Shown here: piece after piece, positions 1 to 64,000 of the stretch | Numbering within the stretch: the first letter of the stretch is position 1 | How the letters are laid out: each line of letters begins with the position of its first letter | IMG/VR virus record: IMGVR_UViG_3300036770_008729 | Coordinates: 186,001 to 250,000 of that record | Reading direction: 5' to 3' (one strand) | Length of the DNA: 64,000 bases | The notes under the pieces: model-generated | Seen by the model: the letters and a program-made list of their open reading frames with translations, nothing else | Databases searched by the model: none | What the model was told of the DNA's origin: nothing | Position numbers and translations under genes: made by a program

Positions 1-1289
1 ATTTCAGCATCTGGAGAACCTCTATCAGCATCATTAGGATCAGCAATTTCATCTTTAGCATTTCTATCAGGTTCTTGATAATTAAATTCAATGTACTCCT
101 CACTTAAAGCCTCTTCTTCCGAAATTTCATCATCATCTCGATAAAGATTCGGATTAACATCCACAGGAATATCACCAACGAATACTTGTATCGCGGGCAA
201 ATCTTTATTAGCCATTGCTCTAATATCATCTGGAATTTTGATGTTTAATTTAATTTTTGTTCCACTTGCATTTGTCTTAGATCCATCAGTTGTTTGAATA
301 GGATTCTCTTCTGTTTTTCCAGCCTTTGGTTCTTCAATAGGAGTGCCAGAAATTGGATCTTTGAATTCTATTAATTTACAATTATCATAGTCTGGTTTAC
401 AAAGTTCTAAATCATAATCATACTGACTTGCAATAAACTTATTTCTTTGAAGTTGAAAACAATATAATTCTTTTACAAAGTTCAAAAGATTCCAATCAGA
501 ATAATTACCTTCAAAGTATTCTCTACCATTAGTATCAGAATCTGTTTTAAAGTCTTGAAGTCTTTTCAGTTCATTATATTTTACTATTCCTTTATCATCA
601 TACTGCCGACCCGATCTTAGTTTTCTCTCACTTTCTGGAATATAACCAACACCATACTCACTTCCATTAGGCATAGTTAATTTTATGGTTTTCTCTATGT
701 CTATTTTCCTTATTTCTTTAGTTTCTCTAATTATCTGATCTTTTTCCAAATCACTTATTGAGAAACCTCTTGGATTACACCATTCAACACCACCTTCTGG
801 GTAGTAATTATTTTCATACCTTTCAATTGATTGTGTGCCAAATTCTTTTGTTTCCTTTAGAAACCAGAAAATCTCAACTTTGACTCCGTTATTAAAATAG
901 TAAGGATCATAACCGAAATCTCTTATCAGTGGGGTTCCTTGTTCCCAAGGATCTTGGAGTATTTGATAAATTGGAAATTCTTTTCCATTGATTGTTGTCG
1001 TGGCACTTCCATCTTGAAGTTTAGCCTGAGTGTCTAGATAATCTCTTATATAATCTATATCAGTGTAATCTGAATATCTCCCATTTGTGGAATATTCTAA
1101 AGGTTCTTTACCTGGAACTTTATTACCCGAACCATCTGTAACAACAACTTTTCTTTTATTATTAAAAAGACCGTCTTTATATAAAGAAACTTTAAGGTCG
1201 AATTCACCCTTCAATTCAGTAGAAGAAGTTCCTGCTTTACCTCTGATTATTTTTCTTGCTCTAACAACTTTTAATGGTGTATCTGCCAT
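1..1289 (-). CDS. Hypothetical protein, runs off window edge (MADTPLKVVRARK...), possibly virion-associated
   Basis: ATG at 1289; frame read manually at both ends is consistent and open; absent from ORF track because it is partial. Confidence 0.75.
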   Translation of the reverse strand, partial: MADTPLKVVRARKIIRGKAGTSSTELKGEFDLKVSLYKDGLFNNKRKVVVTDGSGNKVPGKEPLEYSTNGRYSDYTDIDYIRDYLDTQAKLQDGSATTTINGKEFPIYQILQDPWEQGTPLIRDFGYDPYYFNNGVKVEIFWFLKETKEFGTQSIERYENNYYPEGGVEWCNPRGFSISDLEKDQIIRETKEIRKIDIEKTIKLTMPNGSEYGVGYIPESERKLRSGRQYDDKGIVKYNELKRLQDFKTDSDTNGREYFEGNYSDWNLLNFVKELYCFQLQRNKFIASQYDYDLELCKPDYDNCKLIEFKDPISGTPIEEPKAGKTEENPIQTTDGSKTNASGTKIKLNIKIPDDIRAMANKDLPAIQVFVGDIPVDVNPNLYRDDDEISEEEALSEEYIEFNYQEPDRNAKDEIADPNDADRGSPDAE

Positions 1290-1320
1290 GATTATATTCT
1301 ATTTCTAGTATTAAATTAGT

Positions 1321-1827
1321 TTACTTCTTAATAACACTAAAATCATTTCTTAAATAATCATCAAAGTTCATCACTCTCTTTTTTGTATTATCTGTCTGTC
1401 CTTGACCTGCTGTAAAGTCTTGTCTTTTAGAAAAAATATCTTTCAGTGATTTTAAACTAATTCTTTTTTTTCTTGATTTCTTACCAGTTCTTGGTCCGTG
1501 ATTAGAACCCATTTCTGTTGGGATTTTCTGAAACACTCTATTTGCACCACTTGGATTATAGGGTATCGAAACATCACCTGATCCAACAGTTCCACCTTGT
1601 GATGCCCAATTAGGACCAATAGTTGCGCCTGCAAGTCCAGATGGTTGTGAATTAACAACAGCACCCATACCACCAGGACTAATACCACCAGTAGCTGAGG
1701 TATCTTCTAGTATTTCATATTCTTTGAAATTTATTAATTCCATGACTTTTTCAAGTAATATAAAATTCTTCTCTTTTTTGAGTTTCCATTTTAAATCATA
1801 TAATTCAAAAAGTGATAAATTTTTCAT
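1321..1827 (-). CDS. Hypothetical Gly-rich protein with CTS-like segment (MELINFKEYEILE)
   Basis: ORF track; TTTAATATATA motif just upstream. Confidence 0.75.
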   Translation of the reverse strand: MKNLSLFELYDLKWKLKKEKNFILLEKVMELINFKEYEILEDTSATGGISPGGMGAVVNSQPSGLAGATIGPNWASQGGTVGSGDVSIPYNPSGANRVFQKIPTEMGSNHGPRTGKKSRKKRISLKSLKDIFSKRQDFTAGQGQTDNTKKRVMNFDDYLRNDFSVIKK

Positions 1828-1896
1828 AAGTTATATATTAAATATCAACAACTACTAATTTTGAGATATATATATTTCAAATATTAACTCTTTTAG

Positions 1897-2571
1897 ATGG
1901 ATAGAATAAAAAAACTCGAAAATATAAAATTGATGAAAGAGTTAGATTTTATAGAATCCGAGTTCAATTACAAAAATGAAGTAATATGTGAAGCTGATAC
2001 AAGCTTTCTTAAAACCGTCAATGCTTATCTAGATATTCATCCAGAATTAAAAAAACTTTTTGACGAAAAGATTAACAGAAAGATAGAGGAAATGTTACAG
2101 AAAAAAACACAAGAGGAAAATGATCAATCAGAAAGTGAATTGGCCAACGATGAATTTGACTTGGCTACAGAATTACATTCTGAACAGCAAGAAGAAAAAG
2201 AAGAAATTGTTCAGAATGAAGAAAATTCAACAGATTTTCGAAATGAAAAGTTAAAAAAACTTTACAGAGAGATTGCTAAACTAACACATCCAGATAAAGT
2301 TAAAAATAATAAATTAAATTCTCTCTATCTTAAAGCCACATCATTTTATGATGAAAATAACATTTTTGGTATTTATGCAATTTGCAATGAACTCGAAATA
2401 TATTACGAAATAGACGAAAATGATAATGTTTTTTTGGTTGAAAAAATAAGCAACCTAAAACAAAGAATTAGTTTTTTAGAATCAACTTTTACTTGGAAGT
2501 GGAAACACACGGATGATTCAAAAGAAAGAGAGACTATAATAATAAGATATATTTCATCACAATTATCTTAA
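1897..2571 (+). CDS. J-domain-like (DnaJ/HscB-type) protein
   Basis: LYREIAKLTHPDK with HPD motif. Confidence 0.7.
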   Translation: MDRIKKLENIKLMKELDFIESEFNYKNEVICEADTSFLKTVNAYLDIHPELKKLFDEKINRKIEEMLQKKTQEENDQSESELANDEFDLATELHSEQQEEKEEIVQNEENSTDFRNEKLKKLYREIAKLTHPDKVKNNKLNSLYLKATSFYDENNIFGIYAICNELEIYYEIDENDNVFLVEKISNLKQRISFLESTFTWKWKHTDDSKERETIIIRYISSQLS

Positions 2572-3236
2572 CTTACGTTTATCTTAACATTTCTTGTATT
2601 AATCAATTCTTCTAGTTCATCTTTTCTAAATATCTTTTTGAAATATTCATTTTCTTTTTTTGGATCTACTAATTCCCATTCATTACCGTTTGAAGTTTGA
2701 TATTCATATTTTTCATTTCCATCTTCTATTTGTATATTTTTAGAAGATAGCTTTGAATAAAAGTTATTTATGTTTTCTAAAGCTTCATAAAGTTCAATAT
2801 CAGACCAACCCTGTGATATGACTTCACCATTTTTATCTTTAATCTCATCCCAGTATTGAAATAGTAGATAGATTGGGTTGATTGGTGGATTTGGAATAGT
2901 CTCTATATCAAAGGCCTCAGATCCATGAATAAACATAAATTTACAAGGCTTATTAATAAATGTTTGAAAGTCATCAGTATATTGTATGGGAGAAAGTCTC
3001 AATTTTATCGAGGTTAATGCATTAATAAAATCAGTTTTCTTTGCTAAGTCCTCTAAATCAATTTTAACAGAAAAGTCGGATTTTGGTAAATTAAACTTAT
3101 CGTGAAAATCCAATCTATTCATAGAAGATAATAGATCGTTCTTAAATACAGTCAATGATTCAGAAAGGTCAAATTGATTAAAAAAATCAATATTCAATGA
3201 TTCCGAAAACTTTTTATATGATTTGATGTATCTCAT
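2568..3236 (-). CDS. Hypothetical protein with CTS-like N-terminus
   Basis: MRYIKSYKKFSES; late-type motif upstream. Confidence 0.8.
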   Translation of the reverse strand: MRYIKSYKKFSESLNIDFFNQFDLSESLTVFKNDLLSSMNRLDFHDKFNLPKSDFSVKIDLEDLAKKTDFINALTSIKLRLSPIQYTDDFQTFINKPCKFMFIHGSEAFDIETIPNPPINPIYLLFQYWDEIKDKNGEVISQGWSDIELYEALENINNFYSKLSSKNIQIEDGNEKYEYQTSNGNEWELVDPKKENEYFKKIFRKDELEELINTRNVKINVS

Positions 3237-3252
3237 TAAAATGAAATATTGG

Positions 3253-3272
3253 TTTTAATATATATATTAAAA
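3253..3272. promoter_or_regulatory. Palindromic TTTTAATATATATATTAAAA, putative bidirectional late promoter
   Basis: Perfect 20-bp palindrome between two divergent CTS-type genes. Confidence 0.55.
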
Positions 3273-3287
3273 TATTTATGCAATTAA

Positions 3288-4673
3288 ATGAAGTGGCTCA
3301 GAAACTATCAATTATATAAAGAATCTAAAAGTGATACATACTCTAGTAAAAGCCTAATTCATGAAGTATGTGTTAGTATGGTTCTGTTAAATAATCAATT
3401 TTTAGATAACATTCTAGATAGAGGATTAAAAGCTAGATACTCAGAAAACTCTCAAATATTTTTAACCGATCTTAAGAATCTTGTATTGGCTAAAAATAGA
3501 TTGAATTTAGGTAAGTTCATAGAAGGTGATAAGTGTGTAGTAGATGATGAGGTATCAAAAATAAACATTCTTTTCGATGGATTAAAATTTTCAATAGAGG
3601 AAGATTGGGATAAATTAGTTAACGCAAGAATAACTGCAAGAAACATTATAGATAAACTACTACCTGATGAAAAATTAGAATCAGATAAAATAAAAACAAT
3701 ATATTGGGTAGGACCAAATAAAGATAAGGAACACCAAGAAGATATTGTTTTAGAAACATTAGATGGTAAACAATATTCTTTTTATTTAGATAAAAACCTT
3801 TCAAATCAAAAAACAGCTTCTTTTAATCTATTTGCTGATGATTTAATTGGTAAAGACATAGAAAAACTTTATAGTGAAGAATATTTAAATAAATGGGACA
3901 AACTTACTCAACAATGGATAACAACACTCTATGAGAATTCTAACAAAAATATTCAAATGCATATTGAGAAGTTCATCGACCCAAAAAGAATTGATACTTT
4001 AGGTTATTTTGAATACTTCGATATAAGACATCAGGATCCACGATTTAAGCATTTGGGAGAATTTATAAAAGAATTCAATAAAAATATTCTTAAATTTTCA
4101 GATTTAATGAATGAAATTTGGAAAAATAGAGATGTTTGTTTTTTAGATTCTGATAGAGTTTACAAAGAATGGATGGAAACAAAAGTAGTCATACTAAACT
4201 CTAAAATTCTTGAAAACTTAATAACATCATCACTAAAAACTAATTTTGCAGATGACATTCAGAAAGTTGAAAATAACTTTAAGTTAGCAGGAGGAACTGT
4301 AAAAATGAAACTTTTCAAGACTCTAGTTGAAAAGATGGGATGTTTAGAAAGACCAATTTACTTTTTAGGAAATAACGGCAATTCTTTTCATTTAATACCA
4401 CAGAGAAACTTTTTTAGAGATAATTATGACGATTTAAATATAAAATTTGATTATCATGTGAATTTCTCTGTAAGTGAAGAAGAAGAGAATAACGATTTTA
4501 TAATTAGAATTATTCTAGAATTAGAAGATGAAGTTCTTATAAAAATGAATATAAATGTCAAATTTACTGGTGGTGAAATGTCTGGTAAATTATCAGCAAA
4601 ATACAGATACGAATTATCCGATAGTTTCAACTACATAGTATCTAAAAAACTTACAGAAAATAAATCTGAGTAA
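3288..4673 (+). CDS. Hypothetical protein with CTS-like N-terminus
   Basis: 461-aa ORF, MKWLRNYQLYKES. Confidence 0.85.
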   Translation: MKWLRNYQLYKESKSDTYSSKSLIHEVCVSMVLLNNQFLDNILDRGLKARYSENSQIFLTDLKNLVLAKNRLNLGKFIEGDKCVVDDEVSKINILFDGLKFSIEEDWDKLVNARITARNIIDKLLPDEKLESDKIKTIYWVGPNKDKEHQEDIVLETLDGKQYSFYLDKNLSNQKTASFNLFADDLIGKDIEKLYSEEYLNKWDKLTQQWITTLYENSNKNIQMHIEKFIDPKRIDTLGYFEYFDIRHQDPRFKHLGEFIKEFNKNILKFSDLMNEIWKNRDVCFLDSDRVYKEWMETKVVILNSKILENLITSSLKTNFADDIQKVENNFKLAGGTVKMKLFKTLVEKMGCLERPIYFLGNNGNSFHLIPQRNFFRDNYDDLNIKFDYHVNFSVSEEEENNDFIIRIILELEDEVLIKMNINVKFTGGEMSGKLSAKYRYELSDSFNYIVSKKLTENKSE

Positions 4674-4742
4674 AAAACTTGGAAATTTTCAAAATTTCGA
4701 GGGATTGTTAGTCTTATAATATATAAGAAAAAGTTCAATTAA

Positions 4743-7700
4743 ATGGCAATTCCAGCAGGTTTTCCACTTTACCCTAACGGTGTGTGGAATGTTTCTTTTA
4801 GTTTTCCTGGTGTTCCACCACTCGATAAATTAAGTGATATATCTAAATCCATAGATGGTAAATCACCATCTTTACTTTTAATTCCAAATGTAGAATTTAT
4901 TCAGAAGGTAATTGAAGGTGATATTGGAATTGGTGACTCCATTTTGAAATCAGCATTTACAAAAAATTTCACATCACCATTGACTACTGGAAACGAATTT
5001 GTTTTCAAAAAGTTAGCTGAATTGACAAAGATTGATGTATCGAATATAGAAAAATATACAAAACCACCACAAGCACCTGTCAATACAAGTGCGGCAACCG
5101 GAGCAGCAGGTGCAGCAACTGGAGCAGCAGGTGCGGCAACTGGAGCAGTCAATAATCTTAAATCAAAGTCAAAATTTATTTTACCAGCCAGTGAAGTTAA
5201 GGTGAGTAGTGAATTTGACTTGAATGGTATTAAAGGTTTCGAAAAAGCATTGCTAAAATCTATTTTTGAGACTCAAAAACCTTATATGGAAATAGCAAAA
5301 CTTGTAGTTGCTAATATCTCCAAGGCTGAAGATATAGTTGCGAGAATATTGCCTTTGGCTTTGCCTATCGGAACACCTCTGAACACAAAATCAGCAAAAC
5401 CAATAGGTAATGCGGGTGATGCAACAAGACCAAAGGCGTTAGGATTTGGAGGCGGAGTGGAAATAAAGAAAGCGATTGCAAAATTAGACGCATTAAATAA
5501 AAAAGGTGGTGAAACAATAGTTACTCCAGATGGAAAAGCTATCAGGCAAACCAATTCAGCTTTAGGAAATGCTCCACTTACGGCATCACAATCAGCTGAG
5601 CAAACTAACTTTTCAAATAACAACTCACCACAAAGTGACATTCCACCAGATGGATATTCCTATAGTGTTATTTCAGCAATTTACTCGACAGGAACATTTG
5701 ATCCTAATATAAATTACGAATATACTTATATAGATGTTCCAGCTGACGAGGATATTGGTGAAAATGACCAAGGTCTTAACCTTAATGATGATGGTGATCC
5801 TTATAAAGGTTTTAAGCCAGATTGTATTATATTGGGTATTTTCGATAGTAAAGGAAATCCTCTCAATCCACTTGCTCAACTTGATGGATATGATAATAAT
5901 GGTCAAAAAGTTCAAGCTAGAAATAGTCAAGGTGCTTTACTTACAAAAGCTGGTTGGATTTTGGATTCACCAAAGTGGAAGTTTCCTAGCGGTGTTTATC
6001 AATGGCCTAGATATGGCACACCAACCTACAGATATAAAGGAACTGGAACAAATTTAGGACAGGTTATAAGTTCTAAAGAAAAACCAGCACCAAATATTGT
6101 TCTAGACTCTATAGTTGGTGATTGGGAAATAATGAAATATGATACTATTTATCCAGACGCTATACCCATAAAGAAAAATTTACTGAATAATGAAGATGCT
6201 ATAAAAGGAGATCCCGTAATAGAAAATTTTGATCCACCGGAAGTAACAGAGTATCAAAATTTTTTTAACGATTTAATTGAGTTTAGATTGGCAACCACTG
6301 ATGGTATTACACCCGAAGATAAAGCCGAAGCAAGAGCATCAGTATACCCACAGATAAATGTTCCGGCTCATTTAGAAAATGTTTTTTTATATGGTCAATC
6401 AAAATCATCTATTTACACCCCAATAAATGTTCCTGATTTACCTGAAAAAGATAATCCATATCCAGATACTCTTAGATATTCAATGAAACCTTATAAAATA
6501 TATTCAGCGCCAGCAGCCGCAGATTCGAGATTGAGAGGTGTCTTTGGTTCAAGAATGGATGATAGAAACGGTAACGTCTGGGTGGATCCAGAGGCTGATT
6601 ATCAGGCAAAAATTATCAGAGTTGATCCTACTACAAAAATAAAATATACGAAACCAGGTCAGAGTGAACCAATAGTTGCGGAGATTCAAGCATTTGTTAA
6701 AAATAATTTAATACTTAAAATTTCAGATGATAGACAATTTAATATAGAAGTATATAAATCAACAGATTCATCGGTTACGAATCCTCAGTATAACTTATAC
6801 AAGCAATTAACCGGACTTACTGCCTATAATTTAGAGAATTGGAACTACAATGATAATGATGGGATTCTAAATGATAGAATAGGATTCTCTCAAAGTTCTG
6901 ATGGTGGTGTAGGGTTTGGAAATAATGCACCAGTAAAGAACGACAAGAATGGGTATAGAATAACAATGTGGGGTGAAAGAAATACACCATATTACGATAC
7001 GGTAAATGGATATTTAGCATATAAAGAAGATGCTAATAAGTATGTAGAAATAGAAAAACAACCTGATGGATCTTGGACTTTTCAGAAATTCAGTTTTGAT
7101 GTTGTTGCTGAAGGTGTAGCAATAGAGATATTAAGACCAACACTAGAATCTACTGGACCACAAATAGATTTTTTATATCAGAGTTATAAATCAAATCCTA
7201 ATTACGGATATCCGGTTAATGGATTGACTAAGACATCACAATATAATACCTTTACCTCAGATCCTGGTCCTTTTCCACTGAGTGGTTCAAATTCAGTAAC
7301 CCAGACCTATATTATTAAAGATTCTGTTACAGCAAGTAATACAATAACATTTGAGAACGACTTAAGAAATGAATTAAAATATGCAAATAGTATTATATTT
7401 AGAAGAATCATAGTAGATCAAGCTTACACTTATGCTTCGAAAGACATAGAGCTTACAGTTGATAATACAAAAGTAGATGCTATAGTATATAATCCAGCTA
7501 AAAATGAGACAGTAGTTAAGTTTACAACTATTTTCAAAAGTATTTCAGGTGTGAACCTAAGACCTATAGAAAAAAGACACTGGATTCACCAAATTAAATA
7601 TAATGTGTTAGTTGCAGATTTATTTAGTAGAAAAATAAGAATACCAGTATCTGGTTTATATAAACTAACCGAAGATAAATCAATAGTTGAAATTCAAAAT

Positions 7701-10487
7701 AACAGAATTGTGAAATGGTTTTACATGACTCCAATAATATTAGATGGAACAGTAAGTGGGTGGATACATTCAAATTGGTCTCCTGAAAATCCAACCACAC
7801 AAGACGGCACTATTGGATATGCAAATGGTGAAATAGAAAATGTAACACAGAATGGACAAGTTTATAATACACTCACACAACTAACAGTTACTAATACAGG
7901 TAATAACACTGGATATAATGGAAATACAACCCCTTTACCAAGAAACGGGAATAAAAGGACACTTACAGTAGAAATTGGAACTGGTAATGGTAATCCAGCA
8001 GGTCTGTGGAAGAATTCAACAACCTCTATACCTATTCAGAGGGCTCAGGATTCAGCATTCAATAGTTTTCAGATAAGAATAACAACACCAAATAATCCAA
8101 ATGGTGAGATTATTGATCCTGCTCAAGTCTTCAACGACCAATTGAAGACCTCTAAACCTTTTGTAAATGTTCCCGGTACAAAATATGGACATGGAAGTAG
8201 TGAATCACCACAATCAATAGGAATTATTGAAAGATTTATGTTAACCGAATTTGACACTGAATCATACTATATAATTGAGGGTATTTTACCAAGTATTGCG
8301 GATGAATTGTTGGGAGGATCAACACAAAGTTCTGGTGGTGCAGGCGGTGCTGGTGGTGCAGGCGGTGGCGGATTTTATAAACTCCCAGATGCAATTGGTG
8401 CAATTAAGGTTTTTATTAGTTTTTTAGTAGATATATTTTCTAAACTTATACCGAACATTAAAAAACTATTGAAGCTATTAAAAGACCCTTTAGGTTTTAT
8501 AACAGATATAGTAGCTGAAAAGCTAGGAGAAGCTTTTCCATTTCTATCACCAGAAGCATTTGATACATTCAAATCAGCTGCTAAACTATCAAAAAATGCA
8601 GCTGCCTCTGGTGGAACAGGTGCATCAGTTATTTCTGGATCTGCGAATTTAGGCCAACCACCAACAACACCAACTCCCGGTTCAGTAGCTGGACAAACAG
8701 GAAATCAAATAAATAATGCTACTAACAACGCTTCTGGTCAAGTCAATAGTCTAAATTCCTCATCAAGTAATTCCGTAAGTGGTGCTACCAACAGAGCTAA
8801 TGAAAAAAAATCTCAACTTATAAAAAAAGTTGAAAATCGTATAAAATCTTCTAAGTTAAACGGTGTTGTCTTTGTGGACAAACAACCAAAACTTCGTTCT
8901 GTTTTAGATGGTGTTGGAACAATTCCTTTTGAATTATTTGGTATAGATTTATCTTTTGGAATGGAGTTGAACATGAGTAAATTACCTGAAGGAACTCCAT
9001 TAAAATTAGTTTTTCCGAGTAATTTAACTTTATCTAAGTTATCATCAAACTCTGACACAGAAGCAAACAAAAATGCAGACAAAGATAATAATAACTCACT
9101 TTTAAGTGATAATCTAACGAAACCAAGAACAACAGTTGGTGAAGCTGGAACTCAAAATACTCTTCCCAACGGAACACCATTAAATTCTAATGATTACAAA
9201 ATACTTGATATAAAATACTCAACAGGTGAATTTGTTGCTGGTGTGGATTACAACTACATCTACATAACTAAGGATGTTGAAAATCTATTAGCTGAAGCAG
9301 ATGAGTTAGCAAAGAAAGAAACCGCTGAAGACTTAGGAAAGGCTCAAGAAAAACTTGAGGCTGCTAAAAAATTAGACCCACAAAATAAACTTATAGATGA
9401 GAAACTAAAAGATATAAAGAAAAAAAATGGATTCTTTAATTCTAAAACACAACCACTCCTTAAATTTTTACTGGGTTTCGTAACACTACCTTTAAAAATT
9501 GTCTCGAAGATAATTCAATTTATTATGGATTTCTTTAAGTCATTAACAAACCCAGTGAAACTACCAGCAGCTTTAGCTAAATTTTTATCATTTCAATGGA
9601 TATTAGAATATTTTATTCCACCTGGACCACCAATTCCAGGACTATTGAAATTGGTTGGAATAAATTTCGATCCTACAAAGTTAGTTCAATGGACTGCTTT
9701 GTCAAATATTCCAAATCCTAAGAAGCTTATTCAGAATTTAAATGATAAGGTTGGACAAGCGAATAATGCATTAACTAGCTTAACTGGAGCAGCAACTGGT
9801 GCAGTGACTGGTGCAGCTGGGTCGGCAACCGGAGCAGTGACTGGTGCCGCTGGGGCAGCAACCGGAGCGGCAACTGGTGCAGCTGGAGCGGCAACCGGGG
9901 CAGCAAATGAATTATCAAATCAACTTAAAGTAGAACCACCACCTATACCACCAATTGATTTTCCTTGGCCGATGCCAGTTCCTAAAGGAGACCACTTGAT
10001 ACCAGACGATTTTGAATTAGCTGACCTTAATCAATTCATAAGTGTTCCATTTATGGCTAAATTACCTACATACACTGCTAGACAAATAAGAACATCGCCT
10101 AAAAATCCATTAAAAATATTATGGCCACCCCTGTGTCTAATAGAGAAAATTATTAACTCAATAATAGATTTTTTCTGGTCACTATTAGGTATAGAAGCGA
10201 TAATACCACCACCACATATAAAGATATGTAAGGCGATGAAAGATGAAACTCTTACACCGGAAGATCTACAAAAAATTTTGAATGGAGAAGAACCAAAGGG
10301 AGTTAAAAATCCACCTGATAGTAATGACCTAAGTGGACAGCCATCTGATTCAAATGATAATGCAGGAAGTGCCTTTATTTATGAAGTTACATTACCAGAT
10401 GGTCGAAAAATACAAGCATTGAATGAGGAAGACCTACAAAAATTTTTAGATGAAAATAAAGATTTTCAATACGATTATCAATTCTAA
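4743..10487 (+). CDS. 1914-aa putative virion structural protein with Ala/Gly/Thr repeats
   Basis: Long ORF; GAATGAA repeats near both ends; Asn/Thr/Gly-rich beta-type middle. Confidence 0.7.
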   Translation: MAIPAGFPLYPNGVWNVSFSFPGVPPLDKLSDISKSIDGKSPSLLLIPNVEFIQKVIEGDIGIGDSILKSAFTKNFTSPLTTGNEFVFKKLAELTKIDVSNIEKYTKPPQAPVNTSAATGAAGAATGAAGAATGAVNNLKSKSKFILPASEVKVSSEFDLNGIKGFEKALLKSIFETQKPYMEIAKLVVANISKAEDIVARILPLALPIGTPLNTKSAKPIGNAGDATRPKALGFGGGVEIKKAIAKLDALNKKGGETIVTPDGKAIRQTNSALGNAPLTASQSAEQTNFSNNNSPQSDIPPDGYSYSVISAIYSTGTFDPNINYEYTYIDVPADEDIGENDQGLNLNDDGDPYKGFKPDCIILGIFDSKGNPLNPLAQLDGYDNNGQKVQARNSQGALLTKAGWILDSPKWKFPSGVYQWPRYGTPTYRYKGTGTNLGQVISSKEKPAPNIVLDSIVGDWEIMKYDTIYPDAIPIKKNLLNNEDAIKGDPVIENFDPPEVTEYQNFFNDLIEFRLATTDGITPEDKAEARASVYPQINVPAHLENVFLYGQSKSSIYTPINVPDLPEKDNPYPDTLRYSMKPYKIYSAPAAADSRLRGVFGSRMDDRNGNVWVDPEADYQAKIIRVDPTTKIKYTKPGQSEPIVAEIQAFVKNNLILKISDDRQFNIEVYKSTDSSVTNPQYNLYKQLTGLTAYNLENWNYNDNDGILNDRIGFSQSSDGGVGFGNNAPVKNDKNGYRITMWGERNTPYYDTVNGYLAYKEDANKYVEIEKQPDGSWTFQKFSFDVVAEGVAIEILRPTLESTGPQIDFLYQSYKSNPNYGYPVNGLTKTSQYNTFTSDPGPFPLSGSNSVTQTYIIKDSVTASNTITFENDLRNELKYANSIIFRRIIVDQAYTYASKDIELTVDNTKVDAIVYNPAKNETVVKFTTIFKSISGVNLRPIEKRHWIHQIKYNVLVADLFSRKIRIPVSGLYKLTEDKSIVEIQNNRIVKWFYMTPIILDGTVSGWIHSNWSPENPTTQDGTIGYANGEIENVTQNGQVYNTLTQLTVTNTGNNTGYNGNTTPLPRNGNKRTLTVEIGTGNGNPAGLWKNSTTSIPIQRAQDSAFNSFQIRITTPNNPNGEIIDPAQVFNDQLKTSKPFVNVPGTKYGHGSSESPQSIGIIERFMLTEFDTESYYIIEGILPSIADELLGGSTQSSGGAGGAGGAGGGGFYKLPDAIGAIKVFISFLVDIFSKLIPNIKKLLKLLKDPLGFITDIVAEKLGEAFPFLSPEAFDTFKSAAKLSKNAAASGGTGASVISGSANLGQPPTTPTPGSVAGQTGNQINNATNNASGQVNSLNSSSSNSVSGATNRANEKKSQLIKKVENRIKSSKLNGVVFVDKQPKLRSVLDGVGTIPFELFGIDLSFGMELNMSKLPEGTPLKLVFPSNLTLSKLSSNSDTEANKNADKDNNNSLLSDNLTKPRTTVGEAGTQNTLPNGTPLNSNDYKILDIKYSTGEFVAGVDYNYIYITKDVENLLAEADELAKKETAEDLGKAQEKLEAAKKLDPQNKLIDEKLKDIKKKNGFFNSKTQPLLKFLLGFVTLPLKIVSKIIQFIMDFFKSLTNPVKLPAALAKFLSFQWILEYFIPPGPPIPGLLKLVGINFDPTKLVQWTALSNIPNPKKLIQNLNDKVGQANNALTSLTGAATGAVTGAAGSATGAVTGAAGAATGAATGAAGAATGAANELSNQLKVEPPPIPPIDFPWPMPVPKGDHLIPDDFELADLNQFISVPFMAKLPTYTARQIRTSPKNPLKILWPPLCLIEKIINSIIDFFWSLLGIEAIIPPPHIKICKAMKDETLTPEDLQKILNGEEPKGVKNPPDSNDLSGQPSDSNDNAGSAFIYEVTLPDGRKIQALNEEDLQKFLDENKDFQYDYQF
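5089..5148 (+). repeat. Coding tandem repeat (AATGAAGAATGA)
   Basis: gcaaccggagcagcaggt-type units. Confidence 0.8.
9783..9905 (+). repeat. Coding tandem repeat (GAATGAVT/GAAG)
   Basis: Same unit type as 5089-5148. Confidence 0.8.
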
Positions 10488-10537
10488 TAAACTTTTGATT
10501 CTGATGCTATATAAAAATAAATAAAATATAATTTATT

Positions 10538-10777
10538 ATGGCAACAAGTAAGCACAGAAAGAATCACAAAAAAAAGTTAAAAGCTAGACAAGATAAACTT
10601 AAACAAGAGAAGTCAAAAATGCAAAAAATGCAACGTGAATTTATCATGAATCTTATCAAACAAGAGCAAGAAAAGGGATTGTTTAATAACACAACAAATA
10701 TTGAACAAGCTATCGGAAATGGACCGATAATTGAGGGACCATCGGTTGGTCCTATAATTGAAGGACCATCAATTTAA
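10538..10777 (+). CDS. Small basic hypothetical protein with GPIIEGPS duplication
   Basis: ORF track. Confidence 0.7.
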   Translation: MATSKHRKNHKKKLKARQDKLKQEKSKMQKMQREFIMNLIKQEQEKGLFNNTTNIEQAIGNGPIIEGPSVGPIIEGPSI

Positions 10778-10971
10778 TTAAAGATATAACCAAAAAAATT
10801 CATAAAAGAAGAAGGCTTTTTAGAAGTAGATTTTCTCTTCTCTAATAAAGCCTTTTCTATTTTTGATACTAAATATTTTCTAGCCAATTCTGATTTGGAA
10901 CAGTCTCTCATTTTACAACTAATGAGATAAGAATTAGCTAATAATATTGAATCTATAACCTGTTTTTCCAC
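10774..10971 (-). CDS. Small hypothetical protein (probable GTG start at 10971)
   Basis: Fills intergenic gap; TATATA motif upstream; ORF track version extended to 11046. Confidence 0.45.
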   Translation of the reverse strand: MEKQVIDSILLANSYLISCKMRDCSKSELARKYLVSKIEKALLEKRKSTSKKPSSFMNFFGYIFN

Positions 10972-11028
10972 CAAAATCAACTTTTTTAATGTTGTATATA
11001 TAAAAAAGAAAAACCAATTTTTTAATTT

Positions 11029-12111
11029 GTGAAAAAAATAGAACAAAATACAACTAAAAATTTAAATATTAACATCAATAAAGATGATAATACAATCAAT
11101 GACTTTCTTTATTGTTGGAATCATTTTTCTACAAGACCAAACAGACTAACAATCTATAACTCTTATTCATCAAGCGATTTCAACGAATACATTTTAAGTA
11201 ATCATATTGAAAAAACAATTCATACTGAAGTTATTCCTGCGGAAGAGATGAGTATAATCAACGATCAGATGTTTGTAAAAATTGAAGAAAATATTTTTAT
11301 TTCTTACATAATTGTTGATAGGAATAATGATAATTCAATTGTAAATGAGGTAACATTTTTTTATAAAACAGACGATGATTACAAAAAAATAATTTCAATT
11401 ATTGAGAAACTTGACAATTTCATAGTTTCTTATCAAGAAGAAAGCTCTTGTTCAATTAATACCTTATCAATATCTCAAAATAGTATAGAAATAGAGCCTC
11501 TGTTGCCTAAAGAATTAGATTATGAAAATATTGATCTTTATTATAACAAAAAAACTTTCTCTAAAATAGATAAACTTATTAAGTCAATTAAAAAATCAAA
11601 AAAAGGACTATCAGTTCTTTATGGAGAAAGAGGAGTTGGTAAAACATCTATAATAAATTATTTATCATCAAAACTTGACAGAATAGTTATTTTCATTCCA
11701 AATAACCTTATTGAACAAACTATAAATAACCCAGAGTTTAGAAAATTTTTGAAAAAACATCACAATCCTATACTAATAATAGATGATTGTGAGATGTTGT
11801 TCAATGAAGTTTTTGCTAAATCAAACATCTTTGTGAACAATCTACTTCAACTAGTTGAGGGTTTTTTATCCGATAGTATAGAAGTTAGCGTGGTTTCAAT
11901 TTTTAATGTAGATGATGAAGATGAGATAGACCATTCATTATTAGATTGCAACACTTTAATAGATGTAATAAGATTCGATCTTCTTTCCGAAGAAGAGTCA
12001 GTTGAATTGTCGAAGCATTTAGAATTTGATAAGAAATATAAGTCAAAAAATAGACTTGTAGATGTCTTAAAAAAGAAAGAAACAAAGAATCAATCTGATA
12101 TAGGATTTTAA
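11029..12111 (+). CDS. AAA+ ATPase
   Basis: Walker A GERGVGKT, Walker B LIIDDCE. Confidence 0.85.
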   Translation: MKKIEQNTTKNLNININKDDNTINDFLYCWNHFSTRPNRLTIYNSYSSSDFNEYILSNHIEKTIHTEVIPAEEMSIINDQMFVKIEENIFISYIIVDRNNDNSIVNEVTFFYKTDDDYKKIISIIEKLDNFIVSYQEESSCSINTLSISQNSIEIEPLLPKELDYENIDLYYNKKTFSKIDKLIKSIKKSKKGLSVLYGERGVGKTSIINYLSSKLDRIVIFIPNNLIEQTINNPEFRKFLKKHHNPILIIDDCEMLFNEVFAKSNIFVNNLLQLVEGFLSDSIEVSVVSIFNVDDEDEIDHSLLDCNTLIDVIRFDLLSEEESVELSKHLEFDKKYKSKNRLVDVLKKKETKNQSDIGF

Positions 12112-12129
12112 AAATTAAATATATAAACT

Positions 12130-12465
12130 ATGATATCCGAACTGAATGACCAAGAAATATTAGACTTTTTAATGACTTCTGATTTTGAAGGAGACTATTC
12201 ACCAGAAGAACTAAAATATCTTTTAGTTAAATGGAGATATTTCTATAGATTATTAAATGGTAAGTTAGAAAGAGCGGTTGATGAAATAGAATTCAATCTT
12301 AAAAAATCGAAAGAGGTTGAAGAATCAAATGACTATAAAACTAAAAATCTTCAACAGGAAGTTATTAAAAAAGATGAAACAATCTACTATTTGAAAAATA
12401 AGAAATTAAATTGGAAGGAAAGGATATCAGGAAAAATTATTCACATTGAAAATGAAAATAAATGA
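12130..12465 (+). CDS. Hypothetical coiled-coil protein
   Basis: ORF track. Confidence 0.7.
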   Translation: MISELNDQEILDFLMTSDFEGDYSPEELKYLLVKWRYFYRLLNGKLERAVDEIEFNLKKSKEVEESNDYKTKNLQQEVIKKDETIYYLKNKKLNWKERISGKIIHIENENK

Positions 12466-13576
12466 ATTCAAGAAACTTGAAGAAAAAATCAATGGTCAAA
12501 ACTTTAACCAGGGATATAAGAATATTAATACTCTTATGTTCGTGCTTTCTATTTTTGGACATTTTGCTTCAATATTCTTAGCATATTTTGCACTATCTAA
12601 AGTCCTTTCAGGTGTAATTGAAAACAACCAAATAGTAGTTTTCATCACATCTGTAATTCTTCTTTCAGGTTTGGAGCTAATAAAAAGAGATATTTTTGAC
12701 AAATTCTCTATACAATATCTTAAAATCAAAGCTTTCACAAAAGATGTTCTACCACTTTTTATATTGAGTTGTGCTATTATAGCAACATCTTTTTATGCAT
12801 CTATTCACGGTGCACAAGAGTTCTCATCTAAAACCGATGTTATTGAAAAAGATAAAAAAGAAGTAATAACAAAGGTAAGCGATTCTTTGACTTCTGTTTA
12901 CAATGTAAAGATTGTAGATATAGAAAATGAAATCAAAGCTATAAAATCTAAAATAGAAACAAAAGATAAAGAACAAACAGAATTAGAAGCAATTCAACCA
13001 CCAACTCGTTCTGCTAAACAACGAATTAAAGATTTAAAAGATGAGAAAACCATATTAAGAACAGATATTACAAAGTTAGAATCTGATGAGGATAAGGTAA
13101 AAGATGAGTTAAGTGTGAAGATTAAGGAACAAGAGACAGAAATTACAACTGAAACTGAAAAGAAAAAAGAAGGCAATGATAGTAATTCTTTGGCATTTGT
13201 TTTAATTTCCACACTAATCGAACTTATCATTTTAGCTGGTGTTTATTTTAATGAATACTATAAATTTAGGTCTTATAGAGAGTTTAGACAGCAAATAGAA
13301 AAAGATCCTAACTATCAGAAGTGGATGCTTTACGATCAAATTTTAGACATCATCTACCCAGAAGATGCTAAGATGAACCAGAAATTACCATCAAATAAGG
13401 TGATTGCTGACATGTGTAAAGTAAATGAGATAATAGTTATGCCAAAAGATATAACAAACTTCTTGAAAGTCACTTCTAATTTAGGTATTATAAAAACATC
13501 TGGATCAACCAGATACATAAACAAGCAAAGAGATTTAGCTTTTGAGATTTTGAAAAAGCACTTTGGTATTCAATGA
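12446..13576 (+). CDS. Membrane protein, 3 TM plus long coiled coil plus TM
   Basis: Hydrophobic segments flanking a charged heptad region. Confidence 0.75.
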   Translation: MKMKINEFKKLEEKINGQNFNQGYKNINTLMFVLSIFGHFASIFLAYFALSKVLSGVIENNQIVVFITSVILLSGLELIKRDIFDKFSIQYLKIKAFTKDVLPLFILSCAIIATSFYASIHGAQEFSSKTDVIEKDKKEVITKVSDSLTSVYNVKIVDIENEIKAIKSKIETKDKEQTELEAIQPPTRSAKQRIKDLKDEKTILRTDITKLESDEDKVKDELSVKIKEQETEITTETEKKKEGNDSNSLAFVLISTLIELIILAGVYFNEYYKFRSYREFRQQIEKDPNYQKWMLYDQILDIIYPEDAKMNQKLPSNKVIADMCKVNEIIVMPKDITNFLKVTSNLGIIKTSGSTRYINKQRDLAFEILKKHFGIQ

Positions 13577-13794
13577 TAGGAGAAGTTCATAGATATTTAG
13601 GAGGTGATTCATTCTTAGATGGTCACTTGGAAGTTGGTAGCTTTTATACTATTGAATCTGTTGGTGAAGTTGATGGTAATGAATTTGTTACATTCAATGA
13701 GACAAAAAGAGCTAGCTACATACACACATTAGAAGCACATTTCAAAAACATTTCTAAAGAAAGAGATTTGAAGTTGACAACTTTATTAGATTAA
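13573..13794 (+). CDS. Small hypothetical protein with C-terminal tag (ERDLKLTTLLD)
   Basis: ORF track; tag motif. Confidence 0.7.
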   Translation: MIGEVHRYLGGDSFLDGHLEVGSFYTIESVGEVDGNEFVTFNETKRASYIHTLEAHFKNISKERDLKLTTLLD

Positions 13795-13804
13795 TATATA
13801 TTAA
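13791..13804. promoter_or_regulatory. TTAATATATATTAA palindromic late-type motif
   Basis: Same motif seen upstream of many genes. Confidence 0.4.
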
Positions 13805-13809
13805 TATTT

Positions 13810-14649
13810 ATGGTTGAAACTCCGTTTAACTACACTGGTTCGAAATATAAACTACTTAATCAGATACTTCCGGAATTTGATTATACTAAATCAAATTTTG
13901 TTGATTTATTTGCGGGAGGTGGTAGTGTTTATACAAATGTTGTCGATAAATATCAAAAAGTTTTAGTAAATGATATTATAGCAGATTTAATCGGAATACA
14001 CGAAAATATTGTTTCTGGTGATGAAATAATTCAAGATACTAAAAGTATATGTCCGGGTAAAAATAATGCACCAGGATTTGCAGAATTGAGAAATTCATAC
14101 AACACTAATCCAACATCGGCTAAACTTTGGGCATTAATGCTATCTTCAACAAATAATATGATGAGGTTCAATCAGAAATTCAAATATAATCAGACTTATG
14201 GCGAAAGAGGTTGGAATTCAAACACAGATACTAAAGTCGATACTTTCAAAAATCATATCAGACAATATAAAGACAGATTGAGGTTCATTTCAAAACCTTT
14301 TTATGAAGTTCCTATTAAATCAAATGTTATGTATTACATCGACCCACCCTATGGGAGAATAAAATCTGTAGATGGTAGCATTGGAAAAAAACAAATCTCA
14401 GAGGCTGGTTATAATGCTTTTTGGAAAGAAGATGATGATAAAAATCTATTCGATTATATCAAACAAATAGATCAAAATGGATCATCATTTATGGTTTCTG
14501 GAGTATTAGAACACGATGATAAGGTCTGTTGGATGTTAGATAAATTAATACAAGATGGTTTTAATGTTCAAGAGTTGAAATTCGATTACAATAAGGTTTC
14601 GAGAAAAGGTGATAAAATCACAAAAGAAGTTATAATAAAAAACTATTAA
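13810..14649 (+). CDS. dam: DNA adenine methyltransferase (D12/Dam-like)
   Basis: PFNYTGSK, DLFAGGGSV, DPPY motifs. Confidence 0.85.
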   Translation: MVETPFNYTGSKYKLLNQILPEFDYTKSNFVDLFAGGGSVYTNVVDKYQKVLVNDIIADLIGIHENIVSGDEIIQDTKSICPGKNNAPGFAELRNSYNTNPTSAKLWALMLSSTNNMMRFNQKFKYNQTYGERGWNSNTDTKVDTFKNHIRQYKDRLRFISKPFYEVPIKSNVMYYIDPPYGRIKSVDGSIGKKQISEAGYNAFWKEDDDKNLFDYIKQIDQNGSSFMVSGVLEHDDKVCWMLDKLIQDGFNVQELKFDYNKVSRKGDKITKEVIIKNY

Positions 14650-15296
14650 ACTATCACACTTCCTGTTCCTAAATAAACCCAATTCGTACCACTAAGACTA
14701 CCTCTCCAAACTCTACTTTGTTGTGATGCTGGTTGTGAGACATCTATTGCATTATAAGGTCCCGCATTTCCAACTGCATTAGATTTTACTCTAGTAACCA
14801 ACCATTGATACTCTTCATCTTTATAAAGTTCAATCAGATATGACTTCGGTGTTGTAGTTGCTTGATAGGTTCCCATAAAAACTACTAACTTTATACTCCA
14901 CCTACTAGGTGATAGAGATGTATCAATTTTATACCAAGCATCTTGTGCATCCCCATCACTCATAACAAGTCCAGGATTTAACCATTGGTCTGATGCATTA
15001 CCAACAAGCGGCTTGACATTAACATCTTGTGGATTACTAAGTATATTACCGAATCCCGATCCAACAGTTACATAACCATTTGTAGAAACAAATAGAGATG
15101 TAGAGGAAACCCCACCAGAAGAGAAGGCAAATGGCATAGTTATTGGAGTTACACTATATCCATCATCAATGGATGTGTAACTTGTTGATAATTTTGTATA
15201 GCTGGCACTACCTGTCCAGTTAAGTAAATTGATTGGGTCGTATCTATATGTTAATTTCTGTCGCGATGCAACTATTGAAAGTGATGATCTTATCAT
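14646..15296 (-). CDS. Hypothetical beta-rich protein, possibly virion or adhesion
   Basis: Ser/Thr/Gly-rich; MIRS N-terminus as in 40699..41547. Confidence 0.65.
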   Translation of the reverse strand: MIRSSLSIVASRQKLTYRYDPINLLNWTGSASYTKLSTSYTSIDDGYSVTPITMPFAFSSGGVSSTSLFVSTNGYVTVGSGFGNILSNPQDVNVKPLVGNASDQWLNPGLVMSDGDAQDAWYKIDTSLSPSRWSIKLVVFMGTYQATTTPKSYLIELYKDEEYQWLVTRVKSNAVGNAGPYNAIDVSQPASQQSRVWRGSLSGTNWVYLGTGSVIV

Positions 15297-15356
15297 AAAC
15301 TATATATTAAAGAAAAGAATATTATTTTAATATATATTTAAAAAAATAAGTATATT

Positions 15357-15572
15357 ATGGATCATTTAGATAAGTATGACCAATTAGTCAAACTTCTTAC
15401 AGAAGAAGTTGAAATTGAAGGAAAAAAGTTTAATCTAAAAGATGACTTTGAAAAGTTCTTCATTAAATCAAATAAAACAGCTGGAACACGTATCAGAAGA
15501 GTTATGCAAGAGTTGAAAAAGATGTCACAGGACATTAGAAAAGATGTTCAGGATTACAAAGGTAAAATCTAA
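15357..15572 (+). CDS. Bacteroidota histone H1-like small protein
   Basis: KSNKTAGTRIRRVMQELKKMSQDIRK resembles the GNKAAGTRARK family motif. Confidence 0.65.
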   Translation: MDHLDKYDQLVKLLTEEVEIEGKKFNLKDDFEKFFIKSNKTAGTRIRRVMQELKKMSQDIRKDVQDYKGKI

Positions 15573-15585
15573 TATAGATTTATAC

Positions 15586-15613
15586 AAAAAAAGTCGGTTT
15601 ATCCGACTTTTTT
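15586..15613. terminator. Intrinsic terminator
   Basis: aaaaaagtcgg-tttat-ccgactttttt. Confidence 0.8.
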
Positions 15614-15664
15614 CATTTTAAACATATTTTTTTAATATATACATCAATAAACAAAGTAAAATAT

Positions 15665-16246
15665 ATGAAGAAGTTCAGTAACATATCAGGCCAAAAGATA
15701 ACAGAAGAACCAAAGCCAGAAGTTAAAAAAATCAACGAACAAGATTTAATTAAACATAAAATTTTAGAGCTTATGGAGCAATTTTTAGTTATCAGAAGCT
15801 ATGGACCTGTTGATAGACATCAAAGAGCTGGTCTAATTCAGATTGCAGGTAAAGAAGTATTCTTAGAAGCTATTATGAATTTATTCAATACGAAATCTCT
15901 TAAAGAACAAACTAAACTTTTAGAAAGTCTTAAATCAGAGATTACTAACTGGGAATTATTAGATAATAAAGTTAATGAGTTTAGTAATAAGATGACTTAT
16001 TATGAGAACAATAATCAAATTTTAATTCAAAAACAAAATGTATTAAAACTTTACAATAAGTATAAAGACGATTCTGATTTTCTATTGAAGATGGTAGACG
16101 AATCTTGTAAAAAAATAAAATCTTCAGATATTGCTGAAGTAAGAGCAATTTCAAGTGAACAACTTTACTTAGAAAGTAAAAATGAGATCTTCAAACTAAT
16201 GGCTAATAAATTTAATACAAGACTAAACCAAATTAAAAATAATTGA
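15665..16246 (+). CDS. Hypothetical protein
   Basis: ORF track; late-type motif upstream. Confidence 0.75.
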   Translation: MKKFSNISGQKITEEPKPEVKKINEQDLIKHKILELMEQFLVIRSYGPVDRHQRAGLIQIAGKEVFLEAIMNLFNTKSLKEQTKLLESLKSEITNWELLDNKVNEFSNKMTYYENNNQILIQKQNVLKLYNKYKDDSDFLLKMVDESCKKIKSSDIAEVRAISSEQLYLESKNEIFKLMANKFNTRLNQIKNN

Positions 16247-16809
16247 TAAAATCCTATATGGATTCTATCAACAAATTTTTAAAAGAAACTTTTATTTTCA
16301 ACCACAACATTTTTTCTGAAATTATATACACGGATAAAAATCCAGCTGTAATTGAATCTTTAGATATTAAAAAGATAGATTCGAATGTTATTCGAATAAA
16401 AAATCAACAACATTATAATCTCAATAGATTTACTTGCAATCATAACGAAATTGATAGTAAGATTAAGCATGAAATGATTTCAGTCATAAAATCTTCAACT
16501 CAGACTTGTATTATTGATTTTTACGCAAAAGGATTTTTCAAGTTATTCAAAAAGAATAAAATAGAAAATATACTTCTTAAGATTAAAGAAACTAATTGGA
16601 TTTGTTGCAATTCTAATCTTAAAAATATATTTTCAAAAATTGAAAATTTAGTAATTTTTGAAGATAATTCATTAGAACATGAAATATTCATAGGTGGATT
16701 TGATTCACTGGGTGTTATAGTCAATAATAATTATAAGATTGAATCAGATAACATAGAATTTGAATTATTGATATATAATAAAAATGTTAGAAGATTACTA
16801 CTTCAATGA
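16243..16809 (+). CDS. Hypothetical protein
   Basis: ORF track, coupled overlap. Confidence 0.65.
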   Translation: MIKSYMDSINKFLKETFIFNHNIFSEIIYTDKNPAVIESLDIKKIDSNVIRIKNQQHYNLNRFTCNHNEIDSKIKHEMISVIKSSTQTCIIDFYAKGFFKLFKKNKIENILLKIKETNWICCNSNLKNIFSKIENLVIFEDNSLEHEIFIGGFDSLGVIVNNNYKIESDNIEFELLIYNKNVRRLLLQ

Positions 16810-17045
16810 TTCAATTCACAGAAAAACAAATTGAACTTCTTTATGTAATGTCAGACCTACAACACCAATGGCTTAGTAAATATAATCCAGAGTCAAATAT
16901 CAGTTATGCTCAAGTTTTGAAGATGAATCATCAAAAAATGACCGACATTTGTGAATCCTGCTTTGATAACTCCGAAGAGATGATAGATTTAATTTTTGAA
17001 TCAATAATAAAAGATTATGAGCAAATGCTAAAAGATTCAGACTAA
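16806..17045 (+). CDS. Hypothetical protein
   Basis: ORF track, coupled overlap. Confidence 0.65.
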   Translation: MIQFTEKQIELLYVMSDLQHQWLSKYNPESNISYAQVLKMNHQKMTDICESCFDNSEEMIDLIFESIIKDYEQMLKDSD

Positions 17046-17076
17046 ACTACTAAAATTTTAAATAATATAATATCTA

Positions 17077-17802
17077 ATGAATGCTGTTTGTCTTTTATGT
17101 AGAAAACCAGATAGAATGTGGTGTGAATTTTTAGATAAATTTAACAATTACAAAGTTTTTATTATAGTTGATGACCAAGAAATTGACTTATCTGATATAA
17201 AAAGAGACTATTCAAATCTGACATTTATTCAAATATCTGATAACGATTGTATCGACAAATGCTACACAAAAATAAATTACTTTGTTAAAAAAGACATAAC
17301 ATCTTGGGAAAGATCTCTGTTATTCTTCACATTCATTGAAAAATCTTTTGACCAAGTTTGGTTTATAGAAGATGATGTATTTTTATATGATGAAAGTGTA
17401 TTAGAAAAAATCGATAAAAAATATCAAAAAGAAGATTTATTAACTAGATTCACACACTTTCCAGAAGAAAAACAAACTAAATGGGGTCCTATAGAAAATC
17501 TAAAAGAGCCAATAAGAAGCGCAATGTGTTGTGTGGTTAGAATGTCAAAAAGAATGCTTTTAGAGATCAATGAGTTTGTTAAAATTGAAAAAAGATTTTG
17601 TTTCTTAGAAATTCTTTTTCCAACACTAGCAACTAATTTAAATTTAGATTATAAAAATCCTGATGAATTTGATAGTGTAAGATTCGACCCAGATAAGTTA
17701 ATAAAGAAAAAAATGACAACCGAATTACTACAAAAAAATCTATTTCATCCGGTAAAAGATATCTATAAGCACAAAATTTATAGAGAAGGCATTCTACACT
17801 AA
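17077..17802 (+). CDS. Putative glycosyltransferase-like protein
   Basis: VFIIVDD and VWFIEDDV acidic motif typical of GT-A folds. Confidence 0.5.
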   Translation: MNAVCLLCRKPDRMWCEFLDKFNNYKVFIIVDDQEIDLSDIKRDYSNLTFIQISDNDCIDKCYTKINYFVKKDITSWERSLLFFTFIEKSFDQVWFIEDDVFLYDESVLEKIDKKYQKEDLLTRFTHFPEEKQTKWGPIENLKEPIRSAMCCVVRMSKRMLLEINEFVKIEKRFCFLEILFPTLATNLNLDYKNPDEFDSVRFDPDKLIKKKMTTELLQKNLFHPVKDIYKHKIYREGILH

Positions 17803-18372
17803 AACTTGATCTAATTTCACATCTCGAATTATGAACTTAAGCGACTCACTTGAATCAAGTAGCGATTGAAATATTTTATTTCTATTAAAAAATCCACTGA
17901 AAAGCTCGAGGTCAGAAGATTGTTTCTCAAAATTACTACAATATCGGATTGAGAGAAATAAATTAGGATGTAATCTTACTATCCATAACTCACCATAACC
18001 ATCGTTACAAGGTATAGTCAAAGAAAATGTTTGTTCAAACTCAGGTCCAAAATTATTTATTGAAGGCTCGAATCCTAATTTTAGGAATAGGTCTTTAACA
18101 TAATTATATCTATCGTATCTACCAATTAACTTAGTCTCTGTGTCATAGTGTGATAATCTACTAGGTAAGTCCGCAAAACCATCTATAGTTCCTATATGAT
18201 AGTATTCTTCTATGATTTCATCTATTTTAGACTCTCTTTCATTTTCTTTATTGGGTCTCAATTTTAAGTTGATGACATTTGACTCCGATTTATCAAAAAT
18301 GAAATAAGTAACATCTTCTTCAGATGCTAACTTTTCACACTCATCTATTAAATATTGAGGTATTTCTTTCAT
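17794..18372 (-). CDS. Hypothetical protein, tag motif internal (ERESKIDEII) and terminal (IRDVKLDQVL)
   Basis: ORF track. Confidence 0.75.
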   Translation of the reverse strand: MKEIPQYLIDECEKLASEEDVTYFIFDKSESNVINLKLRPNKENERESKIDEIIEEYYHIGTIDGFADLPSRLSHYDTETKLIGRYDRYNYVKDLFLKLGFEPSINNFGPEFEQTFSLTIPCNDGYGELWIVRLHPNLFLSIRYCSNFEKQSSDLELFSGFFNRNKIFQSLLDSSESLKFIIRDVKLDQVLV

Positions 18373-18743
18373 GTTAAATTATCTAGATTTTTTCTTCTAC
18401 GGTATATTTGCTTTGACTTTTCAATATCCTCTGCTATAAACGATTCCATATAATTGTTTTGTCGATACATATAATTACCATAATAAAGTAATGTGGCATC
18501 TTCTAAATTCTTCTTAATACAATCATCACATATAGCGAGTATAATTTGGTCTCCGTCATGTTTAGATCCATATCCAGCATCTATTATATGTATAATACCA
18601 TCAGAAACCATAGAACTATTGACATTAAAGGTTTGATCATTAACCACTTCTTTTCTCCAAAGCATATCTTCTTCAGTGAGATTTGATATATCAATTGGGT
18701 CATAAGGTTTGACTTTATCTTGTTTACAACAGATACAATACAT
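18369..18743 (-). CDS. Hypothetical Cys-motif protein (CxxC...CxxC)
   Basis: CICC and CDDC motifs; RRRKNLDNL end. Confidence 0.7.
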   Translation of the reverse strand: MYCICCKQDKVKPYDPIDISNLTEEDMLWRKEVVNDQTFNVNSSMVSDGIIHIIDAGYGSKHDGDQIILAICDDCIKKNLEDATLLYYGNYMYRQNNYMESFIAEDIEKSKQIYRRRKNLDNLT

Positions 18744-18852
18744 TATAGATTAAGTATGTTTTTAATTTTATTCATTCTCTTCACTTTTCTAAAAGACAGA
18801 GTTATCGTAAATGTTGATGGGTAAAGGGAGGAAAAGTCCAAATCTACTATTT

Positions 18853-19284
18853 TCATTTTTTAATTATTTTATTAATTTTTATATCTCTGTTGTATGATGT
18901 GATAAAAGATTCAAAATCCTCTCTATCTGTGAATACCTTCTCTGTTAGTGAATTAATCTTACCTTTGAATATTCTTTTACAAGGATAGTATCCATTACCA
19001 TCTGAATTTTGACCAAATGGATTAGTCGAATCTGGCTCCTTCTGAAATCCTTTCCATATTTCAAATACCTTATTATCCATATCATAAAAATAAGCCCATT
19101 CACAAAATAGAGAATCATTGATAAAATCAATGCTATCTTTTATAACTGAAAATCCAGCCCAATCTCCATTTTTACAAGCTGTCCAAAATTCAACTCCTAA
19201 TCCACTTGGATAAGAATCAGATTGATTGTAATTCGCTTTGTATTCACCATCTTCTATAAATCCGTATAATCCTCTTGTACTCAT
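18853..19284 (-). CDS. Conserved-looking phage protein (MSTRG...SDSYPSGLG) with tag
   Basis: ORF track; NRDIKINKII end. Confidence 0.75.
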   Translation of the reverse strand: MSTRGLYGFIEDGEYKANYNQSDSYPSGLGVEFWTACKNGDWAGFSVIKDSIDFINDSLFCEWAYFYDMDNKVFEIWKGFQKEPDSTNPFGQNSDGNGYYPCKRIFKGKINSLTEKVFTDREDFESFITSYNRDIKINKIIKK

Positions 19285-19499
19285 ATTCCTAATTTATCTA
19301 ATTTTCTATCTCTAACTTTATCTATATTACTTATCCAAAATTCATCACCACAGAATTGTTGTGATGGGTATGTGATTTTTACTGGTTGGTCAAGATTTAC
19401 GCCGGATTTGTGTAATCCACACTCCCACCCACCATATTGGTGTTTTCTATCACTATCGAAGTAGTGACAATTAATACATTTTTTACTTGAATAACTCAT
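19281..19499 (-). CDS. Small Cys-rich protein with tag
   Basis: CINCHYF; VRDRKLDKLGI. Confidence 0.7.
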   Translation of the reverse strand: MSYSSKKCINCHYFDSDRKHQYGGWECGLHKSGVNLDQPVKITYPSQQFCGDEFWISNIDKVRDRKLDKLGI

Positions 19500-19515
19500 C
19501 TAACAAAATATCGAC

Positions 19516-19854
19516 TCATAATCCTAAATCACTCAATTTATTTTCTCTTTCAATTGCCACTTTATTTACCATTTTACAAACTTCTTCATGTCCATTTACC
19601 GCATCATCCCAAGAAGTATATCTTAACATATAACCATCATATTCGCCACCAAAAACCAATGTTTCAAAAAGTATAGGCACACCTTCATCCTTACCATGTT
19701 CCCATCCTAAAAAGACGGTTGAGACTTCTACTTCACCAAAAGATGTTCTATCAACAACTCTTGAAGTTTCACTTTGATACTTTAACCACAATGTGGTATC
19801 GTTACAAGCAACAGGTTTTTTATCTATTAGTATGTAATAACAATCAGTTATCAT
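19516..19854 (-). CDS. Hypothetical phage protein with tag
   Basis: VSTVFLG..H...PILFETLVFGG motif; ERENKLSDLGL. Confidence 0.75.
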   Translation of the reverse strand: MITDCYYILIDKKPVACNDTTLWLKYQSETSRVVDRTSFGEVEVSTVFLGWEHGKDEGVPILFETLVFGGEYDGYMLRYTSWDDAVNGHEEVCKMVNKVAIERENKLSDLGL

Positions 19855-20047
19855 ATTCTACATAAGGATTATCTACACCAAAAAATAAACACCACAACAT
19901 CATAGTTGGTATTATTGACATCAAAATAAAAACTAACCAGTTTTTAGTTCTGTAAGATTCTATCCACTTTTCAATATAAATTTGTATCAGTAAAATTACT
20001 AAAATAAATTGAATTAGTGACAGAAAAGATTTAATTAATTTATTCAT
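19844..20047 (-). CDS. Small 2-TM membrane protein
   Basis: Two hydrophobic segments. Confidence 0.55.
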   Translation of the reverse strand: MNKLIKSFLSLIQFILVILLIQIYIEKWIESYRTKNWLVFILMSIIPTMMLWCLFFGVDNPYVEYDN

Positions 20048-21018
20048 GCTTCAATATTTTTTATATAATCTTTCATCAATTTTATGTAAGCTGAGGTAGA
20101 ATTACTACTATCTACATAGTCAAAATAATTTTCATTTTCCGAAAGTTTGTCAATCGGATTTATATTTATGTAATCTCCTTTATAAAACATTCTCTTCTTC
20201 AGATCATGTGTCACACCAGCCATATGTAATATATTTTTTTTCTCATAAACTCTAATGTTATCTGTTGCCCAAGAAAAATCAAACTCATTGGTTATCTCGG
20301 TCTTATACTCAAATAACCATAGGTTCCAAAGAGTAGACCACATTTCAGCTGTCCAGAATTGAATACCACCACTAATTGGATTTTTATGATGAAATTCCTT
20401 CATAGTTTTATAAAGAGGAGTTGAATCCTCATATATTTTCTTCCATAATGAAGAGGTAGAGTTTTTTATTAAGTATTGACCACCACCAGAACTTTTTTGA
20501 TTGTGTATTAACTTCTCAATAGGTATATTAACTATATTAGTCATTTTAAATAAAAGTTCTCCTTTTTGGAGATGTTGATGGTCTTTTTCATATTGTTCAC
20601 AACAACTTTTTATATAGTCATATCCAATGTAACTAACTGTATCGGATAGGTAAACTTTATTATCATTTAATAATTCAGAAAAATTAGGTAAATTTCTAAA
20701 AACTATATCAGAATCATGAAGAAAAATCAATTTAGAAAATTGAGGATATTCTTCAGTAAATTTCCAAATAAGATAAGGCTTTATACTAGGTATATACGAC
20801 TTATCTTCACGATCATCTACATAAAAATGAATATTTACACCAATATCTCTCAATGATTTTGCATCCTCTGAAGGATCATTTTCAGCAAAAACAGAGAATA
20901 ATATGTGAACTTGTTCAGGACTTATACCTATTTTTAAAAAATTAAAGATATATAACCTACACTGCCAGTGAAAATAAGGAACATCTGGCTGTGCTGTAAC
21001 AAATAAAATATCTTTCAT
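20044..21018 (-). CDS. GT-A fold glycosyltransferase-like protein
   Basis: FLHDSDIVF DxD motif; WTAEMW motif. Confidence 0.65.
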   Translation of the reverse strand: MKDILFVTAQPDVPYFHWQCRLYIFNFLKIGISPEQVHILFSVFAENDPSEDAKSLRDIGVNIHFYVDDREDKSYIPSIKPYLIWKFTEEYPQFSKLIFLHDSDIVFRNLPNFSELLNDNKVYLSDTVSYIGYDYIKSCCEQYEKDHQHLQKGELLFKMTNIVNIPIEKLIHNQKSSGGGQYLIKNSTSSLWKKIYEDSTPLYKTMKEFHHKNPISGGIQFWTAEMWSTLWNLWLFEYKTEITNEFDFSWATDNIRVYEKKNILHMAGVTHDLKKRMFYKGDYININPIDKLSENENYFDYVDSSNSTSAYIKLMKDYIKNIEA

Positions 21019-21163
21019 ATCTAATTATATGAAAAATTACTATTTAGGATTTAAAAGTATATAATACTTTTTTTAATGGCTATTTATTGCGTATATCAGA
21101 ATCTGGCTCACCAATAGATGCAACAACAATCACCAAATCATCAGATCCATCTAAGTCGCAAAA

Positions 21164-23251
21164 TTATGGTTTTATTGTTATGTTTACGGTTACTGTCATT
21201 GATATACTCTGTTCGGATGAATCTACATAAACTTCTCCGTAGTAGGTATATGTTCCATCTCCGTTATCAGAAACTTCTGTTTCTGTCAGTGTCCAATCTG
21301 GCTTCATTCTTACCTGGAAGTCTAATCCACCATTTAAGTTTGTATATTGCATTAGCCAATCTGAACTTACTGATGTCTCATCTGACCAGTCGGTAGGATT
21401 ATTGGCGGTTCCCATATTTCTTATTTCTATCTTAGTGGCATCACTTACGGAAACTACTACTAGATCGTTTGTTGTAAGATTGCTACCGGAAATCATAAAA
21501 TCGTTATAATTATCTCCTGTTATTGGTGATTCAGTTACTGTTACGATTTCAGGTGTTTGGCTTAATTGTGGTAGACTGGAATTAAAGTCAAAATCTCCAT
21601 TTACGTCAATTACTGGTGGTTCAACATAATAGTCCCAAGTATAATTTGATCCATCATAATACAATGAATATTTATTACCGGTGATATATACATCTCTTTG
21701 ATCTGATATGAATGTGGTATTTTGGTTATCAGGTCCTAGTTCAAATGTGTTATCTGTATATAAAATTATATGTAAATTTTCATCAGAGTCTTTTTGTTTT
21801 TCATCTATAAAAACACCGATGCCTGATTTAGAATTGTAATTATAAGATACATCATTATATTCTGCCTCGACTTCTACTGATTCTGTGTTCTGAATATTTA
21901 ATACTCCGAAGTCAAAATATGTATAATCTTTTATAACAATCTTAGGATCTTGTAGTTGACCACTATATATTGCTTTTCCATCTACAGATATTTGCCAAGT
22001 GAAAGTATCACTTTTTGTAAATCCTACTTTACCATTTGATACACTTATAGTTGTTGTTTTGTCTACACTTCCTATAGATGTTCCCCACATATCTGTCAAT
22101 AAAACAGCTGCTTTTGGATCTGATTTAATATCACCTCTGTATATTTGTAGTAATTCATTTCCTAAAAATGGATAATCTGAATAGACATTCAATAGAAATG
22201 AATTATACGATTCAGTAGTCATTTTTTCCCAACTACCTGACTCATAAATTTTAATCTCCGTAGATTTTATAGTTGCGTTGACATAAATACCATTTTCATC
22301 TTTTTTTACTCCGTCAGTTGCAAAAATTTTTCTTAGTGGTAAGATATTACCATTTCCAAAAATCCATTTTCCATCAGAGTAGAATATGAAACTAACATAA
22401 ACAGAACTAAAGTAATCAAAGTCATTGAAAATACCTTCTTTGGTGTTATATTTCTTTCCTAGTCCCGCATAAGTAAAAGAAATTTCATTAGAACCTCCAC
22501 CGATAAGTTGAAATTTAAACTCAGCAGTTTTTCCTTCTTCATTTGTTATCTTTCCTAATAAGTATCCACCATTTTCTAAAGTATTGTCTTCAATTAAATC
22601 AGTTAAAGAAAAAGAAGCCGTAGCTGATACCGGTTCTTTAGATTTATCAATTTTGAAATCATATTCTGGAATCTCCAATTGAGTTATTTTGTCTTTAGAT
22701 GACCAAAATATTTCAAGGTCTCCACCTACCGTTGCATTAGCAACTAATCTATCAAATGTTGGAGTAACACCATATCTGTTTAATATGGTTTGCATAAAAC
22801 TAATATCAATCATTATATTATTTGATGATAAAGATTTGCCAAAAATATAAGGTGTTACTGATGTTGTTAAGTATCCATCTGAGGTAATATAATATATTGT
22901 TCTTGGTGTAAAATCAAAGGATGGTAGACTAATTATACCTTTTGTTATTACTGATACTGACTCACCATCATTTGCGTCTGATAGGAAAACACCTATTATA
23001 TTATCTGCTTTATTATCATCATCTTTGATATTACCAGGAACGCTTACTGTCCCATCTTCATTTAGATATACAAGTTCTCCCTCATAAACCTCACCATTTG
23101 CTGTAAATTTCTCACCGGTAGCAGAAACCGGTTTTGAGGCACCTTTATCATCATCTGTTTTTAATTGACCATCTTTGGTTGAGATTGATATAAACCCAGA
23201 TGGTGCTCTTTTTGAGCTTCCTCCTTCTCTCAGTAGTAATCTTCTTGGCAT
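21164..23251 (-). CDS. Putative virion decoration or fibre protein
   Basis: Shared N-module MPRRLLL..APSGFIS; GELVYL..DG...IGVFL..ANDGESVSVITKG domain. Confidence 0.6.
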   Translation of the reverse strand: MPRRLLLREGGSSKRAPSGFISISTKDGQLKTDDDKGASKPVSATGEKFTANGEVYEGELVYLNEDGTVSVPGNIKDDDNKADNIIGVFLSDANDGESVSVITKGIISLPSFDFTPRTIYYITSDGYLTTSVTPYIFGKSLSSNNIMIDISFMQTILNRYGVTPTFDRLVANATVGGDLEIFWSSKDKITQLEIPEYDFKIDKSKEPVSATASFSLTDLIEDNTLENGGYLLGKITNEEGKTAEFKFQLIGGGSNEISFTYAGLGKKYNTKEGIFNDFDYFSSVYVSFIFYSDGKWIFGNGNILPLRKIFATDGVKKDENGIYVNATIKSTEIKIYESGSWEKMTTESYNSFLLNVYSDYPFLGNELLQIYRGDIKSDPKAAVLLTDMWGTSIGSVDKTTTISVSNGKVGFTKSDTFTWQISVDGKAIYSGQLQDPKIVIKDYTYFDFGVLNIQNTESVEVEAEYNDVSYNYNSKSGIGVFIDEKQKDSDENLHIILYTDNTFELGPDNQNTTFISDQRDVYITGNKYSLYYDGSNYTWDYYVEPPVIDVNGDFDFNSSLPQLSQTPEIVTVTESPITGDNYNDFMISGSNLTTNDLVVVSVSDATKIEIRNMGTANNPTDWSDETSVSSDWLMQYTNLNGGLDFQVRMKPDWTLTETEVSDNGDGTYTYYGEVYVDSSEQSISMTVTVNITIKP

Positions 23252-23298
23252 GTTTTATTTATTGATTTTGTTTTATATATTAAAATCAATAAATAAAA

Positions 23299-24294
23299 TT
23301 AATCACCAAATAAGTTACTTAATAAAGTATCTCTGTGTAAACTCATATCTTCAAAGTTTATGTATTTAACATAGTTACTATGTCCTAAATCATTTTTGAT
23401 ATAAATCAAAACACTTCCACTACTAACATACGAACCTTGAACATTATAAACTAAATCTTTAGTATAGATTTTTTTATTTGATGAATCATAAACATCTGAA
23501 AGACATCTTACATTTGTTCCATTTGGAACAATCATTCCTCTTTTAAGTCTCTCTGTAATTGTATTTGTTACGTAATCGAGATTTAATTTTCTTGGATCTA
23601 TTTTTAGATTTTCAAGAATATCAACAAAGCTTGAAATTAACTTATTAGTAACTTCAATTTCTCTATGTGGAATATTATCTAAACTTAGTCTTACACCAGT
23701 AAACCACTTAGCATCATTACTATATTTATCTTGAAACTCAAATGCAGAAATATCAATATATCCAATTTTAGTTAGACCAAATACTTCAACTTCATTTTGA
23801 ATAACAAAATTCATAATTGATAAAAATGATGATGTCAAAGATTCAACACATTCTTCACTTCTCCTACCTGAACCAATTCTACCTCTTCTAGTAAGTTTAG
23901 GCTTTCTTACCCATCTACCATTCAATAAACGATCATAGGTTTCAGCATCAGCTAGAATTTCAATAAATTGCTTTTGAGTTCTATTTTGAATATACTTTTT
24001 TAATCTTTCATTTTTAGTTTTTTCAATTAGTATTGGTTTCAATTTACGCCAACTCATATCATCGTAAATTAATTTCTCTCCATACTTTTCAACTCTTTTC
24101 AATAAGTCAAAGAAATCAGCAAATGGACCAAGACTAAGACTTCGCATTGCGGATTGTGATATCTCACCATTCTCATATTGAGTGATTGATGGAATACTTT
24201 TCTTAGCCTCATTGTAAATCTCAATATTCTTTTTAATACAGTCGTAGGTAAATTTCATAGTAACAAAATTAAAAAAAAATTCTAATATATACAA
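23299..24294 (-). CDS. Hypothetical protein with tag (HRDTLLSNLF); start probably MKFTYD
   Basis: ORF track. Confidence 0.75.
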   Translation of the reverse strand: MYILEFFFNFVTMKFTYDCIKKNIEIYNEAKKSIPSITQYENGEISQSAMRSLSLGPFADFFDLLKRVEKYGEKLIYDDMSWRKLKPILIEKTKNERLKKYIQNRTQKQFIEILADAETYDRLLNGRWVRKPKLTRRGRIGSGRRSEECVESLTSSFLSIMNFVIQNEVEVFGLTKIGYIDISAFEFQDKYSNDAKWFTGVRLSLDNIPHREIEVTNKLISSFVDILENLKIDPRKLNLDYVTNTITERLKRGMIVPNGTNVRCLSDVYDSSNKKIYTKDLVYNVQGSYVSSGSVLIYIKNDLGHSNYVKYINFEDMSLHRDTLLSNLFGD

Positions 24295-24296
24295 GT

Positions 24297-24719
24297 ATGA
24301 AAAAGTTTATTTTTTTACTGTTTTTTACATTTTTGACCTTATTTAGTAAGGCTCAAACAGATTTTAGCTTCTCACCGATGAACTATGGTCAGTTTCTTTT
24401 TAGTAATCAAGCTTATTGTGGCAAAGGAAGTCTTTATTGTATTGTAACAAAAAGTCCATCTGTTAACGGATATGGATATTACTGTTATCAAATTTATTTT
24501 GCAACTAATTCATATTTTGCGAATTGTAATTCAGCAAGAACTTATGTTCCCAATATAGAAGTGATGTATTTAGAAGGAAAATACTGGTATTATCCTCTGA
24601 ACTTTCAGAAGTTTTGGGTAACATGTGGACCAACAACACTGGTTTATACTCTTTTTCATTCAAATCCAAATCTTTTTATAAGAATTAAAACAGGTCCAGT
24701 CGAACCAACAATTTATTAA
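24297..24719 (+). CDS. Secreted hypothetical protein
   Basis: MKKFIFLLFF...KAQ signal peptide. Confidence 0.7.
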   Translation: MKKFIFLLFFTFLTLFSKAQTDFSFSPMNYGQFLFSNQAYCGKGSLYCIVTKSPSVNGYGYYCYQIYFATNSYFANCNSARTYVPNIEVMYLEGKYWYYPLNFQKFWVTCGPTTLVYTLFHSNPNLFIRIKTGPVEPTIY

Positions 24720-24721
24720 TT

Positions 24722-25117
24722 ATGCCACAGCAAGATCCAAAAGACAATGAAATAGTAATAGGTAACGGTCAAAATCAAAAAGTTTTTGGCCCGAACACTG
24801 TTATACAAGTTAATCTTAAAACTTTATTAATAGTTTTAGGTTTGTTACTAAGTGGACTTACTACAGCATGGGTAAACATAACTAACAAAATCGAAAAATC
24901 TAATGAAAAAACTCAACAACAGATTGAAAAAATATCTGATAAACTAGAGACAATAAGAGACCAAGATTTGAAACAACTTAGAAGTGATGTTGATAGAATG
25001 ATTGGAACATCAAACAATGTTATACAAAGAAGTCAACAGGAATTCAGAGAATCAGGAAATGTTTCAGACCATCCAACCACACAAGTCAAAAATAATAAAC
25101 CTGAACTTCCTAGATAA
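24722..25117 (+). CDS. Single-TM coiled-coil protein
   Basis: TM followed by heptads. Confidence 0.65.
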   Translation: MPQQDPKDNEIVIGNGQNQKVFGPNTVIQVNLKTLLIVLGLLLSGLTTAWVNITNKIEKSNEKTQQQIEKISDKLETIRDQDLKQLRSDVDRMIGTSNNVIQRSQQEFRESGNVSDHPTTQVKNNKPELPR

Positions 25118-25382
25118 TTTCTTCTGCCAGTGAAGAATAGAGTGGTGTTCTTTTAAGAATCTCTCGAATAATTTCCTTATCCATTTTAGTTATAGCAATT
25201 TGAAAAATTTGCTCATCGATATTCTTCGTAAGAATCTTACCATTACAAATTTCTCTAACATCTAAGGATGATAATGGAAATTCTACTTTAGATGTATCGG
25301 TCATATAAACTATACGACCCATTTTAACTACTTGAGAGAACTGAGCTTCAGTAAGCAAAATTCTTATTTCTTTATTTTCCAT
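25110..25382 (-). CDS. Hypothetical protein
   Basis: ORF track. Confidence 0.65.
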   Translation of the reverse strand: MENKEIRILLTEAQFSQVVKMGRIVYMTDTSKVEFPLSSLDVREICNGKILTKNIDEQIFQIAITKMDKEIIREILKRTPLYSSLAEEII

Positions 25383-25581
25383 CCGTTTTAATTAAATTTT
25401 GTCCTTTACAGGTATTTCTACTATCTATTTTATTTTTATATCCCCATACATCAGAAGTTACCATATGACAAGCGTGTTTTTCAACACCGATGGTTTTCAT
25501 TTTATCAACATAACTTCTAAAGTTTACAGAATGTCTATTGTTATTAATCCAAGGACATTCTCTACAGGGTATTTTACACAT
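25372..25581 (-). CDS. Small Cys/His-rich protein
   Basis: PCRECPW...HACH...TC. Confidence 0.65.
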   Translation of the reverse strand: MCKIPCRECPWINNNRHSVNFRSYVDKMKTIGVEKHACHMVTSDVWGYKNKIDSRNTCKGQNLIKTDGK

Positions 25582-25586
25582 AAGAA

Positions 25587-26117
25587 TTATAATAAGTAGT
25601 AAGTAAATCCTTTACTTGAAGTATCACCATAATCTTTATAATCGATACTTTCGCCATTATATTTAATGTCAGTTATTAATTCAGACATACCATCTAACAA
25701 TTCAACAATTTTAATTGATAATAAATCGGAATTGAATTCTTCTTCTAAATCTAATTGATAATTCCAGAAAAGACCTTTTTGGTAATCTTCTATTAATAAA
25801 TAATTACCATCATTATATTCATAAGACACTTCAACTTCTGGAAAATCGTAATCTTCTGGTGATTTCCAAATAACTTCACCTGACTCATCAAATACTTCAA
25901 TGTAAAGATGTTCTCCGTGATTTTTACCATTATAAAGACCCATAATCTGATCATTGCTAGAAAAATAATCCTCAACTCCTAAGATACCACAGATTTCATC
26001 GTATTCCATACTGCCGGATTCAACATCAGCATCTGAAAACTTCTCTCTTTGTTCTTCTGTTAATCGGAAAATGAAACTATCTCCTCCTCTTCCTGAAACT
26101 TCAATTTTATACTTCAT
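25587..26117 (-). CDS. Acidic hypothetical protein
   Basis: ORF track. Confidence 0.75.
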   Translation of the reverse strand: MKYKIEVSGRGGDSFIFRLTEEQREKFSDADVESGSMEYDEICGILGVEDYFSSNDQIMGLYNGKNHGEHLYIEVFDESGEVIWKSPEDYDFPEVEVSYEYNDGNYLLIEDYQKGLFWNYQLDLEEEFNSDLLSIKIVELLDGMSELITDIKYNGESIDYKDYGDTSSKGFTYYLL

Positions 26118-26275
26118 ATAACATTATATGGATAAAGATTTCGGTGGTTTAAGTATAAAAATGAAAAAAAATCTACTTTTTTTTCTGTTTTTACAAAACT
26201 TTTTAAAACTTAAGCCCTGCTTGTCTGTATAACATTCATACGGGTTTCCCGTAACAAAAAAATAAAAATTCGGAA

Positions 26276-26548
26276 ATGAATAAAGCAGATTTAGTAAATG
26301 AAATCGCTAAAGAAACCGGACTTACTAAAACTAAGTCAAGCGAAGTTGTTGATACAATTGTTGAAACAATCTCTAACTCCCTTAAAAAAGGTGAGAAAGT
26401 AACGCTTGTAGGTTTTGGAACTTTTACAACTTCTAAGAGAAGTGCTCGTAAAGGTCGTAATCCTAAAACCGGTGCAGAAATTAACATTCCTGGTAAAACA
26501 GTTGCTCGCTTCAAAGCTGGCTCTGAACTTACTAAGACAGTTAACTAA
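26276..26548 (+). CDS. hup: HU family DNA-binding protein
   Basis: MNKADLV...VTLVGFGTF...RKGRNPKTG...FKAG. Confidence 0.95.
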   Translation: MNKADLVNEIAKETGLTKTKSSEVVDTIVETISNSLKKGEKVTLVGFGTFTTSKRSARKGRNPKTGAEINIPGKTVARFKAGSELTKTVN

Positions 26549-26563
26549 TTATCTTAGCAGATT

Positions 26564-26593
26564 AAAAAATCCTCACTTTTGTGGGGATTTTTT
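26564..26593 (+). terminator. Intrinsic terminator after hup
   Basis: aaaaatcctcac-tttt-gtggggattttt. Confidence 0.75.
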
Positions 26594-26916
26594 ATTTCAA
26601 ATATATTTTAAATAATATATATTTTATGACAATTAAAGATAGAATAATAAGGATATTAGAAGAACAGAGTATGACTTATCAACAATTGATTGATGAACTA
26701 AATTCAAATGATTTTAATCAAAAATTAACAGAAAAGGATTTAGACACCGCTATCGAAAAATTGAATAATACCATACTTGAAAAAGTATCTAAATGTCTTA
26801 GAATTCCACTTTATAGTTTTCATAAAAACCCAGATGAAACAGAATCTCTTATTGAGAAAAAATTCTACGATCAAAATATCTGGAAATACGATGAAAACAA
26901 AAACAAAAAAGAATAA
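26581..26916 (+). CDS. Possible HTH DNA-binding protein (start probably MTIKDRI)
   Basis: RIIRILEEQSMTYQQL...TILEKVSKCLRIP resembles an XRE-type HTH. Confidence 0.45.
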   Translation: MGIFYFKYILNNIYFMTIKDRIIRILEEQSMTYQQLIDELNSNDFNQKLTEKDLDTAIEKLNNTILEKVSKCLRIPLYSFHKNPDETESLIEKKFYDQNIWKYDENKNKKE

Positions 26917-27120
26917 CTATTTGTTATAATTGTCTAAAAAGTTCTTTTCGTGTTGTGATAAAGATTCAATACCACTTTGATTAATCTTTTCTAAAATCTT
27001 ATTTAACTTGTTTTCTCTGAATGATCTTCTGTCATTAAACTCATCATCAGTCAAAGGCCTCTGGTGTTTGACTTCAATTTCTTTCTTACCAAACCTTCTA
27101 AGCCAATCTAAAAATTTCAT
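26917..27120 (-). CDS. Small protein with DUF6576-like C-terminus
   Basis: [28 protein letters not shown]. Confidence 0.6.
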
Positions 27121-28037
27121 AACTCTTTGTTTTTCTTAGCAAACTCAGCAGCTGCCTCTCTTACCCAAGCACCATCCTCGTGAGCTTTTACTCTCATTTT
27201 AAGTCTATCTCTATTCATTGGACCATTTCCACTTACTACCTTATCAAATTCATCCCAATCTGGTTCAGTGAAATTCCAATTTCCAGTTGATTCATCAAAC
27301 TTTAAGTTTTCATCTGGTATAGTTAATCCTAAATAATCAGCCTGTGGTTTAGTTTGATTTACAAACTTTTGTCTTAACTGATCATTCGTTTCTCTTTTGA
27401 TTCTCCACTTAATCGCGTTCTCTGAATTATGAGACCTACTATCCGGTGGTCCAAACATCATTAAAGTTGGATACCACCATCTGTTTAAGGCATCTTGTGC
27501 CATTTCTTTTTGTTCAGATGACCCGAATGATAACTTGGTCATAATTTCATAACCCTGCCTTTGATGAAAACTTTCTTCTTTACATATCCTAACCATTGCT
27601 CTAGCATAAGGACCATAAGAAGCTCTCTGTAACATTACTTGATTCATTATAGCAGCACCATCAACTAACCAACCGATAGCTCCCATATCAGCCCAAGTCA
27701 AAGTAGGATAGTTAAATATAGAAGAATATTTTGCTTTTCCACAATGTAAAGCATCTAATAATTCCTCTCTTGAAACTCCTAATGTTTCTGCAGCTGTATA
27801 GAGGTAAAGACCGTGACCACCTTCGTCTTGAACTTTTGCTAAGAGTATTAGTTTGGCTCTAAGTGAAGGAGCTCTTGTAATCCAATTTGCTTCAGGTAAT
27901 TGACCAATAATTTCAGAGTGAGCGTGTTGAGAAATCTGACGAATAAGATGCTTTCTGTAATCCTCCGGCATCCAGTCTTTAGGTTCGATGTATTGATTTT
28001 GTTCTAATTTAGAATCAAATTTTGGTTGATGTTCCAT
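27117..28037 (-). CDS. paaA: 1,2-phenylacetyl-CoA epoxidase catalytic subunit A (di-iron, ferritin-like)
   Basis: [44 protein letters not shown]. Confidence 0.92.
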
Positions 28038-28224
28038 TATCAGTATCTATTTTTTTATTATACTCCCATGGACAATGTCTGCAATAATTCTTACAACATC
28101 TAACTCTAATCATTTGTAAATACTCTTTTGTCCAAACTCTAAGTTTAACACCATCAACTTCTTCCCAATAGAAATCAACACCTTCAATAAGGTCTTCTAT
28201 GTGAAATCGTTTGTTTTCGCACAT
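28015..28224 (-). CDS. DUF5522-like Cys-rich protein
   Basis: EYL...[12 protein letters not shown]. Confidence 0.6.
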
Positions 28225-28227
28225 AAA

Positions 28228-28908
28228 TTATTTACTTTTTCTAAAAGATTCGAAGTTTTTAACCCATTTTTTAGATTCTGTTGTAGACATTGATTTAACT
28301 ATACCTTCAAGCTCTAACAAAGTCTTTTTATAATCAGTGTGTAAGATTGCAGTTCCACCAGCCGATGTAAACTTCTCAACATATTTAGGTCTATCATCAA
28401 TTAATATGTCTGTTTTACCTTCAGCAGCTTTACCTTTATCAACTGTTATAATTACTTGGTCAACCATTCCTTCAAAATGTTCTTTTACCCAATCTTTCTT
28501 TTCAATAACAGATGGATTATTCAAATCATTTTCATCACCAACAGGCGCTGATAATATATTAGGTAATTTGCCAGTCAATTCCGCAGCCTTAGCAACCATT
28601 TCTTTTGCACCAGGCATTAGTGGTAAGTTTCTATAGAAACCAGGTTTTGCAGCTATACTAAAGACTTTAGAAGTATATTTATTGAAAGACTTTTTAAGCT
28701 CTTTAACTGGACTATTTGGATCTTTTTCTAATTCTGCCTTGAATTTAGTTTTGATATCATCATCAACTAATCCTTTGTAGTCTTGAAACTTGGTTTCAAT
28801 TAGATTGTCTAAATCGGCTCTTAGTTGTATTATCTCTGGATTTTTTTTAAGACCACCATCCATATCGGCTAAAACGCCATCTAAGTCAAAAAATATTCTT
28901 GTTTCCAT
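28228..28908 (-). CDS. HAD-family 5'(3')-nucleotidase (NT5C-like)
   Basis: FFDLDGVLAD and ILIDDRPKY motifs. Confidence 0.85.
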   Translation of the reverse strand: METRIFFDLDGVLADMDGGLKKNPEIIQLRADLDNLIETKFQDYKGLVDDDIKTKFKAELEKDPNSPVKELKKSFNKYTSKVFSIAAKPGFYRNLPLMPGAKEMVAKAAELTGKLPNILSAPVGDENDLNNPSVIEKKDWVKEHFEGMVDQVIITVDKGKAAEGKTDILIDDRPKYVEKFTSAGGTAILHTDYKKTLLELEGIVKSMSTTESKKWVKNFESFRKSK

Positions 28909-29408
28909 TATTTAAAATCTTCTTTTTTAATATCACCAATTGAGCCAAATGAATCAGCAAATCCAGGTGTTTTTTTATTCTCCACATTATTTGCAATAGT
29001 TATATGAAAATATCTTTCTGACTCAGGATTAGTTAAACCAAGTTGTTCATAGATTGAATCTACAAAAGATTTTATCTCTTCTTGATTTTGAACCGCAACT
29101 ACAAAACTTTTCTTTCCTTTTTCTGGTCTTTCCGCAAAGGTTGTTTGGCCTAATACAATTTTAGGCATTTCCATTTTTGGAAGTCCTTCTTTAAGTTTAT
29201 CTTTATTTTGTTTACAGTTAGCTATAGAAGTTAAGGTTATATGCAACTTATCTTCAGCTAAAGGAAAATAAGACTTAGCTTCTTCATTTCCCTCATAAAT
29301 ATTTTTAATTTCGGATTTAGTTGTGTTATCTAACTTTAGAAGAAGAGCCGCCTCAAAAACTATACAATTATCACCTGTAAAATCTTCATATAATTTTAAA
29401 TATTTCAT
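28908..29408 (-). CDS. 2H phosphoesterase with CTS-like N-terminus
   Basis: Two HxT motifs (LHITL, FHITI); MKYLKLYEDF. Confidence 0.75.
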   Translation of the reverse strand: MKYLKLYEDFTGDNCIVFEAALLLKLDNTTKSEIKNIYEGNEEAKSYFPLAEDKLHITLTSIANCKQNKDKLKEGLPKMEMPKIVLGQTTFAERPEKGKKSFVVAVQNQEEIKSFVDSIYEQLGLTNPESERYFHITIANNVENKKTPGFADSFGSIGDIKKEDFK

Positions 29409-29443
29409 AATATAAATTGTTTTTTGTATATATTAAAAAAACA

Positions 29444-30046
29444 CTACAATTTTATAAAATCTAATTCTTTAAGTGAAAACGTAATAAACATTATAGAAAA
29501 CAATATTCCAATCAAATTAAAAGAAACTAAATAAAAGACTAAAAGCAAAACACTAAATAAAAGAGAAATCCATGCACTTATTGTAATTGATTTTTGTCTA
29601 TCTCCTGTTTTTAATACTAAAATACTTCTCAATATACGACCACCATCTAAAGGAAAGATTGGAATTAAATTGAATATAAAAAGAAATAGATTGACTAAAT
29701 ACATGCTGTAAAAAAACTGACAAGGAAAAAATGCGTAGGCAAATAGTGATAGTGATATTAAGACTAAATTGACCCAAGGTCCAGCACCAACTATTAGTAT
29801 CATATCTCTTTCTCTGATAGAATCTATATTCATATTGGCTTGACCAGCGAATAATCCAACTTCTATACCAGTGACACTATATCCTTTTTTTTGAGCCACC
29901 CAAGCGTGACCAATTTCATGGAGTAGAATTGAAATAAAGATTGAGACTACAAAGACTGGTGATAGCCAAAAGAAAAGCAGTAAAAACCATAAGCTAAGAT
30001 TAACAGGAACACCCCTGAAGTTGAAAATTTTGATTTGTGTTTTCAT
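29444..30046 (-). CDS. Site-2 protease, M50 family
   Basis: HEIGH, GAGPWVN, FNLIPIFPLDGG. Confidence 0.9.
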   Translation of the reverse strand: MKTQIKIFNFRGVPVNLSLWFLLLFFWLSPVFVVSIFISILLHEIGHAWVAQKKGYSVTGIEVGLFAGQANMNIDSIRERDMILIVGAGPWVNLVLISLSLFAYAFFPCQFFYSMYLVNLFLFIFNLIPIFPLDGGRILRSILVLKTGDRQKSITISAWISLLFSVLLLVFYLVSFNLIGILFSIMFITFSLKELDFIKL

Positions 30047-30106
30047 TTAATATATTTTTTATAAAGATAAAAAAACCCTATGAATTATCAAAGGGTCTTT
30101 TTTTTA

Positions 30107-31576
30107 TTATTTTATTATTGATACTTTATCTATTGTTAAATCCCCAGTATGTTTACCGTTATCTTTGTAAATGGTAATGTTATATTCAGCAGACGCTGGA
30201 ACCTCATACTCAAAAGTAAACTCTGGTCTTCCATTTTTATTTAACTTCCTACAACATCCCTTCTCACAAGACTTACCAGACATTTTATGGTCTGCTCCAA
30301 AGAAGTTCATAAATCCAGCGAATGTGGAATTTGTAGGGTTACAAACACCATTCTCGTTTACATAAACCTCATAAACACCTTTTGGAACTTTTGTAAAACT
30401 AACAACAACTTCTAACTTTACCTTTTTGGTTGAAGTTAGGTTGATTTGAGTTAAGCCAAGAACTTTGATACCGGTGGTTATCTTACCACTTACTTTAGTT
30501 CCAGGTGTTGATTGTGCAAATAACTTCGGTTCTACCTCATCCATCAATCTAACTTCTTTTATTTTAACAGGAGTGTCATCAAAATCATAATCCATAGTGT
30601 AGATAATATCCAATGCCTCTTCTAAAGAATAAACTACTTTCTCACCATTCTCATTGAAGAAAACATAAGGCCACTCTACTTCTTCTAACTGTTCTATTGT
30701 AACAGGTTGACCATTATTAGAATTGTGCCATTGTTGCCAAATACGGTCTATATTAGAATGATGTGTCCAAAAGATAGGATCGAAAGCAGCAGTTGGAACC
30801 CAACCCATAAGTCCAGTATTTGTGGTAGTTCCAGTAATTGAATTATTAAACTGTAAAGTTCCTGTTGTATCATTACCAGCACCAATGTAATCATGCATTG
30901 CACCGTGAGGAGCATTATTTATGTTAAGACAAAACATTTTATAATCAGTATAACTCATTATTTTTGTTAAGTCTAAAGATCTACTAATTTCACCAGATAC
31001 CGGCCATCCATCATTCAAACTATCATATCTAGCTTCTTCAAAAAGTGAAGAGTGTTTATCTCTAAATAAATCTGGAATACATCTATCTCTATCATTATTA
31101 TTTGTATAAGCCCAATAAGGAAGTGCAAAATCATTATATCCTGATAATTTTCTAACTATTTTTTCAAAGTGCCAGATATAAAGACGGTGCCAAACTAAAA
31201 AGTGTAATTTTTCTTTACCTGATGGAGTGTGAGTACAATTATCCCAACCATCCATTTTATCACCTACATTGTGATAAGCACCACACCATCGATTGTTTTT
31301 AATTGTATCAGGAACCCAGTGAATGGCACCTTGATAATACCAACTCAGGGGATCTTTACAATCTTTTTTTCTCATAATATCTAAAGCTTTGTTTAAGGCT
31401 AAAAGGTCGTTAATGGCTTCAGGTGAATTTGCATTTTTTCTTGTAAATCTTTGTTGTTCTGTTTGTTTCTCGTTATTACTACAAGAAAAAAGAAACATAC
31501 TAAAAACGATTAAGAAAAAGATAATAAGACCAATAAATAACTTTTTAAGGTCTTTGTAAGTAGTGAATCGATTCAT
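30107..31576 (-). CDS. Tyrosinase / polyphenol oxidase (type-3 copper), predicted lipoprotein
   Basis: IHW, CTH, FLVWHR, PHGAMH, DPIFWTHHSNIDRIW; LFSC lipobox-like. Confidence 0.9.
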   Translation of the reverse strand: MNRFTTYKDLKKLFIGLIIFFLIVFSMFLFSCSNNEKQTEQQRFTRKNANSPEAINDLLALNKALDIMRKKDCKDPLSWYYQGAIHWVPDTIKNNRWCGAYHNVGDKMDGWDNCTHTPSGKEKLHFLVWHRLYIWHFEKIVRKLSGYNDFALPYWAYTNNNDRDRCIPDLFRDKHSSLFEEARYDSLNDGWPVSGEISRSLDLTKIMSYTDYKMFCLNINNAPHGAMHDYIGAGNDTTGTLQFNNSITGTTTNTGLMGWVPTAAFDPIFWTHHSNIDRIWQQWHNSNNGQPVTIEQLEEVEWPYVFFNENGEKVVYSLEEALDIIYTMDYDFDDTPVKIKEVRLMDEVEPKLFAQSTPGTKVSGKITTGIKVLGLTQINLTSTKKVKLEVVVSFTKVPKGVYEVYVNENGVCNPTNSTFAGFMNFFGADHKMSGKSCEKGCCRKLNKNGRPEFTFEYEVPASAEYNITIYKDNGKHTGDLTIDKVSIIK

Positions 31577-31664
31577 TAATTTATTTTTTATTTTTTATAT
31601 AAAAATAAAAACTTTTGTTTTCAAGATAGAAAATTGGCAAAATAGATTTAATATATAATGAACT

Positions 31665-33359
31665 ATGAAATGGATTAAAACTAGAAAACAATTTTTGATA
31701 GAAGCTATCGAGGATGAAATATTCCCTAGACAAGCTGAAGCGATTAAAAGGACTTGGGGTGAAAAATATTTAAAAATGACCAAGCCTCCTGTATCAAATG
31801 AACTTAAAAAATATGAAGGTAAATGGAAATTATCCGAAGAAGATAAATTAAAAATGCTAGGATCCTTCTTTCAATGTGATATGAAGGTCATTTTTGATAA
31901 TATTGCTAGTTTACCAGATAAGTTTTGTTATACGATTGCTCAATCAATTAGTATTCCACAAACTCCAGAGCCTGAAAAGTATGAAGTAGTTCTAAAAGAC
32001 TTCAATATGAAAGAACCTTCTATTGACCAAATTGTAGCAATTTTTGATAACATTTTCCGAAAATTAAATGTTAATGAAACAATTAGTGATTCTATGATTC
32101 AAAAAGATGAATCCGGAAGACCAATTAGAGATTCAGAAGGACAGATGGTAAAGGTTGCAAAAGAAAAAGGATCTCCTATTTTTACTAATAGTTGCACTAA
32201 CATTACTTCTTTCTGTGATGATTACAACAGATGTTATCCAGATGAAAAAGTAGATACAAATATTTTCACTGAAAATAATATAAAAAGTTTAAGAAACTTA
32301 GCAAAAGAAGATTGTAACGGTAAATTAAAAGTAGATTTTGAAATTTTTAACAAAGATCTTTACTTATCATTTTCTCACAATGAGAAGGACATATTAAATA
32401 TGTCTATATCAAAGTTCTACAATTCTTGTCAAAATCTTTATGATGGAGGATACAGAGAACAATTATTAGGTAATATATTTGATCCTAACTCAGCTCCAGC
32501 ATTTATGACATTTGATACTCCTATTTTCTGGGGAGATGAAAAGGTATCAGATCAATTACCTCTTTCAAGAACAGTAATAAGAAATATTGAGAATTTTGAT
32601 GGGTCTAGTCGAGGTATTTTCTTTGATAGAACTTATCCTGATAGATGTGAAAAAGTATTCAAAGAGTTATTAGTTAAGTATAGCAAAATGCAACAAACAA
32701 TAACAGATAGAGATTCTGTTACTTACTTATTTACACCAGACATCGATCCATCAGACACAGGAGTTAAAACTCCTTATATGGATAGATTAGGTGTTGATAG
32801 AAAACCAATGATTGGAGTAAATTGTAAAGCACTTTACTTATCAAGAGTAGGTGATTGGTCTGGTATAAAGATTTCACCAAATGCAAAGATTAAAGAATTA
32901 GTGGTTGAAACAACCGAAATTCCTCAGAACTTATTTGACCTTAAATTAAACTTAGATTGGATTAAATTTAAGTATTTACATTTGAAAGATTTAAAACCAT
33001 TTGGTGGTTTATTCACTGATTCAGTTGCTTTTGATAAATGTAAATTAAAGAATGAAGTTCTTCAAGAAAGAAAAGAAACTAAGAAGTTACAATTAATCAG
33101 TTGTGACATCGATGCGATTGATTTGTCTGGTTTCTCTAAATTAGAAGAGTTACACTTATTGTTAACTTTAAAAGATATAGATGAACTTAAAAGAACACTT
33201 ACAGGAACTAAACTAAAAAAGTTAGTTATCTCTGATGAAATATTAGGATTCTCTAAAAAAGATAGAAAAATGAGAATGTCTGAAGAAGCTTCTCAATTCA
33301 TCGAAGGATTAAAAAGAACTGGTGTGTCAGTAGAAATAAAAGGAATTTATAATAAATAA
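31665..33359 (+). CDS. Hypothetical protein with CTS-like N-terminus and LRR-like C-terminus
   Basis: MKWIKTRKQFLIE; LxxLxL repeats. Confidence 0.75.
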   Translation: MKWIKTRKQFLIEAIEDEIFPRQAEAIKRTWGEKYLKMTKPPVSNELKKYEGKWKLSEEDKLKMLGSFFQCDMKVIFDNIASLPDKFCYTIAQSISIPQTPEPEKYEVVLKDFNMKEPSIDQIVAIFDNIFRKLNVNETISDSMIQKDESGRPIRDSEGQMVKVAKEKGSPIFTNSCTNITSFCDDYNRCYPDEKVDTNIFTENNIKSLRNLAKEDCNGKLKVDFEIFNKDLYLSFSHNEKDILNMSISKFYNSCQNLYDGGYREQLLGNIFDPNSAPAFMTFDTPIFWGDEKVSDQLPLSRTVIRNIENFDGSSRGIFFDRTYPDRCEKVFKELLVKYSKMQQTITDRDSVTYLFTPDIDPSDTGVKTPYMDRLGVDRKPMIGVNCKALYLSRVGDWSGIKISPNAKIKELVVETTEIPQNLFDLKLNLDWIKFKYLHLKDLKPFGGLFTDSVAFDKCKLKNEVLQERKETKKLQLISCDIDAIDLSGFSKLEELHLLLTLKDIDELKRTLTGTKLKKLVISDEILGFSKKDRKMRMSEEASQFIEGLKRTGVSVEIKGIYNK

Positions 33360-33360
33360 T

Positions 33361-34995
33361 ATGAAATATCTAAAACTATTTGAAGCTTTCGAATCGACTA
33401 TATTAAGTAAAACTTTATCTTTCATCAAAGATGAAGAGTCTAAGAAACAATTCATGTTTGCACTAGACAAGATTTGTTCTACAATTGATTATCCTAAATC
33501 TGAGTTAAAAGATGAATACTTTCAATACTTATCATTTTACCCAGCACTTAAACTAAGTGCTAAAACAGGTGATGAACCTTGTGAAGCTTTATCACGTGAT
33601 TCTTATCCAGACTATGCAGTTGATGGGGCAAAGTGTAAAGGAGGTAAAGTATTAAGAAAGTGGGGAGCAAGAACAAGAGAAGTTGAATGTAGTATATGTA
33701 AAGGAACTGGTGTTAAACCAAAGAAACCTGAAATTAAGTTAGTTAAGTTTTGGTTTTCAACAGAAGGTAAATATATTGCTGTTACAGCAGTTGATGGCTT
33801 AATAAGAAACACAACGACTTCATCAACCGCGAGAGGGTATTCTAAAGACTATCAAGATTATATAGTAGTTAACACCACTGAAGATTCTAGAGAACTACAA
33901 ACTGGAATGATAGTTAGAGTTACTATTAATGGAAGACCTACTATTTGTTATATTGTTAAAGATAGAAATACTTATCCATATGCAATACAAGATGAACACA
34001 GTGGATCCACACCAGATAACATACCTTCTAGAAACTGGAGGAATTTTGGACATAGTTCTTGGCACTTATCAAGAGGTGAATACAGAGGAACAATTGAAAT
34101 ACTTGAACCAAAAAGTAAAGAAGAGGTTATTGTAGAACCAAATCCTTATACTTGGAATGCAACGCTTAGCTTATCTGGTTATTCAGGTATGAAAGTAGAT
34201 ATTTATTCTGATGTTCAAGAAAAAATTAAGGATGCAAACTTTGCTATTGTTTTAGATTTCGGTAAGATGAAACAATCAGAATTCAAAACTACTTATTCAA
34301 CGAGAAGTGAAAGAGAAGAATCTAGAACTGGTGCATTAGCATTAGAGAAACCTGAAGATATAAAAGCAACTAACATTGAAAGATATATTAAAAGTTTATC
34401 TGATAAAGTTGCAAGTGGAGATGAATTAACAAAAGTAACAAGAGTTATTCCAAGATTAATGGGTGGAAGAAATATTTTGCTTTATATTGGTATGAATAGA
34501 AATCTTTCAACTATTGATAGTTTAGCTACACGACTTTATAGATTTATTACAGAAGATGAGGACAATAAAGAATACAATGCAAGAGAAATAGTAGCAACAA
34601 TAAAAAACTCATACAAACAAAATCTACAATTTACTACTGATTTAAATGAAGTTTTAGATGAAGTAAGAAAACAATTACAAAAACCAGGAAAAGAAGCTTA
34701 TTTATCAACATTTGACAAAATGTTAGAGATATCACAAAAGATAAATGATAAAGTATTTTCAACAGAAGTTAAATCTATTGAAGATATTGAATACATCTAT
34801 CAAAAATTGAGGACAATTCAAAATATGTTACAATCCAGTCGTAATCCAGCAAATAGATTGAGATACTTTATGGAAAGATTAAGTTATCTAACTACTGATA
34901 GATGTGTATCTAGAATTTTAGAAATTGACCAAGATGAAATACCAAGTATAATTGAAGGTCTAGAATCAATTGGAAGATTTGTTGAGAGAGTTTAA
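33361..34995 (+). CDS. Hypothetical protein with CTS-like N-terminus and CxxCxGxG Zn motif
   Basis: MKYLKLFEAFES; CSICKGTG. Confidence 0.8.
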   Translation: MKYLKLFEAFESTILSKTLSFIKDEESKKQFMFALDKICSTIDYPKSELKDEYFQYLSFYPALKLSAKTGDEPCEALSRDSYPDYAVDGAKCKGGKVLRKWGARTREVECSICKGTGVKPKKPEIKLVKFWFSTEGKYIAVTAVDGLIRNTTTSSTARGYSKDYQDYIVVNTTEDSRELQTGMIVRVTINGRPTICYIVKDRNTYPYAIQDEHSGSTPDNIPSRNWRNFGHSSWHLSRGEYRGTIEILEPKSKEEVIVEPNPYTWNATLSLSGYSGMKVDIYSDVQEKIKDANFAIVLDFGKMKQSEFKTTYSTRSEREESRTGALALEKPEDIKATNIERYIKSLSDKVASGDELTKVTRVIPRLMGGRNILLYIGMNRNLSTIDSLATRLYRFITEDEDNKEYNAREIVATIKNSYKQNLQFTTDLNEVLDEVRKQLQKPGKEAYLSTFDKMLEISQKINDKVFSTEVKSIEDIEYIYQKLRTIQNMLQSSRNPANRLRYFMERLSYLTTDRCVSRILEIDQDEIPSIIEGLESIGRFVERV

Positions 34996-34996
34996 A

Positions 34997-35590
34997 TTAT
35001 TTTTTAATACCCCAAAAATATAAATCACAATGGTTATACTCAATTTCAAACTCGTATGAGGAAAAAATATCATCTACTTTTATACATTCTCGTATATCAT
35101 TTTCAGTAACATTTTTGTAATATTCAGAATCCCAATTTTCACGAAATACATTAGGCATAGTTACCCAACTAGTCGTTGTATTACCTTGAGATGTAATTTG
35201 TTTTTCCCTATCTATAGCGTCTTGTGTTTTTGTACCATGTACTGGTCTACCTGTTGTAGCACAAGTAAAAATAAAATAACCACCAGATTTTAACATTCTT
35301 ACGGCATTTTGAATACTTTCCTTATAAAACGGATTATGTTCCCAACATTCACAAGATATTATAGTATCAAAAGTTTCGTTTGGTGCATCATATTCATTTG
35401 CCGGACATACAACATCAACACCTTTACCTGGACCTATATCCAATCCGATAAAATCACAGTTATCAAACCACGGCTTTTCATTACCATTAACGTCAAAAGA
35501 ACCTATGTCTAAAACTTTTCTATTTTTAAAAGCATCTGGAAATTTATTTTTTAGTTTATTCAAATATTCTTTTTGTTCTTTATGTGCCAT
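34997..35590 (-). CDS. Class I SAM-dependent methyltransferase
   Basis: VLDIGS, GLDI..GKGVDVV, FDTIISCECWEH. Confidence 0.85.
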   Translation of the reverse strand: MAHKEQKEYLNKLKNKFPDAFKNRKVLDIGSFDVNGNEKPWFDNCDFIGLDIGPGKGVDVVCPANEYDAPNETFDTIISCECWEHNPFYKESIQNAVRMLKSGGYFIFTCATTGRPVHGTKTQDAIDREKQITSQGNTTTSWVTMPNVFRENWDSEYYKNVTENDIRECIKVDDIFSSYEFEIEYNHCDLYFWGIKK

Positions 35591-35684
35591 ATTAAAAATC
35601 TATTTTTTATTTTTTAAGTTACAAAATCAGATTTTAAATAACTTTAAAAGTGCTTAATAAAAGGACAAATTATATTCAAATTTT

Positions 35685-36068
35685 TTAATTTAGTTTATTG
35701 CACTTTAATTTCATTAAGTCAATTTTTTTGAAATAGGTCACAACCATAGAAAGATTTTCACTTAACTCATATTGAGTCATATCCTTTTTTGTAGTAAAGA
35801 TAAACTGATTTAAAGTCTGATTGAAACTTACATCCGACTTAAATAAATCTCTTATGTTAGCCGTAACATCTTCTTTTATGTAAGAACCATTTTGAATAAA
35901 CTCAACTCTATATTGAAAAAAACTTCCAATAGAATCAACCAAAGCGGTTTCTTCTGTTTGTAAATATTCAACATCTAAAACTTCTTCTGTTTGAACAGAG
36001 TCTTTATTTTGAGAAAATAGTTGAGAAAATCCAACTGCTAATAAAATTGTAAATAAATATTTTTTCAT
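35685..36068 (-). CDS. Secreted hypothetical protein
   Basis: MKKYLFTILL..FSQ signal peptide. Confidence 0.65.
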   Translation of the reverse strand: MKKYLFTILLAVGFSQLFSQNKDSVQTEEVLDVEYLQTEETALVDSIGSFFQYRVEFIQNGSYIKEDVTANIRDLFKSDVSFNQTLNQFIFTTKKDMTQYELSENLSMVVTYFKKIDLMKLKCNKLN

Positions 36069-36072
36069 AACA

Positions 36073-36080
36073 CAAATATA
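36073..36080 (-). promoter_or_regulatory. Bacteroidota -7 promoter element TATATTTG
   Basis: TAnnTTTG consensus, 4 nt before ATG. Confidence 0.55.
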
Positions 36081-36127
36081 ATAAAAATATTTAATATATA
36101 AAAAAACTTTACAAATAAAGGCTTTCC

Positions 36128-36436
36128 GTGAGAAATATTTTTCTTTTGATATTCATCTTTTTCTCATCTGTTTTTTTCTCTCAGAGCATAGGTGGTAAAT
36201 TAAAAGAAGTTCAAAACCAACATAAATTAAAGAAGACTATCCTAAAAGCAGGTTGGAGGACCAGAGTCAATCAACCAAACTACTTTAGAAGAACTGAACC
36301 AGATAGAACTCTTTTCTTTAGATTTAGAAGTGCTAATGGTAAAAGATATGATAAGTTGCAAAAGAAGATTAATAAAAGGAGAACAAAAATGAGATTAAGA
36401 GGAAGAAATCAATTTCATAAAAGAAAATATACCTAA
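36128..36436 (+). CDS. Basic secreted hypothetical protein
   Basis: Signal-peptide-like start, K/R-rich. Confidence 0.55.
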   Translation: MRNIFLLIFIFFSSVFFSQSIGGKLKEVQNQHKLKKTILKAGWRTRVNQPNYFRRTEPDRTLFFRFRSANGKRYDKLQKKINKRRTKMRLRGRNQFHKRKYT

Positions 36437-36473
36437 GATTTTTAATATATACAAAAAAAGAAATTACTACGAT

Positions 36474-36698
36474 ATGAGTAAAATAATGAAATTCGATGCT
36501 TACTTTGAATGTGAAGAGTGGAAACTTAAACAGATGAAAAGAAGCACAAAACCTAACTCTTCTGATGAACAACAACACATCGGTAATAGAAAGTGGAAAT
36601 ATAACATTATTACTAAAAAGTATGATGATTTAAGTCCTGCTGAAGTAGATGATAAGATTCAAGCTATCGAAGATTGGGAAGAAGAAAATAAGAAATAA
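36474..36698 (+). CDS. Small hypothetical protein with CTS-like N-terminus
   Basis: MSKIMKFDAYFE; late motif upstream; terminator downstream. Confidence 0.65.
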   Translation: MSKIMKFDAYFECEEWKLKQMKRSTKPNSSDEQQHIGNRKWKYNIITKKYDDLSPAEVDDKIQAIEDWEEENKK

Positions 36699-36727
36699 AA
36701 AAACCTCAGAGAAATCTGAGGTTTTTT
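36698..36727. terminator. Intrinsic terminator
   Basis: aaaaaacctcaga-gaaa-tctgaggtttttt. Confidence 0.85.
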
Positions 36728-36765
36728 CGTTAAAACTTATACCAGTTATCTAAATATAACACTTT

Positions 36766-38391
36766 ATGAAAAAACTGCTTTATATCACACCACATCTTTC
36801 AACTGGTGGGCTTCCACAGTATCTACTTAAGAAAATAGAAACATTCAATAATCAATTCGAAATCTGGTGCATTGAATGGTCTAACATAAGTGACCACTTT
36901 ATAGTACAAAAAAATAAAATTAAGCACATCTTAGGTAATAAATTAATAACATTAGGTAAAGATAAATTTGAATCATTAAACATTATTGGTCAAATTAATC
37001 CAGATATAATTCATATTGAAGAAATACCAGAAACATTTATTGATTCAAAAATCTTAGACATCATTTACAGAGATGATAGAAATTACAGCATTGTTGTAAC
37101 AACTCATTCATCTAATACTAAACCAGGAAGTATTAAATATACGGCTGATAAATTTATATTAGTATCAGAGTGGAGTAAAGGTGTATTTGATAATATATTC
37201 AAAGGAAGTATTCCATGTGAGGTATGGGAATATCCTGTTATAAAGGTTGACTATGATAAGGATAAGGTTAAAGAAGAATTAGGATTTGATAAAGAATATA
37301 AACATATTTTAAATGTTGGTTTATTTACTCCTGGTAAAAATCAAAAACATATAATAGAACTGGCTAGACTTTGTGTAAATGAAAAGATTAAATTTCACTT
37401 TGTGGGAAATCAAGCTGATAATTTCAAAGATTATTGGGAACCTCTAATAGATAATCTACCAGAGAACTGTATATTACACGGTGAAAGAGATGATGTTGAT
37501 AAGTTCTATATGGCTAGTGATTTATTTTATTTTCCATCATTATGGGAACTTAATCCAATATCTATAAAAGAAGCTCTTAGTTTTGGTCTTCCGATTTTCA
37601 CCAAAGACTTAGAAACATATCCTAAATACAAAGAGTCTAAATACATAACAGATAATGTATCAGTAAATAAAAATATGATATTAGAGCATTTTGGAATCAC
37701 TATTGAAAATGATTCAATTTGTTTAGTTATGGCACATGCTGATACAAATTATAGAAAGAAGTTATTAAATGAATGTTTAAGTTCTATTAATCTACCGGTT
37801 GTTTTATCTACAAACTATCCAGTAAGTGAAGAAAATCAATTATTATGTGATTATTATATTTATAACAAAAATAACCCCCTATTATATAAAGAAGAATATA
37901 GTAAATATAATGTATTTTATAACTATTGGTATTTAGATAATAATGGAAATAAGATAACAAAACCATTTGAATTTGAGCATGGTTATGCCGCTTACTCTCT
38001 AATAAGAGATGGTTTAGAGTTTATAGAAAAACTCGGTTATAAAAAAGTTCACATCATAAACTATGATTATCAAATATCAAATAAAACACTTAATGATAAT
38101 TCTAAATCTTTAGATAATTGTGATATTATTGTTTACCAACAACTTGAAGAAAACTATGAAGCTGGATTTATATCATCTAAAATAGACCACATATTACCAT
38201 TTTTTACCAAATTCAAAAGCAGAGAATCTTATTATAAATCAGGTGAACCATTTAATATTTTAGAAATAAAGTTAAAAAAATATATAGATGCTCAAAATTC
38301 AAATATATCTAAAAGACCGTTTGATTCACTAAAAGAATATAATAAAGTAAATCAAGAAGGACTCCTTCAATTTTCAAAATCAAAAGAATAA
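36766..38391 (+). CDS. GT4 (GT-B) glycosyltransferase with extra C-terminal domain
   Basis: PHLSTGGLPQY, ILNVG, HFVGNQA, DLFYFPS.WELNPISIKEA. Confidence 0.85.
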   Translation: MKKLLYITPHLSTGGLPQYLLKKIETFNNQFEIWCIEWSNISDHFIVQKNKIKHILGNKLITLGKDKFESLNIIGQINPDIIHIEEIPETFIDSKILDIIYRDDRNYSIVVTTHSSNTKPGSIKYTADKFILVSEWSKGVFDNIFKGSIPCEVWEYPVIKVDYDKDKVKEELGFDKEYKHILNVGLFTPGKNQKHIIELARLCVNEKIKFHFVGNQADNFKDYWEPLIDNLPENCILHGERDDVDKFYMASDLFYFPSLWELNPISIKEALSFGLPIFTKDLETYPKYKESKYITDNVSVNKNMILEHFGITIENDSICLVMAHADTNYRKKLLNECLSSINLPVVLSTNYPVSEENQLLCDYYIYNKNNPLLYKEEYSKYNVFYNYWYLDNNGNKITKPFEFEHGYAAYSLIRDGLEFIEKLGYKKVHIINYDYQISNKTLNDNSKSLDNCDIIVYQQLEENYEAGFISSKIDHILPFFTKFKSRESYYKSGEPFNILEIKLKKYIDAQNSNISKRPFDSLKEYNKVNQEGLLQFSKSKE

Positions 38392-38434
38392 TTTATCATA
38401 ATAACGAAGATTGATTATGAAAAAAGATATTCAG

Positions 38435-38671
38435 TCATTCCTCAATAGACTTTCTTAGTTCTGTTATCTTTTCAACAATTATCCTACGTTCTTGAAATTT
38501 TCTTTTACGATATTGAAGTAAATTATCTTCAAGCTCTTTTTTGTTTCCTTTACTTTCGTTACGCATGGCTAAGTTGAAATAATGAGCAGCTAAGTCATCA
38601 CTAATATCAGAAAACTCTAATTTTAGAAAAAATATCTTTATTTTTATATTCAATGTTTTTATCCATTTCAT
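38435..38671 (-). CDS. Hypothetical protein
   Basis: ORF track. Confidence 0.55.
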   Translation of the reverse strand: MKWIKTLNIKIKIFFLKLEFSDISDDLAAHYFNLAMRNESKGNKKELEDNLLQYRKRKFQERRIIVEKITELRKSIEE

Positions 38672-38877
38672 TTGCTTATCAATAGTTCCTCGAGCTTTTT
38701 TATTAAATCTTTATCTTTTAATTCTCTCCACTCGGTTCCATATTTTTCCCATCTATCTTTAATCTTTTTGTAAGCGCAAAAATGACCAGAACCATCTTCA
38801 ACATATAGTATTTTGTATGACACTTCTTCAATCCTTAGTAGTTTCATGATTCTTTTTTTCTTTTTTAATACCATCAA
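38668..38877 (-). CDS. Hypothetical protein
   Basis: ORF track. Confidence 0.5.
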   Translation of the reverse strand: MMVLKKKKRIMKLLRIEEVSYKILYVEDGSGHFCAYKKIKDRWEKYGTEWRELKDKDLIKKLEELLISK

Positions 38878-39166
38878 AAATACCAGATATAGTCATACTT
38901 AAACCCAAACTAATTGGTATTGTAAATTCTGGATAATGATAAAACGGTCTAACATTACCTCTAAGTAAATAAGGATGAAGTGAAAACCCAGCCCCAACTA
39001 AACACATGCCAGTAACTATTTTAAATTCTGATTTTTCCACATAAACGGATTGTGGAATTTGTTGACTGAAACTCATCTGTAGTCTTAAAAAGAAAAGTAA
39101 AAAAAGAAACCATTTCATATGATATATATTATAATGAAAAGTTCTATAAAAACAAAAAAAGAACAT
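38828..39166 (-). CDS. Membrane protein (start probably MKWFL)
   Basis: Signal plus TM segments. Confidence 0.5.
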   Translation of the reverse strand: MFFFCFYRTFHYNIYHMKWFLFLLFFLRLQMSFSQQIPQSVYVEKSEFKIVTGMCLVGAGFSLHPYLLRGNVRPFYHYPEFTIPISLGLSMTISGIFDGIKKEKKNHETTKD

Positions 39167-39304
39167 ATAGATATAAAGTTCTTAAGAATGAGATTAGAAC
39201 AATTAATTCATATTGAAGAATATGAAACTTGTGCAAGAATCCATAAATGGATTGAAGAATTAAAAAAACACCATGATACAATTAAAAACAATCAGAGAAA
39301 TTGA
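39119..39304 (+). CDS. Small protein with UvrB/UvrC-like motif
   Basis: LEQLIHIEEYETCARIHKWI. Confidence 0.55.
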   Translation: MIYIIMKSSIKTKKEHIDIKFLRMRLEQLIHIEEYETCARIHKWIEELKKHHDTIKNNQRN

Positions 39305-39536
39305 TGATAAAACCAACGAAGGTAAATTACTGATAGCTGCTCTCGCCATACTTACATCTCTGCAACAAGAAGACATTAAAAATAATATTTGGGGAGGATC
39401 GGTCAATCCAGACCAAGGTTTATCTCAATTGAAAGATTTAGCAAACAAAATCTATTTTGAAAAAGAATGGAAAGCAGAAGAAAAATCCAAAGAAAGGAAT
39501 AGAAAAATAGAACAAGTAATAAATGATAGACTTTAA
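39273..39536 (+). CDS. Hypothetical protein with tag (ERNRKIEQVI)
   Basis: ORF track. Confidence 0.7.
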   Translation: MIQLKTIREIDDKTNEGKLLIAALAILTSLQQEDIKNNIWGGSVNPDQGLSQLKDLANKIYFEKEWKAEEKSKERNRKIEQVINDRL

Positions 39537-39735
39537 TGAACTCAAATTCAAAGATTATAAAACCGTTACATTTAGAGGAATTGATATAGATGTATCTGCT
39601 GAATTATTACAAGATATAAATGCGGGAACTCAACCACTATCATTACTTGAAAGAATAATAACTCAAGAATACAATAGGTTACTGCCAGTTATAAGAAATA
39701 AAAAAATTGACTCTATATTAGATGCGACTAATTGA
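39523..39735 (+). CDS. Hypothetical protein with tag (IRNKKIDSIL)
   Basis: ORF track. Confidence 0.7.
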   Translation: MIDFNELKFKDYKTVTFRGIDIDVSAELLQDINAGTQPLSLLERIITQEYNRLLPVIRNKKIDSILDATN

Positions 39736-40054
39736 TAAGATAGAATCCACGGAATTTCAATTCTTACTTTTTGTATTTGAGCACTATAAAAAATCAAAGA
39801 AAAAATACATTAAGATAACATCGGATAGAGATTTCAAATTATCATCTCTTCTTCAAAAATCGGATGACTATAATCTAATTGTTACTAAATACAATAATCT
39901 AATAAATCTAATCAACTCATTAAAAATAGACAATTTGGATATACCAACACTTAACATTGTTGGAAATACAATTGATGAGTTTGATAAGTTAATCTATGAG
40001 ATATGTTACAAACACAAGATTCTAATTGAAGATCCTGATGATTTGCCTTTTTAG
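39722..40054 (+). CDS. Hypothetical protein ending DDLPF
   Basis: ORF track; SSB-like acidic tail. Confidence 0.6.
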   Translation: MRLIDKIESTEFQFLLFVFEHYKKSKKKYIKITSDRDFKLSSLLQKSDDYNLIVTKYNNLINLINSLKIDNLDIPTLNIVGNTIDEFDKLIYEICYKHKILIEDPDDLPF

Positions 40055-40077
40055 TATAGCAAAAAATTGGTTTAAGT

Positions 40078-40335
40078 GTGGAAAATTATCAAGATAAATT
40101 GACATCAAAGAAATGGAATATAAATGCTGAAATGGGTTTCATTGAGGTGGGTATAAACTTTTTTATCGGTCTTAAAATACTCAGTATAACTACACATGAC
40201 ATTCAAATTGATTTCATTTTATTACATTTAGAAACAGAAGAAGGAAAGTTTATTATAGATAGTAAAGATTGGCAAGAAATACAATCAATTCTTAGAACAA
40301 TAAAAATTGAAGAACTATTGAATAAAAAATCATAA
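40078..40335 (+). CDS. Hypothetical protein with tag (LRTIKIEELL)
   Basis: ORF track. Confidence 0.65.
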   Translation: MENYQDKLTSKKWNINAEMGFIEVGINFFIGLKILSITTHDIQIDFILLHLETEEGKFIIDSKDWQEIQSILRTIKIEELLNKKS

Positions 40336-40683
40336 TACCCAGTCTCTCTTAGATTCATCCCATTGCCATCTATCACCACCTGGATGAGGAACCGGTGGTT
40401 CCCAAAGACAAGTGAATTCATTTAATAACCAAGAATCATAAATCTTAGGCGGTATAAATGCATCACGAACCTCATCATAAGTGTAACCAACACCAGCAAA
40501 GTTTTTTCTAAATGGAATACCATTAAGAATATGAACTCCCCCTCTTGTATTATACGAGGTCTTTTTCCAAAAACCTCCTAAAATTTCCGAATATATTTGT
40601 TCACCAGTATTCTCATATTCATCACCAGCAACAATCACTTGTAAAACCAAACCACTATTATCTATCTGTGCAAAATGTGCCAT
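40330..40683 (-). CDS. Conserved phage protein usually paired with Gly-rich fibre proteins
   Basis: MAHFA...WKKTSYNT...RKNFAGVGYTYD..RDAFIPPK..SW.LNE.TC.WE.P. Confidence 0.75.
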   Translation of the reverse strand: MAHFAQIDNSGLVLQVIVAGDEYENTGEQIYSEILGGFWKKTSYNTRGGVHILNGIPFRKNFAGVGYTYDEVRDAFIPPKIYDSWLLNEFTCLWEPPVPHPGGDRWQWDESKRDWVL

Positions 40684-40698
40684 ATACTATTTTAATAT

Positions 40699-41547
40699 TT
40701 ATAATCTTATTGTTCCTGCTCCTGCTTTAAATCTATAAACCCTAAATCCACTTCTTGTTGGTGTATCATATGTTAAACCAACTCCTATTGTTAAAGCAGG
40801 ATAAATATCAGGATAAGCAACAATTACAACACCAGAACCACCATTACCAGACAAACTACCAGCATGTAAATTACCACCACCAGCACCTCCTCCAGTATTA
40901 GTCTGACCATTTTTTGTAGGATCTACAAACGTATCATTTCCAGAACCACCTGTTCCACCACCACCTGTTCCACCTGGACCAGCTCCACCACCACCTCCAC
41001 CACCAGAGTAGTAAAGAGTTTGACCGGTGATAGAAGACTGAGTTCCAATACCTCCAACACCACCAACATAGATTATTGTATTATTACCACCAGGTCCACC
41101 AGCACCACCACCGCCACCGCCAGCATTTATAACAGCACTTCCCCCACCAAAACCTTGACCAGGAATTCCACTAGCAGCCGAATATGCTGGTGGACACCAA
41201 TGAGCACCACCACCACCAGAACCACCAGAATTAGCGTTGTAAAGTAAACCAGAACAAGGTGCTCCAGCTCCATAACCTCCACCAGTCGCAGTCAATCCAA
41301 AACACCCAGAATTACTACCATTAGAAGGAAAAGAACTTCTACTAACACCACCAGACCCACCAGCACCAATACTAACAATGTAGTTTATATCTTTAGTCAT
41401 TTGAAAACTACCAGTTCTCAATCCACCAGCACCTCCGCCACCACCAGAACCAGCACCACCACCAGCACCTCCAGCAACAACTAAGTATTCAACTAAAAAC
41501 TGTACTAGTGTTGGATTTCTCAATATACCAATAGTAGATCTAATCAT
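40699..41547 (-). CDS. Glycine-rich domain protein (putative virion fibre)
   Basis: EYLVVAGGAGGG...GGSGVVIVAYP architecture. Confidence 0.8.
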   Translation of the reverse strand: MIRSTIGILRNPTLVQFLVEYLVVAGGAGGGAGSGGGGGAGGLRTGSFQMTKDINYIVSIGAGGSGGVSRSSFPSNGSNSGCFGLTATGGGYGAGAPCSGLLYNANSGGSGGGGAHWCPPAYSAASGIPGQGFGGGSAVINAGGGGGGAGGPGGNNTIIYVGGVGGIGTQSSITGQTLYYSGGGGGGGAGPGGTGGGGTGGSGNDTFVDPTKNGQTNTGGGAGGGNLHAGSLSGNGGSGVVIVAYPDIYPALTIGVGLTYDTPTRSGFRVYRFKAGAGTIRL

Positions 41548-41642
41548 ATAATAAAATTGAAGAATTAATTAATTTATGTCTTTAGGTATATATTATTTTT
41601 CATTTTTTAAACTTCTCAGTATATTTATATTAAAAAACTATT

Positions 41643-41855
41643 ATGAAATCAATTAGAAGACAATTCAGTATTGAATATTTAGGACATAACTACCCTAAAC
41701 TTACCATTGAAATAACTCACTTAAAACTCAGGAAAAAATATCAATTAATAATTGATAACCCTACCATACTCGATAACATAGATAATATTATAAACGACTA
41801 TCTTTACCAAATACAAAAAGACATAAGAGAAGATTTGATAAATAACTTTATATGA
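41643..41855 (+). CDS. Hypothetical protein with tag (IREDLINNFI)
   Basis: ORF track. Confidence 0.6.
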   Translation: MKSIRRQFSIEYLGHNYPKLTIEITHLKLRKKYQLIIDNPTILDNIDNIINDYLYQIQKDIREDLINNFI

Positions 41856-42085
41856 AAATCTTCAACATTAATACACAAGAAGGACCAATCTCTGTTAGTG
41901 TTAAGTTCTTCCAAGATTTAACCGAATACGAAATTATGGATTTAGGTGATACCATTTTCATTAAAGACCTTAGAAAAAACCCAATTTCTAAAAGATTTAT
42001 GTTTAGTATGGCAACAACAGAATGGAAAGAAGTTCAAATGGAAATTAGAGATAATAAAATAGAAGACTTGTTAAATGGACATTAG
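41852..42085 (+). CDS. Hypothetical protein with tag (IRDNKIEDLL)
   Basis: ORF track. Confidence 0.7.
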   Translation: MKIFNINTQEGPISVSVKFFQDLTEYEIMDLGDTIFIKDLRKNPISKRFMFSMATTEWKEVQMEIRDNKIEDLLNGH

Positions 42086-42332
42086 AAAATATTCACTCTA
42101 CTATTTCGATAAATGTAAAAACAACTTACCACACGGTGCAGAACTTGTTTCTATCTCACTAAACGGAAGACCTTATAATAACCAAATACCTCAATTCGGA
42201 GATATCGTGACACTTTACTATAAATATGGAAAAACTAAACTAAATCAATCTAAAAGAGCTCACTTCGAATACATTTGGGGTCAACTACAACAGGAAGATA
42301 GAAACAGAAAAATAGACCAACTATTTGACTAA
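42075..42332 (+). CDS. Hypothetical protein with tag (DRNRKIDQLF)
   Basis: ORF track. Confidence 0.7.
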   Translation: MDIRKYSLYYFDKCKNNLPHGAELVSISLNGRPYNNQIPQFGDIVTLYYKYGKTKLNQSKRAHFEYIWGQLQQEDRNRKIDQLFD

Positions 42333-42394
42333 GTTAAATAAATCTTCTTTTGAAATCGGCTTAATCAAAAGACCAATCATGTTCGTCTTTTTCA

Positions 42395-42574
42395 TTAAAT
42401 TCTTTTCTTGAAATATCTTATCAACTCAAATACCAAATGAGCCGGCCAAATACTAATTATTAAAAGTGAAGCAATAACATTACTCTCACTAATCTTATTC
42501 TTTAATACTAACCAATTAATCCACAGGCCTCCACAAAGTAAGTAAAGACTCCATACTAACCAAAATACTAACAT
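42395..42574 (-). CDS. 59-aa 2-TM membrane protein (MLVFWLVWSL...)
   Basis: Translated manually; abuts stop of 42576..43166. Confidence 0.55.
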   Translation of the reverse strand: MLVFWLVWSLYLLCGGLWINWLVLKNKISESNVIASLLIISIWPAHLVFELIRYFKKRI

Positions 42575-42575
42575 A

Positions 42576-43166
42576 TTATTTCTTTTTTTTCTTTTTATTC
42601 ATTTCTTTTGCAAGCAAAAAAGCCGCCTTTAACTCCTCAGTTGCTAAATCCTTATATATGCTCCTCTTCAATTCTTTATTGTATTCACCCTTTATAATCT
42701 TACAATCAATAAAGTTGTGACACTTCAAAAGAGCACATAACCACTCTGTAGAATTACTAACTTGTAAAAAATACTCTTTATTGTCTACTAATAGACCTTT
42801 AAAAGCCTTTTCATTATCTTGAAACTTCTTTAATCTTGTAACCCAACTATCCTTTTCACTTGTTTCATATCTTTTACCATTATCTCTATTAACGTGAATA
42901 GCAACTTTACCAATAGGTGCCAAATTTTCAAATACAGAAATCAGGTCTGTTGACTTTTTTTCAAAATCAGTTAGTTCACCTAAAACCGATCTTAACTGAA
43001 GATCACGCTCTCTTGAAAGAAGATAATCTTTAGCTTCTTGATTCGATTTAAGCTCATACTGAAGAACTTCAACAGTAGAGTTTTTACCAATACGCTTTAA
43101 TAGTTCATTCTCAGACTTACAAAGTTTCCAAGAATACTTTGATTTTAAAATCCATATCTTATCCAT
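42576..43166 (-). CDS. Hypothetical protein, internal tag-like segment (ERDLQLRSVL)
   Basis: ORF track; TATATTTG at 43172-43179. Confidence 0.75.
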   Translation of the reverse strand: MDKIWILKSKYSWKLCKSENELLKRIGKNSTVEVLQYELKSNQEAKDYLLSRERDLQLRSVLGELTDFEKKSTDLISVFENLAPIGKVAIHVNRDNGKRYETSEKDSWVTRLKKFQDNEKAFKGLLVDNKEYFLQVSNSTEWLCALLKCHNFIDCKIIKGEYNKELKRSIYKDLATEELKAAFLLAKEMNKKKKKK

Positions 43167-43171
43167 AAATA

Positions 43172-43179
43172 CAAATATA
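43172..43179 (-). promoter_or_regulatory. Bacteroidota -7 element TATATTTG
   Basis: 5 nt before ATG at 43166. Confidence 0.55.
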
Positions 43180-43351
43180 CTAAAAATATTTTAAAAACAA
43201 TTATCTTCTAGTACAAATAATCCTAATTTGATGCCAAAACTCTCTTAAAGCCCAAATTAAAATAATAATCTCAATTATTCTGTAAATCCAAATCATAACT
43301 TAAAACTTTTTTATTATATTTATACTACAAATATAAAGTTGTTTCTCTAAA

Positions 43352-43774
43352 ATGAAATTCATTAAACTAAAAATAAGATTAGTAAAACCACCAACAATGA
43401 GTAACGCTAAACTACATATAGTTAGACTTATTAGAGAATGCTCCGAAAAAGACTTACACTTCTCAAAACACATTTTTGAAGACATCGTTGAAAAATATAC
43501 AGACTGGCACGAAATCGATATACCAGCAAAAAACTACCATAAATTTATCTCTGAAATAAACTCCTATACAGGTGAATTTGAAATAGTAAACCACGAAGAA
43601 TGGCAAAGAGAAATCACTTTACTAAAAATTGGAGTCGGTGAAAAACAAGATTACCAAACCGCAATAAAATCAATTATTGATTTTGGATTACAAGATAAAG
43701 ATATACTCCTGGACGAAATAATTAATAAATTAACAATTGAACAATTAAAAGAAGTAATGAATCTTATCCACTAA
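43352..43774 (+). CDS. Hypothetical protein
   Basis: ORF track; internal QREITLLKIG. Confidence 0.7.
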   Translation: MKFIKLKIRLVKPPTMSNAKLHIVRLIRECSEKDLHFSKHIFEDIVEKYTDWHEIDIPAKNYHKFISEINSYTGEFEIVNHEEWQREITLLKIGVGEKQDYQTAIKSIIDFGLQDKDILLDEIINKLTIEQLKEVMNLIH

Positions 43775-43787
43775 TTCTATTTTATAA

Positions 43788-44129
43788 TTAAGGCACATTT
43801 CTGTAAATCACCGCAAGCTCCAACACACCATCACCAATCAGCCTCCAATCATCCACATATTTCCTATCAGGATCACCCTCATAAAGAGGTCCCCAATATA
43901 TTATCCTCCCTCCTAAATACGACTCTAAATGCTCTAACTCACCCGACATATCCTCCACACTAAATGCGTAATTATTAGACACACAAGACCAAGCACCATC
44001 AGACATAGTTGAATGATAAACCACAAAACCCTCTTCATCCTTCTTGAAAGCAAATATATCATCTATGTATTGAAACATATCTGAATAAATATCAACACTC
44101 TCATTAAACTTCCTTATATGTTTCATCAC
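43788..44129 (-). CDS. Hypothetical protein with CTS-like N-terminus
   Basis: MKHIRKFNES. Confidence 0.75.
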   Translation of the reverse strand: MMKHIRKFNESVDIYSDMFQYIDDIFAFKKDEEGFVVYHSTMSDGAWSCVSNNYAFSVEDMSGELEHLESYLGGRIIYWGPLYEGDPDRKYVDDWRLIGDGVLELAVIYRNVP

Positions 44130-44141
44130 GGGTTTTATTTT

Positions 44142-44513
44142 TTAGAAATTATAAATTTCTAGTTTAATCCATCTCCTATCATCATTCACAACAACAGAAT
44201 AACCTATCTTTACTTGAGGGAATTCCATTTCCACTCTTTTAATAGAAACCTTTATCTCATTACAAAATTCCTGCAACCTGGAAGATTTCTGTATATAAGA
44301 ATCTAAAAATTCCACTAAATCTTTATCAACACCCAATTCTCTTGGAGTATTAACCATACTAGGCACCGGTACCATTATCTCATAATATGGATGTGAATAC
44401 TGAGGTGGTAGTTTAACCTCTTTAGCATTCCAATCTTCAATAAGATTGAGAAATATATAATGAATTGATAAAAACCCTTCATTAGATTCATTATATTTCT
44501 TTAAGTGTCTCAT
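44142..44513 (-). CDS. Hypothetical protein with CTS-like N-terminus
   Basis: MRHLKKYNES. Confidence 0.75.
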   Translation of the reverse strand: MRHLKKYNESNEGFLSIHYIFLNLIEDWNAKEVKLPPQYSHPYYEIMVPVPSMVNTPRELGVDKDLVEFLDSYIQKSSRLQEFCNEIKVSIKRVEMEFPQVKIGYSVVVNDDRRWIKLEIYNF

Positions 44514-44596
44514 TTTTACTTTTATTATTCTTATATATTATAACACAAACTTAAAAATTTTCAACTCACAACTTTATTCCTTATATTTACATCATA

Positions 44597-45265
44597 ATGC
44601 CATACCATAACATATCAAAAATATCAAAACAACTACTAGATTACTCTTTCTGGCACCTACCAGAAAACTCTAGAAATAAACTATTCACAAACATCAAAAG
44701 AATAGACCTAAAAGAACTATACGCAACCATATACCTCAACCTCTACGATAGGGAAATAATAACTGAACAAACCGAACCACATATATCCACCATAATCCCC
44801 TTAATAAGAGAGTGGAAAGAAACTAAAAACCTAATAGAAGAACAAGAAAGAAAAAAACTAACCTATCAAATAAACTCATCATTCCTTAAACTACAAAATA
44901 AATACCTCATTCACCAAGTCCTGAAAAACCTTTATACCACCCTAACCAAAGACACCAACATCATATACATCGATACAGATGTTATTTACCTAAATAACAC
45001 CACCAACGACATAGTAACAAAACTAAATGGAGTATACGGAAACTACCCCTCTGAACTTAATATAACAGACTTAGACTACCTATACATAATAAGACATAAA
45101 CTGGTAGCAGAACAAGGAAAAGGAATAACAAAAACAAATCTAGATAGACTAAGTATACACAGACAAAATAATACAGTAAAGTCTAAGATAATCTCAGATA
45201 ATAATGACCTAAAAACAACCTTTAATATACTTATAAGAGAAGATAAACTAAATAAAATCCTCTAA
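44597..45265 (+). CDS. Miniature family-B DNA polymerase palm-like protein with tag
   Basis: DLKELYATI (motif A-like), KLTYQINSSF (motif B-like), YIDTD (motif C); ends IREDKLNKIL. Confidence 0.5.
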   Translation: MPYHNISKISKQLLDYSFWHLPENSRNKLFTNIKRIDLKELYATIYLNLYDREIITEQTEPHISTIIPLIREWKETKNLIEEQERKKLTYQINSSFLKLQNKYLIHQVLKNLYTTLTKDTNIIYIDTDVIYLNNTTNDIVTKLNGVYGNYPSELNITDLDYLYIIRHKLVAEQGKGITKTNLDRLSIHRQNNTVKSKIISDNNDLKTTFNILIREDKLNKIL

Positions 45266-45267
45266 CA

Positions 45268-45591
45268 ATGACATCCCAAGAAATCAAACTCTACGGCAGA
45301 CAAATAGTAGAATCAATCACCAAAAGCGATATACCATACACCGATATCAATAAATGTAAAGAATTTCATATCGATTTCTCATTTCCAAGCTGGTCAATAG
45401 GCAAAGGCACAAACCCTAATCATAATATACTCGGACACTCACATATAATACTAACCTGGAACGCAATGCCTCATAAAAAATCCAGCATAATATGGACTAA
45501 CCTAAAACAAATAAAAACAACTGAATTAAACTCAATTATAGAAGCAATTAAAAGAGATATAAAATTAAATACAATACTAATCCATAACTAA
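45268..45591 (+). CDS. Hypothetical protein with tag (KRDIKLNTIL)
   Basis: ORF track. Confidence 0.65.
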   Translation: MTSQEIKLYGRQIVESITKSDIPYTDINKCKEFHIDFSFPSWSIGKGTNPNHNILGHSHIILTWNAMPHKKSSIIWTNLKQIKTTELNSIIEAIKRDIKLNTILIHN

Positions 45592-46083
45592 AAACCATAA
45601 ATGAATAGGTACATAACTATTACAAATAACATCACCATTATCATTTAAATAAGATATACGACTATTTAACTTCGATACCAAATCATATACCCTAGATATC
45701 AACATATCCGTAGAACTAAAATTCTCCTTACTCAACATCTCCTGACTACCAAAATAATTCCAACCCCATAACACAACCGGCTTCATCTCATAATCAGATA
45801 TAACATTTAATATATGCTGAACTAAATCACCTCCTCTTAACGATTCATCTAAATCATTCCAACTCATAGAAGAATAATCACATGCAAATGAGACATCTAT
45901 CACCTTCTTTCCATAAATACTCTTTGGAATACTACCACTTACCATTATAGCAAATCTATGAGGCTCACCATTTAATAAAAATTCCTTTACTCCAATCTTA
46001 CTCTTTATTAAATCAGATAGTGGCCTTAACTCAGATGATTTTAAACCCGATTCAAATATTTTATACTCTTTTATATGTTTCAT
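45577..46083 (-). CDS. Hypothetical protein with CTS-like N-terminus
   Basis: MKHIKEYKIFES. Confidence 0.75.
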   Translation of the reverse strand: MKHIKEYKIFESGLKSSELRPLSDLIKSKIGVKEFLLNGEPHRFAIMVSGSIPKSIYGKKVIDVSFACDYSSMSWNDLDESLRGGDLVQHILNVISDYEMKPVVLWGWNYFGSQEMLSKENFSSTDMLISRVYDLVSKLNSRISYLNDNGDVICNSYVPIHLWFLVMD

Positions 46084-46126
46084 AATCTATATATTCTCTT
46101 TGAAAATCTAAAAGCCATAAATTTAA

Positions 46127-46576
46127 TTAAATAACTTGTTTATTAATTACAAAGAATGAACCCGACTTAGTTGGAATTATACCTGCATTTCGATAGAACT
46201 TACCATCATAAACGGAAACACCCATTACTAAGTCTGTTCCAGTCAAACTTGTATCACCATAGTGAATTATATTCTTTGATGGCCAGTCTCCAGATGTATT
46301 TGAATTCTGGAAGTGTATGAATTGCTTATCTGATCCAATGTATGCTGAGTCATCATTAGAGCCTCTTCTAAACAAAGCTCCATTAAGGACATTATTTAAG
46401 CGAAATGCTTTTGCGGACTTTTCCATAGTCTGATTTTCTATATCATATACATCAATTAACAAAACTGTTGAATGATTAATTTCTCTCAACTCGGTTTCAA
46501 TTTCACCTACTTTTGCTTCTAATCCATCTACTCTTCCTCTTAGTACTGCTAAATCTTTTTCTTCTGCAAATGCCAT
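46127..46576 (-). CDS. Hypothetical protein with N-terminal coiled coil
   Basis: ORF track; follows fibre-like gene. Confidence 0.7.
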   Translation of the reverse strand: MAFAEEKDLAVLRGRVDGLEAKVGEIETELREINHSTVLLIDVYDIENQTMEKSAKAFRLNNVLNGALFRRGSNDDSAYIGSDKQFIHFQNSNTSGDWPSKNIIHYGDTSLTGTDLVMGVSVYDGKFYRNAGIIPTKSGSFFVINKQVI

Positions 46577-46592
46577 ATTATAATATTATTTT

Positions 46593-48206
46593 TTAGTTTA
46601 ATAAAGGTTTTATTAGATATATCTTATCTTTTGTTAGTTGCCAAGCTCTAAAGTCAGCTGTTTTTAAGTCCCCAAACCTAAAGAACTTATTATCAACTCC
46701 TGGACCCGTAGAAGGAATAATCGCATAACTCTCATCAAATGTATCAGTCGTATAACTAGTTATAATCATCGGACAATCTGGATGTGATATAATATTAGAA
46801 TAAGATAAAATTGGTATTTCTTCACCATTTTCCCCCATCCTCACCCAAGGTATGTCTGCATATGTTTCCCACCAAGTTTGAATATCTTCTATTAATTCAG
46901 TAACTACATTTGTAGTAATGTCGTATTTGCAGAAACTATAATAGGTAACACTATCTACCTCCTTATTTCTTATATAAAAGAAATTTGTACCCGTCATAAA
47001 AGAGGTATCTAAGTAGTCATTAATATCAAAGTTACCTTCAATGAAGTTATCCCATCCAGTATTCAAGTCACTAAACAAACCATAGTCAGCATCATTTACA
47101 TCTCTTTTATCTATAATCTCACTACCAGTTATTACACCATTACCATCTATAATCATTTTAAATCTTACAAAGGTATTTCCAAAATAGTCAGCAGCAACAT
47201 AAAAAATTGGATAATATATAAACTCTATACCATCTTCAATCTTTCTTAAATTGTAACCAAAAGATTGCCAATTTACATCTGGATAAACCGTATCAGTTAC
47301 ATTAAATGTAATGTCATTGCCGTCAACTGTTATCGAATCACCAATTTTATAATCCTTTCCAGACTCAGAAACATTAACAGTAGTTTCAATTTTATTAACC
47401 GTTTGTATAATAAAACTAAAGGTACCATTACCAAGATCATTTGTTGTTACCACATCACCTACTAAATAGTAACCATTACCTGATGTTATTATAGGGTTAG
47501 GATCAACATAAATCTCAAAGTTACCATCTACATCAAATGTCACCTCAATTTGAGCTCCTGATCCGGATCCGGTAGTTGATTCAGCATCAAATATTAATGT
47601 TTGTCCTGCATATCCTGCAGGATCAATAAAACTTACAGTGTCTAGGCCAACTGATGTTATTTCGTAAGTTGATATTACTTCCACAACTAATCCTGTTCCT
47701 GATCCACCAGTTGTGTTATAAGTTCCATCTGAGGAAGTTCCAATTACAGGAGTATCTATTGAAATAACTTGTCCATAATCTAAAACATAATCAGATAATT
47801 TCAGACCAAGTTCTTCTATTGGTGAATGTGCGCTTGTAAATACTAACTTATTTCCTTGTTCTTTAAATAAACCCCAAATTAGCGGATATTTATTTATGTC
47901 AAAACTCGGATTTGGAAAAACATTACCTTGTTCTAGTGTTGCCATTCTACAAATATGAAAAGCATCTGAACTCACATCGAATTTACCCCAATACTCATAC
48001 ACATAAATGGATTGAGTTCCACGTGGAAAATTTTGACTATCACAGATTAGTGTAGTTGATTCAACACTTTTCTCATATGATGCAACTTTATCAGTTGGTG
48101 AGTCACTTCTTAACGAAATTTCACCCGAGTCATTAAATGAAAAGGAAATATACCCCTCAGGTGGTGTGTTGGATTCACTTTTCTTAAAGAGAAGTCTTTT
48201 TGGCAT
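46593..48206 (-). CDS. Putative virion fibre or decoration protein
   Basis: Shared N-module MPKRLLF..TPPEGYIS; repeated TTGGSGTG/GSGSGA..G.GY..GD motifs. Confidence 0.65.
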   Translation of the reverse strand: MPKRLLFKKSESNTPPEGYISFSFNDSGEISLRSDSPTDKVASYEKSVESTTLICDSQNFPRGTQSIYVYEYWGKFDVSSDAFHICRMATLEQGNVFPNPSFDINKYPLIWGLFKEQGNKLVFTSAHSPIEELGLKLSDYVLDYGQVISIDTPVIGTSSDGTYNTTGGSGTGLVVEVISTYEITSVGLDTVSFIDPAGYAGQTLIFDAESTTGSGSGAQIEVTFDVDGNFEIYVDPNPIITSGNGYYLVGDVVTTNDLGNGTFSFIIQTVNKIETTVNVSESGKDYKIGDSITVDGNDITFNVTDTVYPDVNWQSFGYNLRKIEDGIEFIYYPIFYVAADYFGNTFVRFKMIIDGNGVITGSEIIDKRDVNDADYGLFSDLNTGWDNFIEGNFDINDYLDTSFMTGTNFFYIRNKEVDSVTYYSFCKYDITTNVVTELIEDIQTWWETYADIPWVRMGENGEEIPILSYSNIISHPDCPMIITSYTTDTFDESYAIIPSTGPGVDNKFFRFGDLKTADFRAWQLTKDKIYLIKPLLN

Positions 48207-48331
48207 TTATAAAATTATTTTCTTTATATATTAAGATAAATTAGTTAAATAACTTCAACTACCTAAAATTAAAAGAGAATCAAGCAGATGACCTCTCAGA
48301 AACCTCCAATTAAAACAAATAAGAATATAAC

Positions 48332-48559
48332 CTATTTAAGCATTATAACACCATTGAAATTTGTAAATGAAGTATCTATCTTTTGATAAGATATCATTGA
48401 AATTTCATAAACCACTTCATCCTTTGGAATTGATAATTGGCCTTCTAAATCAGAATAATAAACCGATTTATTTGTCCTAACCTCAACCCCAGTTAGTTTT
48501 TCTCCTGTTTTGGCATCAGTAAATAGAAGATTAAATATTAATGTTAAATAAAGTAGCAT
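48332..48559 (-). CDS. CarboxypepD_reg-like small protein
   Basis: TDAKTGEKLTGVEV...SDLEG.....ISMISYQ. Confidence 0.55.
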   Translation of the reverse strand: MLLYLTLIFNLLFTDAKTGEKLTGVEVRTNKSVYYSDLEGQLSIPKDEVVYEISMISYQKIDTSFTNFNGVIMLK

Positions 48560-48726
48560 AATGCAATGTTAAATTTTTAATTTATATATCATTTTTTTGA
48601 AAAAAATCGACATTTTTTTATTACATTTAATATATAAATAATAATTACTTAACAATTCCATAATATAAAAAATTAAAAAAGGTGATGGTTATTTAAAACA
48701 AGTACAAAAATATTTAAGTTTATAAT

Positions 48727-49452
48727 ATGAAATTAATAGGATTAACAAGAATACGAAATGAATCTGAAATAATACAAGATACATTAGACCATATGTCTAC
48801 ATTTTGTTCAGAAGTTATAGTATATGATGATTGTAGTACAGATAATACTGTTGAAATATGTGAAAATCATCCTATAGTTAGTAAAATAGTTAAAGGGTTA
48901 GAGTGGTCTAATAATAGATTTAAAGAAGAATATAGAAATAGACAAGAATTATTTTTAGAAGCAAAAAAAATATTAGAACCAAATGATTGGTTTGTTTATA
49001 TGGATGCTGATGAAAGAATAGAATTTGATTGGTCTATATTGAATAATAATATAGACGCTGTAAGAATGAGACTTTTTGATTTTTATATTACAGAAGAAGA
49101 TAAACATTTAAATTATAAAAATCGTAAATGGATGGGACCGGAATATAGAGATATTTTATTTGCATTTAGAATGGGAGCATCTTTAGGATGGTTTTATAAT
49201 GACCAACGAGAATGTTCTTTGAGTTCTAATAAAATAATTTTAAGTGGTTTTGTTAAACATTATGGAAAATCAATTTCAATAGAGGAATGGGAAAAAACTT
49301 GTAATTATTATTCCAATCATTTTCCCGAACCTTATAAATCTAAATGGCAAAATAGAAAAGGTAAAGCAATTCACATAAAAAGTGATTTTGATAGACCATT
49401 AATAACTTGGGATGAAAAACAGACATCTGTACATTTATTTAAATTACATTAA
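48727..49452 (+). CDS. GT2-like glycosyltransferase
   Basis: RIRNE..IIQDTL, VYDDCSTDNT, YMDADER. Confidence 0.85.
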   Translation: MKLIGLTRIRNESEIIQDTLDHMSTFCSEVIVYDDCSTDNTVEICENHPIVSKIVKGLEWSNNRFKEEYRNRQELFLEAKKILEPNDWFVYMDADERIEFDWSILNNNIDAVRMRLFDFYITEEDKHLNYKNRKWMGPEYRDILFAFRMGASLGWFYNDQRECSLSSNKIILSGFVKHYGKSISIEEWEKTCNYYSNHFPEPYKSKWQNRKGKAIHIKSDFDRPLITWDEKQTSVHLFKLH

Positions 49453-49505
49453 ATAAGAAAAGAATCTTATTAAATGTCAAATTATAAAAAATTAAACATA
49501 ACACC

Positions 49506-49835
49506 ATGAAAAAACTAATCACCATCGCACTCATCTTCAACTTAGGAGTTTGTTTCTCTCAAACACAAAAGGTTGAAAAAAAAGACCAATCTGGTCGAAT
49601 CGAAGAAACTGGTTTCCTAAAATCAGGTGTTAGAGATTCCATATGGACTTCTTATTTCTCTGATGGCACAATTAAAGCAATCGCTTACTATAAAGAAGGA
49701 GTAAAAGTTGGAACTTGGAAAACATTCCACCAAAATGGTAACTCAATGTTTGAAATATCATATTACGAAGGAAGAAAAAAATCCGGCATCCAATACGATG
49801 GTTCTGGTAATGTAGTTGAGAAAAAAGAATGGTAA
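49506..49835 (+). CDS. Secreted MORN-variant repeat protein
   Basis: Signal peptide; G.W..Y...G repeats. Confidence 0.75.
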   Translation: MKKLITIALIFNLGVCFSQTQKVEKKDQSGRIEETGFLKSGVRDSIWTSYFSDGTIKAIAYYKEGVKVGTWKTFHQNGNSMFEISYYEGRKKSGIQYDGSGNVVEKKEW

Positions 49836-49856
49836 AATCTATATGAAAATAGGAGT

Positions 49857-50456
49857 ATGAAAAATCTAATTCTATTTACATTTATTTGTATCAATTACAC
49901 TTGGGCACAACAGAAAGATAGTTCTACTTCTAAAAAAACAGAAGGCTATGTTACTTATGCTACTATTATTAATGGCGATACCCTTCCTATGGTGTATTTA
50001 AATCCTGTGTGGTGTGTCGAGAAAAGAGTATTCAAAAATCAATTTCAGGCATGGAAATACCAACGATTGATAAAGAACATCAAAGCGGCTTATCCTTTTG
50101 CAAAAATTGCAGGCAGAAAAATGAAAGAATATAACAAATTACTGATCAATGTTAAAAGCGAAGAAGAAAAACATCGAATGATGAAAAAAATTGAAAAAGA
50201 ATTAAAATCAGAATTTGAAAACGATTTAAAAAACCTTACTATAACTCAGGGTAGAATTTTACTAAAACTCATAGACAGAGAAACAGGAAATACTTCATAT
50301 ACCATTGTAAAAGAACTCAGAGGAACTTTTTCAGCTACTTTCTGGCAAACCATTGCCTTATTATTTGGAAATGACCTCAAATCAGAATACAATTCAACTG
50401 GTGACGACAAACAAATCGAAGAAATCATTCAACTCATCGAAAAAGGAGAGATTTAA
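49857..50456 (+). CDS. DUF4294 family protein (Bacteroidota)
   Basis: AYPFAK, LKNLTITQGRILLKLIDRETG, FWQTIA.LFG.DLK.EY. Confidence 0.8.
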   Translation: MKNLILFTFICINYTWAQQKDSSTSKKTEGYVTYATIINGDTLPMVYLNPVWCVEKRVFKNQFQAWKYQRLIKNIKAAYPFAKIAGRKMKEYNKLLINVKSEEEKHRMMKKIEKELKSEFENDLKNLTITQGRILLKLIDRETGNTSYTIVKELRGTFSATFWQTIALLFGNDLKSEYNSTGDDKQIEEIIQLIEKGEI

Positions 50457-50575
50457 CCATTTTCTTTTTTTAATAAGAAATTAGATTTACTCACATTTAC
50501 TCTGACGGTTCCCGGTTTAAAAAATTTTTCCCACCAACCAGTTTAAAAAAATTTCCACAAGGCCCCACCACACCA

Positions 50576-51295
50576 TCATAATCCAAACCTCGACTTAGTT
50601 GCGTTATAGTTTTGTAATACCTCTGATGGTGAAAGTGATCTGTTATATATTTTAAGATTTGGTAAATAACCATTAGTATAATTTGATGAAGTGTTTCTTC
50701 CTACAACATAGTTAGATGTATACATTTGTAAATTTAAAGAACTAGAACCCACTACTGATATGGTTATCTCAACACCATTGAGATATATTTTAGCTACTGA
50801 ACCAGTTCTAGTAAAGGACAAATTATACCATTGGTTTGTGTTTAAAGTTGTAGTTGTAGTAGTATAAAAGTAAGTATTATTACTTAAACTTATCTGGAAA
50901 TAAATATTTCTACTTCCATCAGTGCCAAATTGATTACTTTTTACATTCGTATCATTATCCAGATTTGAAAAAATTGTAAACCTATTACCGAGCATATAAA
51001 TCCATGAATCAATTGTATATGTGTTATTTAATATTGAAGAATTTAATAAAACATAATCATCACTGCCATCAAACACAATACTTCCACCATTAACAGAACT
51101 AAATGCAGGAGAACCACTCAAAGTTCCATTATTCAAATTTCCACTCAAATCCCTCCATAAAGTTCCCGACCCTGGATAAGAATCCTTTTTACCAGCATCT
51201 AAATGTAAAACCAATCCATCCCCCACTATACCTCCATAATATGATATCCTTCCTGACATATATCTATATATTCCCCAAATAATTGACAACTTCAT
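50576..51295 (-). CDS. LamG/concanavalin-A-like lectin domain protein (start probably MSGRIS)
   Basis: GLVLHLDAG..SYPGSGT.W.DLS, FDGSDDYV, IYNRSLS..EVLQNYNA. Confidence 0.85.
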   Translation of the reverse strand: MKLSIIWGIYRYMSGRISYYGGIVGDGLVLHLDAGKKDSYPGSGTLWRDLSGNLNNGTLSGSPAFSSVNGGSIVFDGSDDYVLLNSSILNNTYTIDSWIYMLGNRFTIFSNLDNDTNVKSNQFGTDGSRNIYFQISLSNNTYFYTTTTTTLNTNQWYNLSFTRTGSVAKIYLNGVEITISVVGSSSLNLQMYTSNYVVGRNTSSNYTNGYLPNLKIYNRSLSPSEVLQNYNATKSRFGL

Positions 51296-51331
51296 ATAAA
51301 TAAATCAAAATAATAAAGTATATTTATACTA

Positions 51332-51673
51332 ATGAAAATATCCAACAACCAACTAAAAAACAACCCAGAATTCTATCAATTCCTATGCAGAGTATGCGAA
51401 GAAACCACCGGCGATGTATTATACAATACACACACAGAAATCGACCACATAACAAATGAAGAAGATTACAAAGATAAAACTAAAGCCTTCAGTATAAAAT
51501 ATAGATTAGTCTATCTACCTATGAAGAATGACAGTAACGCAGAACAAATTGAATATTCTATATCTAAATCTCATATAATAGATAACCTCAATTGGACCTG
51601 GATATACAATATGATAGAAAAAGAAGTTAAAATGATACTAAGAGATAATAAACTAAATGAATTAGGAATATGA
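51332..51673 (+). CDS. Hypothetical protein with tag (LRDNKLNELGI)
   Basis: ORF track. Confidence 0.7.
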   Translation: MKISNNQLKNNPEFYQFLCRVCEETTGDVLYNTHTEIDHITNEEDYKDKTKAFSIKYRLVYLPMKNDSNAEQIEYSISKSHIIDNLNWTWIYNMIEKEVKMILRDNKLNELGI

Positions 51674-51900
51674 ATTGGCAAAGCTTTAAATGCTCAATAT
51701 CACTACATAATTGGGAACATAGTAAAGAAGATATTGAATGGGAAAGTTCTATTGGTAAAAAAATAACCATATCAACAAGTATTAGAATATGCCAAAATTG
51801 CCATAAAAAACAAAGATATTCCGTTCAAGGTTGGGTAGATTGGAATAAATTATCAAAAGAACAATTGAGAGATAAAAAGATTAAACAATTAGGAATATGA
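51670..51900 (+). CDS. Cys/His small protein with tag (LRDKKIKQLGI)
   Basis: C...H.W...CQNC. Confidence 0.7.
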   Translation: MNWQSFKCSISLHNWEHSKEDIEWESSIGKKITISTSIRICQNCHKKQRYSVQGWVDWNKLSKEQLRDKKIKQLGI

Positions 51901-52145
51901 AAGTAGTTTGTATAGATAATGAATTAAAAAGGTCAAGTGAGCTAGTAAAACCAATTAAACTAACAAATCTTACAATTGGTAAGGTATATGAATCACCAAT
52001 TGTAGGACTACCTGGTATGTGGTCTATCATTGGTAGGGTCGCCATAACATGTGATGATGGTATTGTAAGAGATTATTCGACTACTAGATTTATTGCATTA
52101 GAAGAGTGGAGAGAAATACAATTAAATAAAATAGGATTACAATGA
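51897..52145 (+). CDS. Hypothetical protein with tag (WREIQLNKIG)
   Basis: MKVVCIDN..LTIGKVYE pattern. Confidence 0.7.
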   Translation: MKVVCIDNELKRSSELVKPIKLTNLTIGKVYESPIVGLPGMWSIIGRVAITCDDGIVRDYSTTRFIALEEWREIQLNKIGLQ

Positions 52146-52462
52146 AACTTAGTGATTGGGAAGAAAAACTAGTCGAAGATATCGATATCATTTTTAGTGG
52201 TGGTTATAGTGAAAACTTTAACGAAGAACAGATTGAAGAAGTAAAACAACTTTCTTTTCTTCTGAATCATATTGAGTTGAAATATAATTCAGTAGTCTTT
52301 TCTTATGATGCTTTTAACCTTATAGTTAGCGGGATAGAAGAATTACCAAGTGAATGGGCTAAAGAACATATCATACAATGCATTAAAAATTCTGATGAAT
52401 TTAAGGGAGCTTACAAATTATTTGTTCGTGATTTTACAATTGATAAGATTATTAAAAAATGA
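52142..52462 (+). CDS. Hypothetical protein with tag (VRDFTIDKII)
   Basis: ORF track. Confidence 0.7.
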   Translation: MKLSDWEEKLVEDIDIIFSGGYSENFNEEQIEEVKQLSFLLNHIELKYNSVVFSYDAFNLIVSGIEELPSEWAKEHIIQCIKNSDEFKGAYKLFVRDFTIDKIIKK

Positions 52463-52731
52463 GGAATAAAATGACTTACTGGATAGAAATTAATATAGAT
52501 GAAATCTACTTATATGGAAAAAAAACTCCACTATTAAAAGACCAACAACTCGAAGTCCAAATGATAAACGGAGAAGCTAAAATAATAATAGACGGAATAC
52601 CACACAAAAACCTCCTCCTATTCAAAGATAAAACTTATACCATATCATCACTAATCGGAATGAATTATATCTCCGACATAACTGGACAAATCGAAAGAAA
52701 TAACAAACTAAATAAATTAGGAATAGAATGA
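52459..52731 (+). CDS. Hypothetical protein with tag (ERNNKLNKLGI)
   Basis: ORF track. Confidence 0.7.
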   Translation: MRNKMTYWIEINIDEIYLYGKKTPLLKDQQLEVQMINGEAKIIIDGIPHKNLLLFKDKTYTISSLIGMNYISDITGQIERNNKLNKLGIE

Positions 52732-52919
52732 CCAATAATACCTCAATAGTCGATATCAATCCAAATAGATGTCAAATCATAGAAATTATCAATCAACAAG
52801 ATGATTGGATAGTAGCTATAGTTAAAGCCAGACTAATAGGTGGCAAACGATGGAAAAAGAGAAAAGTACTCCTAAGTAAATCTGAATTCAGACAAATACA
52901 ATTAGGTAAATTAGTATGA
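52728..52919 (+). CDS. Hypothetical protein with tag (FRQIQLGKLV)
   Basis: ORF track. Confidence 0.6.
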   Translation: MTNNTSIVDINPNRCQIIEIINQQDDWIVAIVKARLIGGKRWKKRKVLLSKSEFRQIQLGKLV

Positions 52920-52922
52920 AGA

Positions 52923-53558
52923 TTATATACTGAACTTTCTTACTGCACGTACAGATTGACTATTAGACTTACCAGTGACATTGGCTAACCCAGTTAGAAA
53001 GTTAAAATTACAAGCGTTAACGCTGAAGTTTTCCGTACTACTCCAATATGCACTCAAAGATAATTGAGTACCACCAACAATCTCTAATCCTTGTGCCACT
53101 TCTAACATATTACAATATAGCTTATTAAGCTCATGTATAGCAGGAAGATACCAATCATTTTTCCCACCATTAGTTGATGAATCACACAAAAAAGCAGCAC
53201 CTGAAGTAGCTCCTGACTGTGTAATAATAAATTGTGTATTTACATCACCACTCCACAAACTATTACCCGATGTTTCACTGTTGGTAATATTACTCCAAGC
53301 ACTTGATGCTAAATTTTGCAAATCCACTACAAGATAAGATTGTGTACTACCTGTTAAATACCTATGAAATATAACCCCACCCTGATCACTAACATATTCA
53401 CCAACCTCATAAGTGAATTCTGATGACCCACCAGCATTACTTATTGTCGCTCCACTCTGAATCGATAAATTTCCACCACTTATTCCTAAATATTTATAAC
53501 CAGTTGGAGCTATTCCACCAGTTAGACCATTTTCTGATAAAACTATTCTTTTTGCCAT
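52923..53558 (-). CDS. DUF1566 (Lcl-type C-lectin-like) domain protein with shared fibre N-module
   Basis: DWYLPAIHEL, YWSSTE, VRAVRKF; MAKRIVL..APTGY. Confidence 0.8.
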   Translation of the reverse strand: MAKRIVLSENGLTGGIAPTGYKYLGISGGNLSIQSGATISNAGGSSEFTYEVGEYVSDQGGVIFHRYLTGSTQSYLVVDLQNLASSAWSNITNSETSGNSLWSGDVNTQFIITQSGATSGAAFLCDSSTNGGKNDWYLPAIHELNKLYCNMLEVAQGLEIVGGTQLSLSAYWSSTENFSVNACNFNFLTGLANVTGKSNSQSVRAVRKFSI

Positions 53559-53757
53559 TTCTATTACATTATTTTTATATAACTATATATTAAATCACAG
53601 AATAAAGTATTATGGCTTCTTCTTAGTATCTAAACTCTTTAAGTAATAATACCACCACATATATGGGAACTGATAGGTTGCTATAACTAGTGTCATGTAG
53701 TTTAATATTAGGTCTTGAGCAGTATCATTATTTGACTTCATATAGTATATATTATGA

Positions 53758-53910
53758 TACAAAAAAGATATAATTATTTTGTATTACGGGGTAAAATGGG
53801 CGAAATTTTATACAAAAAGATGAACGGAATTTTGTAAAGGTTTGAAACAGGATACAGAAAAGTGCGGCGGAATTTTGTATCAGATACAGAAAAATGTGCA
53901 TATTTTTGTA
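53758..53910. repeat. Four tandem 26-27 bp TACARAAA-N-TTTTGTA palindromes
   Basis: 53758-53783, 53811-53836, 53853-53879, 53885-53910. Confidence 0.75.
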
Positions 53911-54062
53911 TTAAAATGAGTCAATCCTATGACGATTCCTAAAAGCCTGTCAGAACCCATCTTTCAGTACTTCAAAGTAAATACACAGTGTCGAAAAAAA
54001 TCTCACAGCCGTTTCACACAACTTGATTGAAAACCTGCGCACATTTTCTCCATATATAGTAT

Positions 54063-54242
54063 ATGGAACAGAATGATGAATTTGAATCGGCCAAAAAAGG
54101 CGTAAAGAAAACTAAGAGATTAGCAGTCAGTATTAGCTCAGAAACTTTTGACCGCCTCAAAGCCTATATAGAGGTGAATGGTTATGATACTTCTAAGTTA
54201 GTTGATAAGATATTGCAGAAGTTTTTAGATGTGAAGAAGTGA
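54063..54242 (+). CDS. Ribbon-helix-helix DNA-binding protein (59 aa)
   Basis: Translated manually: KRLAVSISSETFDRLKAYIEVNGYDTSKLVDKILQKFL. Confidence 0.7.
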   Translation: MEQNDEFESAKKGVKKTKRLAVSISSETFDRLKAYIEVNGYDTSKLVDKILQKFLDVKK

Positions 54243-54257
54243 GACATAATGTGACAT

Positions 54258-54446
54258 CTAACTCTCTCTACTGATAATTATACTATTATGGCGTTGTATT
54301 ATTAATTCACCACTCTCACTTTTAGAAGTAGATATCCAACTAGGAATATCAATAGTAGAGGTGGTATCATCTAATAAGGTAATAGTAATGGTTTTCGATG
54401 TGATTTCGAGTTTTTTGATATTGTCTAATTTTGGTGAGTTTCTCAT
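54258..54446 (-). CDS. Small hypothetical protein
   Basis: ORF track. Confidence 0.5.
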   Translation of the reverse strand: MRNSPKLDNIKKLEITSKTITITLLDDTTSTIDIPSWISTSKSESGELIIQRHNSIIISRES

Positions 54447-54508
54447 TTGTTTAATATTTTATTTTGGTTTCTGAAGTGAGAGATATTCTCCAAAAAAAGG
54501 TTTTTACC

Positions 54509-54569
54509 ATAATACAAATATAGGTATTTTATATAAGAAATACAAAAATCCGCTACGTTTTTTTGTATT
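54509..54569. repeat. Composite intergenic repeat R1 (minus-strand -33/-7 promoter plus palindrome)
   Basis: Near-identical to 54818-54879. Confidence 0.85.
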
Positions 54570-54576
54570 GTTAGAA

Positions 54577-54819
54577 TTATAACATTGCATGTGGGCAACT
54601 TAATTTATAGCACCATTCTTGTGCTTCTGAATAGTTTTTGCAGGGGATTAATTGGTGAGACTTTGCATTAACTACAAAATGTTCTTTATTAATTAGTATA
54701 TGTGTATATCCAACTACATCTTTCATAAGGTCAAATATAGTGAAAGGATCCCCATTGGGATGTAGGGTAATTTCAGCTTTAATATAATGACCGCTTTGAG
54801 GTGTGAGGAATTTTATCAT
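54577..54819 (-). CDS. Small hypothetical protein, probably leaderless
   Basis: TATATTTG 4 nt before ATG. Confidence 0.65.
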   Translation of the reverse strand: MIKFLTPQSGHYIKAEITLHPNGDPFTIFDLMKDVVGYTHILINKEHFVVNAKSHQLIPCKNYSEAQEWCYKLSCPHAML

Positions 54820-54915
54820 AATACAAATATAGGTATTTTATATAAGAAATACAAAAATCCGCTACGTTTTTTTGTATTAATAGGCACAAAAAAAGGAGAA
54901 AGTTTAATTTCTCCT
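54818..54915. repeat. Composite repeat R2 (promoter, palindrome, terminator)
   Basis: Shares segments with R1, R3 and R4. Confidence 0.85.
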
Positions 54916-54937
54916 CACTCATTGTTTTTCATTGAAT

Positions 54938-55477
54938 TTAAAAATTCAATTTAGGTTTTAAAATTGTTCCACCTTTCTGATTAGACTTCCAATCAGATGC
55001 TGAGCTATGTGTCTTATCTTTTTGTTTATCAAAACCAAAAGAGGTATATGAACTTTTAGCAGTCATACCAATTTTCGCCAAGTGTTCGAATTTTTCTTGA
55101 TCCATTTCACCCACAGTAATTATAACAGCCTTTATAATGCTTTTAGTTTCTTCACCAAAGTCTTGGAGATTCCTGTTGATTCCATCTCTTCTATCTTGAA
55201 AGTATTGTCGAGCTTCTAAATATGGAGTTCTTTCATCAAGCTTCACATCATTTGATACTTCATTTGTAAATACAAGACAAGCTGCTAAAAACTTTTTTTG
55301 TGTTGATTTATCTTCAATTGACTTTTCAATAGTATTTAGTGGTTTACTCATCTGATTCGCAACTGCTGTTGTTGAAACACCACCTAAAAGTGCAATACTT
55401 GCTAGTAGATTATGATACCAAGCTTCATTGATACTTTGATATTCATTATAATTTTTTACAAACTTCATCTTTTTCAT
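54938..55477 (-). CDS. CTS-type protein with TM-like segment (start MKKMKF at 55477)
   Basis: MKFVKNYNEYQSINE; late motif at about 55500. Confidence 0.75.
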   Translation of the reverse strand: MKKMKFVKNYNEYQSINEAWYHNLLASIALLGGVSTTAVANQMSKPLNTIEKSIEDKSTQKKFLAACLVFTNEVSNDVKLDERTPYLEARQYFQDRRDGINRNLQDFGEETKSIIKAVIITVGEMDQEKFEHLAKIGMTAKSSYTSFGFDKQKDKTHSSASDWKSNQKGGTILKPKLNF

Positions 55478-55522
55478 AATTACATTTATTTTTATGATGT
55501 ATATATTAAAATGGAGGAGATA

Positions 55523-55572
55523 TTTTTTTGTATTTAATAGGCACAAAAAAAGGAGAAAGTTTAATTTCTCCT
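55523..55572 (-). terminator. Repeat R3 with minus-strand terminator aggagaaa-ttaaac-tttctcc-ttttttt
   Basis: Same hairpin in R2 and R4, each downstream of a minus-strand gene. Confidence 0.8.
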
Positions 55573-55591
55573 AATTTGTTTATCATTCTAA

Positions 55592-56110
55592 TTAACTCTT
55601 TTTTGTTAACCATTCTTTGTTAATACGCTCACGTTCACGATTCACATAATAGCGTTTGGTATATATATACTTTTCTCTTAATGACTCAGGTACTTTTGAA
55701 TATTCCACTTGAGTTTCAGGAAAAATTAATGAAGAATTTACTGATATTTCAGGTAAAGTTCTTAGCTGAGGTTTTACTAATTCTTTATTTACTTTTGATT
55801 CCCATTCACTATGATACTCCGACATTACTGATTCTGGTTCCATATCTTCTCTATACATAACATATAATTTTAATCTATATGAACCCATTTGCATAGAATC
55901 AGATATTGCAAAATTGACAGTTTTTTCATCATTAAGGTATAAATTTTCATTCTCATTTAAAGAATTAACAATATTAACTTTCCAACCATTTTTTTCTAAA
56001 TGTAATTGTAAGCCTTCTATAAAATCTTTCATTTTATGATCAATGTGTTCAGAAGTCTTTTGTATAGATAACCAGTTTTCAAATAACTTAATATACTTTA
56101 GATTTTTCAT
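55592..56110 (-). CDS. Hypothetical protein with CTS-like N-terminus
   Basis: MKNLKYIKLFEN. Confidence 0.75.
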   Translation of the reverse strand: MKNLKYIKLFENWLSIQKTSEHIDHKMKDFIEGLQLHLEKNGWKVNIVNSLNENENLYLNDEKTVNFAISDSMQMGSYRLKLYVMYREDMEPESVMSEYHSEWESKVNKELVKPQLRTLPEISVNSSLIFPETQVEYSKVPESLREKYIYTKRYYVNRERERINKEWLTKKS

Positions 56111-56157
56111 AGTAATAATTTTACTTTTTAGTATATATTAAAAAAATGAGATTTTTT

Positions 56158-56275
56158 ATATAGGTATTTTATTTAAGAAATACTCACTTCGTGAGAGTGT
56201 CTTTAGACACTACAAAAATCCGCTACGTTTTTTTGTATTAATAGGCACAAAAAAAGGAGAAAGTTTAATTTCTCC
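56158..56275. repeat. Composite repeat R4 with about 30 bp double-hairpin insertion
   Basis: R2-like with ctcac-ttc-gtgag and agtgtc-ttta-gacact inserted. Confidence 0.8.
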
Positions 56276-56295
56276 CTTCATATTTTTATTATTTT

Positions 56296-57606
56296 TTATT
56301 GTTCATCTGATAGAGAGTAGTTGATTTCATCCAGAATTGAATCGGTTGGGAATTTTTCTCCTCTTTTATTATAAAAGAAACCATCTCTAAATTTTACCAA
56401 TTCGGAATCATCATTCATATTATCAGGTAATACACAATCATTCCATAATTCGATAATTTGATTAGGTGTAGTAGTTTTGCCAATTTCCACTCTTAATACT
56501 TCGAGTTCTTCTGGAATTTCAATTTGGGGTTCTTGCTCTGATTTAGCTCCTTGTTCTGCTTTTATACGAGCTTCTATTTCTTTGGCATGATCTTCTAAGT
56601 TCTTTGCTGAGGCATCTGCCTTTCTAATAGGATTGCCTTTTTCGTCCTTAATTAGATTGCCGTCTTTATCTAAAAGAAAGTCTTCTTCATATTCTGGTAG
56701 CAACCCTAACTTTTTACGTTGTTCTAAATCTTTTTTATCTCTTTCTCTAATACCAGCAGCGGCTCTTTTATAAGTCTCTGGATTTAATTCTTCATTAACG
56801 AATGATTCAAATAATTTTAGGTATTTCATATTATTTTTACTTTCAGCAACTGATTTTTCAGACTCATCAATTACTCTTTTAAGTTCAGCTGTATTATCAA
56901 CACTAACAACTTCATCAAATCCTTCTTTTGATAAAACATCTTTTATTTTTTCTTCATCAAAAGGAATGCCTTTATCATCTTGTAAGTCATATGATGTAAA
57001 CATTCTATCAAATGCAGCAGGTGGTATAGTTTTAGATTTACCTTTAGCTTTCATTTCTTCTGATCTTTTAGCTGCCATTTTTTTGATAATTTCTTCAGCT
57101 CCTTTGAAGTTAAAAACAACTGCTACTTTATGATATTCGCCTTCAACACCTTCAATAACTTTAAGTGCTCCTTTTCTTGAACCAGAGTTCATATTGGTCA
57201 TATCGACTACAATATTTTCTTTTCCTTTACCTTCGGCAATTCTTTTGTTAAATATATCTTGAATTTTACCGTTAGCTTCTAAAACTCTATCATAAGAAAG
57301 TGGTGCCCAAGTCATATAAGCTGGTGATTTAATAACGGTGCCATATTTTTCATTTTTATCACCTTCTTTTTCAACATCTTTAATGGGTAATGAGAAAAGG
57401 TCATCATATGTCCAACCATACTCTGCATACTCTTCAGCAACTTTTTCGACAATATCATCTCTATTTATTACAAATGGTTGTATTTCACCAAATTTGGTTT
57501 TTATCCAAGTTGATTTACCTACAGATGGAGGTCCAATAAGAACATATATTGTTTTATCTTTAACTTCTTCACCTTCAAATACTCTGAAATTTTTAATATT
57601 CCTCAT
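56296..57606 (-). CDS. P-loop kinase (AAA_33 / PNK-like) with N-terminal and internal CTS-like motifs
   Basis: GPPSVGKSTW, INRDDI, VVDMTNM..SR; MRNIKNFRVFE and MKYLKLFESFVNEE. Confidence 0.8.
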   Translation of the reverse strand: MRNIKNFRVFEGEEVKDKTIYVLIGPPSVGKSTWIKTKFGEIQPFVINRDDIVEKVAEEYAEYGWTYDDLFSLPIKDVEKEGDKNEKYGTVIKSPAYMTWAPLSYDRVLEANGKIQDIFNKRIAEGKGKENIVVDMTNMNSGSRKGALKVIEGVEGEYHKVAVVFNFKGAEEIIKKMAAKRSEEMKAKGKSKTIPPAAFDRMFTSYDLQDDKGIPFDEEKIKDVLSKEGFDEVVSVDNTAELKRVIDESEKSVAESKNNMKYLKLFESFVNEELNPETYKRAAAGIRERDKKDLEQRKKLGLLPEYEEDFLLDKDGNLIKDEKGNPIRKADASAKNLEDHAKEIEARIKAEQGAKSEQEPQIEIPEELEVLRVEIGKTTTPNQIIELWNDCVLPDNMNDDSELVKFRDGFFYNKRGEKFPTDSILDEINYSLSDEQ

Positions 57607-57697
57607 GCTATTATATTTCCTTTTTTATTTATAGTATATATTATAAATTGAGGAGATATTTTTAATAATCAGTTCAACGGTGTATTGGACTCTTTTG

Positions 57698-57810
57698 TAG
57701 TCAGGACAGGAATCGAACCTGCATGTGGGCCTTGTGTGTATTTCAACTATACTGCGGGTTTATCCACTCCGTTTAACTATTCGGTGCGTTTACCATTTCG
57801 CTACCTGACT
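57698..57810 (-). ncRNA. tRNA-scaffold RNA A (113 nt)
   Basis: AGTCAGG/CCTGACT acceptor, GCG/CGC D-stem, GCAGG-TTCGATT-CCTGT T-arm, no canonical anticodon arm. Confidence 0.75.
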
Positions 57811-57812
57811 AT

Positions 57813-57893
57813 TTGAGGATGAGAAGCCCTCTGTGTTGGTAGTAACTCAACTATCTACATTTACTCATCTCCTTTCTCAAGGGAACAACACAA
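57813..57893 (-). ncRNA. Structured RNA, kissing-loop type, copy 1
   Basis: Conserved ends shared with 58888-58981. Confidence 0.55.
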
Positions 57894-57976
57894 AAAATTA
57901 GAGTTGTTTCGGGAGCTTCACCCGCCTTCGAATATACTTGTATCTCTCAGTTAAGAGTCAATACGAGCTTTTTACT

Positions 57977-58348
57977 TTACAACTCAAATAGTATATTATT
58001 TAATTTCATTTCTCTTATTTTTTCATTTAAGTAAGGTCTTTTAGAAAGCATTGACCATACTGGTCCATAATTGTTAATTAGTGGTTTTGTATGGATTGTG
58101 ATATCAGATATATTTAATGTGTAGTCCATTTTTACATAGCCATATCTTTTATCTGCTTTTGCAACACCGGTAGATTCTACTCTGATAAATTCATCAGATA
58201 TGTTAATAATGTTATATTCCCACATATCACCAGCTTCTTCATATCCAGAGTCGTTAGGTATAAACAACCTAAATTGGACTATTGGATCATAAACAAATCC
58301 TAGACTGGCAAATATATCAATCAGGTCTTTAAGTATTTTATTTTTCAT
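57977..58348 (-). CDS. Hypothetical protein with tag (IREMKLNNIL)
   Basis: ORF track. Confidence 0.7.
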   Translation of the reverse strand: MKNKILKDLIDIFASLGFVYDPIVQFRLFIPNDSGYEEAGDMWEYNIINISDEFIRVESTGVAKADKRYGYVKMDYTLNISDITIHTKPLINNYGPVWSMLSKRPYLNEKIREMKLNNILFEL

Positions 58349-58452
58349 AAATTATTAAAACCAATATAAGCAATTATTATTACTAGTATCATAAGGATTA
58401 AACATCCATTATCTTCTGCACCAATTGGGTCGTTATCTAAATTATCATTCAT
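58345..58452 (-). CDS. 35-aa single-TM peptide (MNDNLDNDPIGAEDNGCLILMILVIIIAYIGFNNL)
   Basis: Translated manually; ATGA overlap with next gene. Confidence 0.5.
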   Translation of the reverse strand: MNDNLDNDPIGAEDNGCLILMILVIIIAYIGFNNL

Positions 58453-58457
58453 AAATG

Positions 58458-58563
58458 TAGTCAGGACAGGACTCGAACCTATAATCTGAATAACCTATAT
58501 CATCTTGATTTATTACCAATGATATTTTGTATTCACGCTTTAACCCAATTTCGCCACCTGACT
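58458..58563 (-). ncRNA. tRNA-scaffold RNA B (106 nt)
   Basis: Same acceptor; ATAGG-TTCGAGT-CCTGT T-arm; elongated helix in place of anticodon arm. Confidence 0.75.
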
Positions 58564-58569
58564 AATTAA

Positions 58570-58709
58570 AATATGAAGGCATATCGGTCGTTCCCAAGTT
58601 TGAATGATTAACCCCTGCCATACTCTTTGACTCGCTAAAGTCATACCATTTGAGATGTTAATCCTTGTCTGATTGGACTATACGTAACTCATCCACTCAG
58701 CTTCATATT
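58570..58709 (-). ncRNA. Stem-closed RNA element (140 nt)
   Basis: Terminal IR aatatgaag/cttcatatt between scaffolds B and C. Confidence 0.45.
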
Positions 58710-58712
58710 GTG

Positions 58713-58883
58713 TAGTCAGGACAGGACTTGAACCTGTATGTTTAGTTTTTACACTTTCACTTTTGATCAGATACTTGTGAAGGATGTTAATCAGACTTCG
58801 GTGAGATCAAATCACCTACACATCTACTCTAAACTTAACCTACCCTTTAGGATTTTCACGTCTACTAATTCCGTCACCTGACT
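58713..58883 (-). ncRNA. tRNA-scaffold RNA C (171 nt)
   Basis: Same acceptor; covarying D-stem ACG/CGT; ACAGG-TTCAAGT-CCTGT; multibranch insert. Confidence 0.75.
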
Positions 58884-58887
58884 ATAT

Positions 58888-58981
58888 TTGAGGATGAGAA
58901 GTCCTCTGTGTTGTAGAAGATTACACATCTATTCTTCTCTTTGCATTTCAGTTTCATTCCTTTCTCAAGGGAACAACACAA
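58888..58981 (-). ncRNA. Structured RNA, kissing-loop type, copy 2
   Basis: TGTGTTG/CAACACA stem, CCTT-GAGA-AAGG, GAGGA-CTTCTCA-TCCTC. Confidence 0.55.
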
Positions 58982-58988
58982 TATTTTA

Positions 58989-59203
58989 TAAACAACTACC
59001 GCCTTCTAAGTTGGGTGTTTGTATAGGCCCAAACCCCTATACTCCATCCTTTACATAATTTTTCAATGTATCTATAAACACATTAACCTAAACCACCCAC
59101 ATCTTAGAAATGTGAGGTAACTCTTCCTACTCTGACATGATTAATAATGACCGTTGATAATCATTAATAGAGTCAATATTTAGTGTTAATCAGTAGTTGT
59201 TTA
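58989..59203 (-). ncRNA. Stem-closed RNA element (215 nt)
   Basis: 13-bp terminal stem with a G-U pair on the minus strand; internal hairpins. Confidence 0.5.
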
Positions 59204-59206
59204 ATA

Positions 59207-59218
59207 TTTCAAAGAACT
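59207..59218 (-). promoter_or_regulatory. boxA-like AGTTCTTTGAAA
   Basis: 3' of scaffold D; repeated 3' of element E. Confidence 0.45.
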
Positions 59219-59223
59219 ATTTG

Positions 59224-59345
59224 TAGTCAGGACAGGATTCGAACCTGTAAGGTAACATTCGGTTTCAAGACTCTCCTCTATACCGATCAGAGGATGTAGT
59301 TACCACTTTACTCGTCTAATGCGTCTACCATTCCGCCACCTGACT
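59224..59345 (-). ncRNA. tRNA-scaffold RNA D (122 nt)
   Basis: Same acceptor; GCG-GAATGGTAGA-CGC Leu/Ser-type D arm; ACAGG-TTCGAAT-CCTGT. Confidence 0.75.
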
Positions 59346-59350
59346 ATGAA

Positions 59351-59422
59351 ATACCGATGCCTTTACTTTCACGAGGACTTGCGTGTCTTCTTAACATTAC
59401 TGTCTTAGGACCCCATCGGTAT
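59351..59422 (-). ncRNA. Stem-closed RNA element (72 nt)
   Basis: IR ataccgatg/catcggtat. Confidence 0.45.
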
Positions 59423-59426
59423 ATTA

Positions 59427-59653
59427 TGAATCAATCAAGAGCACTTATCTTTATGTTCAGAAGGTCATTCTCTATTCCACAAATTAATTTTACAGATGGT
59501 AGTACTTTTACAAAAACTTTTGCGTGTTTTATGCTCGGACTTATACACGTTATCAGCCATTAAAAAAGCAGGCCTATCGTAAACACTTACTCAAAGGATG
59601 GACATCAAGGAGCCTAATCCCCAATGAATTGGGTTTAACCAGTGATTGATTCA
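59427..59653 (-). ncRNA. Stem-closed RNA element (227 nt)
   Basis: Perfect 11-bp IR tgaatcaatca/tgattgattca. Confidence 0.45.
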
Positions 59654-59674
59654 ATATATTCAAAGAACTATTTG

Positions 59675-59750
59675 TCGTTAGGGTAGGACTCGAACCTACA
59701 ATCTTTCGGGATTTTCACCCGAACGCTCTATCAAATTGAGCCACCTAACT
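59675..59750 (-). tRNA. tRNA-Phe-like element with damaged anticodon arm (pseudo-tRNA E)
   Basis: AGTTAGG acceptor (A1-G72 mismatch), GCTC/GAGC D-stem, TTCGGG-TGAAAAT-CCCGAA, GTAGG-TTCGAGT-CCTAC. Confidence 0.6.
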
Positions 59751-59756
59751 ATAATA

Positions 59757-59788
59757 CAAAGATAATAATAATTTTTATTATGACCAAA
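59757..59788 (-). promoter_or_regulatory. Bacteroidota promoter TTTG-N20-TATCTTTG driving the ncRNA array
   Basis: -7 box ends 6 nt before the first base of element E. Confidence 0.65.
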
Positions 59789-59808
59789 TTTATTCTGCTT
59801 TTAAACAA

Positions 59809-59835
59809 TACAAAAAAACGTAGCGGATTTTTGTA
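59809..59835. repeat. Inverted copy of the TACAAAAATCCGCTACGTTTTTTTGTA palindrome
   Basis: Reverse complement of copies at 54541, 54850 and 56211. Confidence 0.85.
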
Positions 59836-59839
59836 TTGT

Positions 59840-60640
59840 TTAAATTGGTAGATTTACTTTGGATAATATTTGGTTCGAAACATGAGTGTAAATTTCAGTA
59901 GTTTTTACATTTGAGTGACCTAATATTTTCTGAATTACTCTTAAATCAGTACCATTTTCCAATAGATTTGTTGCACAACTATGTCTCAATTGGTGAATGT
60001 GATATTTTTCACCCAAATATTTTTTAACAATTTGATTACAGCTACCAGAACTATATTGTAAACTATTTTGACCATTGAAAAGGTATTCTTTTGGTCTATA
60101 TTCTTTAAAATATTCTCTAAGTAATTCTAATATTTTCTGGGATAGGGGTAAGACTCTATCTTTTCTACCTTTAGCATTTTTAATATGAATAATCATTCTT
60201 TTGGAATCGATATCTTCAATTTTAAGGTTAATTACTTCCGATACTCTTAATCCGACTGAATAAGTTAAAGATAATATCGTTTTATGTTTAAGATTAGTAA
60301 TTTTAGATAATTGTTCTTTAATGTAATCACCATCAATAACCTGTGGTAACTTCTTCTCAGATTTGGGTCTTTTGAAACTAACCTTATCATATTTCTTATT
60401 AAGTCCGAATTTGTAGAGGAAACGGATTGCGTTAATAACCTGATTTTGTTGTGAAACAGAAGTAAAACTATAAGTATCTAAATATGATTGAAAATCATTA
60501 GATGTGAGTCTAGTTGGTGAAATTTTTATTGTAGCTAAAAATTGATTAATATAATGGAGATAGGATTTTATTGTCCTATCTGAGTAATTTAAATACTTCA
60601 ATTTTTGATTACAAATTTCGTAATAATCTGTTTTTTTCAT
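59840..60640 (-). CDS. Tyrosine recombinase (integron-integrase-like N-domain, XerD-like catalytic domain)
   Basis: GLRVSE, NAKGRKDR, HQLRHS, LGH, TEIYTHV; catalytic set intact. Confidence 0.92.
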   Translation of the reverse strand: MKKTDYYEICNQKLKYLNYSDRTIKSYLHYINQFLATIKISPTRLTSNDFQSYLDTYSFTSVSQQNQVINAIRFLYKFGLNKKYDKVSFKRPKSEKKLPQVIDGDYIKEQLSKITNLKHKTILSLTYSVGLRVSEVINLKIEDIDSKRMIIHIKNAKGRKDRVLPLSQKILELLREYFKEYRPKEYLFNGQNSLQYSSGSCNQIVKKYLGEKYHIHQLRHSCATNLLENGTDLRVIQKILGHSNVKTTEIYTHVSNQILSKVNLPI

Positions 60641-60692
60641 ATGTGAAATATATATGAAATAAGAAAAAAAGTTTAATTATAGATATAATCTA

Positions 60693-60699
60693 GTTAGTG
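60693..60699 (+). other. attI-like crossover core G|TTAGTG
   Basis: Complementary to CACTAAC of the first attC; no palindromic arm on the recombinase side. Confidence 0.65.
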
Positions 60700-60957
60700 T
60701 CAATATTGCCTATGCTTATTTACTACCTCTTTACCGCAGCTTTTACACGTCCACTTACCATACTGCTCGCCATTAACCCCAGTTCGGCTAACGCATTGGC
60801 AATACTTTTTGCTTCGCCCACTAACATCGTGTATGCGTAAGGCTGCTTCGTACCCTGCAATAAAATCTCGTACTTTTTGTTCGTACCATCCTGCATCGTC
60901 TATCTTATATCTGAAACTTTCAGCATATAATTCAGCTTGTTTTTTTATATCTTCCAT
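60700..60957 (-). CDS. Cassette 1 ORF, C-terminal Zn-ribbon-like
   Basis: CQC...WTCKSCG; starts inside its attC. Confidence 0.7.
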   Translation of the reverse strand: MEDIKKQAELYAESFRYKIDDAGWYEQKVRDFIAGYEAALRIHDVSGRSKKYCQCVSRTGVNGEQYGKWTCKSCGKEVVNKHRQY

Positions 60958-61012
60958 TCTAATTAAATTTATCGTTAATAAATCGCCCTACGCATACACG
61001 CAGCCGTTATAC
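60819..61012 (+). other. attC-like site 1 (194 bp)
   Basis: CACTAAC-at-16 bp arm...arm-cagcc-GTTATAC. Confidence 0.8.
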
Positions 61013-61282
61013 GCAATTATATAACACCCAATCGTGAATAAATTTTATTGAAGAATTAAAAGCATCAATCCAATCAGGATAACATCCACAATCTTCTTCT
61101 ACCCATTCACCATTTTGCTTCCAATAAACATATCCACGCCAACATATGCCAACATCTTCCAGCTTATATCCATCAGCAAGAACTTCAATAAAAATTCCTT
61201 TATCTGAATAACTGCGTATAACAGCAGGTATATTCAATTGCGGTTTCTGTGCTTCATTCAAGTTTTGTTCTTCTATGCTCAT
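61007..61282 (-). CDS. Cassette 2 ORF (start MSIEEQ)
   Basis: Subset of ORF-track 61007..61468; stop lies in the R box. Confidence 0.65.
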   Translation of the reverse strand: MSIEEQNLNEAQKPQLNIPAVIRSYSDKGIFIEVLADGYKLEDVGICWRGYVYWKQNGEWVEEDCGCYPDWIDAFNSSIKFIHDWVLYNCV

Positions 61283-61346
61283 TTGTTCTAAATTTAAGTT
61301 TTGTAATTTTAAGTCCGCAACTAAATATACCTGCAAAACGTTATGT
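61216..61346 (+). other. attC-like site 2 (131 bp)
   Basis: GTATAAC-a-20 bp arm...arm-aaaac-GTTATGT. Confidence 0.8.
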
Positions 61347-61415
61347 GTAAGTGTTCCGTTCATCTTACTAATCAACATTTTGGTTGAAAATTTTAAAAGA
61401 AAAATCCCACACACA

Positions 61416-62246
61416 TTAAATGATTTTAATATATTTTGGTGGTATATTATCATATGTGAAAAAACCACCCTTGAATCTCAAATCTTTATATAAAGATAAT
61501 CCTTTGAAGTTTTCTATTCTTAAATTAACATATTCACCACCTTTATCACCAACTAACTCTTGTTTTATTGAAGACATCCATTCTTCATTAGGCGATAAAT
61601 AAATTCTCTCAGGATAAAAACTTCTAGTATTTTTTGTTTTTGGTATTAAACCATATTTCATTATCTTATCTAAATTTTTGGAGTCGGTTGTGTGATAAAG
61701 ATATTCACCTTCAAAATTAACTTTGTCATCATAATTTGGTTCTATCATTATGGATATTCTATCACTAGATATTAAGGTTTTTTCTATATCATTTTTATCA
61801 GTTAGTTTTTCACCTGGTTTAAGATTTACGACAGATATAAAATATCCCATATTATCTATTAATGATATAAGACCAAGTGATAATTCCTTATTATTAAAAT
61901 CTGTAAATATTGATATATCACCATAATTAAATTCACTTATTTGTTTTTCTAAATCCGAGATAGTCTTGTCTATATCAACCCCTCCTTTAATTAGACTTTT
62001 TGTTAATGAATCATTTTTGTCTTTATAGCCTTTTAACATTCTATTCATCGTAAATTTATCGGTGATGATTTGATAATATGGTGAATTCACATCTTCGCCA
62101 AAATTAGATTTTTTATTTAGACCATTTCCAATAAAGAAATTATCTAATTTTTTTATAACAATATCAAGTTTATCTGATTTTAGTGTTTCGTTAAGTAAAT
62201 TAAATTTTCTAAAACTGTTTATATATTTTCTCATTTCCTTACTCAT
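61416..62246 (-). CDS. Cassette 3 ORF: CTS-type protein with C-terminal Tpt1/ART-like domain
   Basis: MRKYINSFRKFNLLNE; YLYHTT...I.KYGLIP...RIYLS. Confidence 0.7.
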   Translation of the reverse strand: MSKEMRKYINSFRKFNLLNETLKSDKLDIVIKKLDNFFIGNGLNKKSNFGEDVNSPYYQIITDKFTMNRMLKGYKDKNDSLTKSLIKGGVDIDKTISDLEKQISEFNYGDISIFTDFNNKELSLGLISLIDNMGYFISVVNLKPGEKLTDKNDIEKTLISSDRISIMIEPNYDDKVNFEGEYLYHTTDSKNLDKIMKYGLIPKTKNTRSFYPERIYLSPNEEWMSSIKQELVGDKGGEYVNLRIENFKGLSLYKDLRFKGGFFTYDNIPPKYIKII

Positions 62247-62359
62247 AGTATTTCTTTTATATATAAATATTGAGAATTAAAACTTCCACCCTTCTTTTTC
62301 TTTTAAAATTTTTGTTTAGTTCTCCGAATGAAATTTAGTAGTTAATAACCCACACCTAC

Positions 62360-62413
62360 ACATAACAAATGATAAACAACATTAAAACGATTGTTTATCA
62401 TTAGTCGTTAGAA
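62360..62413 (+). other. attC-like site 3 (54 bp)
   Basis: ACATAAC-aa-atgataaacaa...ttgtttatcat-tagtc-GTTAGAA. Confidence 0.85.
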
Positions 62414-62420
62414 GCAATGC

Positions 62421-62654
62421 CTAATCAAGCGTTACTTCACTTTTATAAAGTCCGATGTTAAATCGGTATGTTTCGTTCTTTGAGAATGATACAAAAATAC
62501 TTCCTCCGTATTGGTTTATATTTGTTGGTTCTCTGCCAAGCGATACATTTTTATAAGTTTCTGCTAAGTATTTTTGTACTTCCATAGGCACAGCTTCTAA
62601 CAGCAAGTTAGCGTTATTGCCTATTTCGTTGGTATTCGATGTTTCATTTTTCAT
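62421..62654 (-). CDS. Cassette 4 ORF
   Basis: Starts inside its attC. Confidence 0.7.
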   Translation of the reverse strand: MKNETSNTNEIGNNANLLLEAVPMEVQKYLAETYKNVSLGREPTNINQYGGSIFVSFSKNETYRFNIGLYKSEVTLD

Positions 62655-62729
62655 ATTAAAATTTGTTTAAAATTGATACTGTATTATTTCAAATGTCGGC
62701 AACAAACGCCAACTTGCGAATCGTTATAT
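62595..62729 (+). other. attC-like site 4 (135 bp)
   Basis: TTCTAAC-a-arm with one extrahelical base...-gaatc-GTTATAT. Confidence 0.8.
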
Positions 62730-63014
62730 GCAATTAAAAATGGGCAACGACCATCGTTTTGCATTTGGAAATTTCTTTTTATACATTGCTTTTACTCGAA
62801 GTTTTACGAGTTCTTTAATCTGCTCATCATTCATCCATTGGCTTGCTCTGTCATTCAGCCTTGTTTCTACAATTATGTCTGCTTCTTCGGATAGTAGGAA
62901 TGGGTGTCCGTGTTTGAACTCGTAAAACCATCTTTTCAACTGCCAATTTTTAACAGCATATAACAAAGTATTGCCAATAGTGGCAGTTTGTGAGTTGTTT
63001 GAAGTTTGTTGCAT
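62724..63014 (-). CDS. Cassette 5 ORF
   Basis: Starts inside its attC; stop lies in the R box. Confidence 0.7.
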   Translation of the reverse strand: MQQTSNNSQTATIGNTLLYAVKNWQLKRWFYEFKHGHPFLLSEEADIIVETRLNDRASQWMNDEQIKELVKLRVKAMYKKKFPNAKRWSLPIFNCI

Positions 63015-63087
63015 CTTATTTAGTTTATTGGTTAATCAAAATTTATCTCTTTTAATGCCACCATCGGCAATACTTGGCACGTTATAA
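62958..63087 (+). other. attC-like site 5 (130 bp)
   Basis: ATATAAC-a-20 bp arm...arm-ggcac-GTTATAA. Confidence 0.8.
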
Positions 63088-63097
63088 AACAGTTTAA

Positions 63098-63325
63098 TTA
63101 TAGTATTTTACCACACTTACTGCACACATAACATTGTCCTTTTTCAATAGCATTATGGTTACAAACCGATTTTATAACATCGGCTTGTTGCAATTTTTTT
63201 ACTAACTTATCCAGTTCACTATAAGCTAAGTGTTCCAGTTGAGTTTTGTCGTGTTCACCAAAGTAGTTTCTAATTAACTTTAGGTCTTTAATTTCCTGTT
63301 CTGTTATTTCAATTTCTATTTTCAT
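63098..63325 (-). CDS. Cassette 6 ORF, C-terminal Cys cluster
   Basis: VCNH..CYVCSKCG; starts inside its attC. Confidence 0.7.
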   Translation of the reverse strand: MKIEIEITEQEIKDLKLIRNYFGEHDKTQLEHLAYSELDKLVKKLQQADVIKSVCNHNAIEKGQCYVCSKCGKIL

Positions 63326-63383
63326 TATTATTTAGTGTTGCAAATCCGTAAAAAAACTGACAACAAGCCGCAAACAGTTATAA
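63172..63383 (+). other. attC-like site 6 (212 bp)
   Basis: TTATAAC-at-cggcttgttg...caacaagccg-caaaca-GTTATAA. Confidence 0.8.
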
Positions 63384-63665
63384 AACATTTAATGAATCGT
63401 CAGTAATATCATCCATCACTAAACAAGACTCATTATTAGTTTCGTGATAATTTAAAAATCCTTTTGGGTATTCAAATATTGTTGTTAATAATTTCATCCC
63501 TTCACCACAATGAGAACATTTTAATTCACCACGATATGTGTGTTCGTATTCAAAACTAATTGAGCGTTGTTCCTTATCTGTTCCTATGTGTTTCATTTCA
63601 ATAAAATGTTCTTCTCTACATTCTAAACATCTTACTCTAACCAAAGGATTTTTAAATTCTACCAT
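63378..63665 (-). CDS. Cassette 7 ORF, Zn-binding (CLEC...CSHC)
   Basis: ORF track; stop lies in the R box. Confidence 0.75.
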   Translation of the reverse strand: MVEFKNPLVRVRCLECREEHFIEMKHIGTDKEQRSISFEYEHTYRGELKCSHCGEGMKLLTTIFEYPKGFLNYHETNNESCLVMDDITDDSLNVL

Positions 63666-63676
63666 AAATAAACGTT

Positions 63677-63769
63677 TTATAACAAGGTATATATGAAATA
63701 CCCTATTAAGGTTTCTACTAATTTTTAAATTAATCGTTAGGGTACTTCATATATACCCAACCGTTATGT
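63677..63769 (+). other. attC-like site 7 (93 bp)
   Basis: TTATAAC-aa-19 bp arm...arm-caacc-GTTATGT. Confidence 0.85.
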
Positions 63770-63792
63770 ATAATAAATTAAAAAATATGAGT

Positions 63793-64000
63793 TTATTCAT
63801 TTTCCTTAATCCATTTATCAAAAAGCTTTTGTGGATTTTTATTATAAAGTCTCCATAATGTAAATCTCATCAAATCACTTTGGTTTAAACACTTCGGATG
63901 TTCCTTAACTATCAAATCAGCTTTCTGTTCATCAGTTAAACAATGTCTCCACCAAGCAAGTGCTTCTTCGGTTGCTGGTGTTTCTTTAGCTATGTGAGAT
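63793..64000 (-). CDS. Cassette 8 ORF, partial (...LAWWRHCL...KWIKENE)
   Basis: Translated manually; start lies beyond the window. Confidence 0.6.
   Translation of the reverse strand, partial: SHIAKETPATEEALAWWRHCLTDEQKADLIVKEHPKCLNQSDLMRFTLWRLYNKNPQKLFDKWIKENE

What the first reader, a model, noticed from the sequence alone, without database searches (positions are those of the whole stretch)
1321..62246. T4-CTS-like N-terminal packaging tag on about 15 unrelated proteins
Seen: M[KR]x[IL]KxY/F..E starts at 2568, 3288, 28908, 31665, 33361, 36474, 43788, 44142, 45577, 54938, 55592, 56296 and 61416, weaker at 1321 and 15665. Known: T4 internal proteins use the capsid-targeting sequence MKTYQEFIAE, cleaved after Glu by the gp21 protease. 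Inference: a large, interchangeable set of head-packaged proteins ejected into the host, including enzymes.
Basis: partly seen in the sequence, partly recalled or inferred. Interest (0 to 1): 0.7.

Follow-up and report, generated by a model that had tools for sequence, protein, structure and literature searches.

The report
Shared address tag on huge-phage proteins
About one protein in seven of this roughly 600-kb freshwater phage carries the same 10-12-residue peptide at one end; it most likely addresses the protein to the T4-type capsid during assembly, which would let the packaged protein cargo of huge phages be read from sequence alone.

Summary
Twelve of the 15 named sites are true N-terminal tags (consensus M-K-[YH]-[LI]-K-x-[FY]-[ENK]-x-F-E). 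Sites 15665, 36474 and 61416 are not, and 1321 is doubtful.

- **Scale:** genome-wide about 60 of 401 genes carry the tag, against about 0.1 expected by chance. A 642-kb relative has about 100 tagged genes. The motif is common in viral contigs and almost absent from 185,579 bacterial and archaeal genomes.
- **Nature of the tag:** it is selected at protein level. It sits on more than 100 unrelated, mostly orphan, acidic proteins and is flexible in two AlphaFold models.
- **One-tag rule:** in one kinase family the tag sits at either the N- or the C-terminus, rarely both.
- **Link to heads:** tagged genes share the promoter motif of the head genes, and conserved genes inside the head module are tagged. 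The clade has gp23-type capsid and gp21-type protease genes. Sister lineages and T4 carry the T4-form tag instead.

The best reading is a lineage-specific capsid-targeting or cargo-loading peptide (confidence about 0.5). Packaging, cleavage and ejection are not shown. The record is a 281-kb piece of a 598-kb contig and lacks its own head genes.

The parts
2568..3236 (-). 222-aa orphan protein; N-terminal tag MRYIKSYKKFSES at 3204-3236
   Evidence: score 17.6. AATATATA lies 24 nt upstream. The orthologue in LR756502 keeps the tag.
3288..4673 (+). 461-aa protein; tag MKWLRNYQLYKES at 3288-3320
   Evidence: score 12.6. It is 73% identical to an LR756502 orthologue that is also tagged. Atlas features lie near restriction-endonuclease clusters, which is a lead only.
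28228..28908 (-). 226-aa NT5C-type 5'-nucleotidase with a C-terminal tag KWVKNFESF at 28240-28269
   Evidence: score 15.7, in the last 13 residues. Pfam NT5C, E 6.8e-12.
28908..29408 (-). 166-aa orphan; tag MKYLKLYEDF at 29376-29408
   Evidence: score 21.6. AATATATA lies 18 nt upstream.
31665..33359 (+). 564-aa protein; variant tag MKWIKTRKQFLIEA at 31665-31697
   Evidence: score 11.0. The variant is conserved in orthologues (MKWIKSREKF, MKWILPRNRF). Its atlas neighbours are viral-only protein clusters.
33361..34995 (+). 544-aa protein conserved across the clade; tag MKYLKLFEAFES at 33361-33393
   Evidence: Score 23.0. It has 242 metagenome homologues that begin MKYLKLFEAFES or MKNLKYI[KQ]LFEAFES. 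In the AlphaFold model (pLDDT 78) residues 1-8 are below 50. Foldseek found no match in the PDB.
43788..44126 (-). 112-aa orphan; tag MKHIRKFNES at 44094-44126 (the ATG one codon inside the GTG-started ORF)
   Evidence: score 21.6. It lies in an operon behind ORF 44142-44513.
44142..44513 (-). 123-aa orphan; tag MRHLKKYNES at 44481-44513
   Evidence: score 23.6. AATATATA lies 18 nt upstream.
45577..46083 (-). 168-aa orphan; tag MKHIKEYKIFES at 46051-46083
   Evidence: score 22.5. AATATATA lies 4 nt upstream.
54938..55468 (-). 176-aa orphan; tag MKFVKNYNEY at 55436-55468 (the true start is the ATG at 55468, not the TTG at 55546)
   Evidence: score 14.7.
55592..56110 (-). 172-aa orphan; long-form tag MKNLKYIKLFENW at 56072-56110
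   Evidence: score 10.9. The same long form occurs in the 544-aa family.
56296..57606 (-). 436-aa ORF with a tag (57574-57606), an AAA_33 kinase domain, a second internal tag MKYLKLFESF (56797-56829) and a 177-aa C-terminal part
   Evidence: Pfam AAA_33 covers residues 22-206. The internal tag scores 21.8. In the AlphaFold model (pLDDT 86) the only segment below 50 is residues 1-14, which is the tag. Homologues carry the tag at either the N- or the C-end.
1321..1827 (-). 168-aa ORF starting MKNLSLFELY: doubtful, probably not a tag
   Evidence: Score 8.3. The orthologue starts MKNLPIVELY and does not keep the pattern.

Best explanation
The motif is a lineage-specific terminal address peptide. 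Its core is [LI]-K-x-[FY]-x-x-[FY]. It usually forms residues 2-11 after the initiator Met and occasionally forms the C-terminal tail.

Proposed mechanism, step by step:
1. Shown: it is a protein-level, modular, flexible tag. It can be gained, lost or moved between the two ends of a protein, and one tag per protein is the rule.
2. Shown: tagged genes belong to the same promoter class as the head genes, and conserved accessory genes of the head module carry the tag.
3. Inferred: the peptide docks the protein to the scaffold/core or to the inner shell of the T4-type prohead while the prohead assembles. In this it acts like the T4 capsid-targeting sequence or an encapsulin cargo-loading peptide.
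4. Inferred: the gp21-type protease then cuts after the Glu that follows the tag. The cargo stays in the head and may enter the host with the DNA.
For: Position specificity and enrichment:
-. Across 3,091 ORFs the strict core motif follows the initiator Met in 7.1%. Its rate is 1.7e-4 per window at C-termini and 1.6e-5 per window internally.

Protein-level selection:
- Synonymous codons at the conserved K, F and E positions follow genome-wide usage.
- The tag is kept in orthologues whose bodies are only 23-57% identical.

Modularity:
- 116 sequence families among 152 tagged proteins.
- Only 4 of 61 tagged proteins in this record and 8 families among 94 in LR756502 hit Pfam.
- In the kinase family: 48 members have only an N-terminal tag, 47 only a C-terminal tag, 5 both; Fisher p 6e-12.
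- In both AlphaFold models the tag is the low-confidence appendage.

Link to T4-type heads:
- gp23-like and gp21-like genes sit next to each other in LR756502.
- 13 of 25 large tag-bearing contigs have a gp23-family gene above the cut-off, including three near-complete genomes of 464-508 kb.
- The head module is conserved in 23 metagenome loci. Its genes h229 and t172, and sometimes the M28 peptidase, are tagged.

Promoter class:
- AATATATA lies upstream of the portal, protease and capsid genes. It precedes 49% and 50% of tagged genes against 17% of untagged genes (p 2e-11 and 1e-6).
- The host-type TAnnTTTG box precedes only 3 of 100 and 2 of 52 tagged genes.

Continuum with T4:
- The T4-form pattern scores 5 hits against 0 in the control in T4 (ipII and ipIII among them), 5 against 0 in pT24 and 18 against 1 in LR756501.

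Glu after the tag:
- The first Glu is at position 8, 9 or 11 in 41 of 52 tags.

T4 precedent:
- That sequence is about 10 aa, is cleaved once and can carry foreign proteins into the head (bioRxiv 10.1101/2021.01.19.427310; PMC5694885).
Against: - No virion, proteomic or cleavage data exist for any member. All members are uncultivated.
- This 281-kb record has no head genes of its own. It is the first part of a 598-kb contig whose remainder I could not read.
- The motif does not match the T4 sequence on the tag matrix.
- C-terminal tags do not fit a simple N-terminal propeptide model.
- Tagged proteins are acidic: pI is below 6 in 87% and 73% of them. The T4 internal proteins are described as highly basic.
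- The AATATATA motif also precedes topoisomerase, Dam methylase and HNH genes, so it is not strictly a late promoter.
- An ECF-type sigma factor, a nucleotidase and kinases carry the tag. These could equally act in the cytoplasm.
- Sixty to a hundred different cargo species per head is without precedent.
- The one complex prediction gave no answer.
Confidence: 0.5

Rival explanations
1. The tag is a docking peptide for a different phage-encoded hub, for example the ClpC-like unfoldase or the DnaK/DnaJ/GrpE set that this phage encodes. It would then act as a degron or as a chaperone-delivery signal that times the life or folding of late proteins.
For: - The record encodes a two-ring ClpC/ClpB-type AAA+ protein, GrpE and probable DnaK and DnaJ. 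The last two are named only from their N-terminal sequences and have conserved counterparts in LR756502.
- A short, flexible terminal peptide that works at either end suits recognition by a hub.
- Iyer et al. suggest that ClpA/ClpX-like chaperones of jumbo phages may act in virion assembly or as translocases (PMC7824862).
Against: - No ClpP gene was looked for.
- It does not explain the tags on genes of the head module, or the parallel with T4-form tags in sister lineages.
- The acidic residues inside the motif are, from my own knowledge, unfavourable for DnaK binding.
- The two ideas need not exclude each other, because an unfoldase could feed cargo into proheads.
Confidence: 0.17
2. The tag targets proteins to some other late infection structure, such as a replication or assembly factory, a membrane patch or the tail or baseplate, rather than to the inside of the head.
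For: It shares the general features of a terminal address peptide and the phage-type promoter class. The predicted helix is amphipathic, with hydrophobic residues at positions 3, 4, 7 and 10.
Against: - Tagged proteins have no transmembrane segments.
- No nucleus-shell or tubulin gene was sought.
- The tagged conserved genes sit in the head module, not in the tail module.
Confidence: 0.12
3. The tag is a sliding-clamp binding motif of the gp45/PIP-box type, which recruits many factors to DNA.
For: - Like PIP boxes, it is a terminal motif that can sit at either end.
- An ECF-type sigma factor ends with the tag. From my own knowledge, T4 gp55 binds the clamp through its C-terminal tail.
- The L-F-E-x-F core resembles, from memory, the C-terminal clamp peptide of the RB69 polymerase.
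Against: - The C-terminal half of the family-B DNA polymerase of LR756502 ends in VVMDIFGGSGF. That is a T4-like clamp tail and not the tag.
- About a hundred orphan acidic proteins and genes of the head module are unlikely clamp clients.
Confidence: 0.05
4. There is no protein function. The shared start would be a nucleotide-level feature, such as a translation-initiation context or a promoter-plus-leader cassette spread by recombination, or else the conserved N-terminus of one fast-evolving paralogue family.
For: - The tag is often directly preceded by the conserved AATATATA motif.
- Codon 3 shows an excess of TAC over TAT: 14 of 27 against 21% genome-wide, p 4e-4.
- One real paralogue family of 25 members exists among the tagged proteins.
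Against: - Synonymous sites at K2, K5, F7, F10 and E11 follow genome codon usage.
- H, Y and W alternate at position 3, and I, L and V at position 4.
- C-terminal copies without a Met are conserved.
- 107 of the 152 tagged proteins are singletons.
- The motif holds across GC contents of 17-45%.
Confidence: 0.04

Closest known systems
T4 capsid-targeting sequence (CTS) of the internal proteins IPII and IPIII, and similar short propeptides of Alt and gp24
   Same: - It is a peptide of about 10 residues after Met-Lys, with hydrophobic or aromatic residues near positions 4 and 7 and a following Glu.
- It is the only thing shared by diverse, fast-evolving proteins.
- The phage has a gp21-type protease and a gp23-type capsid.
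- My own pattern scan recovers T4 ipII and ipIII.
   Different: - The sequence differs. K5 is nearly invariant, there is F at position 10, and T4's MKTYQEFIAE scores -9.5 on the tag matrix.
- There are 60-100 carriers per genome instead of about 3.
- The carriers are acidic rather than basic.
- The tag can sit at the C-terminus.
- Cleavage and packaging are untested.
Encapsulin cargo-loading peptides
   Same: A short terminal peptide addresses unrelated cargo enzymes to the interior of an HK97-fold shell. From my own knowledge such peptides occur at either terminus. The one-tag-per-cargo logic matches the kinase family.
   Different: Encapsulins are cellular compartments that hold one or a few cargo types. 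Their consensus sequence is different, and no protease or DNA is involved. Binding of this tag to the shell has not been tested.
Long N-terminal propeptides of head and ejection proteins in phiKZ, 201phi2-1 and SPN3US
   Same: These are giant phages with a gp21-like protease that cuts after Glu. They have many internal head proteins, and conserved N-termini on diverged paralogues have been proposed to act like a CTS (PMC5694885).
   Different: Those propeptides are mostly 80-160 residues long and specific to a family, and about 8 proteins are processed. Here one 10-12-residue motif is shared by about 100 unrelated proteins.
Phage P1 Dar anti-restriction head proteins
   Same: Several unrelated proteins are incorporated into the head and delivered to the host. 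The literature search that returned PMC9024508 ties that paper to the capsid-targeting-sequence literature; I did not read the paper.
   Different: From my own knowledge, P1 uses ordered, protein-dependent incorporation rather than one shared linear motif.

Membership tests
T4-type capsid-targeting sequence | Short N-terminal peptide shared by otherwise unrelated proteins | tested here: met
   60 of 401 N-termini carry it, and 116 sequence families occur among 152 carriers.
T4-type capsid-targeting sequence | Sequence matches the T4 consensus MKTYQEFIAE | tested here: not met
   The T4, pT24 and LR756501 forms score -9.5 to -0.1 on the tag matrix. Only the coarse pattern M-basic-x-hydrophobic-x-x-aromatic...E is shared.
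T4-type capsid-targeting sequence | The phage encodes a gp21 (S77) prohead protease, a scaffold and a gp23 capsid protein | tested here: inconclusive
   These genes are absent from this truncated 281-kb record. They are present in the tag-bearing relative LR756502 and in 23 related metagenome loci. The S77 Pfam hit in LR756502 is below the cut-off (22.7 bits), but PHROG head maturation protease scores 6e-28.
T4-type capsid-targeting sequence | Removed by cleavage C-terminal to a Glu | not testable with these tools
   The sequence is compatible: the first Glu is at position 8, 9 or 11 in 41 of 52 tags. No proteomic data exist.
T4-type capsid-targeting sequence | Carriers are found inside virions, and the tag is sufficient to package a foreign protein | not testable with these tools
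   All members are uncultivated.
T4-type capsid-targeting sequence | Strictly N-terminal propeptide | tested here: not met
   There are C-terminal copies in the kinase family (47 of 120), in the window's NT5C nucleotidase and in an ECF-type sigma factor.
Encapsulin-like cargo-loading peptide | Terminal peptide at either end, one per cargo | tested here: met
   N-terminal and C-terminal tags are mutually exclusive in the kinase family, p 6e-12.
Encapsulin-like cargo-loading peptide | Binds the inner face of the HK97-fold shell protein | not tested
The one job that ran, protease/scaffold plus tag, gave no answer.
Sliding-clamp binding motif | The replicative polymerase carries the same motif at its C-terminus | tested here: not met
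   The polymerase C-terminal half in LR756502 ends VVMDIFGGSGF.
Host-type sorting signal (Sec, Tat or T9SS-like) | The signal is used by cellular proteins of the host phylum | tested here: not met
   There are 15 matches in 185,579 species genomes, several of them on MAG contigs of Bacteroidota. The tag has no hydrophobic core.

The most novel reading that the evidence does not exclude
A large clade of 350-640-kb freshwater phages loads on the order of a hundred different proteins into each capsid through one universal, portable address peptide. These phages probably infect Bacteroidota. Most of the cargo proteins are orphans, and some are enzymes. Such a cargo bay would be far larger than any described, and its contents could be listed from sequence alone. 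The tag could be moved to either end of any protein. Sister lineages use other leaders on the same enzyme (ENWRKY, RMQKLAGI, MKxFxxFINE), which implies co-evolving tag and receptor pairs across T4-like phages.
Probability: 0.4. Interest if true: 0.85.

Novelty: new variant of a known kind. Interest (0 to 1): 0.75.

Why it matters
- **Function for orphans:** most genes of huge phages have no known function. A sequence tag that marks 10-15% of them as one functional class, probably virion cargo made late, would give a first handle on hundreds of orphan families.
- **Candidate effectors:** it would nominate candidate injected effectors and counter-defence proteins.
- **Why such phages are large:** it would help explain why they need very large heads.
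- **A usable tool:** it would offer a short portable peptide for loading proteins into large capsids.
- **A model system:** the kinase family shows an unusually clean natural case of one tag per protein at either end. This makes a good system for studying how targeting peptides evolve.

Tried and rejected
- **Paralogy.** All-against-all BLAST and phmmer of the tagged proteins without their first 16 residues gave 49 components for 52 proteins and 116 for 152. Rejected.
- **Nucleotide-level signal.** Codon analysis rejects it, apart from an unexplained excess of TAC at codon 3.
- **Host sorting signal.** Rejected by the scan of cellular genomes.
- **Clamp-binding motif.** The polymerase tail differs from the tag.
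- **T4 head genes in this record.** None were found. The explanation is that the record is the first 281 kb of a 598-kb contig. The rest of that contig could not be reached, and the capsid search in metagenomes did not return it.
- **Function of tagged proteins.** Pfam and PHROGs gave almost nothing. The AlphaFold model of the 544-aa protein had no Foldseek match in the PDB. The protein atlas gave only viral hypothetical clusters and one weak lead to restriction endonucleases.
- **Complex prediction.** A run with the protease homologue P0241 and residues 1-40 of a window protein gave no answer, which counts neither for nor against binding.
- **Capsid cleavage site.** The N-terminal alignment of the capsid proteins of T4, LR756502 and pT24 did not place a Glu at the T4 cleavage position, so no protease specificity could be inferred.
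- **RNA data.** No RNA run holds this sequence.
- **Literature.** Searches for the motif strings and for related concepts found no description of this tag.

Full report
**What is in the window**

The window is bases 186,001-250,000 of a 281,114-bp IMG/VR virus record with 30% GC. Twelve begin with a recognisable common peptide.

On a position matrix built from the tags, 11 sites score 11-24, site 1321 scores 8.3, and sites 15665, 36474 and 61416 score below -6. The consensus is M-K-[YH]-[LI]-K-x-[FY]-[ENK]-x-F-E. It comes in a second register, MKHLKxYK[LI]FE[SN], in a long form MKNLKYIKLFE and in a form one residue shorter, M[IK][KI]KxYxxFxE.

**Is it more than chance?**

- In the whole record the regex M[KR].[ILVM][KR].[YFW] has 64 six-frame matches, 50 of them at the first ATG of an ORF of at least 50 aa. 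Second-order Markov shuffles give 2-10 matches in total and 0-1 at a first ATG.
- With the position matrix, 60 of 401 called genes pass a score of 6, against 2 of 1,244 internal Met-started windows.
- Across 3,091 ORFs from this phage, a relative and about 140 metagenomic loci, a strict core motif follows the initiator Met in 7.1%. Its rate is 1.7e-4 per window at C-termini and 1.6e-5 per window internally. Eight of the ten internal cases stand directly after a Met.

**What kind of signal is it?**

*It is selected as protein.* Synonymous codons at the conserved Lys, Phe and Glu positions follow genome-wide usage. Position 3 alternates between Tyr, His and Trp, and position 4 between Leu, Ile and Val. 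One oddity remains: TAC is over-used at codon 3 (p 4e-4).

*It is not a paralogue family.* Without their first 16 residues, 52 tagged proteins fall into 49 BLAST components. The 152 tagged proteins of two genomes fall into 116 phmmer components, with one real family of 25.

*The carriers are mostly orphans.* Only 4 of 61 hit Pfam: a glutamine amidotransferase, an AAA_33 kinase, L5 gp82 and DUF2207_C. In the relative, eight families hit among 94 proteins, including a phage lysozyme, a SET domain, HNH and Toprim.

*Their properties.* The carriers have a median length of 160-190 aa, have no transmembrane segments and are unusually acidic. The pI is below 6 in 87% against 51% of untagged proteins in this record, and in 73% against 56% in the relative.

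*The tag lies outside the fold.* In two AlphaFold models built on deep alignments, the tag is the low-confidence appendage. In the 544-aa protein (window 33361-34995) these are residues 1-8. In the kinase (window 56296-57606) residues 1-14 are the only segment below pLDDT 50 and the first strand starts at residue 18.

**A natural experiment: the kinase family**

The 120 best homologues of the window's kinase are 55-98% identical to it. Their ends differ in a modular way:

| State of the ends | Members |
|---|---|
| Tag at the N-terminus only | 48 |
| Tag just after the kinase domain at the C-terminus only | 47 |
| Tag at both ends | 5 |
| A different N-terminal leader (ENWRKY or RMQKLAGI type) | 10 |
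| None by the strict regex (several are near-misses) | 10 |

In the C-terminal copies the Met is often replaced by Thr, Val, Ile or Ser. The N-terminal and C-terminal states exclude each other (odds ratio 0.04, Fisher p 6e-12). One tag per protein, at either end, is the behaviour expected of a docking or address peptide.

The window's own ORF is a longer form. It runs tag, kinase, a second in-frame tag at 56829, and then a 177-aa domain. No promoter motif precedes the internal ATG.

Two further C-terminal tags exist in this record. One is on the NT5C nucleotidase in the window (28228-28908). The other is on an ECF-type sigma factor outside the window.

**Who else has it?**

The closest relatives, by a baseplate wedge protein, are the huge uncultivated phages LR756502 (642 kb) and LR745206 at 62% identity. 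More distant are LR756504, LR756501, LR756500, the Lak phages of Prevotella and the Tenacibaculum phages pT24 and PTm5.

A relaxed DNA pattern for the tag gave these counts:

| Genome | Matches | Reversed-pattern control |
|---|---|---|
| This record (281 kb) | 41 | 0 |
| LR756502 | 55 | 2 |
| LR745206 | 39 | 0 |
| LR756504 | 38 | 0 |
| LR756500 | 15 | 1 |
| LR756501 | 1 | 1 |
| Lak-B5 | 2 | 2 |
| pT24 | 2 | 0 |

By ORF calling, LR756502 has 100 tagged genes out of 975.

In 110 of the 119 stretches at least one match is a true N-terminal tag, and there are often 2-6 tagged genes within about 10 kb. The GC content of these stretches runs from 17 to 45%. The same pattern found only 15 places in 596 Gb of bacterial and archaeal genomes, six of them on contigs of Bacteroidota MAGs. 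The tag therefore belongs to viruses and is not a host sorting signal.

A near-leaderless TAnnTTTG box sits in front of 44 genes of this record. From my own knowledge this is the -7 element of Bacteroidota promoters, so it points to a host in that phylum.

**Link to the head**

This record has no gp21-type or gp23-type gene, but it is truncated. An identical copy of the window's 544-aa protein lies at the same coordinate on a 598,435-bp JGI contig, and IMG/VR kept only the first 281 kb of that contig as a 'provirus'.

The record is syntenic with only the 382-640-kb part of LR756502. LR756502 has these genes side by side:
- a portal (PHROG E 4e-59);
- a 699-aa head maturation protease with a long C-terminal tail (PHROG E 6e-28; the Pfam S77 hit is below the cut-off);
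- a gp23-family capsid protein (Pfam E 5e-28).

Thirteen of 25 large tag-bearing IMG/VR contigs have a gp23-family gene above the cut-off, including three near-complete genomes of 464-508 kb.

In 23 metagenome loci the module order is conserved: h231, sometimes T157, portal, two reverse-strand genes, protease/scaffold, capsid, h229, M28 peptidase, t172. The small conserved genes h229 and t172 start with the tag or its short form. t172 is extremely acidic and of low complexity. In some lineages the M28 peptidase is tagged too. T157 is tagged in LR756502 but starts nine residues later, without the tag, in four other phages.

**Timing**

Two upstream motifs dominate.
- AATATATA lies 4-31 nt before the ATG. 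It precedes the portal, protease and capsid genes of LR756502. It also precedes 49 of 100 and 26 of 52 tagged genes, against 17% of untagged genes (p 2e-11 and 1e-6).
- When genes in operons are assigned the motif of the gene that heads the operon, 88 of 100 and 44 of 52 tagged genes fall in AATATATA units.
- The host-type TAnnTTTG box precedes only 3 and 2 tagged genes.

The caveat is that AATATATA also precedes topoisomerase, Dam methylase and HNH genes. It is therefore a phage-type promoter class rather than a strictly late one.

**Continuum with T4**

A pattern for the T4 form, M-[KR]-x-x-x-x-[FY]-hydrophobic-x-E, gave these counts:

| Genome | Matches | Control | Form seen |
|---|---|---|---|
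| T4 | 5 | 0 | MKTYQEFIAE |
| pT24 | 5 | 0 | M[KR]xIxxYIxE |
| LR756501 | 18 | 1 | MKxFxxFINE |
| Lak-B5 | 4 | 0 | no common form |

- Two of the T4 hits are ipII and ipIII, both annotated as internal virion proteins.
- In pT24, 7 N-termini fit the regex against 2 of 1,532 internal Met windows.
- T4, pT24 and LR756502 all have gp21/gp23-type heads.

[quoted passage not shown] That sequence is about 10 aa, is cleaved once and can carry foreign proteins into the head (bioRxiv 10.1101/2021.01.19.427310). The T4-type proteases of giant phages all cut after Glu (PMC5694885).

The present motif is not the T4 sequence, which scores -9.5 on the tag matrix. It does share the coarse pattern and a following Glu, which is at position 8, 9 or 11 in 41 of 52 tags.

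**Interpretation**

I commit to a lineage-specific capsid-targeting or cargo-loading peptide, with confidence of about 0.5.
- Shown: modularity, protein-level selection, position at a protein end, the one-tag rule, restriction to viruses, co-occurrence with T4-type heads, tags on head-module genes, and a promoter class shared with the head genes.
- Inferred: docking to the scaffold/core or shell, trimming after Glu, retention in the head, and ejection.

Rival readings:
- **Another phage hub.** The ClpC-like unfoldase and the Hsp70 system encoded here are the main alternative, and this reading could even be part of the same pathway.
- **Another late structure.**
- **Clamp binding.** This is weakened because the polymerase tail of LR756502 is a T4-like MDIF-type tail and not the tag.
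- **Non-protein or paralogy explanations.** These are largely refuted.

The one complex prediction allowed gave no answer and is not evidence either way.

**Novelty**

Searches of the paper library for the motif strings and for related concepts found no description of this tag. I rate it a new variant of a known kind: a T4-type capsid-targeting peptide. It is expanded about thirty-fold, has a different sequence and is able to work from either end. If packaging is confirmed, the size of the cargo set would be unprecedented.

Noticed in passing
whole record; window 33361-34995: The 281-kb 'provirus' record is the first part of a 598,435-bp JGI contig (Ga0310126_0000009). The CheckV estimate of 94% complete is therefore misleading, and the head, polymerase and other core genes probably lie in the part that was cut off. 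The sequence occurs in subsurface and freshwater metagenomes from several studies.
   Followed up: partly
window, e.g. upstream of 3236, 3288, 29408, 44513, 46083; genome-wide: There are two promoter-like classes. AATATATA, often TTAATATATA, lies 4-31 nt before the ATG of 87 genes here and before the head genes of LR756502. A Bacteroidota-type TAnnTTTG box lies only 3-5 nt (sometimes up to about 40 nt) before the ATG of 44 genes, which implies leaderless or near-leaderless mRNAs.
   Followed up: partly
window 21164-23251(-), 46593-48206(-), 52923-53558(-); genome 125007-125576, 276824-277489: A second shared N-terminus, M-P-[KR]-R-[IL]-x-L...P-x-G-[YF], sits on five otherwise different proteins of 189-695 aa. 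All five are preceded by AATATATA. They are possibly fibre or baseplate attachment domains.
   Followed up: no
window 56296-57606(-): The kinase ORF contains a second in-frame tag at 56829, followed by a 177-aa domain. Homologues of 340-430 aa show the same fused layout, and shorter ones stop 12-16 residues after the internal tag. It may be a gene fusion, an internal start or a cleavable two-cargo polyprotein.
   Followed up: partly
homologues P0135, P0197, P0206, P0213, P0216, P0232 of the window kinase: The same kinase carries other N-terminal leaders in other lineages. The ENWR[KR][YF] leader fits the T4-form pattern, and another leader has the form xxRMQ[KQ]LAG[IL]. These may be address tags of other phage groups.
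   Followed up: no
LR756501 (735 kb), pT24, T4 19101-19130: LR756501 has about 18 genes that start MKxFxxFINE, and pT24 has about 7 that start M[KR]xIxxYIxE. T4 gp61.1, a 54-aa hypothetical protein, starts MKTFKEFIKE, which is very close to the ipII/ipIII targeting sequence.
   Followed up: partly
genome 27826-29994, 75819-78205, 82408-84273, 88500-93200, 17205-18479: The phage encodes a ClpC/ClpB-type two-ring AAA+ protein, GrpE, a PrkA/YhbH/SpoVR-like trio and an M28 peptidase. It probably also encodes DnaJ and DnaK, which I named only from their N-terminal sequences. A second M28 peptidase sits next to the capsid gene in relatives.
   Followed up: partly
genome 149159-149770: An ECF-type sigma factor (sigma-70 regions 2 and 4) ends with the tag KWLKNYDLFE. 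If the tag means packaging, a sigma factor would be delivered with the DNA. Alternatively the tail could be a clamp-binding tail like that of T4 gp55.
   Followed up: partly
codon 3 of tagged genes, genome-wide: Tyr at position 3 is encoded by TAC in 14 of 27 cases, against 21% genome-wide (p 4e-4). This is the only sign of a nucleotide-level constraint in the tag.
   Followed up: no
LR756502 120483-121907 and 253958-255391: The family-B DNA polymerase of the relative is split into two genes about 130 kb apart. pT24 also has it in two ORFs with genes inserted between them.
   Followed up: no

What the first reader, a model, noticed from the sequence alone, without database searches (positions are those of the whole stretch)
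13573..58348. Shared C-terminal tag R[DEN]x[KQ][IL]xx[IL][LG] on about 25 otherwise unrelated proteins
Seen: ERDLKLTTLL, IRDVKLDQVL, NRDIKINKII, VRDRKLDKLGI, ERENKLSDLGL, ERNRKIEQVI, IRNKKIDSIL, IRDNKIEDLL, DRNRKIDQLF, IREDKLNKIL, KRDIKLNTIL, LRDNKLNELGI, LRDKKIKQLGI, WREIQLNKIG, VRDFTIDKII, ERNNKLNKLGI, IREMKLNNIL and more. They sit in coupled operons (17.8-19.9, 39.3-40.3, 41.6-42.3, 51.3-52.9 kb) and never occur on CTS-tagged proteins. Inference: a second addressing system, such as a docking helix, degron or localisation signal read by one hub protein. I know of no described function.
Basis: partly seen in the sequence, partly recalled or inferred. Interest (0 to 1): 0.75.

Follow-up and report, generated by a model that had tools for sequence, protein, structure and literature searches.

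The report
Shared C-terminal tag on phage proteins
About one in ten proteins of this huge bacteriophage, otherwise unrelated to each other, end in the same ten-residue helix; it looks like an undescribed address label read by one still unidentified partner, perhaps the phage's own protein-degrading machine.

Summary
The window has 19 ORFs ending in Phi-R-[DEN]-x-K-[IL]-x-x-[ILV]-[LIG], followed by 0-7 residues. The 281-kb record holding the window has 40-44 such ORFs, about 10% of its genes. The related 634-kb Mahaphage LR745206 has about 128 (13.5%). Shuffles predict 1-4 per genome, and binomial P is 1e-32 to 1e-108. Selection acts on the amino acids: codon use at the conserved positions equals the genome background. 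All 16 comparable orthologue pairs keep the tail although the proteins are only about 45% identical. The protein bodies share no detectable similarity and match no Pfam family. AlphaFold2 places the tail as a low-confidence terminal helix after a flexible linker. Its conserved residues lie on one face of that helix. LR756504 carries a variant with K at +1. The 735-kb relative LR756501 has no such tail but carries about 109 copies of a different motif, DPYGEExW. No Pfam, PDB or literature match was found. The best reading is a modular docking or recognition peptide for one common receptor. My specific guess, at low confidence, is the phage's ClpC-like/ClpP protease or its Bcs1-like AAA ATPase, which ends in IGF. 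The receptor was not identified: the single complex prediction gave no answer.

The parts
13573..13794 (+). tagged ORF, 73 aa; tail ...KERDLKLTTLLD (tail 13762-13791)
   Evidence: tail-HMM 11.5 bits, 0 aa from the end; its start overlaps the stop of the membrane protein gene 12446-13576
17794..18372 (-). tagged ORF, 192 aa; tail ...IIRDVKLDQVLV (17797-17826); second, internal copy RESKIDEI at residue 46
   Evidence: the orthologue in LR745206 also has the tail
18853..19284 (-). tagged ORF, 143 aa; tail ...YNRDIKINKIIKK (18856-18888)
   Evidence: 16.8 bits
19281..19499 (-). tagged ORF, 72 aa; tail ...KVRDRKLDKLGI (19284-19313); its stop overlaps the next start (ATGA)
19516..19854 (-). tagged ORF, 112 aa; tail ...IERENKLSDLGL (19519-19548)
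39273..39536 (+). tagged ORF, 87 aa; tail ...KERNRKIEQVINDRL (39495-39533)
39523..39735 (+). tagged ORF, 70 aa; tail ...VIRNKKIDSILDATN (39694-39732)
   Evidence: the orthologue in LR745206 has the tail
40078..40335 (+). weaker tagged ORF, 85 aa; tail ...ILRTIKIEELLNKKS (T at +1)
   Evidence: (6.0 bits)
41852..42085 (+). tagged ORF, 77 aa; tail ...EIRDNKIEDLLNGH (42047-42082)
   Evidence: 16.8 bits; used as the partner chain
42075..42332 (+). tagged ORF, 85 aa; tail ...EDRNRKIDQLFD (42300-42329)
44597..45265 (+). tagged ORF, 222 aa; tail ...LIREDKLNKIL (45236-45262)
45268..45591 (+). tagged ORF, 107 aa; tail ...IKRDIKLNTILIHN (45553-45588); followed by a gene on the other strand
51332..51673 (+). 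tagged ORF, 113 aa; tail ...ILRDNKLNELGI; first of six consecutive tagged genes joined by ATGA overlaps
51670..51900 (+). tagged ORF, 76 aa; tail ...QLRDKKIKQLGI
51897..52145 (+). tagged ORF, 82 aa, small SH3-like body; tail ...EWREIQLNKIGLQ
52142..52462 (+). tagged ORF, 106 aa; tail ...FVRDFTIDKIIKK (T at +3)
   Evidence: 12.1 bits
52459..52731 (+). tagged ORF, 90 aa; tail ...IERNNKLNKLGIE
   Evidence: 17.0 bits
52728..52919 (+). diverged tagged ORF, 63 aa; tail ...SEFRQIQLGKLV
57977..58348 (-). tagged ORF, 123 aa; tail ...KIREMKLNNILFEL (57980-58015)
26917..27120 (-). 67-aa ORF with the motif ([10 protein letters not shown]) at residue 35, 24 aa from the end; atypical position
   Evidence: 13.0 bits
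11029..12111 (+). candidate reader only, not shown to bind: Bcs1-like classical AAA ATPase, 360 aa, ending in a conserved ...[DE]-I-G-F

Best explanation
The tail is a modular C-terminal short linear motif. It forms a helix of about 2.5 turns, Phi-R-[DEN]-x-K-[IL]-x-x-[ILV]-[LIG], on a flexible linker. It is attached to 10-13% of the proteins of a clade of huge Bacteroidota phages of the Mahaphage type. Most tagged proteins are 60-230-aa ORFans in tightly packed operons.

Several points are shown. The tail is selected at the amino-acid level. It is retained while the protein bodies diverge. Its conserved residues (R0, Phi+4, Phi+7, Phi+8, flanked by K+3 and D+1) fall on one face of an alpha-helix, and the variable polar residues fall on the other face.

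The following is inferred. The conserved face docks into a groove of one common receptor, so the tail acts as an address label.

My specific commitment is inferred too, at about 0.25 on its own. I propose that the receptor is the phage's own AAA+ proteolytic machinery. One candidate is the N-domain-less ClpC-like unfoldase, which carries a VGF ClpP-docking loop and would work with phage ClpP. The other is the Bcs1-like AAA ATPase at 11029-12111, whose family ends in IGF. Under this model the tail is either a degron that limits the lifetime of many small, probably early, proteins, or a tether that turns them into adaptors for that protease. Engagement by an unfoldase would explain why the tag sits at a chain end.

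The confidence below refers to the general statement of a protein-level address tag read by a common receptor.
For: Position and excess. The tail occurs 43, 128 and 47 times at C-termini in the three genomes, against 1-4 in shuffles. Binomial P is 1e-32, 2e-108 and 9e-38.

Amino-acid-level selection. The Arg codons are AGA 116, AGG 20 and CGN 22, against 125.7, 15.1 and 17.3 expected from background use. K, I and L behave likewise.

Retention. The tail is kept in homologues of a 143-aa protein at 60-99% identity. In the BLAST table 18 of 19 G000/LR745206 orthologue pairs are tagged in both, and all 16 pairs whose tails could be aligned keep the pattern at a mean overall identity of 45%.

Modularity. 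The bodies are unrelated and lack families.

Structure. In the AF2 model the body is confident, residues 110-143 have pLDDT 46-56, and the tail forms helix 130-142.

Receptor-like co-variation. LR756504 uses R-K-x-[KR]-I-x-x-L-L. LR756501 has none, but carries DPYGEExW 109 times.

Clp link. The Hsp100 homologue lacks Clp_N, has a UVR-type M-domain, and has a GVGFSTK loop in D2 in G000, LR745206, LR756504 and the IMG/VR relative G004. The LR756501 orthologue lacks that loop. High-scoring ClpP genes are present in LR745206 (2), LR756504 (3) and the IMG/VR relatives G001, G004, G006, G009 and G010. LR756501 has none. G004 and G009 also carry tails.

AAA link. The fold is Bcs1/YjoB-like, and a C-terminal IGF is conserved across 23 aligned relatives and the three Mahaphage orthologues compared.
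Against: No binding has been shown. The one complex prediction tested a tagged protein against YeaH, a J-protein and the DnaK substrate-binding domain. It scored 0.00, which the tool itself calls no answer. ClpC, ClpP and the AAA ATPase were not tested.

The ClpP/VGF correlation rests on a single contrast, LR756501 against the rest, and so is confounded with phylogeny. Twenty-four other proteins show the same presence/absence pattern. They include PrkA-YeaH-SpoVR, GrpE and a J-protein.

No ClpP is found in the 281-kb record itself, although that record is probably a fragment. Weaker ClpP-like genes exist in the 595-kb phage LR756511 and in Ralstonia phage RsoM2USA, whose 40-kb samples show no tails. 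The 0-7 variable residues after the motif argue against ssrA-type recognition of the free carboxylate. The receptor could equally be a host protein.
Confidence: 0.55

Rival explanations
1. The tail is a virion-packaging signal. It would bind the procapsid interior (major capsid or scaffolding protein). Many small proteins would then be loaded into the giant head and delivered with the DNA. This resembles the T4 capsid-targeting sequence on internal proteins or the C-terminal cargo-loading peptides of encapsulins.
For: The logic matches T4 internal proteins, which are unrelated polymorphic small proteins sharing only a short terminal tag (my knowledge of the literature: Mullaney and Black 1996; Comeau and Krisch 2005). 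Encapsulin cargo peptides and the coat-binding helix of the P22 scaffold are C-terminal, and the latter depends on basic residues (own knowledge). A charged coiled-coil protein of 295 aa (G000 124017-124904), which looks scaffold-like, tracks with the tail-bearing genomes.
Against: Tagged genes are scattered over the whole genome on both strands, in small-gene operons. They are not in the recognisable structural module. A load of 40-130 different cargo proteins would be unprecedented. No capsid protein, prohead protease or conserved cleavage site next to the tag was found.
Confidence: 0.13
2. The tail is a tether to a non-proteolytic hub. Candidates are the phage chaperone network (DnaK, DnaJ, GrpE, an extra J-protein), the PrkA-YeaH-SpoVR module, a membrane receptor such as the coiled-coil membrane protein at 12446-13576, or a host hub such as RNA polymerase, the ribosome or the sliding clamp. 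The result would be localisation or recruitment, not degradation.
For: Two tagged genes lie between grpE and dnaJ in one operon (G000 75819-78205). GrpE, the J-protein at window 1897-2571, the PrkA trio and the membrane protein are all present in the three tail-bearing genomes and absent from LR756501. The membrane protein gene is translationally coupled to the tagged ORF at 13573. The +1/+4/+7/+8 spacing equals that of a PIP box.
Against: The test with YeaH, the J-protein and the DnaK substrate-binding domain gave no signal, though that is uninformative. DnaK, DnaJ and the AAA ATPase also occur in the tail-less LR756501. The tail lacks the contiguous hydrophobic core of DnaK clients. No clamp gene was detected. 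The Q and the aromatic pair of PIP boxes, and the QLxLF motif that binds the beta clamp, are absent.
Confidence: 0.2
3. The tail is an intrinsic structural or physical element with no common receptor. It might be a helix-capping unit, a weak self-association helix, or a membrane-binding amphipathic helix.
For: The tail is amphipathic. The [IL]-x-x-[IL]-G-[IL] variants fit a Schellman C-cap (own knowledge). The predicted helix is not packed on the body.
Against: Arg is present at position 0 in every tail counted, and Lys at +3 is near-invariant. The acidic or amide residue at +1 is also specific. Membrane or self-association helices are usually conserved in character, not in sequence. Arg sits in the middle of the hydrophobic face. 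Whole lineages switch to a variant motif or to a completely different one, which is what receptor-ligand co-evolution predicts.
Confidence: 0.08
4. The conservation is at the nucleotide level. The sequence would be an A-rich translational-coupling or reinitiation signal, a promoter, or a recombination site at gene ends. The peptide would then be a by-product.
For: Tagged genes overlap the next gene more often than untagged ones (45-53% against 21-28%). Tails ending in L-G-[IL] encode TTAGGAATATGA, which contains the next start codon. Gly at +8 is mildly enriched among overlapping genes (21/31 against 63/137, P=0.046).
Against: Codon use at the conserved positions equals the genome background, including the CGN/AGR and TTR/CTN/ATH alternatives. 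Between 19% and 26% of tagged genes are followed by a gene on the other strand, and more are followed by gaps. Shuffling the same 17 residues destroys the signal, giving 1.6-3.3 against 43-128. AT-rich controls lack the motif.
Confidence: 0.03

Closest known systems
Capsid-targeting sequence (CTS) of phage T4 internal proteins
   Same: A short terminal peptide shared by otherwise unrelated, fast-evolving small phage proteins. It is read by one phage structure and acts as a transferable address tag.
   Different: The T4 tag is N-terminal and has a different sequence. It is cut off by the prohead protease and is carried by only a handful of proteins. Here the tag is C-terminal, no cleavage site was seen, 40-130 proteins per genome carry it, and no link to the head module was found.
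C-terminal degrons and adaptor tethers of Clp proteases (ssrA tag, MuA C-terminus, SspB XB peptide, MecA-ClpC)
   Same: A short C-terminal peptide appended to unrelated proteins and read by a AAA+ unfoldase. The tail-bearing phages encode a ClpC-type unfoldase with a ClpP-docking loop, and ClpP was found in every near-complete one examined.
   Different: There is no sequence likeness. The motif is helical and tolerates 0-7 extra residues, so the free carboxylate is not part of it. The phage ClpC-like protein lacks the N-domain used by known adaptors. No binding or degradation has been shown.
MIM1 helix of ESCRT-III proteins binding the MIT domain of the Vps4 AAA ATPase
   Same: A C-terminal amphipathic helix with a basic residue next to leucines spaced i, i+3 (K-Phi-x-x-Phi against R-L-x-x-L). 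It is carried by several proteins and read by the N-domain of a classical-clade AAA ATPase. A classical-clade AAA ATPase is encoded at 11029-12111.
   Different: The full MIM1 consensus (D/E)xxLxxRLxxL(K/R) is not matched. The N-domain of the phage AAA ATPase is alpha/beta and Bcs1-like, not a three-helix MIT bundle.
PIP box and other sliding-clamp-binding motifs
   Same: A terminal short linear motif that lets many different proteins bind one hub. The spacing of [DEN]+1, Phi+4, Phi+7 and Phi+8 equals Q-x-x-Psi-x-x-aromatic-aromatic.
   Different: The tail has no conserved Q and no aromatic pair. The conserved R0 and K+3 are not PIP features. No clamp gene was detected in these phages.
Encapsulin cargo-loading peptides and the coat-binding C-terminal helix of the P22 scaffolding protein
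   Same: C-terminal peptides that dock unrelated cargo, or the scaffold, to the inside of an HK97-fold shell. Basic residues are critical in P22.
   Different: The consensus sequences differ. No shell partner was identified, and the tagged genes are not in a head module.

Membership tests
ssrA-type C-terminal degron (ClpXP/ClpAP) | The last residues are non-polar (LAA-COOH) and are recognised together with the free alpha-carboxylate, at a fixed distance from the end | tested here: not met
   Between 0 and 7 (rarely 9-10) variable, mostly polar residues follow the motif. The commonest spacing is 1.
ssrA-type C-terminal degron (ClpXP/ClpAP) | The tagged protein is degraded by a Clp protease in a tag-dependent way | not testable with these tools
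   There is only circumstantial co-occurrence with phage ClpC-like (VGF loop) and ClpP genes.
PIP box / clamp-binding motif | Consensus Q-x-x-[ILM]-x-x-[FY]-[FY] (or QL[SD]LF for the beta clamp) | tested here: not met
   Only the spacing of the hydrophobic residues matches. Position +1 is D/E/N (Q in 1 of 158). Positions +7 and +8 are I/L/V and L/G/I, with F rare.
PIP box / clamp-binding motif | A sliding clamp partner is present | tested here: inconclusive
   PF09116 and PF02768 give no match over their cut-offs in G000, LR745206 or LR756504. A divergent clamp or the host clamp cannot be excluded.
T4-type capsid-targeting sequence | An N-terminal tag followed by a prohead-protease cleavage site, on proteins found in the head | tested here: not met
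   The tag is C-terminal: 1-2 hits fall in N-terminal windows against 43-128 in C-terminal windows. No conserved cleavage motif lies next to it. T4-type gp23 and gp21 families were not detected. Presence in the virion is not testable here.
MIM1 (MIT-interacting motif) | Consensus (D/E)xxLxxRLxxL(K/R), and a MIT three-helix bundle on the partner AAA ATPase | tested here: not met
   Only K-Phi-x-x-Phi overlaps the consensus. The N-domain of the AAA ATPase is predicted alpha/beta with Bcs1/YjoB as best matches.
Any curated protein family or solved peptide complex | A match of the tail region to a Pfam model or a PDB chain | tested here: not met
   Twenty tail segments scanned against Pfam at E<=10 gave three unrelated single hits. 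A tail profile searched against PDB sequences gave only chance hits at E>=0.47.
   PF18962 matches only G000 66288-66515 and 14003-14218, both outside the window and on giant secreted proteins. The tail is a 10-residue helix on proteins without signal peptides.

The most novel reading that the evidence does not exclude
Huge phages of this clade run a proteome-wide, phage-encoded protein addressing system. A tenth or more of their proteins carry a short transferable tag, which is read by a dedicated phage machine such as an unfoldase-protease, a compartment or the capsid. The tag-reader pair is swapped between lineages: R-D-x-K-I-x-x-I-L in one, R-K-x-K-I-x-x-L-L in another, and DPYGEExW in a third. 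This would be a viral analogue of cellular sorting or degradation codes, and it is not described for any phage.
Probability: 0.4. Interest if true: 0.9.

Novelty: new variant of a known kind. Interest (0 to 1): 0.8.

Why it matters
Terminal address tags are known in cells, and one is known in T4, but none is known to mark 10-13% of a viral proteome. If one receptor reads this tail, a single experiment would assign a shared fate to more than a hundred ORFans per genome in the largest known phages, whose biology is almost entirely unknown. That fate could be timed destruction, recruitment, packaging or localisation. The lineage-specific tag variants offer a natural handle for finding the receptor by co-variation. 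A 10-residue portable tag with a dedicated reader would also be a useful tool in Bacteroidota.

Tried and rejected
1. Chance or composition is rejected by whole-protein shuffles, local shuffles of the last 17 residues, reversed and N-terminal windows, and AT-rich control genomes.

2. A DNA- or RNA-level signal is rejected by codon usage and by downstream context. Only the Gly at +8 shows a weak link to overlapping starts.

3. Hidden paralogy is rejected for most tagged proteins. Pfam and PHROG searches found nothing. One modelled body has no fold match.

4. The 376-aa neighbour at 12446-13576 is not a beta-clamp. It is a four-TM coiled-coil membrane protein.

5. Searches for T4-type clamp, capsid protein and prohead protease gave no matches.

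6. The complex prediction of a tagged 77-aa protein with YeaH, the J-protein and the DnaK substrate-binding domain scored 0.00, which is no answer. The cap then prevented a test of ClpC, ClpP or the AAA ATPase.

7. Promoter k-mer enrichment upstream of tagged operons found nothing.

8. Literature searches found no description of either motif.

9. Subtractive genomics left 24 candidate proteins, too many to name a hub.

10. A search of IMG/VR with one tagged protein and a tblastn search of the phage collection with another found almost nothing. The bodies evolve too fast.

Full report
WHAT THE WINDOW IS. The window is bases 186,001-250,000 of a 281,114-bp IMG/VR virus record with 30% GC. Over most of its length the record is syntenic with the 634,780-bp Mahaphage LR745206 from the survey of huge phages. 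Proteins identical to those of the window lie on a 598,435-bp metagenomic contig, so the record is probably a fragment. The genome encodes giant proteins with T9SS sorting domains, which points to a Bacteroidota host. It also encodes DnaK, DnaJ, GrpE, a further J-protein, a ClpC-like Hsp100, PrkA/YeaG-YeaH-SpoVR, gp32 and topoisomerase II.

CHECK OF THE OBSERVATION. A regular expression for the reported motif finds 17 window ORFs with the motif no more than 5 residues from the end. A broader expression, a tail HMM and direct reading raise the count to 19 of about 102 genes. The run includes six consecutive genes at 51332-52919.

In the whole record, 43 of 62 strict hits lie within 8 residues of the C-terminus, where 8% would be expected (P = 1e-32). 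The N-terminal 17 residues hold 2 hits, and the C-terminal residues read in reverse hold none. Whole-protein shuffles give a mean of 1.0. Shuffles of only the last 17 residues give a mean of 1.6.

PROTEIN OR NUCLEIC ACID. At the conserved positions of 158 tails from two genomes, codon use equals the genome background. For Arg the counts are AGA 116, AGG 20 and CGN 22, against 125.7, 15.1 and 17.3 expected. Lys, Ile and Leu use all their codon families as the background does. Tagged genes overlap the next gene more often than untagged ones (45-53% against 21-28%). However, 19-26% are followed by a gene on the other strand, and others are followed by gaps. Only the Gly of the L-G-[IL] endings, which encode TTAGGAATATGA, shows a weak link to overlapping starts (P = 0.046). 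Selection therefore acts on the peptide.

ANATOMY. The consensus from the tails of three genomes is:
- weak K at -4, S or Q at -3, E at -2
- Phi (I/L/Y/F/W/V) at -1
- R at 0, in every tail counted
- D > E, N at +1
- any residue at +2
- K at +3 (137 of 158; otherwise Q or R)
- I or L at +4
- N/D/K/E at +5
- K/Q/S/E at +6
- I/L/V at +7
- L > G, I, F at +8
- then 0-7 residues, most often 1

On an alpha-helix, R0, +4, +7 and +8 fall within one 100-degree sector, flanked by K+3 and D+1. The variable polar positions +2, +5 and +6 face the other way. This is my inference from helix geometry. AlphaFold2 on a 143-aa tagged protein with 13 homologues gives a confident body. Residues 110-143 have pLDDT 46-56, and the tail forms helix 130-142. 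The picture is an exposed one-sided docking helix on a flexible linker.

THE CARRIERS. With the tail removed, the 44 carriers of the record give no BLASTP hit to each other at E<0.01. Eighteen window carriers and ten larger carriers from relatives have no Pfam family and almost no PHROG family. The modelled body has no significant fold match. The carriers are 46-731 aa long with a median near 105. Most show no obvious signal peptide or membrane span by eye (o65606 is the clear exception). They lie in longer gene runs than untagged genes, 4.4 against 2.0 genes per unit.

CONSERVATION AND SPREAD. Homologues of one carrier at 60-99% identity keep Y-R-E-N-K-[IL]-N-[KQ]-[IL]-[IL]. A related 108.9-kb contig has nine tagged ORFs within 20 kb. 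LR745206 has 128 tagged genes of 949 (13.5%; P = 2e-108). In the BLAST table, 18 of 19 G000/LR745206 orthologue pairs with a tagged G000 member are tagged in both genomes. All 16 pairs whose tails could be aligned keep the pattern, at a mean overall identity of 45%.

LR756504 (636 kb, 26% GC) has a variant with K at +1, K or R at +3, almost always I at +4, and L-L at the very end. By the regex this gives 47-59 tails. The looser pattern R...Phi..Phi occurs in 159 C-terminal windows against 14.9 expected. The IMG/VR relatives G001, G004 and G009 carry tails too.

LR756501 (735 kb, 32% GC) has none: 1 of 1022 genes, P = 0.17. Instead it carries a different and very sharp motif, [LIV]-D-P-Y-G-E-E-x-W. 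It occurs 109 times: 41 at C-termini, about 20 near N-termini, and the rest internal. T4 (first 50 kb), LR756511 and Ralstonia phage RsoM2USA (40 kb each) show nothing. The tag is thus lineage-specific, it varies between lineages, and in one lineage it is replaced by another tag.

IS IT KNOWN. Twenty tail segments scanned against Pfam at E<=10 gave nothing recurrent. A tail profile searched against all PDB sequences gave only chance hits. Five literature searches gave no description of either motif.

Subtractive genomics looked for proteins present in G000, LR745206 and LR756504 but absent from the tail-less LR756501. It leaves 24 proteins. They include PrkA-YeaH-SpoVR, GrpE, the J-protein at 1897-2571, the membrane coiled-coil protein at 12446-13576, a 564-aa protein with a leucine-rich-repeat-like end at 31665-33359, a 295-aa coiled-coil protein, and several nucleotide kinases and 2H phosphoesterases. 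Two tagged genes lie between grpE and dnaJ. The one complex prediction allowed combined YeaH, the J-protein, the DnaK substrate-binding domain and a 77-aa tagged protein. It scored 0.00, which the tool defines as no answer.

Three further observations point to proteolysis.

1. The phage Hsp100 has no Clp_N domain. It has a UVR-type middle domain and a G-V-G-F-S-T-K loop in D2, the position and sequence type of the ClpP-docking loop of ClpC and ClpA. The loop is present in G000, LR745206, LR756504 and G004, and absent from the LR756501 orthologue.

2. High-scoring ClpP genes are present in LR745206 (2), LR756504 (3), G001, G004, G006, G009 and G010. LR756501 has none. The 281-kb fragment itself has none.

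3. It models as an alpha/beta N-domain plus a classical AAA module. Its best structural matches are Bcs1 and B. subtilis YjoB, followed by proteasomal Rpt subunits, p97 and Vps4. The 23 aligned members of its family of 724 relatives, and the three Mahaphage orthologues compared, end in [DE]-I-G-[FILV], and IGF is the ClpX-type ClpP-docking tripeptide. Its N-terminal 100-135 residues do not align between lineages that carry different tags.

All three are correlations that rest on one phylogenetic contrast, and none shows binding.

MOST LIKELY MECHANISM. It is shown that the tail is a modular, amino-acid-selected, exposed C-terminal helix with one conserved face, carried by unrelated proteins and varying by lineage. 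I infer that it docks to one common receptor (confidence about 0.55). My specific proposal, at about 0.25, is that the receptor is the phage Clp-type machinery. That would be the ClpC-like unfoldase with ClpP, or the IGF-ended AAA ATPase. The tail would then be a degron that limits the lifetime of many small proteins, or a tether that makes them adaptors. A need to be engaged by an unfoldase would explain the strict placement at a chain end, which a mere docking helix does not require.

The rivals are a packaging signal (0.13), a tether to a chaperone, PrkA, membrane or host hub (0.20), an intrinsic helix (0.08), and a nucleotide-level signal (0.03).

COMPARISON WITH KNOWN SYSTEMS. In logic the tail is closest to the T4 capsid-targeting sequence and to Clp degrons and adaptor tethers. 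In shape it is closest to the MIM1 helix read by Vps4. In spacing it is closest to a PIP box. It meets the defining sequence features of none of these (see the membership table). It is therefore not a member of any described family, although it may work like one of them.

VERDICT. The interpretation as an address tag is supported in general, but the hub and the outcome remain unknown. I rate it a new variant of a known kind of system (terminal targeting peptides). There is a substantial chance that it marks a new phage-encoded addressing system. Interest is 0.8.

Noticed in passing
LR756501.1 (loci L081-L117), e.g. 552409-556034 and 499642-503452: The 735-kb relative lacks the R..K[IL]..[IL]L tail. 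It carries a different sharp motif, [LIV]-D-P-Y-G-E-E-x-W, 109 times: 41 at C-termini, about 20 within the first 30 residues, and the rest internal, with up to 4 copies in one protein. The motif is absent from G000, LR745206 and LR756504, and I found no literature on it.
   Followed up: partly
window 11029-12111 (+): The AAA ATPase family has 724 relatives. The 23 aligned members and three Mahaphage orthologues end in [DE]-I-G-[FILV] at or near the C-terminus, which resembles the ClpX IGF ClpP-docking tripeptide. The AF2 model is Bcs1/YjoB-like. Some relatives are fused to MGS-like and AICARFT/IMPCHase (PurH) domains and reach 556-567 aa.
   Followed up: partly
G000 27826-29994 (L002:7826-9994), 82408-84273, 75819-78205; window 1897-2571: The phage encodes a full chaperone set. 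It has DnaK, DnaJ and GrpE, an extra J-domain protein (HPD motif), and a ClpC-like Hsp100. The Hsp100 has no N-domain but has a VGF ClpP-docking loop. Two tagged genes sit between grpE and dnaJ. ClpP genes are present in the complete relatives but not in this 281-kb record.
   Followed up: partly
G000 88500-93200 (L005:8500-13200): A PrkA/YeaG-YeaH-SpoVR trio is unusually conserved: 86%, 76% and 73% identity to LR745206. It is present in the three tail-bearing genomes and absent from LR756501.
   Followed up: partly
window 12446-13576 (+): This 376-aa protein has four predicted membrane spans, a long central coiled coil and a C-terminal domain of about 100 aa. It has 1188 metagenomic homologues. 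In LR756504 it lies next to the ClpC-like gene. Its stop overlaps the start of the first tagged ORF.
   Followed up: partly
G000 7250-14227, 66270-70769, 117360-120977, 122602-124020: These are giant secreted proteins (2325, 1499 and 1205 aa) and a 472-aa protein. They have signal peptides and T9SS-type C-terminal sorting domains. Phage-encoded T9SS cargo implies a Bacteroidota host.
   Followed up: partly
window 30107-31576 (-) and 36766-38391 (+): One protein has a tyrosinase central domain (PF00264, E=3e-26). Another is a group 1 glycosyltransferase. Both are unusual auxiliary genes for a phage.
   Followed up: no
window 17794-18372 (-), residue 46; window 39722-40054 (+), residue 36; window 26917-27120 (-), residue 35: These are internal copies of the tail motif. 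They may be relics of fusions between a tagged gene and its downstream neighbour after loss of a stop codon.
   Followed up: no
G000 58927-59487 (L003:18927-19487) and 147332-148081: These 2H phosphoesterase proteins give Acb1-like (anti-CBASS) and 'Swiss Army Knife' 2H matches. They are possible counter-defence genes.
   Followed up: no
whole record G000: IMG/VR classes the 281-kb record as a provirus and CheckV rates it 94% complete. Yet identical proteins lie on a 598,435-bp contig, and synteny covers only part of LR745206. The record is probably a fragment of a genome of about 600 kb.
   Followed up: partly
window 31665-33359 (+): This 564-aa protein of unknown function looks by eye as if it ends in leucine-rich repeats. 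It is one of the 24 proteins that track with the tail-bearing genomes.
   Followed up: no

What the first reader, a model, noticed from the sequence alone, without database searches (positions are those of the whole stretch)
27117..28037. Lone paaA (phenylacetyl-CoA epoxidase catalytic subunit) in a phage context
Seen: full-length PaaA with both ExxH iron-ligand motifs, phage-like flanks, and no paaB/C/D/E neighbours in the window. Known: PaaA needs PaaC and PaaE for activity. Inference: an unusual auxiliary metabolic gene that plugs into or poisons the host complex, or a repurposed di-iron protein.
Basis: partly seen in the sequence, partly recalled or inferred. Interest (0 to 1): 0.6.

Follow-up and report, generated by a model that had tools for sequence, protein, structure and literature searches.

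The report
Lone paaA gene in a megaphage
A giant freshwater phage of Bacteroidota carries only the catalytic subunit (PaaA) of the bacterial enzyme that opens the ring of phenylacetyl-CoA, and it most likely works together with the host's remaining subunits during infection.

Summary
Window 27117-28037 (-) encodes a full-length PaaA of 306 aa (TIGR02156, 510 bits against a cut-off of 280). All six di-iron ligands and the lysine-bridge and substrate residues are present.

The context is phage. The window lies in a 281-kb IMG/VR record, itself the first half of a 598-kb contig. That record shares 151 of 378 ORFs, in the same order, with a 483-kb, 98%-complete phage genome that carries a terminase. 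In that relative the same site holds DUF5522 directly followed by HU, with no paaA, so paaA (with a DUF6576 gene) was inserted.

No PaaB, C, D, E or G was found in the 281 kb. The other 317 kb could not be read.

The gene belongs to a monophyletic clade of at least 119 metagenomic sequence clusters nested among Bacteroidota PaaA. The nearest cellular copy is 80% identical and sits in a canonical paaE/paaABCD cluster. Selection is strongly purifying (dN/dS about 0.05-0.07). 147 of 150 near-invariant cellular columns are kept.

Best reading: a host-derived auxiliary metabolic gene that assembles with host PaaB/C/E, like the lone pmoC of large freshwater phages. I class it as a new member of a known kind, of moderate interest.

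The parts
27117..28037 (-). paaA: catalytic di-iron subunit of phenylacetyl-CoA 1,2-epoxidase, 306 aa, full length
   Evidence: TIGR02156 510.6 bits (cut-off 280), PF05138 311.7 bits. All ligand residues present. dN/dS 0.05-0.07 within the phage clade.
28015..28224 (-). Small Cys-rich DUF5522 protein (69 aa, motif CCxxxCxHCPW). Its last 23 nt overlap the paaA start. It is a pre-existing phage gene at this site, not co-acquired with paaA.
   Evidence: PF17653 44.8 bits. Present at the same site in the paaA-less relative G015, directly followed by HU. Also found once or twice in each of 5 cellular Bacteroidota genomes, far from their paa clusters.
26917..27120 (-). Small DUF6576 protein (67 aa). 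Its start overlaps the paaA stop (ATGA). It is absent from the empty site in G015.
   Evidence: PF20216 45.5 bits. Follows paaA in L004, L005, L006 and L102 but not in L103 or L226.
26276..26548 (+). HU-like DNA-binding protein, convergent with the paaA block. It marks the downstream edge of the insertion site.
   Evidence: JGI gene call with PF00216 and PF18291. 72% identical homolog in G015, 35 nt from DUF5522.
28228..28908 (-). NT5C-like 5'-nucleotidase (226 aa), ending 3 nt upstream of the DUF5522 gene on the same strand
   Evidence: PF06941 46.1 bits. Same order in L003, L004 and L005.
28908..29408 (-). 166-aa protein with a weak 2',3'-cyclic phosphodiesterase (LigT-like) match
   Evidence: TIGR02258 E 1e-5, below the cut-off. 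Conserved in L004 and L005.
29444..30046 (-). M50-family metallopeptidase (200 aa)
   Evidence: PF02163 68.5 bits.
30107..31576 (-). Tyrosinase-domain copper oxidase (489 aa). It is the first gene of the seven-gene co-directional block that ends with DUF5522-paaA-DUF6576.
   Evidence: PF00264 93.7 bits. Gaps within the block are at most 60 nt.
31665..34995 (+). Two adjacent conserved megaphage ORFs (564 and 544 aa), divergent from the paaA block. They are synteny anchors found in all relatives.
   Evidence: Homologs in L004, L006 and L102, in 13 IMG/VR contigs, and in G007 and G015. No family match. AlphaFold model poor (pLDDT 64).

Best explanation
paaA here is a host-derived auxiliary metabolic gene of a roughly 0.6-Mb freshwater megaphage that infects Bacteroidota.

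Shown:
- It encodes an intact catalytic alpha subunit of phenylacetyl-CoA 1,2-epoxidase.
- It sits in a phage backbone, between a DUF5522 gene and an HU gene. In a paaA-less relative these two genes are adjacent.
- It belongs to a large phage-only clade nested among Bacteroidota PaaA.
- It is under strong purifying selection.
- The 281 kb that could be read hold no PaaB, C, D or E.

Inferred:
- During infection the phage PaaA pairs with the host's PaaC (structural), PaaB (bridging) and PaaE (reductase).
- It thereby supplies or replaces the catalytic subunit, so that ring epoxidation of phenylacetyl-CoA continues or rises while host gene expression is taken over. Phenylacetyl-CoA arises from phenylalanine and other aromatics.
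- This would feed acetyl-CoA and succinyl-CoA to a long replication cycle.

The logic is that of the lone pmoC and amoC of large freshwater phages and of cyanophage psbA.
For: Identity and intactness.

Phage context:
- IMG/VR record.
- 27 tRNAs with a tight array.
- ORFan-rich content with phage-type topoisomerase II, homing endonucleases and methylases.
- 151 of 378 ORFs are collinear with G015 (483 kb, CheckV 98%), which bears the clade's terminase.
- Empty site in G015.

Not a chimera:
- The same order NT5C-DUF5522-PaaA-DUF6576 occurs in a JGI contig and in two Logan contigs from other runs, and in related phages from other samples.
- GC3 is 0.24 against a genome mean of 0.196 +/- 0.039.

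Origin:
- The clade of 119 rows is monophyletic (support 100).
- It lies inside a set of 23 Bacteroidota plus the phage rows (SH-aLRT 98).
- The nearest cellular PaaA is 80% identical and sits in paaE/paaA-B-C-D...paaG clusters.

Function kept:
- dN/dS is 0.05-0.07 at dS 0.8-1.4.
- 147 of 150 near-invariant columns are kept.
- PaaA is 94% identical between the window and L004, while neighbouring genes are 70-87%.

Need for partners: only PaaA, B, C and E are required, and PaaA alone is insoluble because of its hydrophobic PaaC interface (PMC4498308).

Ability to bind a cellular PaaC:
- The model scores 0.93 against a best control of 0.00. That mark was reached by 51 of 78 solved complexes and 2 of 108 mismatched pairs.
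- The runs agree in at least 98% of contacts, and partner pLDDT is at least 89.
- This shows likeness to the solved PaaAC complex, not binding.
- The 44 scored predicted interface positions are as conserved against the sister group as the rest (79.5% vs 81.3%). They vary less within the phage clade (entropy 0.097 vs 0.144 bits).

No phage PaaC seen: the 80 metagenome PaaC loci nearest to the sister lineage all lie in, or are contig-truncated pieces of, canonical clusters. Wherever the adjacent PaaA is present it is at most 84% identical to the window's.

Precedent: pmoC-phages carry pmoC but not pmoA or pmoB (PMC7674155).
Against: - The host is not identified, so it is not shown that it has a paa cluster.
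- 317 kb of the parent contig were not read, so a phage PaaC, B or E there is not excluded.
- Two of only three fixed differences from cellular PaaA, M46Q and G50A, fall in the predicted PaaC interface. One of them turns a hydrophobic residue polar. This could mean an altered or lost partner.
- The complex model may pass from memory of the solved PaaAC structures.
- Close relatives with near-complete genomes (G014-G016) do without paaA, so it is accessory.
Confidence: 0.55

Rival explanations
1. Repurposed or self-contained oxygenase. The phage PaaA works without PaaC/B/E. It would act as a homodimer or with phage-encoded partners, such as the clade-specific amine-oxidase-like flavoprotein or the Cys-rich DUF5522 protein. 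Its substrate would be phenylacetyl-CoA or another acyl-CoA.
For: - The fixed changes M46Q and G50A lie in the predicted PaaC interface next to lysine-bridge residue E49.
- A 387-aa flavoprotein sits directly upstream of (DUF5522-)PaaA in L006, L102, L103 and L226.
- A 386-aa NAD_binding_8 protein lies about 7 kb beyond the record's end in the same genome.
- DUF5522 overlaps the paaA start.
- BoxB, a homolog, needs no structural subunit (PMC4498308).
Against: - The neighbours are not constant. L103 and L226 lack DUF5522 and DUF6576. The window, L004 and L005 lack the adjacent flavoprotein.
- DUF5522 was at the site before paaA arrived. In cells it is unlinked to paa.
- The flavoprotein is a core gene of the wider megaphage group and occurs without paaA in a 635-kb genome.
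- It belongs to the amine and L-amino-acid oxidase superfamily, not to known oxygenase reductases.
- The substrate residues K103 and F108 and the predicted interface remain conserved.
Confidence: 0.15
2. Not truly lone. The unread 317 kb of the same phage genome encode PaaC, B and E (or more of the pathway), so the phage brings a complete epoxidase in scattered genes.
For: Only 281 of 598 kb were searched. Megaphages carry many host-like genes in scattered positions.
Against: - No paa gene other than paaA appears in any of seven phage contexts within +/-10 kb.
- None of the 80 nearest metagenome PaaC loci is phage-like or paired with a phage-clade PaaA.
- The part of G015 that corresponds to the unread half has no paa homolog, but G015 also lacks paaA.
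Confidence: 0.12
3. Dominant-negative subunit. The phage PaaA titrates host PaaC and PaaB into inactive complexes, shuts down phenylacetate catabolism and changes phenylacetate-linked regulation.
For: It is a lone subunit of a multi-subunit enzyme. It has interface substitutions. The PAA pathway is linked to stress and virulence regulation in some bacteria (PMC9493321, title and abstract only).
Against: All six metal ligands, the lysine bridge and the substrate-contact residues are invariant in 119 clade members. 147 of 150 near-invariant columns are kept at dN/dS about 0.06. A mere blocker would not need catalysis preserved.
Confidence: 0.06
4. Cellular gene. The 'provirus' is a misclassified stretch of a Bacteroidota chromosome, or the contig is a phage-host chimera.
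For: - IMG/VR labels the record a provirus cut from a longer contig.
- The 281 kb hold no terminase, HK97-type capsid or sheath match.
- The record carries host-like genes such as HSP70 and PrkA/SpoVR.
Against: - Collinearity of 151 ORFs with a 98%-complete, terminase-bearing phage genome.
- The same ORFan-rich content continues beyond the 'provirus' edge.
- The arrangement is reproduced in independent assemblies.
- No genome among the GTDB species representatives holds a PaaA above 80% identity.
- Cellular relatives always show paaABCD together.
Confidence: 0.03

Closest known systems
PaaA of the bacterial PaaABC(D)E phenylacetyl-CoA 1,2-epoxidase (E. coli and K. pneumoniae; PDB 3PW1, 4IIT)
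   Same: Same family by curated profile. About 65% identical over the full length. Same six iron ligands, lysine bridge and substrate residues. Modelled to bind a Bacteroidota PaaC through the expected surface.
   Different: Encoded in a phage without paaB/C/D/E/G nearby. It has clade-specific M46Q and G50A in the predicted PaaC interface. It is flanked by DUF5522 and DUF6576 genes instead of paaB.
pmoC-phages and amoC-phages: large freshwater phages that encode one subunit of a multi-subunit monooxygenase (PMC7674155; bioRxiv 10.64898/2026.06.18.733297)
   Same: Large or huge freshwater phages. A single host-derived subunit of an oxygenase complex, with the other subunits absent from the phage. 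The proposed role is to augment the host enzyme during infection.
   Different: A soluble di-iron CoA-thioester epoxidase of aromatic catabolism, not a membrane copper enzyme. Hosts are probably Bacteroidota rather than methanotrophs or ammonia oxidizers. The phage copy is only 80% identical to the nearest cellular copy, against more than 90% for pmoC.
Cyanophage psbA (photosystem II D1); comparison from general knowledge
   Same: The phage supplies the catalytic subunit of a host multi-subunit complex.
   Different: Different chemistry and host. Turnover of PaaA during infection is not known.
BoxB benzoyl-CoA epoxidase
   Same: Structural homolog of PaaA. It is a di-iron epoxidase of an aromatic CoA thioester and works without a PaaC-like structural subunit (PMC4498308).
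   Different: The window protein is a PaaA equivalog by profile score, not a BoxB.
PaaA listed among freshwater viral AMGs (PMC9554406)
   Same: A PaaA CDS on a viral contig from freshwater viromes is mentioned (one CDS).
   Different: That paper gives only a count. It has no genome context, phylogeny, partner analysis or clade description.

Membership tests
PaaA (TIGR02156; catalytic subunit of phenylacetyl-CoA 1,2-epoxidase) | Full-length match to the curated equivalog profile above its cut-off | tested here: met
   510.6 bits against a cut-off of 280, profile 1-289 of 289. The PaaC profile scores only 45.7 bits against a cut-off of 133.
PaaA (TIGR02156; catalytic subunit of phenylacetyl-CoA 1,2-epoxidase) | Di-iron ligands E42, E72, H75, D126, E155, H158 | tested here: met
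   All present at the same numbers and invariant in 119 clade members and 80 cellular sequences.
PaaA (TIGR02156; catalytic subunit of phenylacetyl-CoA 1,2-epoxidase) | Lysine bridge (K68, E49) and substrate residues K103, F108 | tested here: met
   Present and invariant.
PaaA (TIGR02156; catalytic subunit of phenylacetyl-CoA 1,2-epoxidase) | Encoded with paaB, paaC, (paaD) and paaE in one genome or cluster | tested here: not met
   None in the 281-kb record by tblastn or by profiles. 317 kb of the contig were not read.
PaaA (TIGR02156; catalytic subunit of phenylacetyl-CoA 1,2-epoxidase) | Forms the PaaA-PaaC heterodimer | tested here: inconclusive
   Model with the PaaC of the nearest cellular cluster scores 0.93 against a best control of 0.00. 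That mark was reached by 51 of 78 solved complexes and 2 of 108 mismatches. Contacts agree in at least 98%, and partner pLDDT is at least 89. The pass may come from memory of the solved PaaAC structure.
PaaA (TIGR02156; catalytic subunit of phenylacetyl-CoA 1,2-epoxidase) | Epoxidase activity on phenylacetyl-CoA | not testable with these tools
   Needs an enzyme assay.
Phage auxiliary metabolic gene (AMG) | Lies inside a phage genome with phage genes on both sides | tested here: met
   Collinear with G015 on both sides (G000 209-212 kb and 217-231 kb match G015 452-454 kb and 456-467 kb). Empty site in G015.
Phage auxiliary metabolic gene (AMG) | Derived from cellular homologs of the host group | tested here: met
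   The phage clade nests among Bacteroidota PaaA. The host itself is not identified.
Phage auxiliary metabolic gene (AMG) | Maintained by selection in the phage lineage | tested here: met
   dN/dS 0.05-0.07. At least 119 sequence clusters at 86-100% identity.
Phage auxiliary metabolic gene (AMG) | Expressed during infection | not tested

The most novel reading that the evidence does not exclude
The megaphage PaaA no longer depends on the host's PaaC/B/E. After capture its PaaC-facing surface was altered (M46Q, G50A). It would now act as a minimal, phage-autonomous aromatic-CoA epoxidase. It might draw electrons from a phage flavoprotein or a small Cys-rich protein, as part of a phage-encoded aromatic amino-acid catabolic set together with the tyrosinase, the amine-oxidase-like flavoprotein and the pterin-4a-carbinolamine dehydratase seen in this phage group.
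Probability: 0.12. Interest if true: 0.75.

Novelty: new member of a known kind. Interest (0 to 1): 0.45.

Why it matters
Phages that carry a single subunit of a host oxygenase (psbA, pmoC, amoC) are taken as evidence that viruses tune key steps of carbon and nitrogen turnover. Here the same pattern appears for aerobic aromatic-ring catabolism. It occurs in a diverse group of about 0.6-Mb freshwater megaphages (at least 119 sequence clusters) and in a second jumbo-phage lineage.

If the phage subunit does assemble with host PaaB/C/E, viral infection could alter the degradation of phenylalanine- and lignin-derived aromatics in lakes and groundwater.

The case also gives a clean test bed. There is a known insertion site with an empty-site relative, a solved partner complex, and only three fixed substitutions to test.

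Tried and rejected
- DUF5522 as a dedicated PaaA partner: weakened. It predates paaA at the site. It is missing next to paaA in L103 and L226. In cells it lies away from paa genes, next to urocanase in 2 of 6 places.
- Flavoprotein as a co-acquired reductase: weakened. It is a core gene of the wider phage group and occurs without paaA. It is of the amine-oxidase type.
- Reading the rest of the parent contig: the genome search does not hold it. Walking by look-ups reached only about 10 kb beyond the edge.
- Linking the parent contig to a terminase by the 'longest contig' column: not found among the best 120.
- Hallmark genes in the 281 kb: Terminase_6N, Phage_capsid and Phage_sheath_1 gave no match. 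They match only in relatives.
- megablast of 25 kb against GenBank phages: no match.
- PHROGs for PaaA: no family.
- Sigma-70 promoter and terminator scan: at chance level.
- Fold of the conserved 564-aa neighbour: pLDDT 64, so it was not searched.
- The original structure paper PMC3060524 is not held.
- One origin for both phage PaaA groups: the ML tree separates them, and holding them together costs 50.7 log-likelihood units. The AU test gives p = 0.059, so a single origin is not formally rejected.
- P0014 (429 aa) is a cellular-type PaaA with an internal duplication, not a fusion of interest.

Full report
**1. The observation**

Window 27117-28037 on the minus strand is an ATG-started ORF of 306 aa.
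- It matches Pfam PaaA_PaaC end to end (311.7 bits).
- It matches the NCBIfam equivalog for PaaA at 510.6 bits against a cut-off of 280. The PaaC model scores only 45.7 bits.
- It aligns over residues 4-303 with the solved K. pneumoniae and E. coli PaaA chains.

The review PMC4498308 lists the functional residues of E. coli PaaA: iron ligands Glu42, Glu72, His75, Asp126, Glu155 and His158; lysine bridge Lys68, Glu49, Glu72 and Asp126; substrate residues Lys103 and Phe108. The window protein has every one of them at the same number. They are invariant in 119 related metagenomic sequences.

**2. Is it alone?**

The window is positions 186001-250000 of an IMG/VR record of 281,114 bp.
- The PaaA_PaaC profile, which also detects PaaC, finds one place only in that record.
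- tblastn with PaaB, C, D, E and G from the nearest cellular cluster (L010, identified) finds nothing better than E 0.07.
- The profiles for PaaB (PF06243), PaaE (TIGR02160) and PaaD (TIGR02159) find nothing at E <= 0.01.

The limit is that the record is only positions 2-281,115 of a JGI contig of 598,435 bp. That contig is not held for searching, so 317 kb remain unread.

**3. Is the context a phage?**

IMG/VR labels the record 'provirus'.

Gene content:
- Most large ORFs have no Pfam or PHROG family.
- The ORFs that do match include T4-type topoisomerase II, homing and HNH endonucleases, DNA methylases, dihydrofolate reductase, tRNA nucleotidyltransferase, a ClpB-like ATPase, HSP70 and PrkA/DUF444/SpoVR.
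- Proteins with SprB repeats and type-IX secretion sorting domains point to Bacteroidota hosts.
- The record has 27 tRNA genes, 22 of them in one tight array.
- The 281 kb hold no terminase, HK97-type capsid or sheath match.

The decisive evidence is comparative.
- The conserved 564-aa neighbour of the paaA block has homologs on 13 IMG/VR contigs.
- Of the four largest of these that were searched, three carry a 715-737-aa terminase and all four a roughly 1370-aa sheath-like protein.
- That terminase family is found on 251 IMG/VR contigs and on metagenome contigs of 611-649 kb.
- One member, G015, is 483,262 bp with a CheckV completeness of 98%.
- 151 of the 378 ORFs of the window's record have homologs in G015, in the same order. 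G000 1-231 kb corresponds to G015 284-467 kb.

The record is therefore the non-structural half of a megaphage genome. A Logan contig that spans the 'provirus' edge shows the same ORFan-rich content continuing beyond it. The edge looks arbitrary, and the 598-kb contig is probably one phage genome.

**4. Insertion site**

In G015 the order is a 377-aa ORF, DUF5522 (61 aa; PF17653), a 35-nt gap, then a convergent HU gene. There is no paaA and no DUF6576.

In the window the order is tyrosinase, M50 peptidase, a LigT-like protein, NT5C, DUF5522, paaA, DUF6576, then the convergent HU gene. Gaps are at most 60 nt. DUF5522 overlaps paaA by 23 nt, and paaA overlaps DUF6576 in an ATGA.

So paaA, with DUF6576, entered a pre-existing phage locus downstream of DUF5522.

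**5. Not an assembly artefact**
- The order NT5C-DUF5522-PaaA-DUF6576 recurs at 98-100% identity in the JGI contig and in two Logan contigs from other runs.
- It recurs at 70-95% identity in related phages from two further samples.
- paaA has the third-position GC of the phage (0.24 against 0.196 +/- 0.039).

**6. Relatives and origin**
- The word search returned its maximum of 8000 hits. Apart from one aberrant 429-aa sequence (P0014), the best 120 are all 86-100% identical and come from JGI, ENA and Logan metagenomes.
- All seven contexts that were read are phage-like and hold no other paa gene: L002, L004, L005, L006, L102, L103 and L226.
- Among one genome per GTDB species, the nearest PaaA is 80% identical. 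It lies in uncultured Bacteroidota MAGs from lakes and groundwater, where it sits in a canonical paaE / paaA-paaB-paaC-(x)-paaD ... paaG cluster.
- In trees the phage sequences form one clade (support 100) inside a set made of 23 Bacteroidota, the phage rows and one unclassified row (SH-aLRT 98).
- The 80 metagenome PaaC loci nearest to that sister lineage all lie in, or are truncated pieces of, canonical clusters. Where an adjacent PaaA is present it is at most 84% identical to the window's. No phage-borne PaaC turned up.

**7. A second phage lineage**

Three IMG/VR contigs of 43-46% GC each carry one PaaA, 64-66% identical to the window's, among short same-strand ORFs. CheckV puts them at 13-30% complete for 44-104 kb, which implies a genome of about 345 kb. 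They have no PaaB, C, D or E.

They form their own clade. Forcing one origin for both phage groups costs 50.7 log-likelihood units. The AU test gives p = 0.059, so independent capture is favoured but not formally shown.

**8. Is the gene functional?**
- Within the phage clade dN/dS is 0.05-0.07 at dS 0.8-1.4, similar to a cellular pair at 0.06.
- PaaA is the best-conserved gene of its neighbourhood: 94% identity between the window and L004, against 70-87% for the neighbours.
- Of 150 alignment columns at least 95% conserved in 80 cellular PaaA sequences, 147 are kept.
- Only three positions differ in a fixed way: M46Q, G50A and N248D.

**9. Partners**

Established knowledge (PMC4498308):
- PaaA, B, C and E are all needed for epoxidation.
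- PaaA-PaaC is a tight heterodimer.
- PaaA alone is insoluble because its PaaC-facing surface is hydrophobic.

I modelled the window PaaA with the PaaC of the nearest cellular cluster.
- The score was 0.93 against a best control of 0.00. That mark was reached by 51 of 78 solved complexes and 2 of 108 mismatched pairs.
- The runs agreed in at least 98% of contacts, and partner pLDDT was at least 89.
- PaaAC structures are solved, so this shows likeness rather than binding.

The modelled interface lets one ask how selection treats that surface.
- Over the 44 scored interface positions, the phage consensus equals the sister consensus at 79.5%, against 81.3% elsewhere (not different).
- Those positions vary less within the phage clade (0.097 against 0.144 bits).

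The surface is still constrained, as expected if a PaaC-like partner is still used. Two of the three fixed changes (46 and 50) lie in that surface, next to Glu49 of the lysine bridge. This is the one hint of an altered partnership.

**10. The neighbours as partners**
- DUF5522 (motif CCxxxCxHCPW) predates paaA at the site. It is absent next to paaA in L103 and L226. It occurs in all five cellular Bacteroidota genomes examined, away from their paa clusters.
- A 387-aa flavoprotein lies directly upstream of (DUF5522-)paaA in four contexts. It belongs to the amine and L-amino-acid oxidase superfamily. It has only 290 relatives at E <= 1e-20, all apparently from this phage group, and it occurs without paaA in a 635-kb genome.
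- An L-amino-acid oxidase acting on phenylalanine could feed the phenylacetate route. Together with the tyrosinase in the window and a pterin-4a-carbinolamine dehydratase in relatives, this suggests an aromatic amino-acid theme. That is inference only.

**11. Verdict**

The gene is a genuine, intact, selected paaA captured from Bacteroidota by a sub-lineage of about 0.6-Mb freshwater megaphages. As far as could be read, it stands without the other epoxidase subunits.

The best-supported mechanism is assembly with host PaaC/B/E to keep or raise phenylacetyl-CoA ring epoxidation during infection (confidence 0.55).

The closest precedent is the lone pmoC of large freshwater phages, whose complete genomes lack pmoA and pmoB (PMC7674155). 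PaaA had only been counted once among freshwater viral genes (PMC9554406).

I class it as a new member of a known kind (a single-subunit oxygenase AMG), of moderate interest.

Noticed in passing
whole record G000 (window = 186001-250000); parent contig Ga0310126_0000009: The IMG/VR 'provirus' is positions 2-281,115 of a 598,435-bp contig. Content beyond the edge is the same ORFan-rich kind. The record is collinear with the right half of a 483-kb complete relative. The whole contig is probably one megaphage genome and the provirus call an artefact. CheckV's 94% for this record disagrees with the 17-33% given to 100-191-kb relatives.
   Followed up: partly
window 59674-59750 (-), 57698-57810 (-), 58458-58563 (-): A tRNA-Phe with the unusual anticodon AAA; the genome also has tRNA-Phe GAA. 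Two further Rfam tRNA matches of 113 and 106 nt carry a 35-40-nt insert and were not called by ARAGORN. They may be intron-containing or otherwise odd phage tRNAs.
   Followed up: no
G000 258,020-264,410 (outside the window): Tight array of 22 tRNA genes with spacers of a few bases. The 483-kb relative G015 has only 3 tRNAs.
   Followed up: no
window 30107-31576 (-): A 489-aa tyrosinase-domain copper oxidase heads the co-directional block that ends with paaA. It is a second aromatic-oxidising metalloenzyme in the same phage operon-like unit, conserved at 75% in L004 and L005.
   Followed up: partly
L087-L089 (IMG/VR contigs of 44, 104 and 49 kb; GC 43-46%): A second jumbo-phage lineage (CheckV implies about 345 kb) with a lone PaaA 64-66% identical to the window's. 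Its neighbours are a D-Ala-D-Ala carboxypeptidase, an FMN-dependent alpha-hydroxyacid dehydrogenase, a radical SAM protein and an HhH-GPD glycosylase.
   Followed up: partly
L006 8647-9810, L102 8643-9803, L103 8829-9992, L226 8829-9992; also about 7 kb beyond the end of G000: A 384-388-aa amine-oxidase / L-amino-acid-oxidase-like flavoprotein restricted to this megaphage group (290 relatives at E <= 1e-20). It lies directly upstream of paaA in four relatives.
   Followed up: partly
window 4743-10487 (+): A 1914-aa ORF with no Pfam or PHROG match. It has a 36%-identical homolog in G015.
   Followed up: no
window 30053-30076 and 31589-31612: An AT-rich 24-nt motif (83% identical copies) occurs in the two intergenic regions just upstream of the M50 and tyrosinase genes. 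It is a candidate phage promoter element.
   Followed up: no
G000 outside the window: The megaphage encodes HSP70, the PrkA/DUF444/SpoVR trio, two FMN reductases, fucosyltransferases and SprB-repeat and Por_Secre_tail proteins. This is an unusually cell-like accessory set.
   Followed up: no
G000 1-100: The contig starts inside a tandem, proline-rich coding repeat (repeated CCAGATGTTCC units). This probably explains why the assembly stopped there.
   Followed up: no
L108 1498-1857 (cellular Bacteroidota genome G001): One cellular DUF5522 copy is fused to an N-terminal Cys-rich domain. The G015 copy also gives a weak match to the 'Oxidoreductase-like N-terminal' family (PF09791). This hints that DUF5522 is a metal-binding module.
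   Followed up: no
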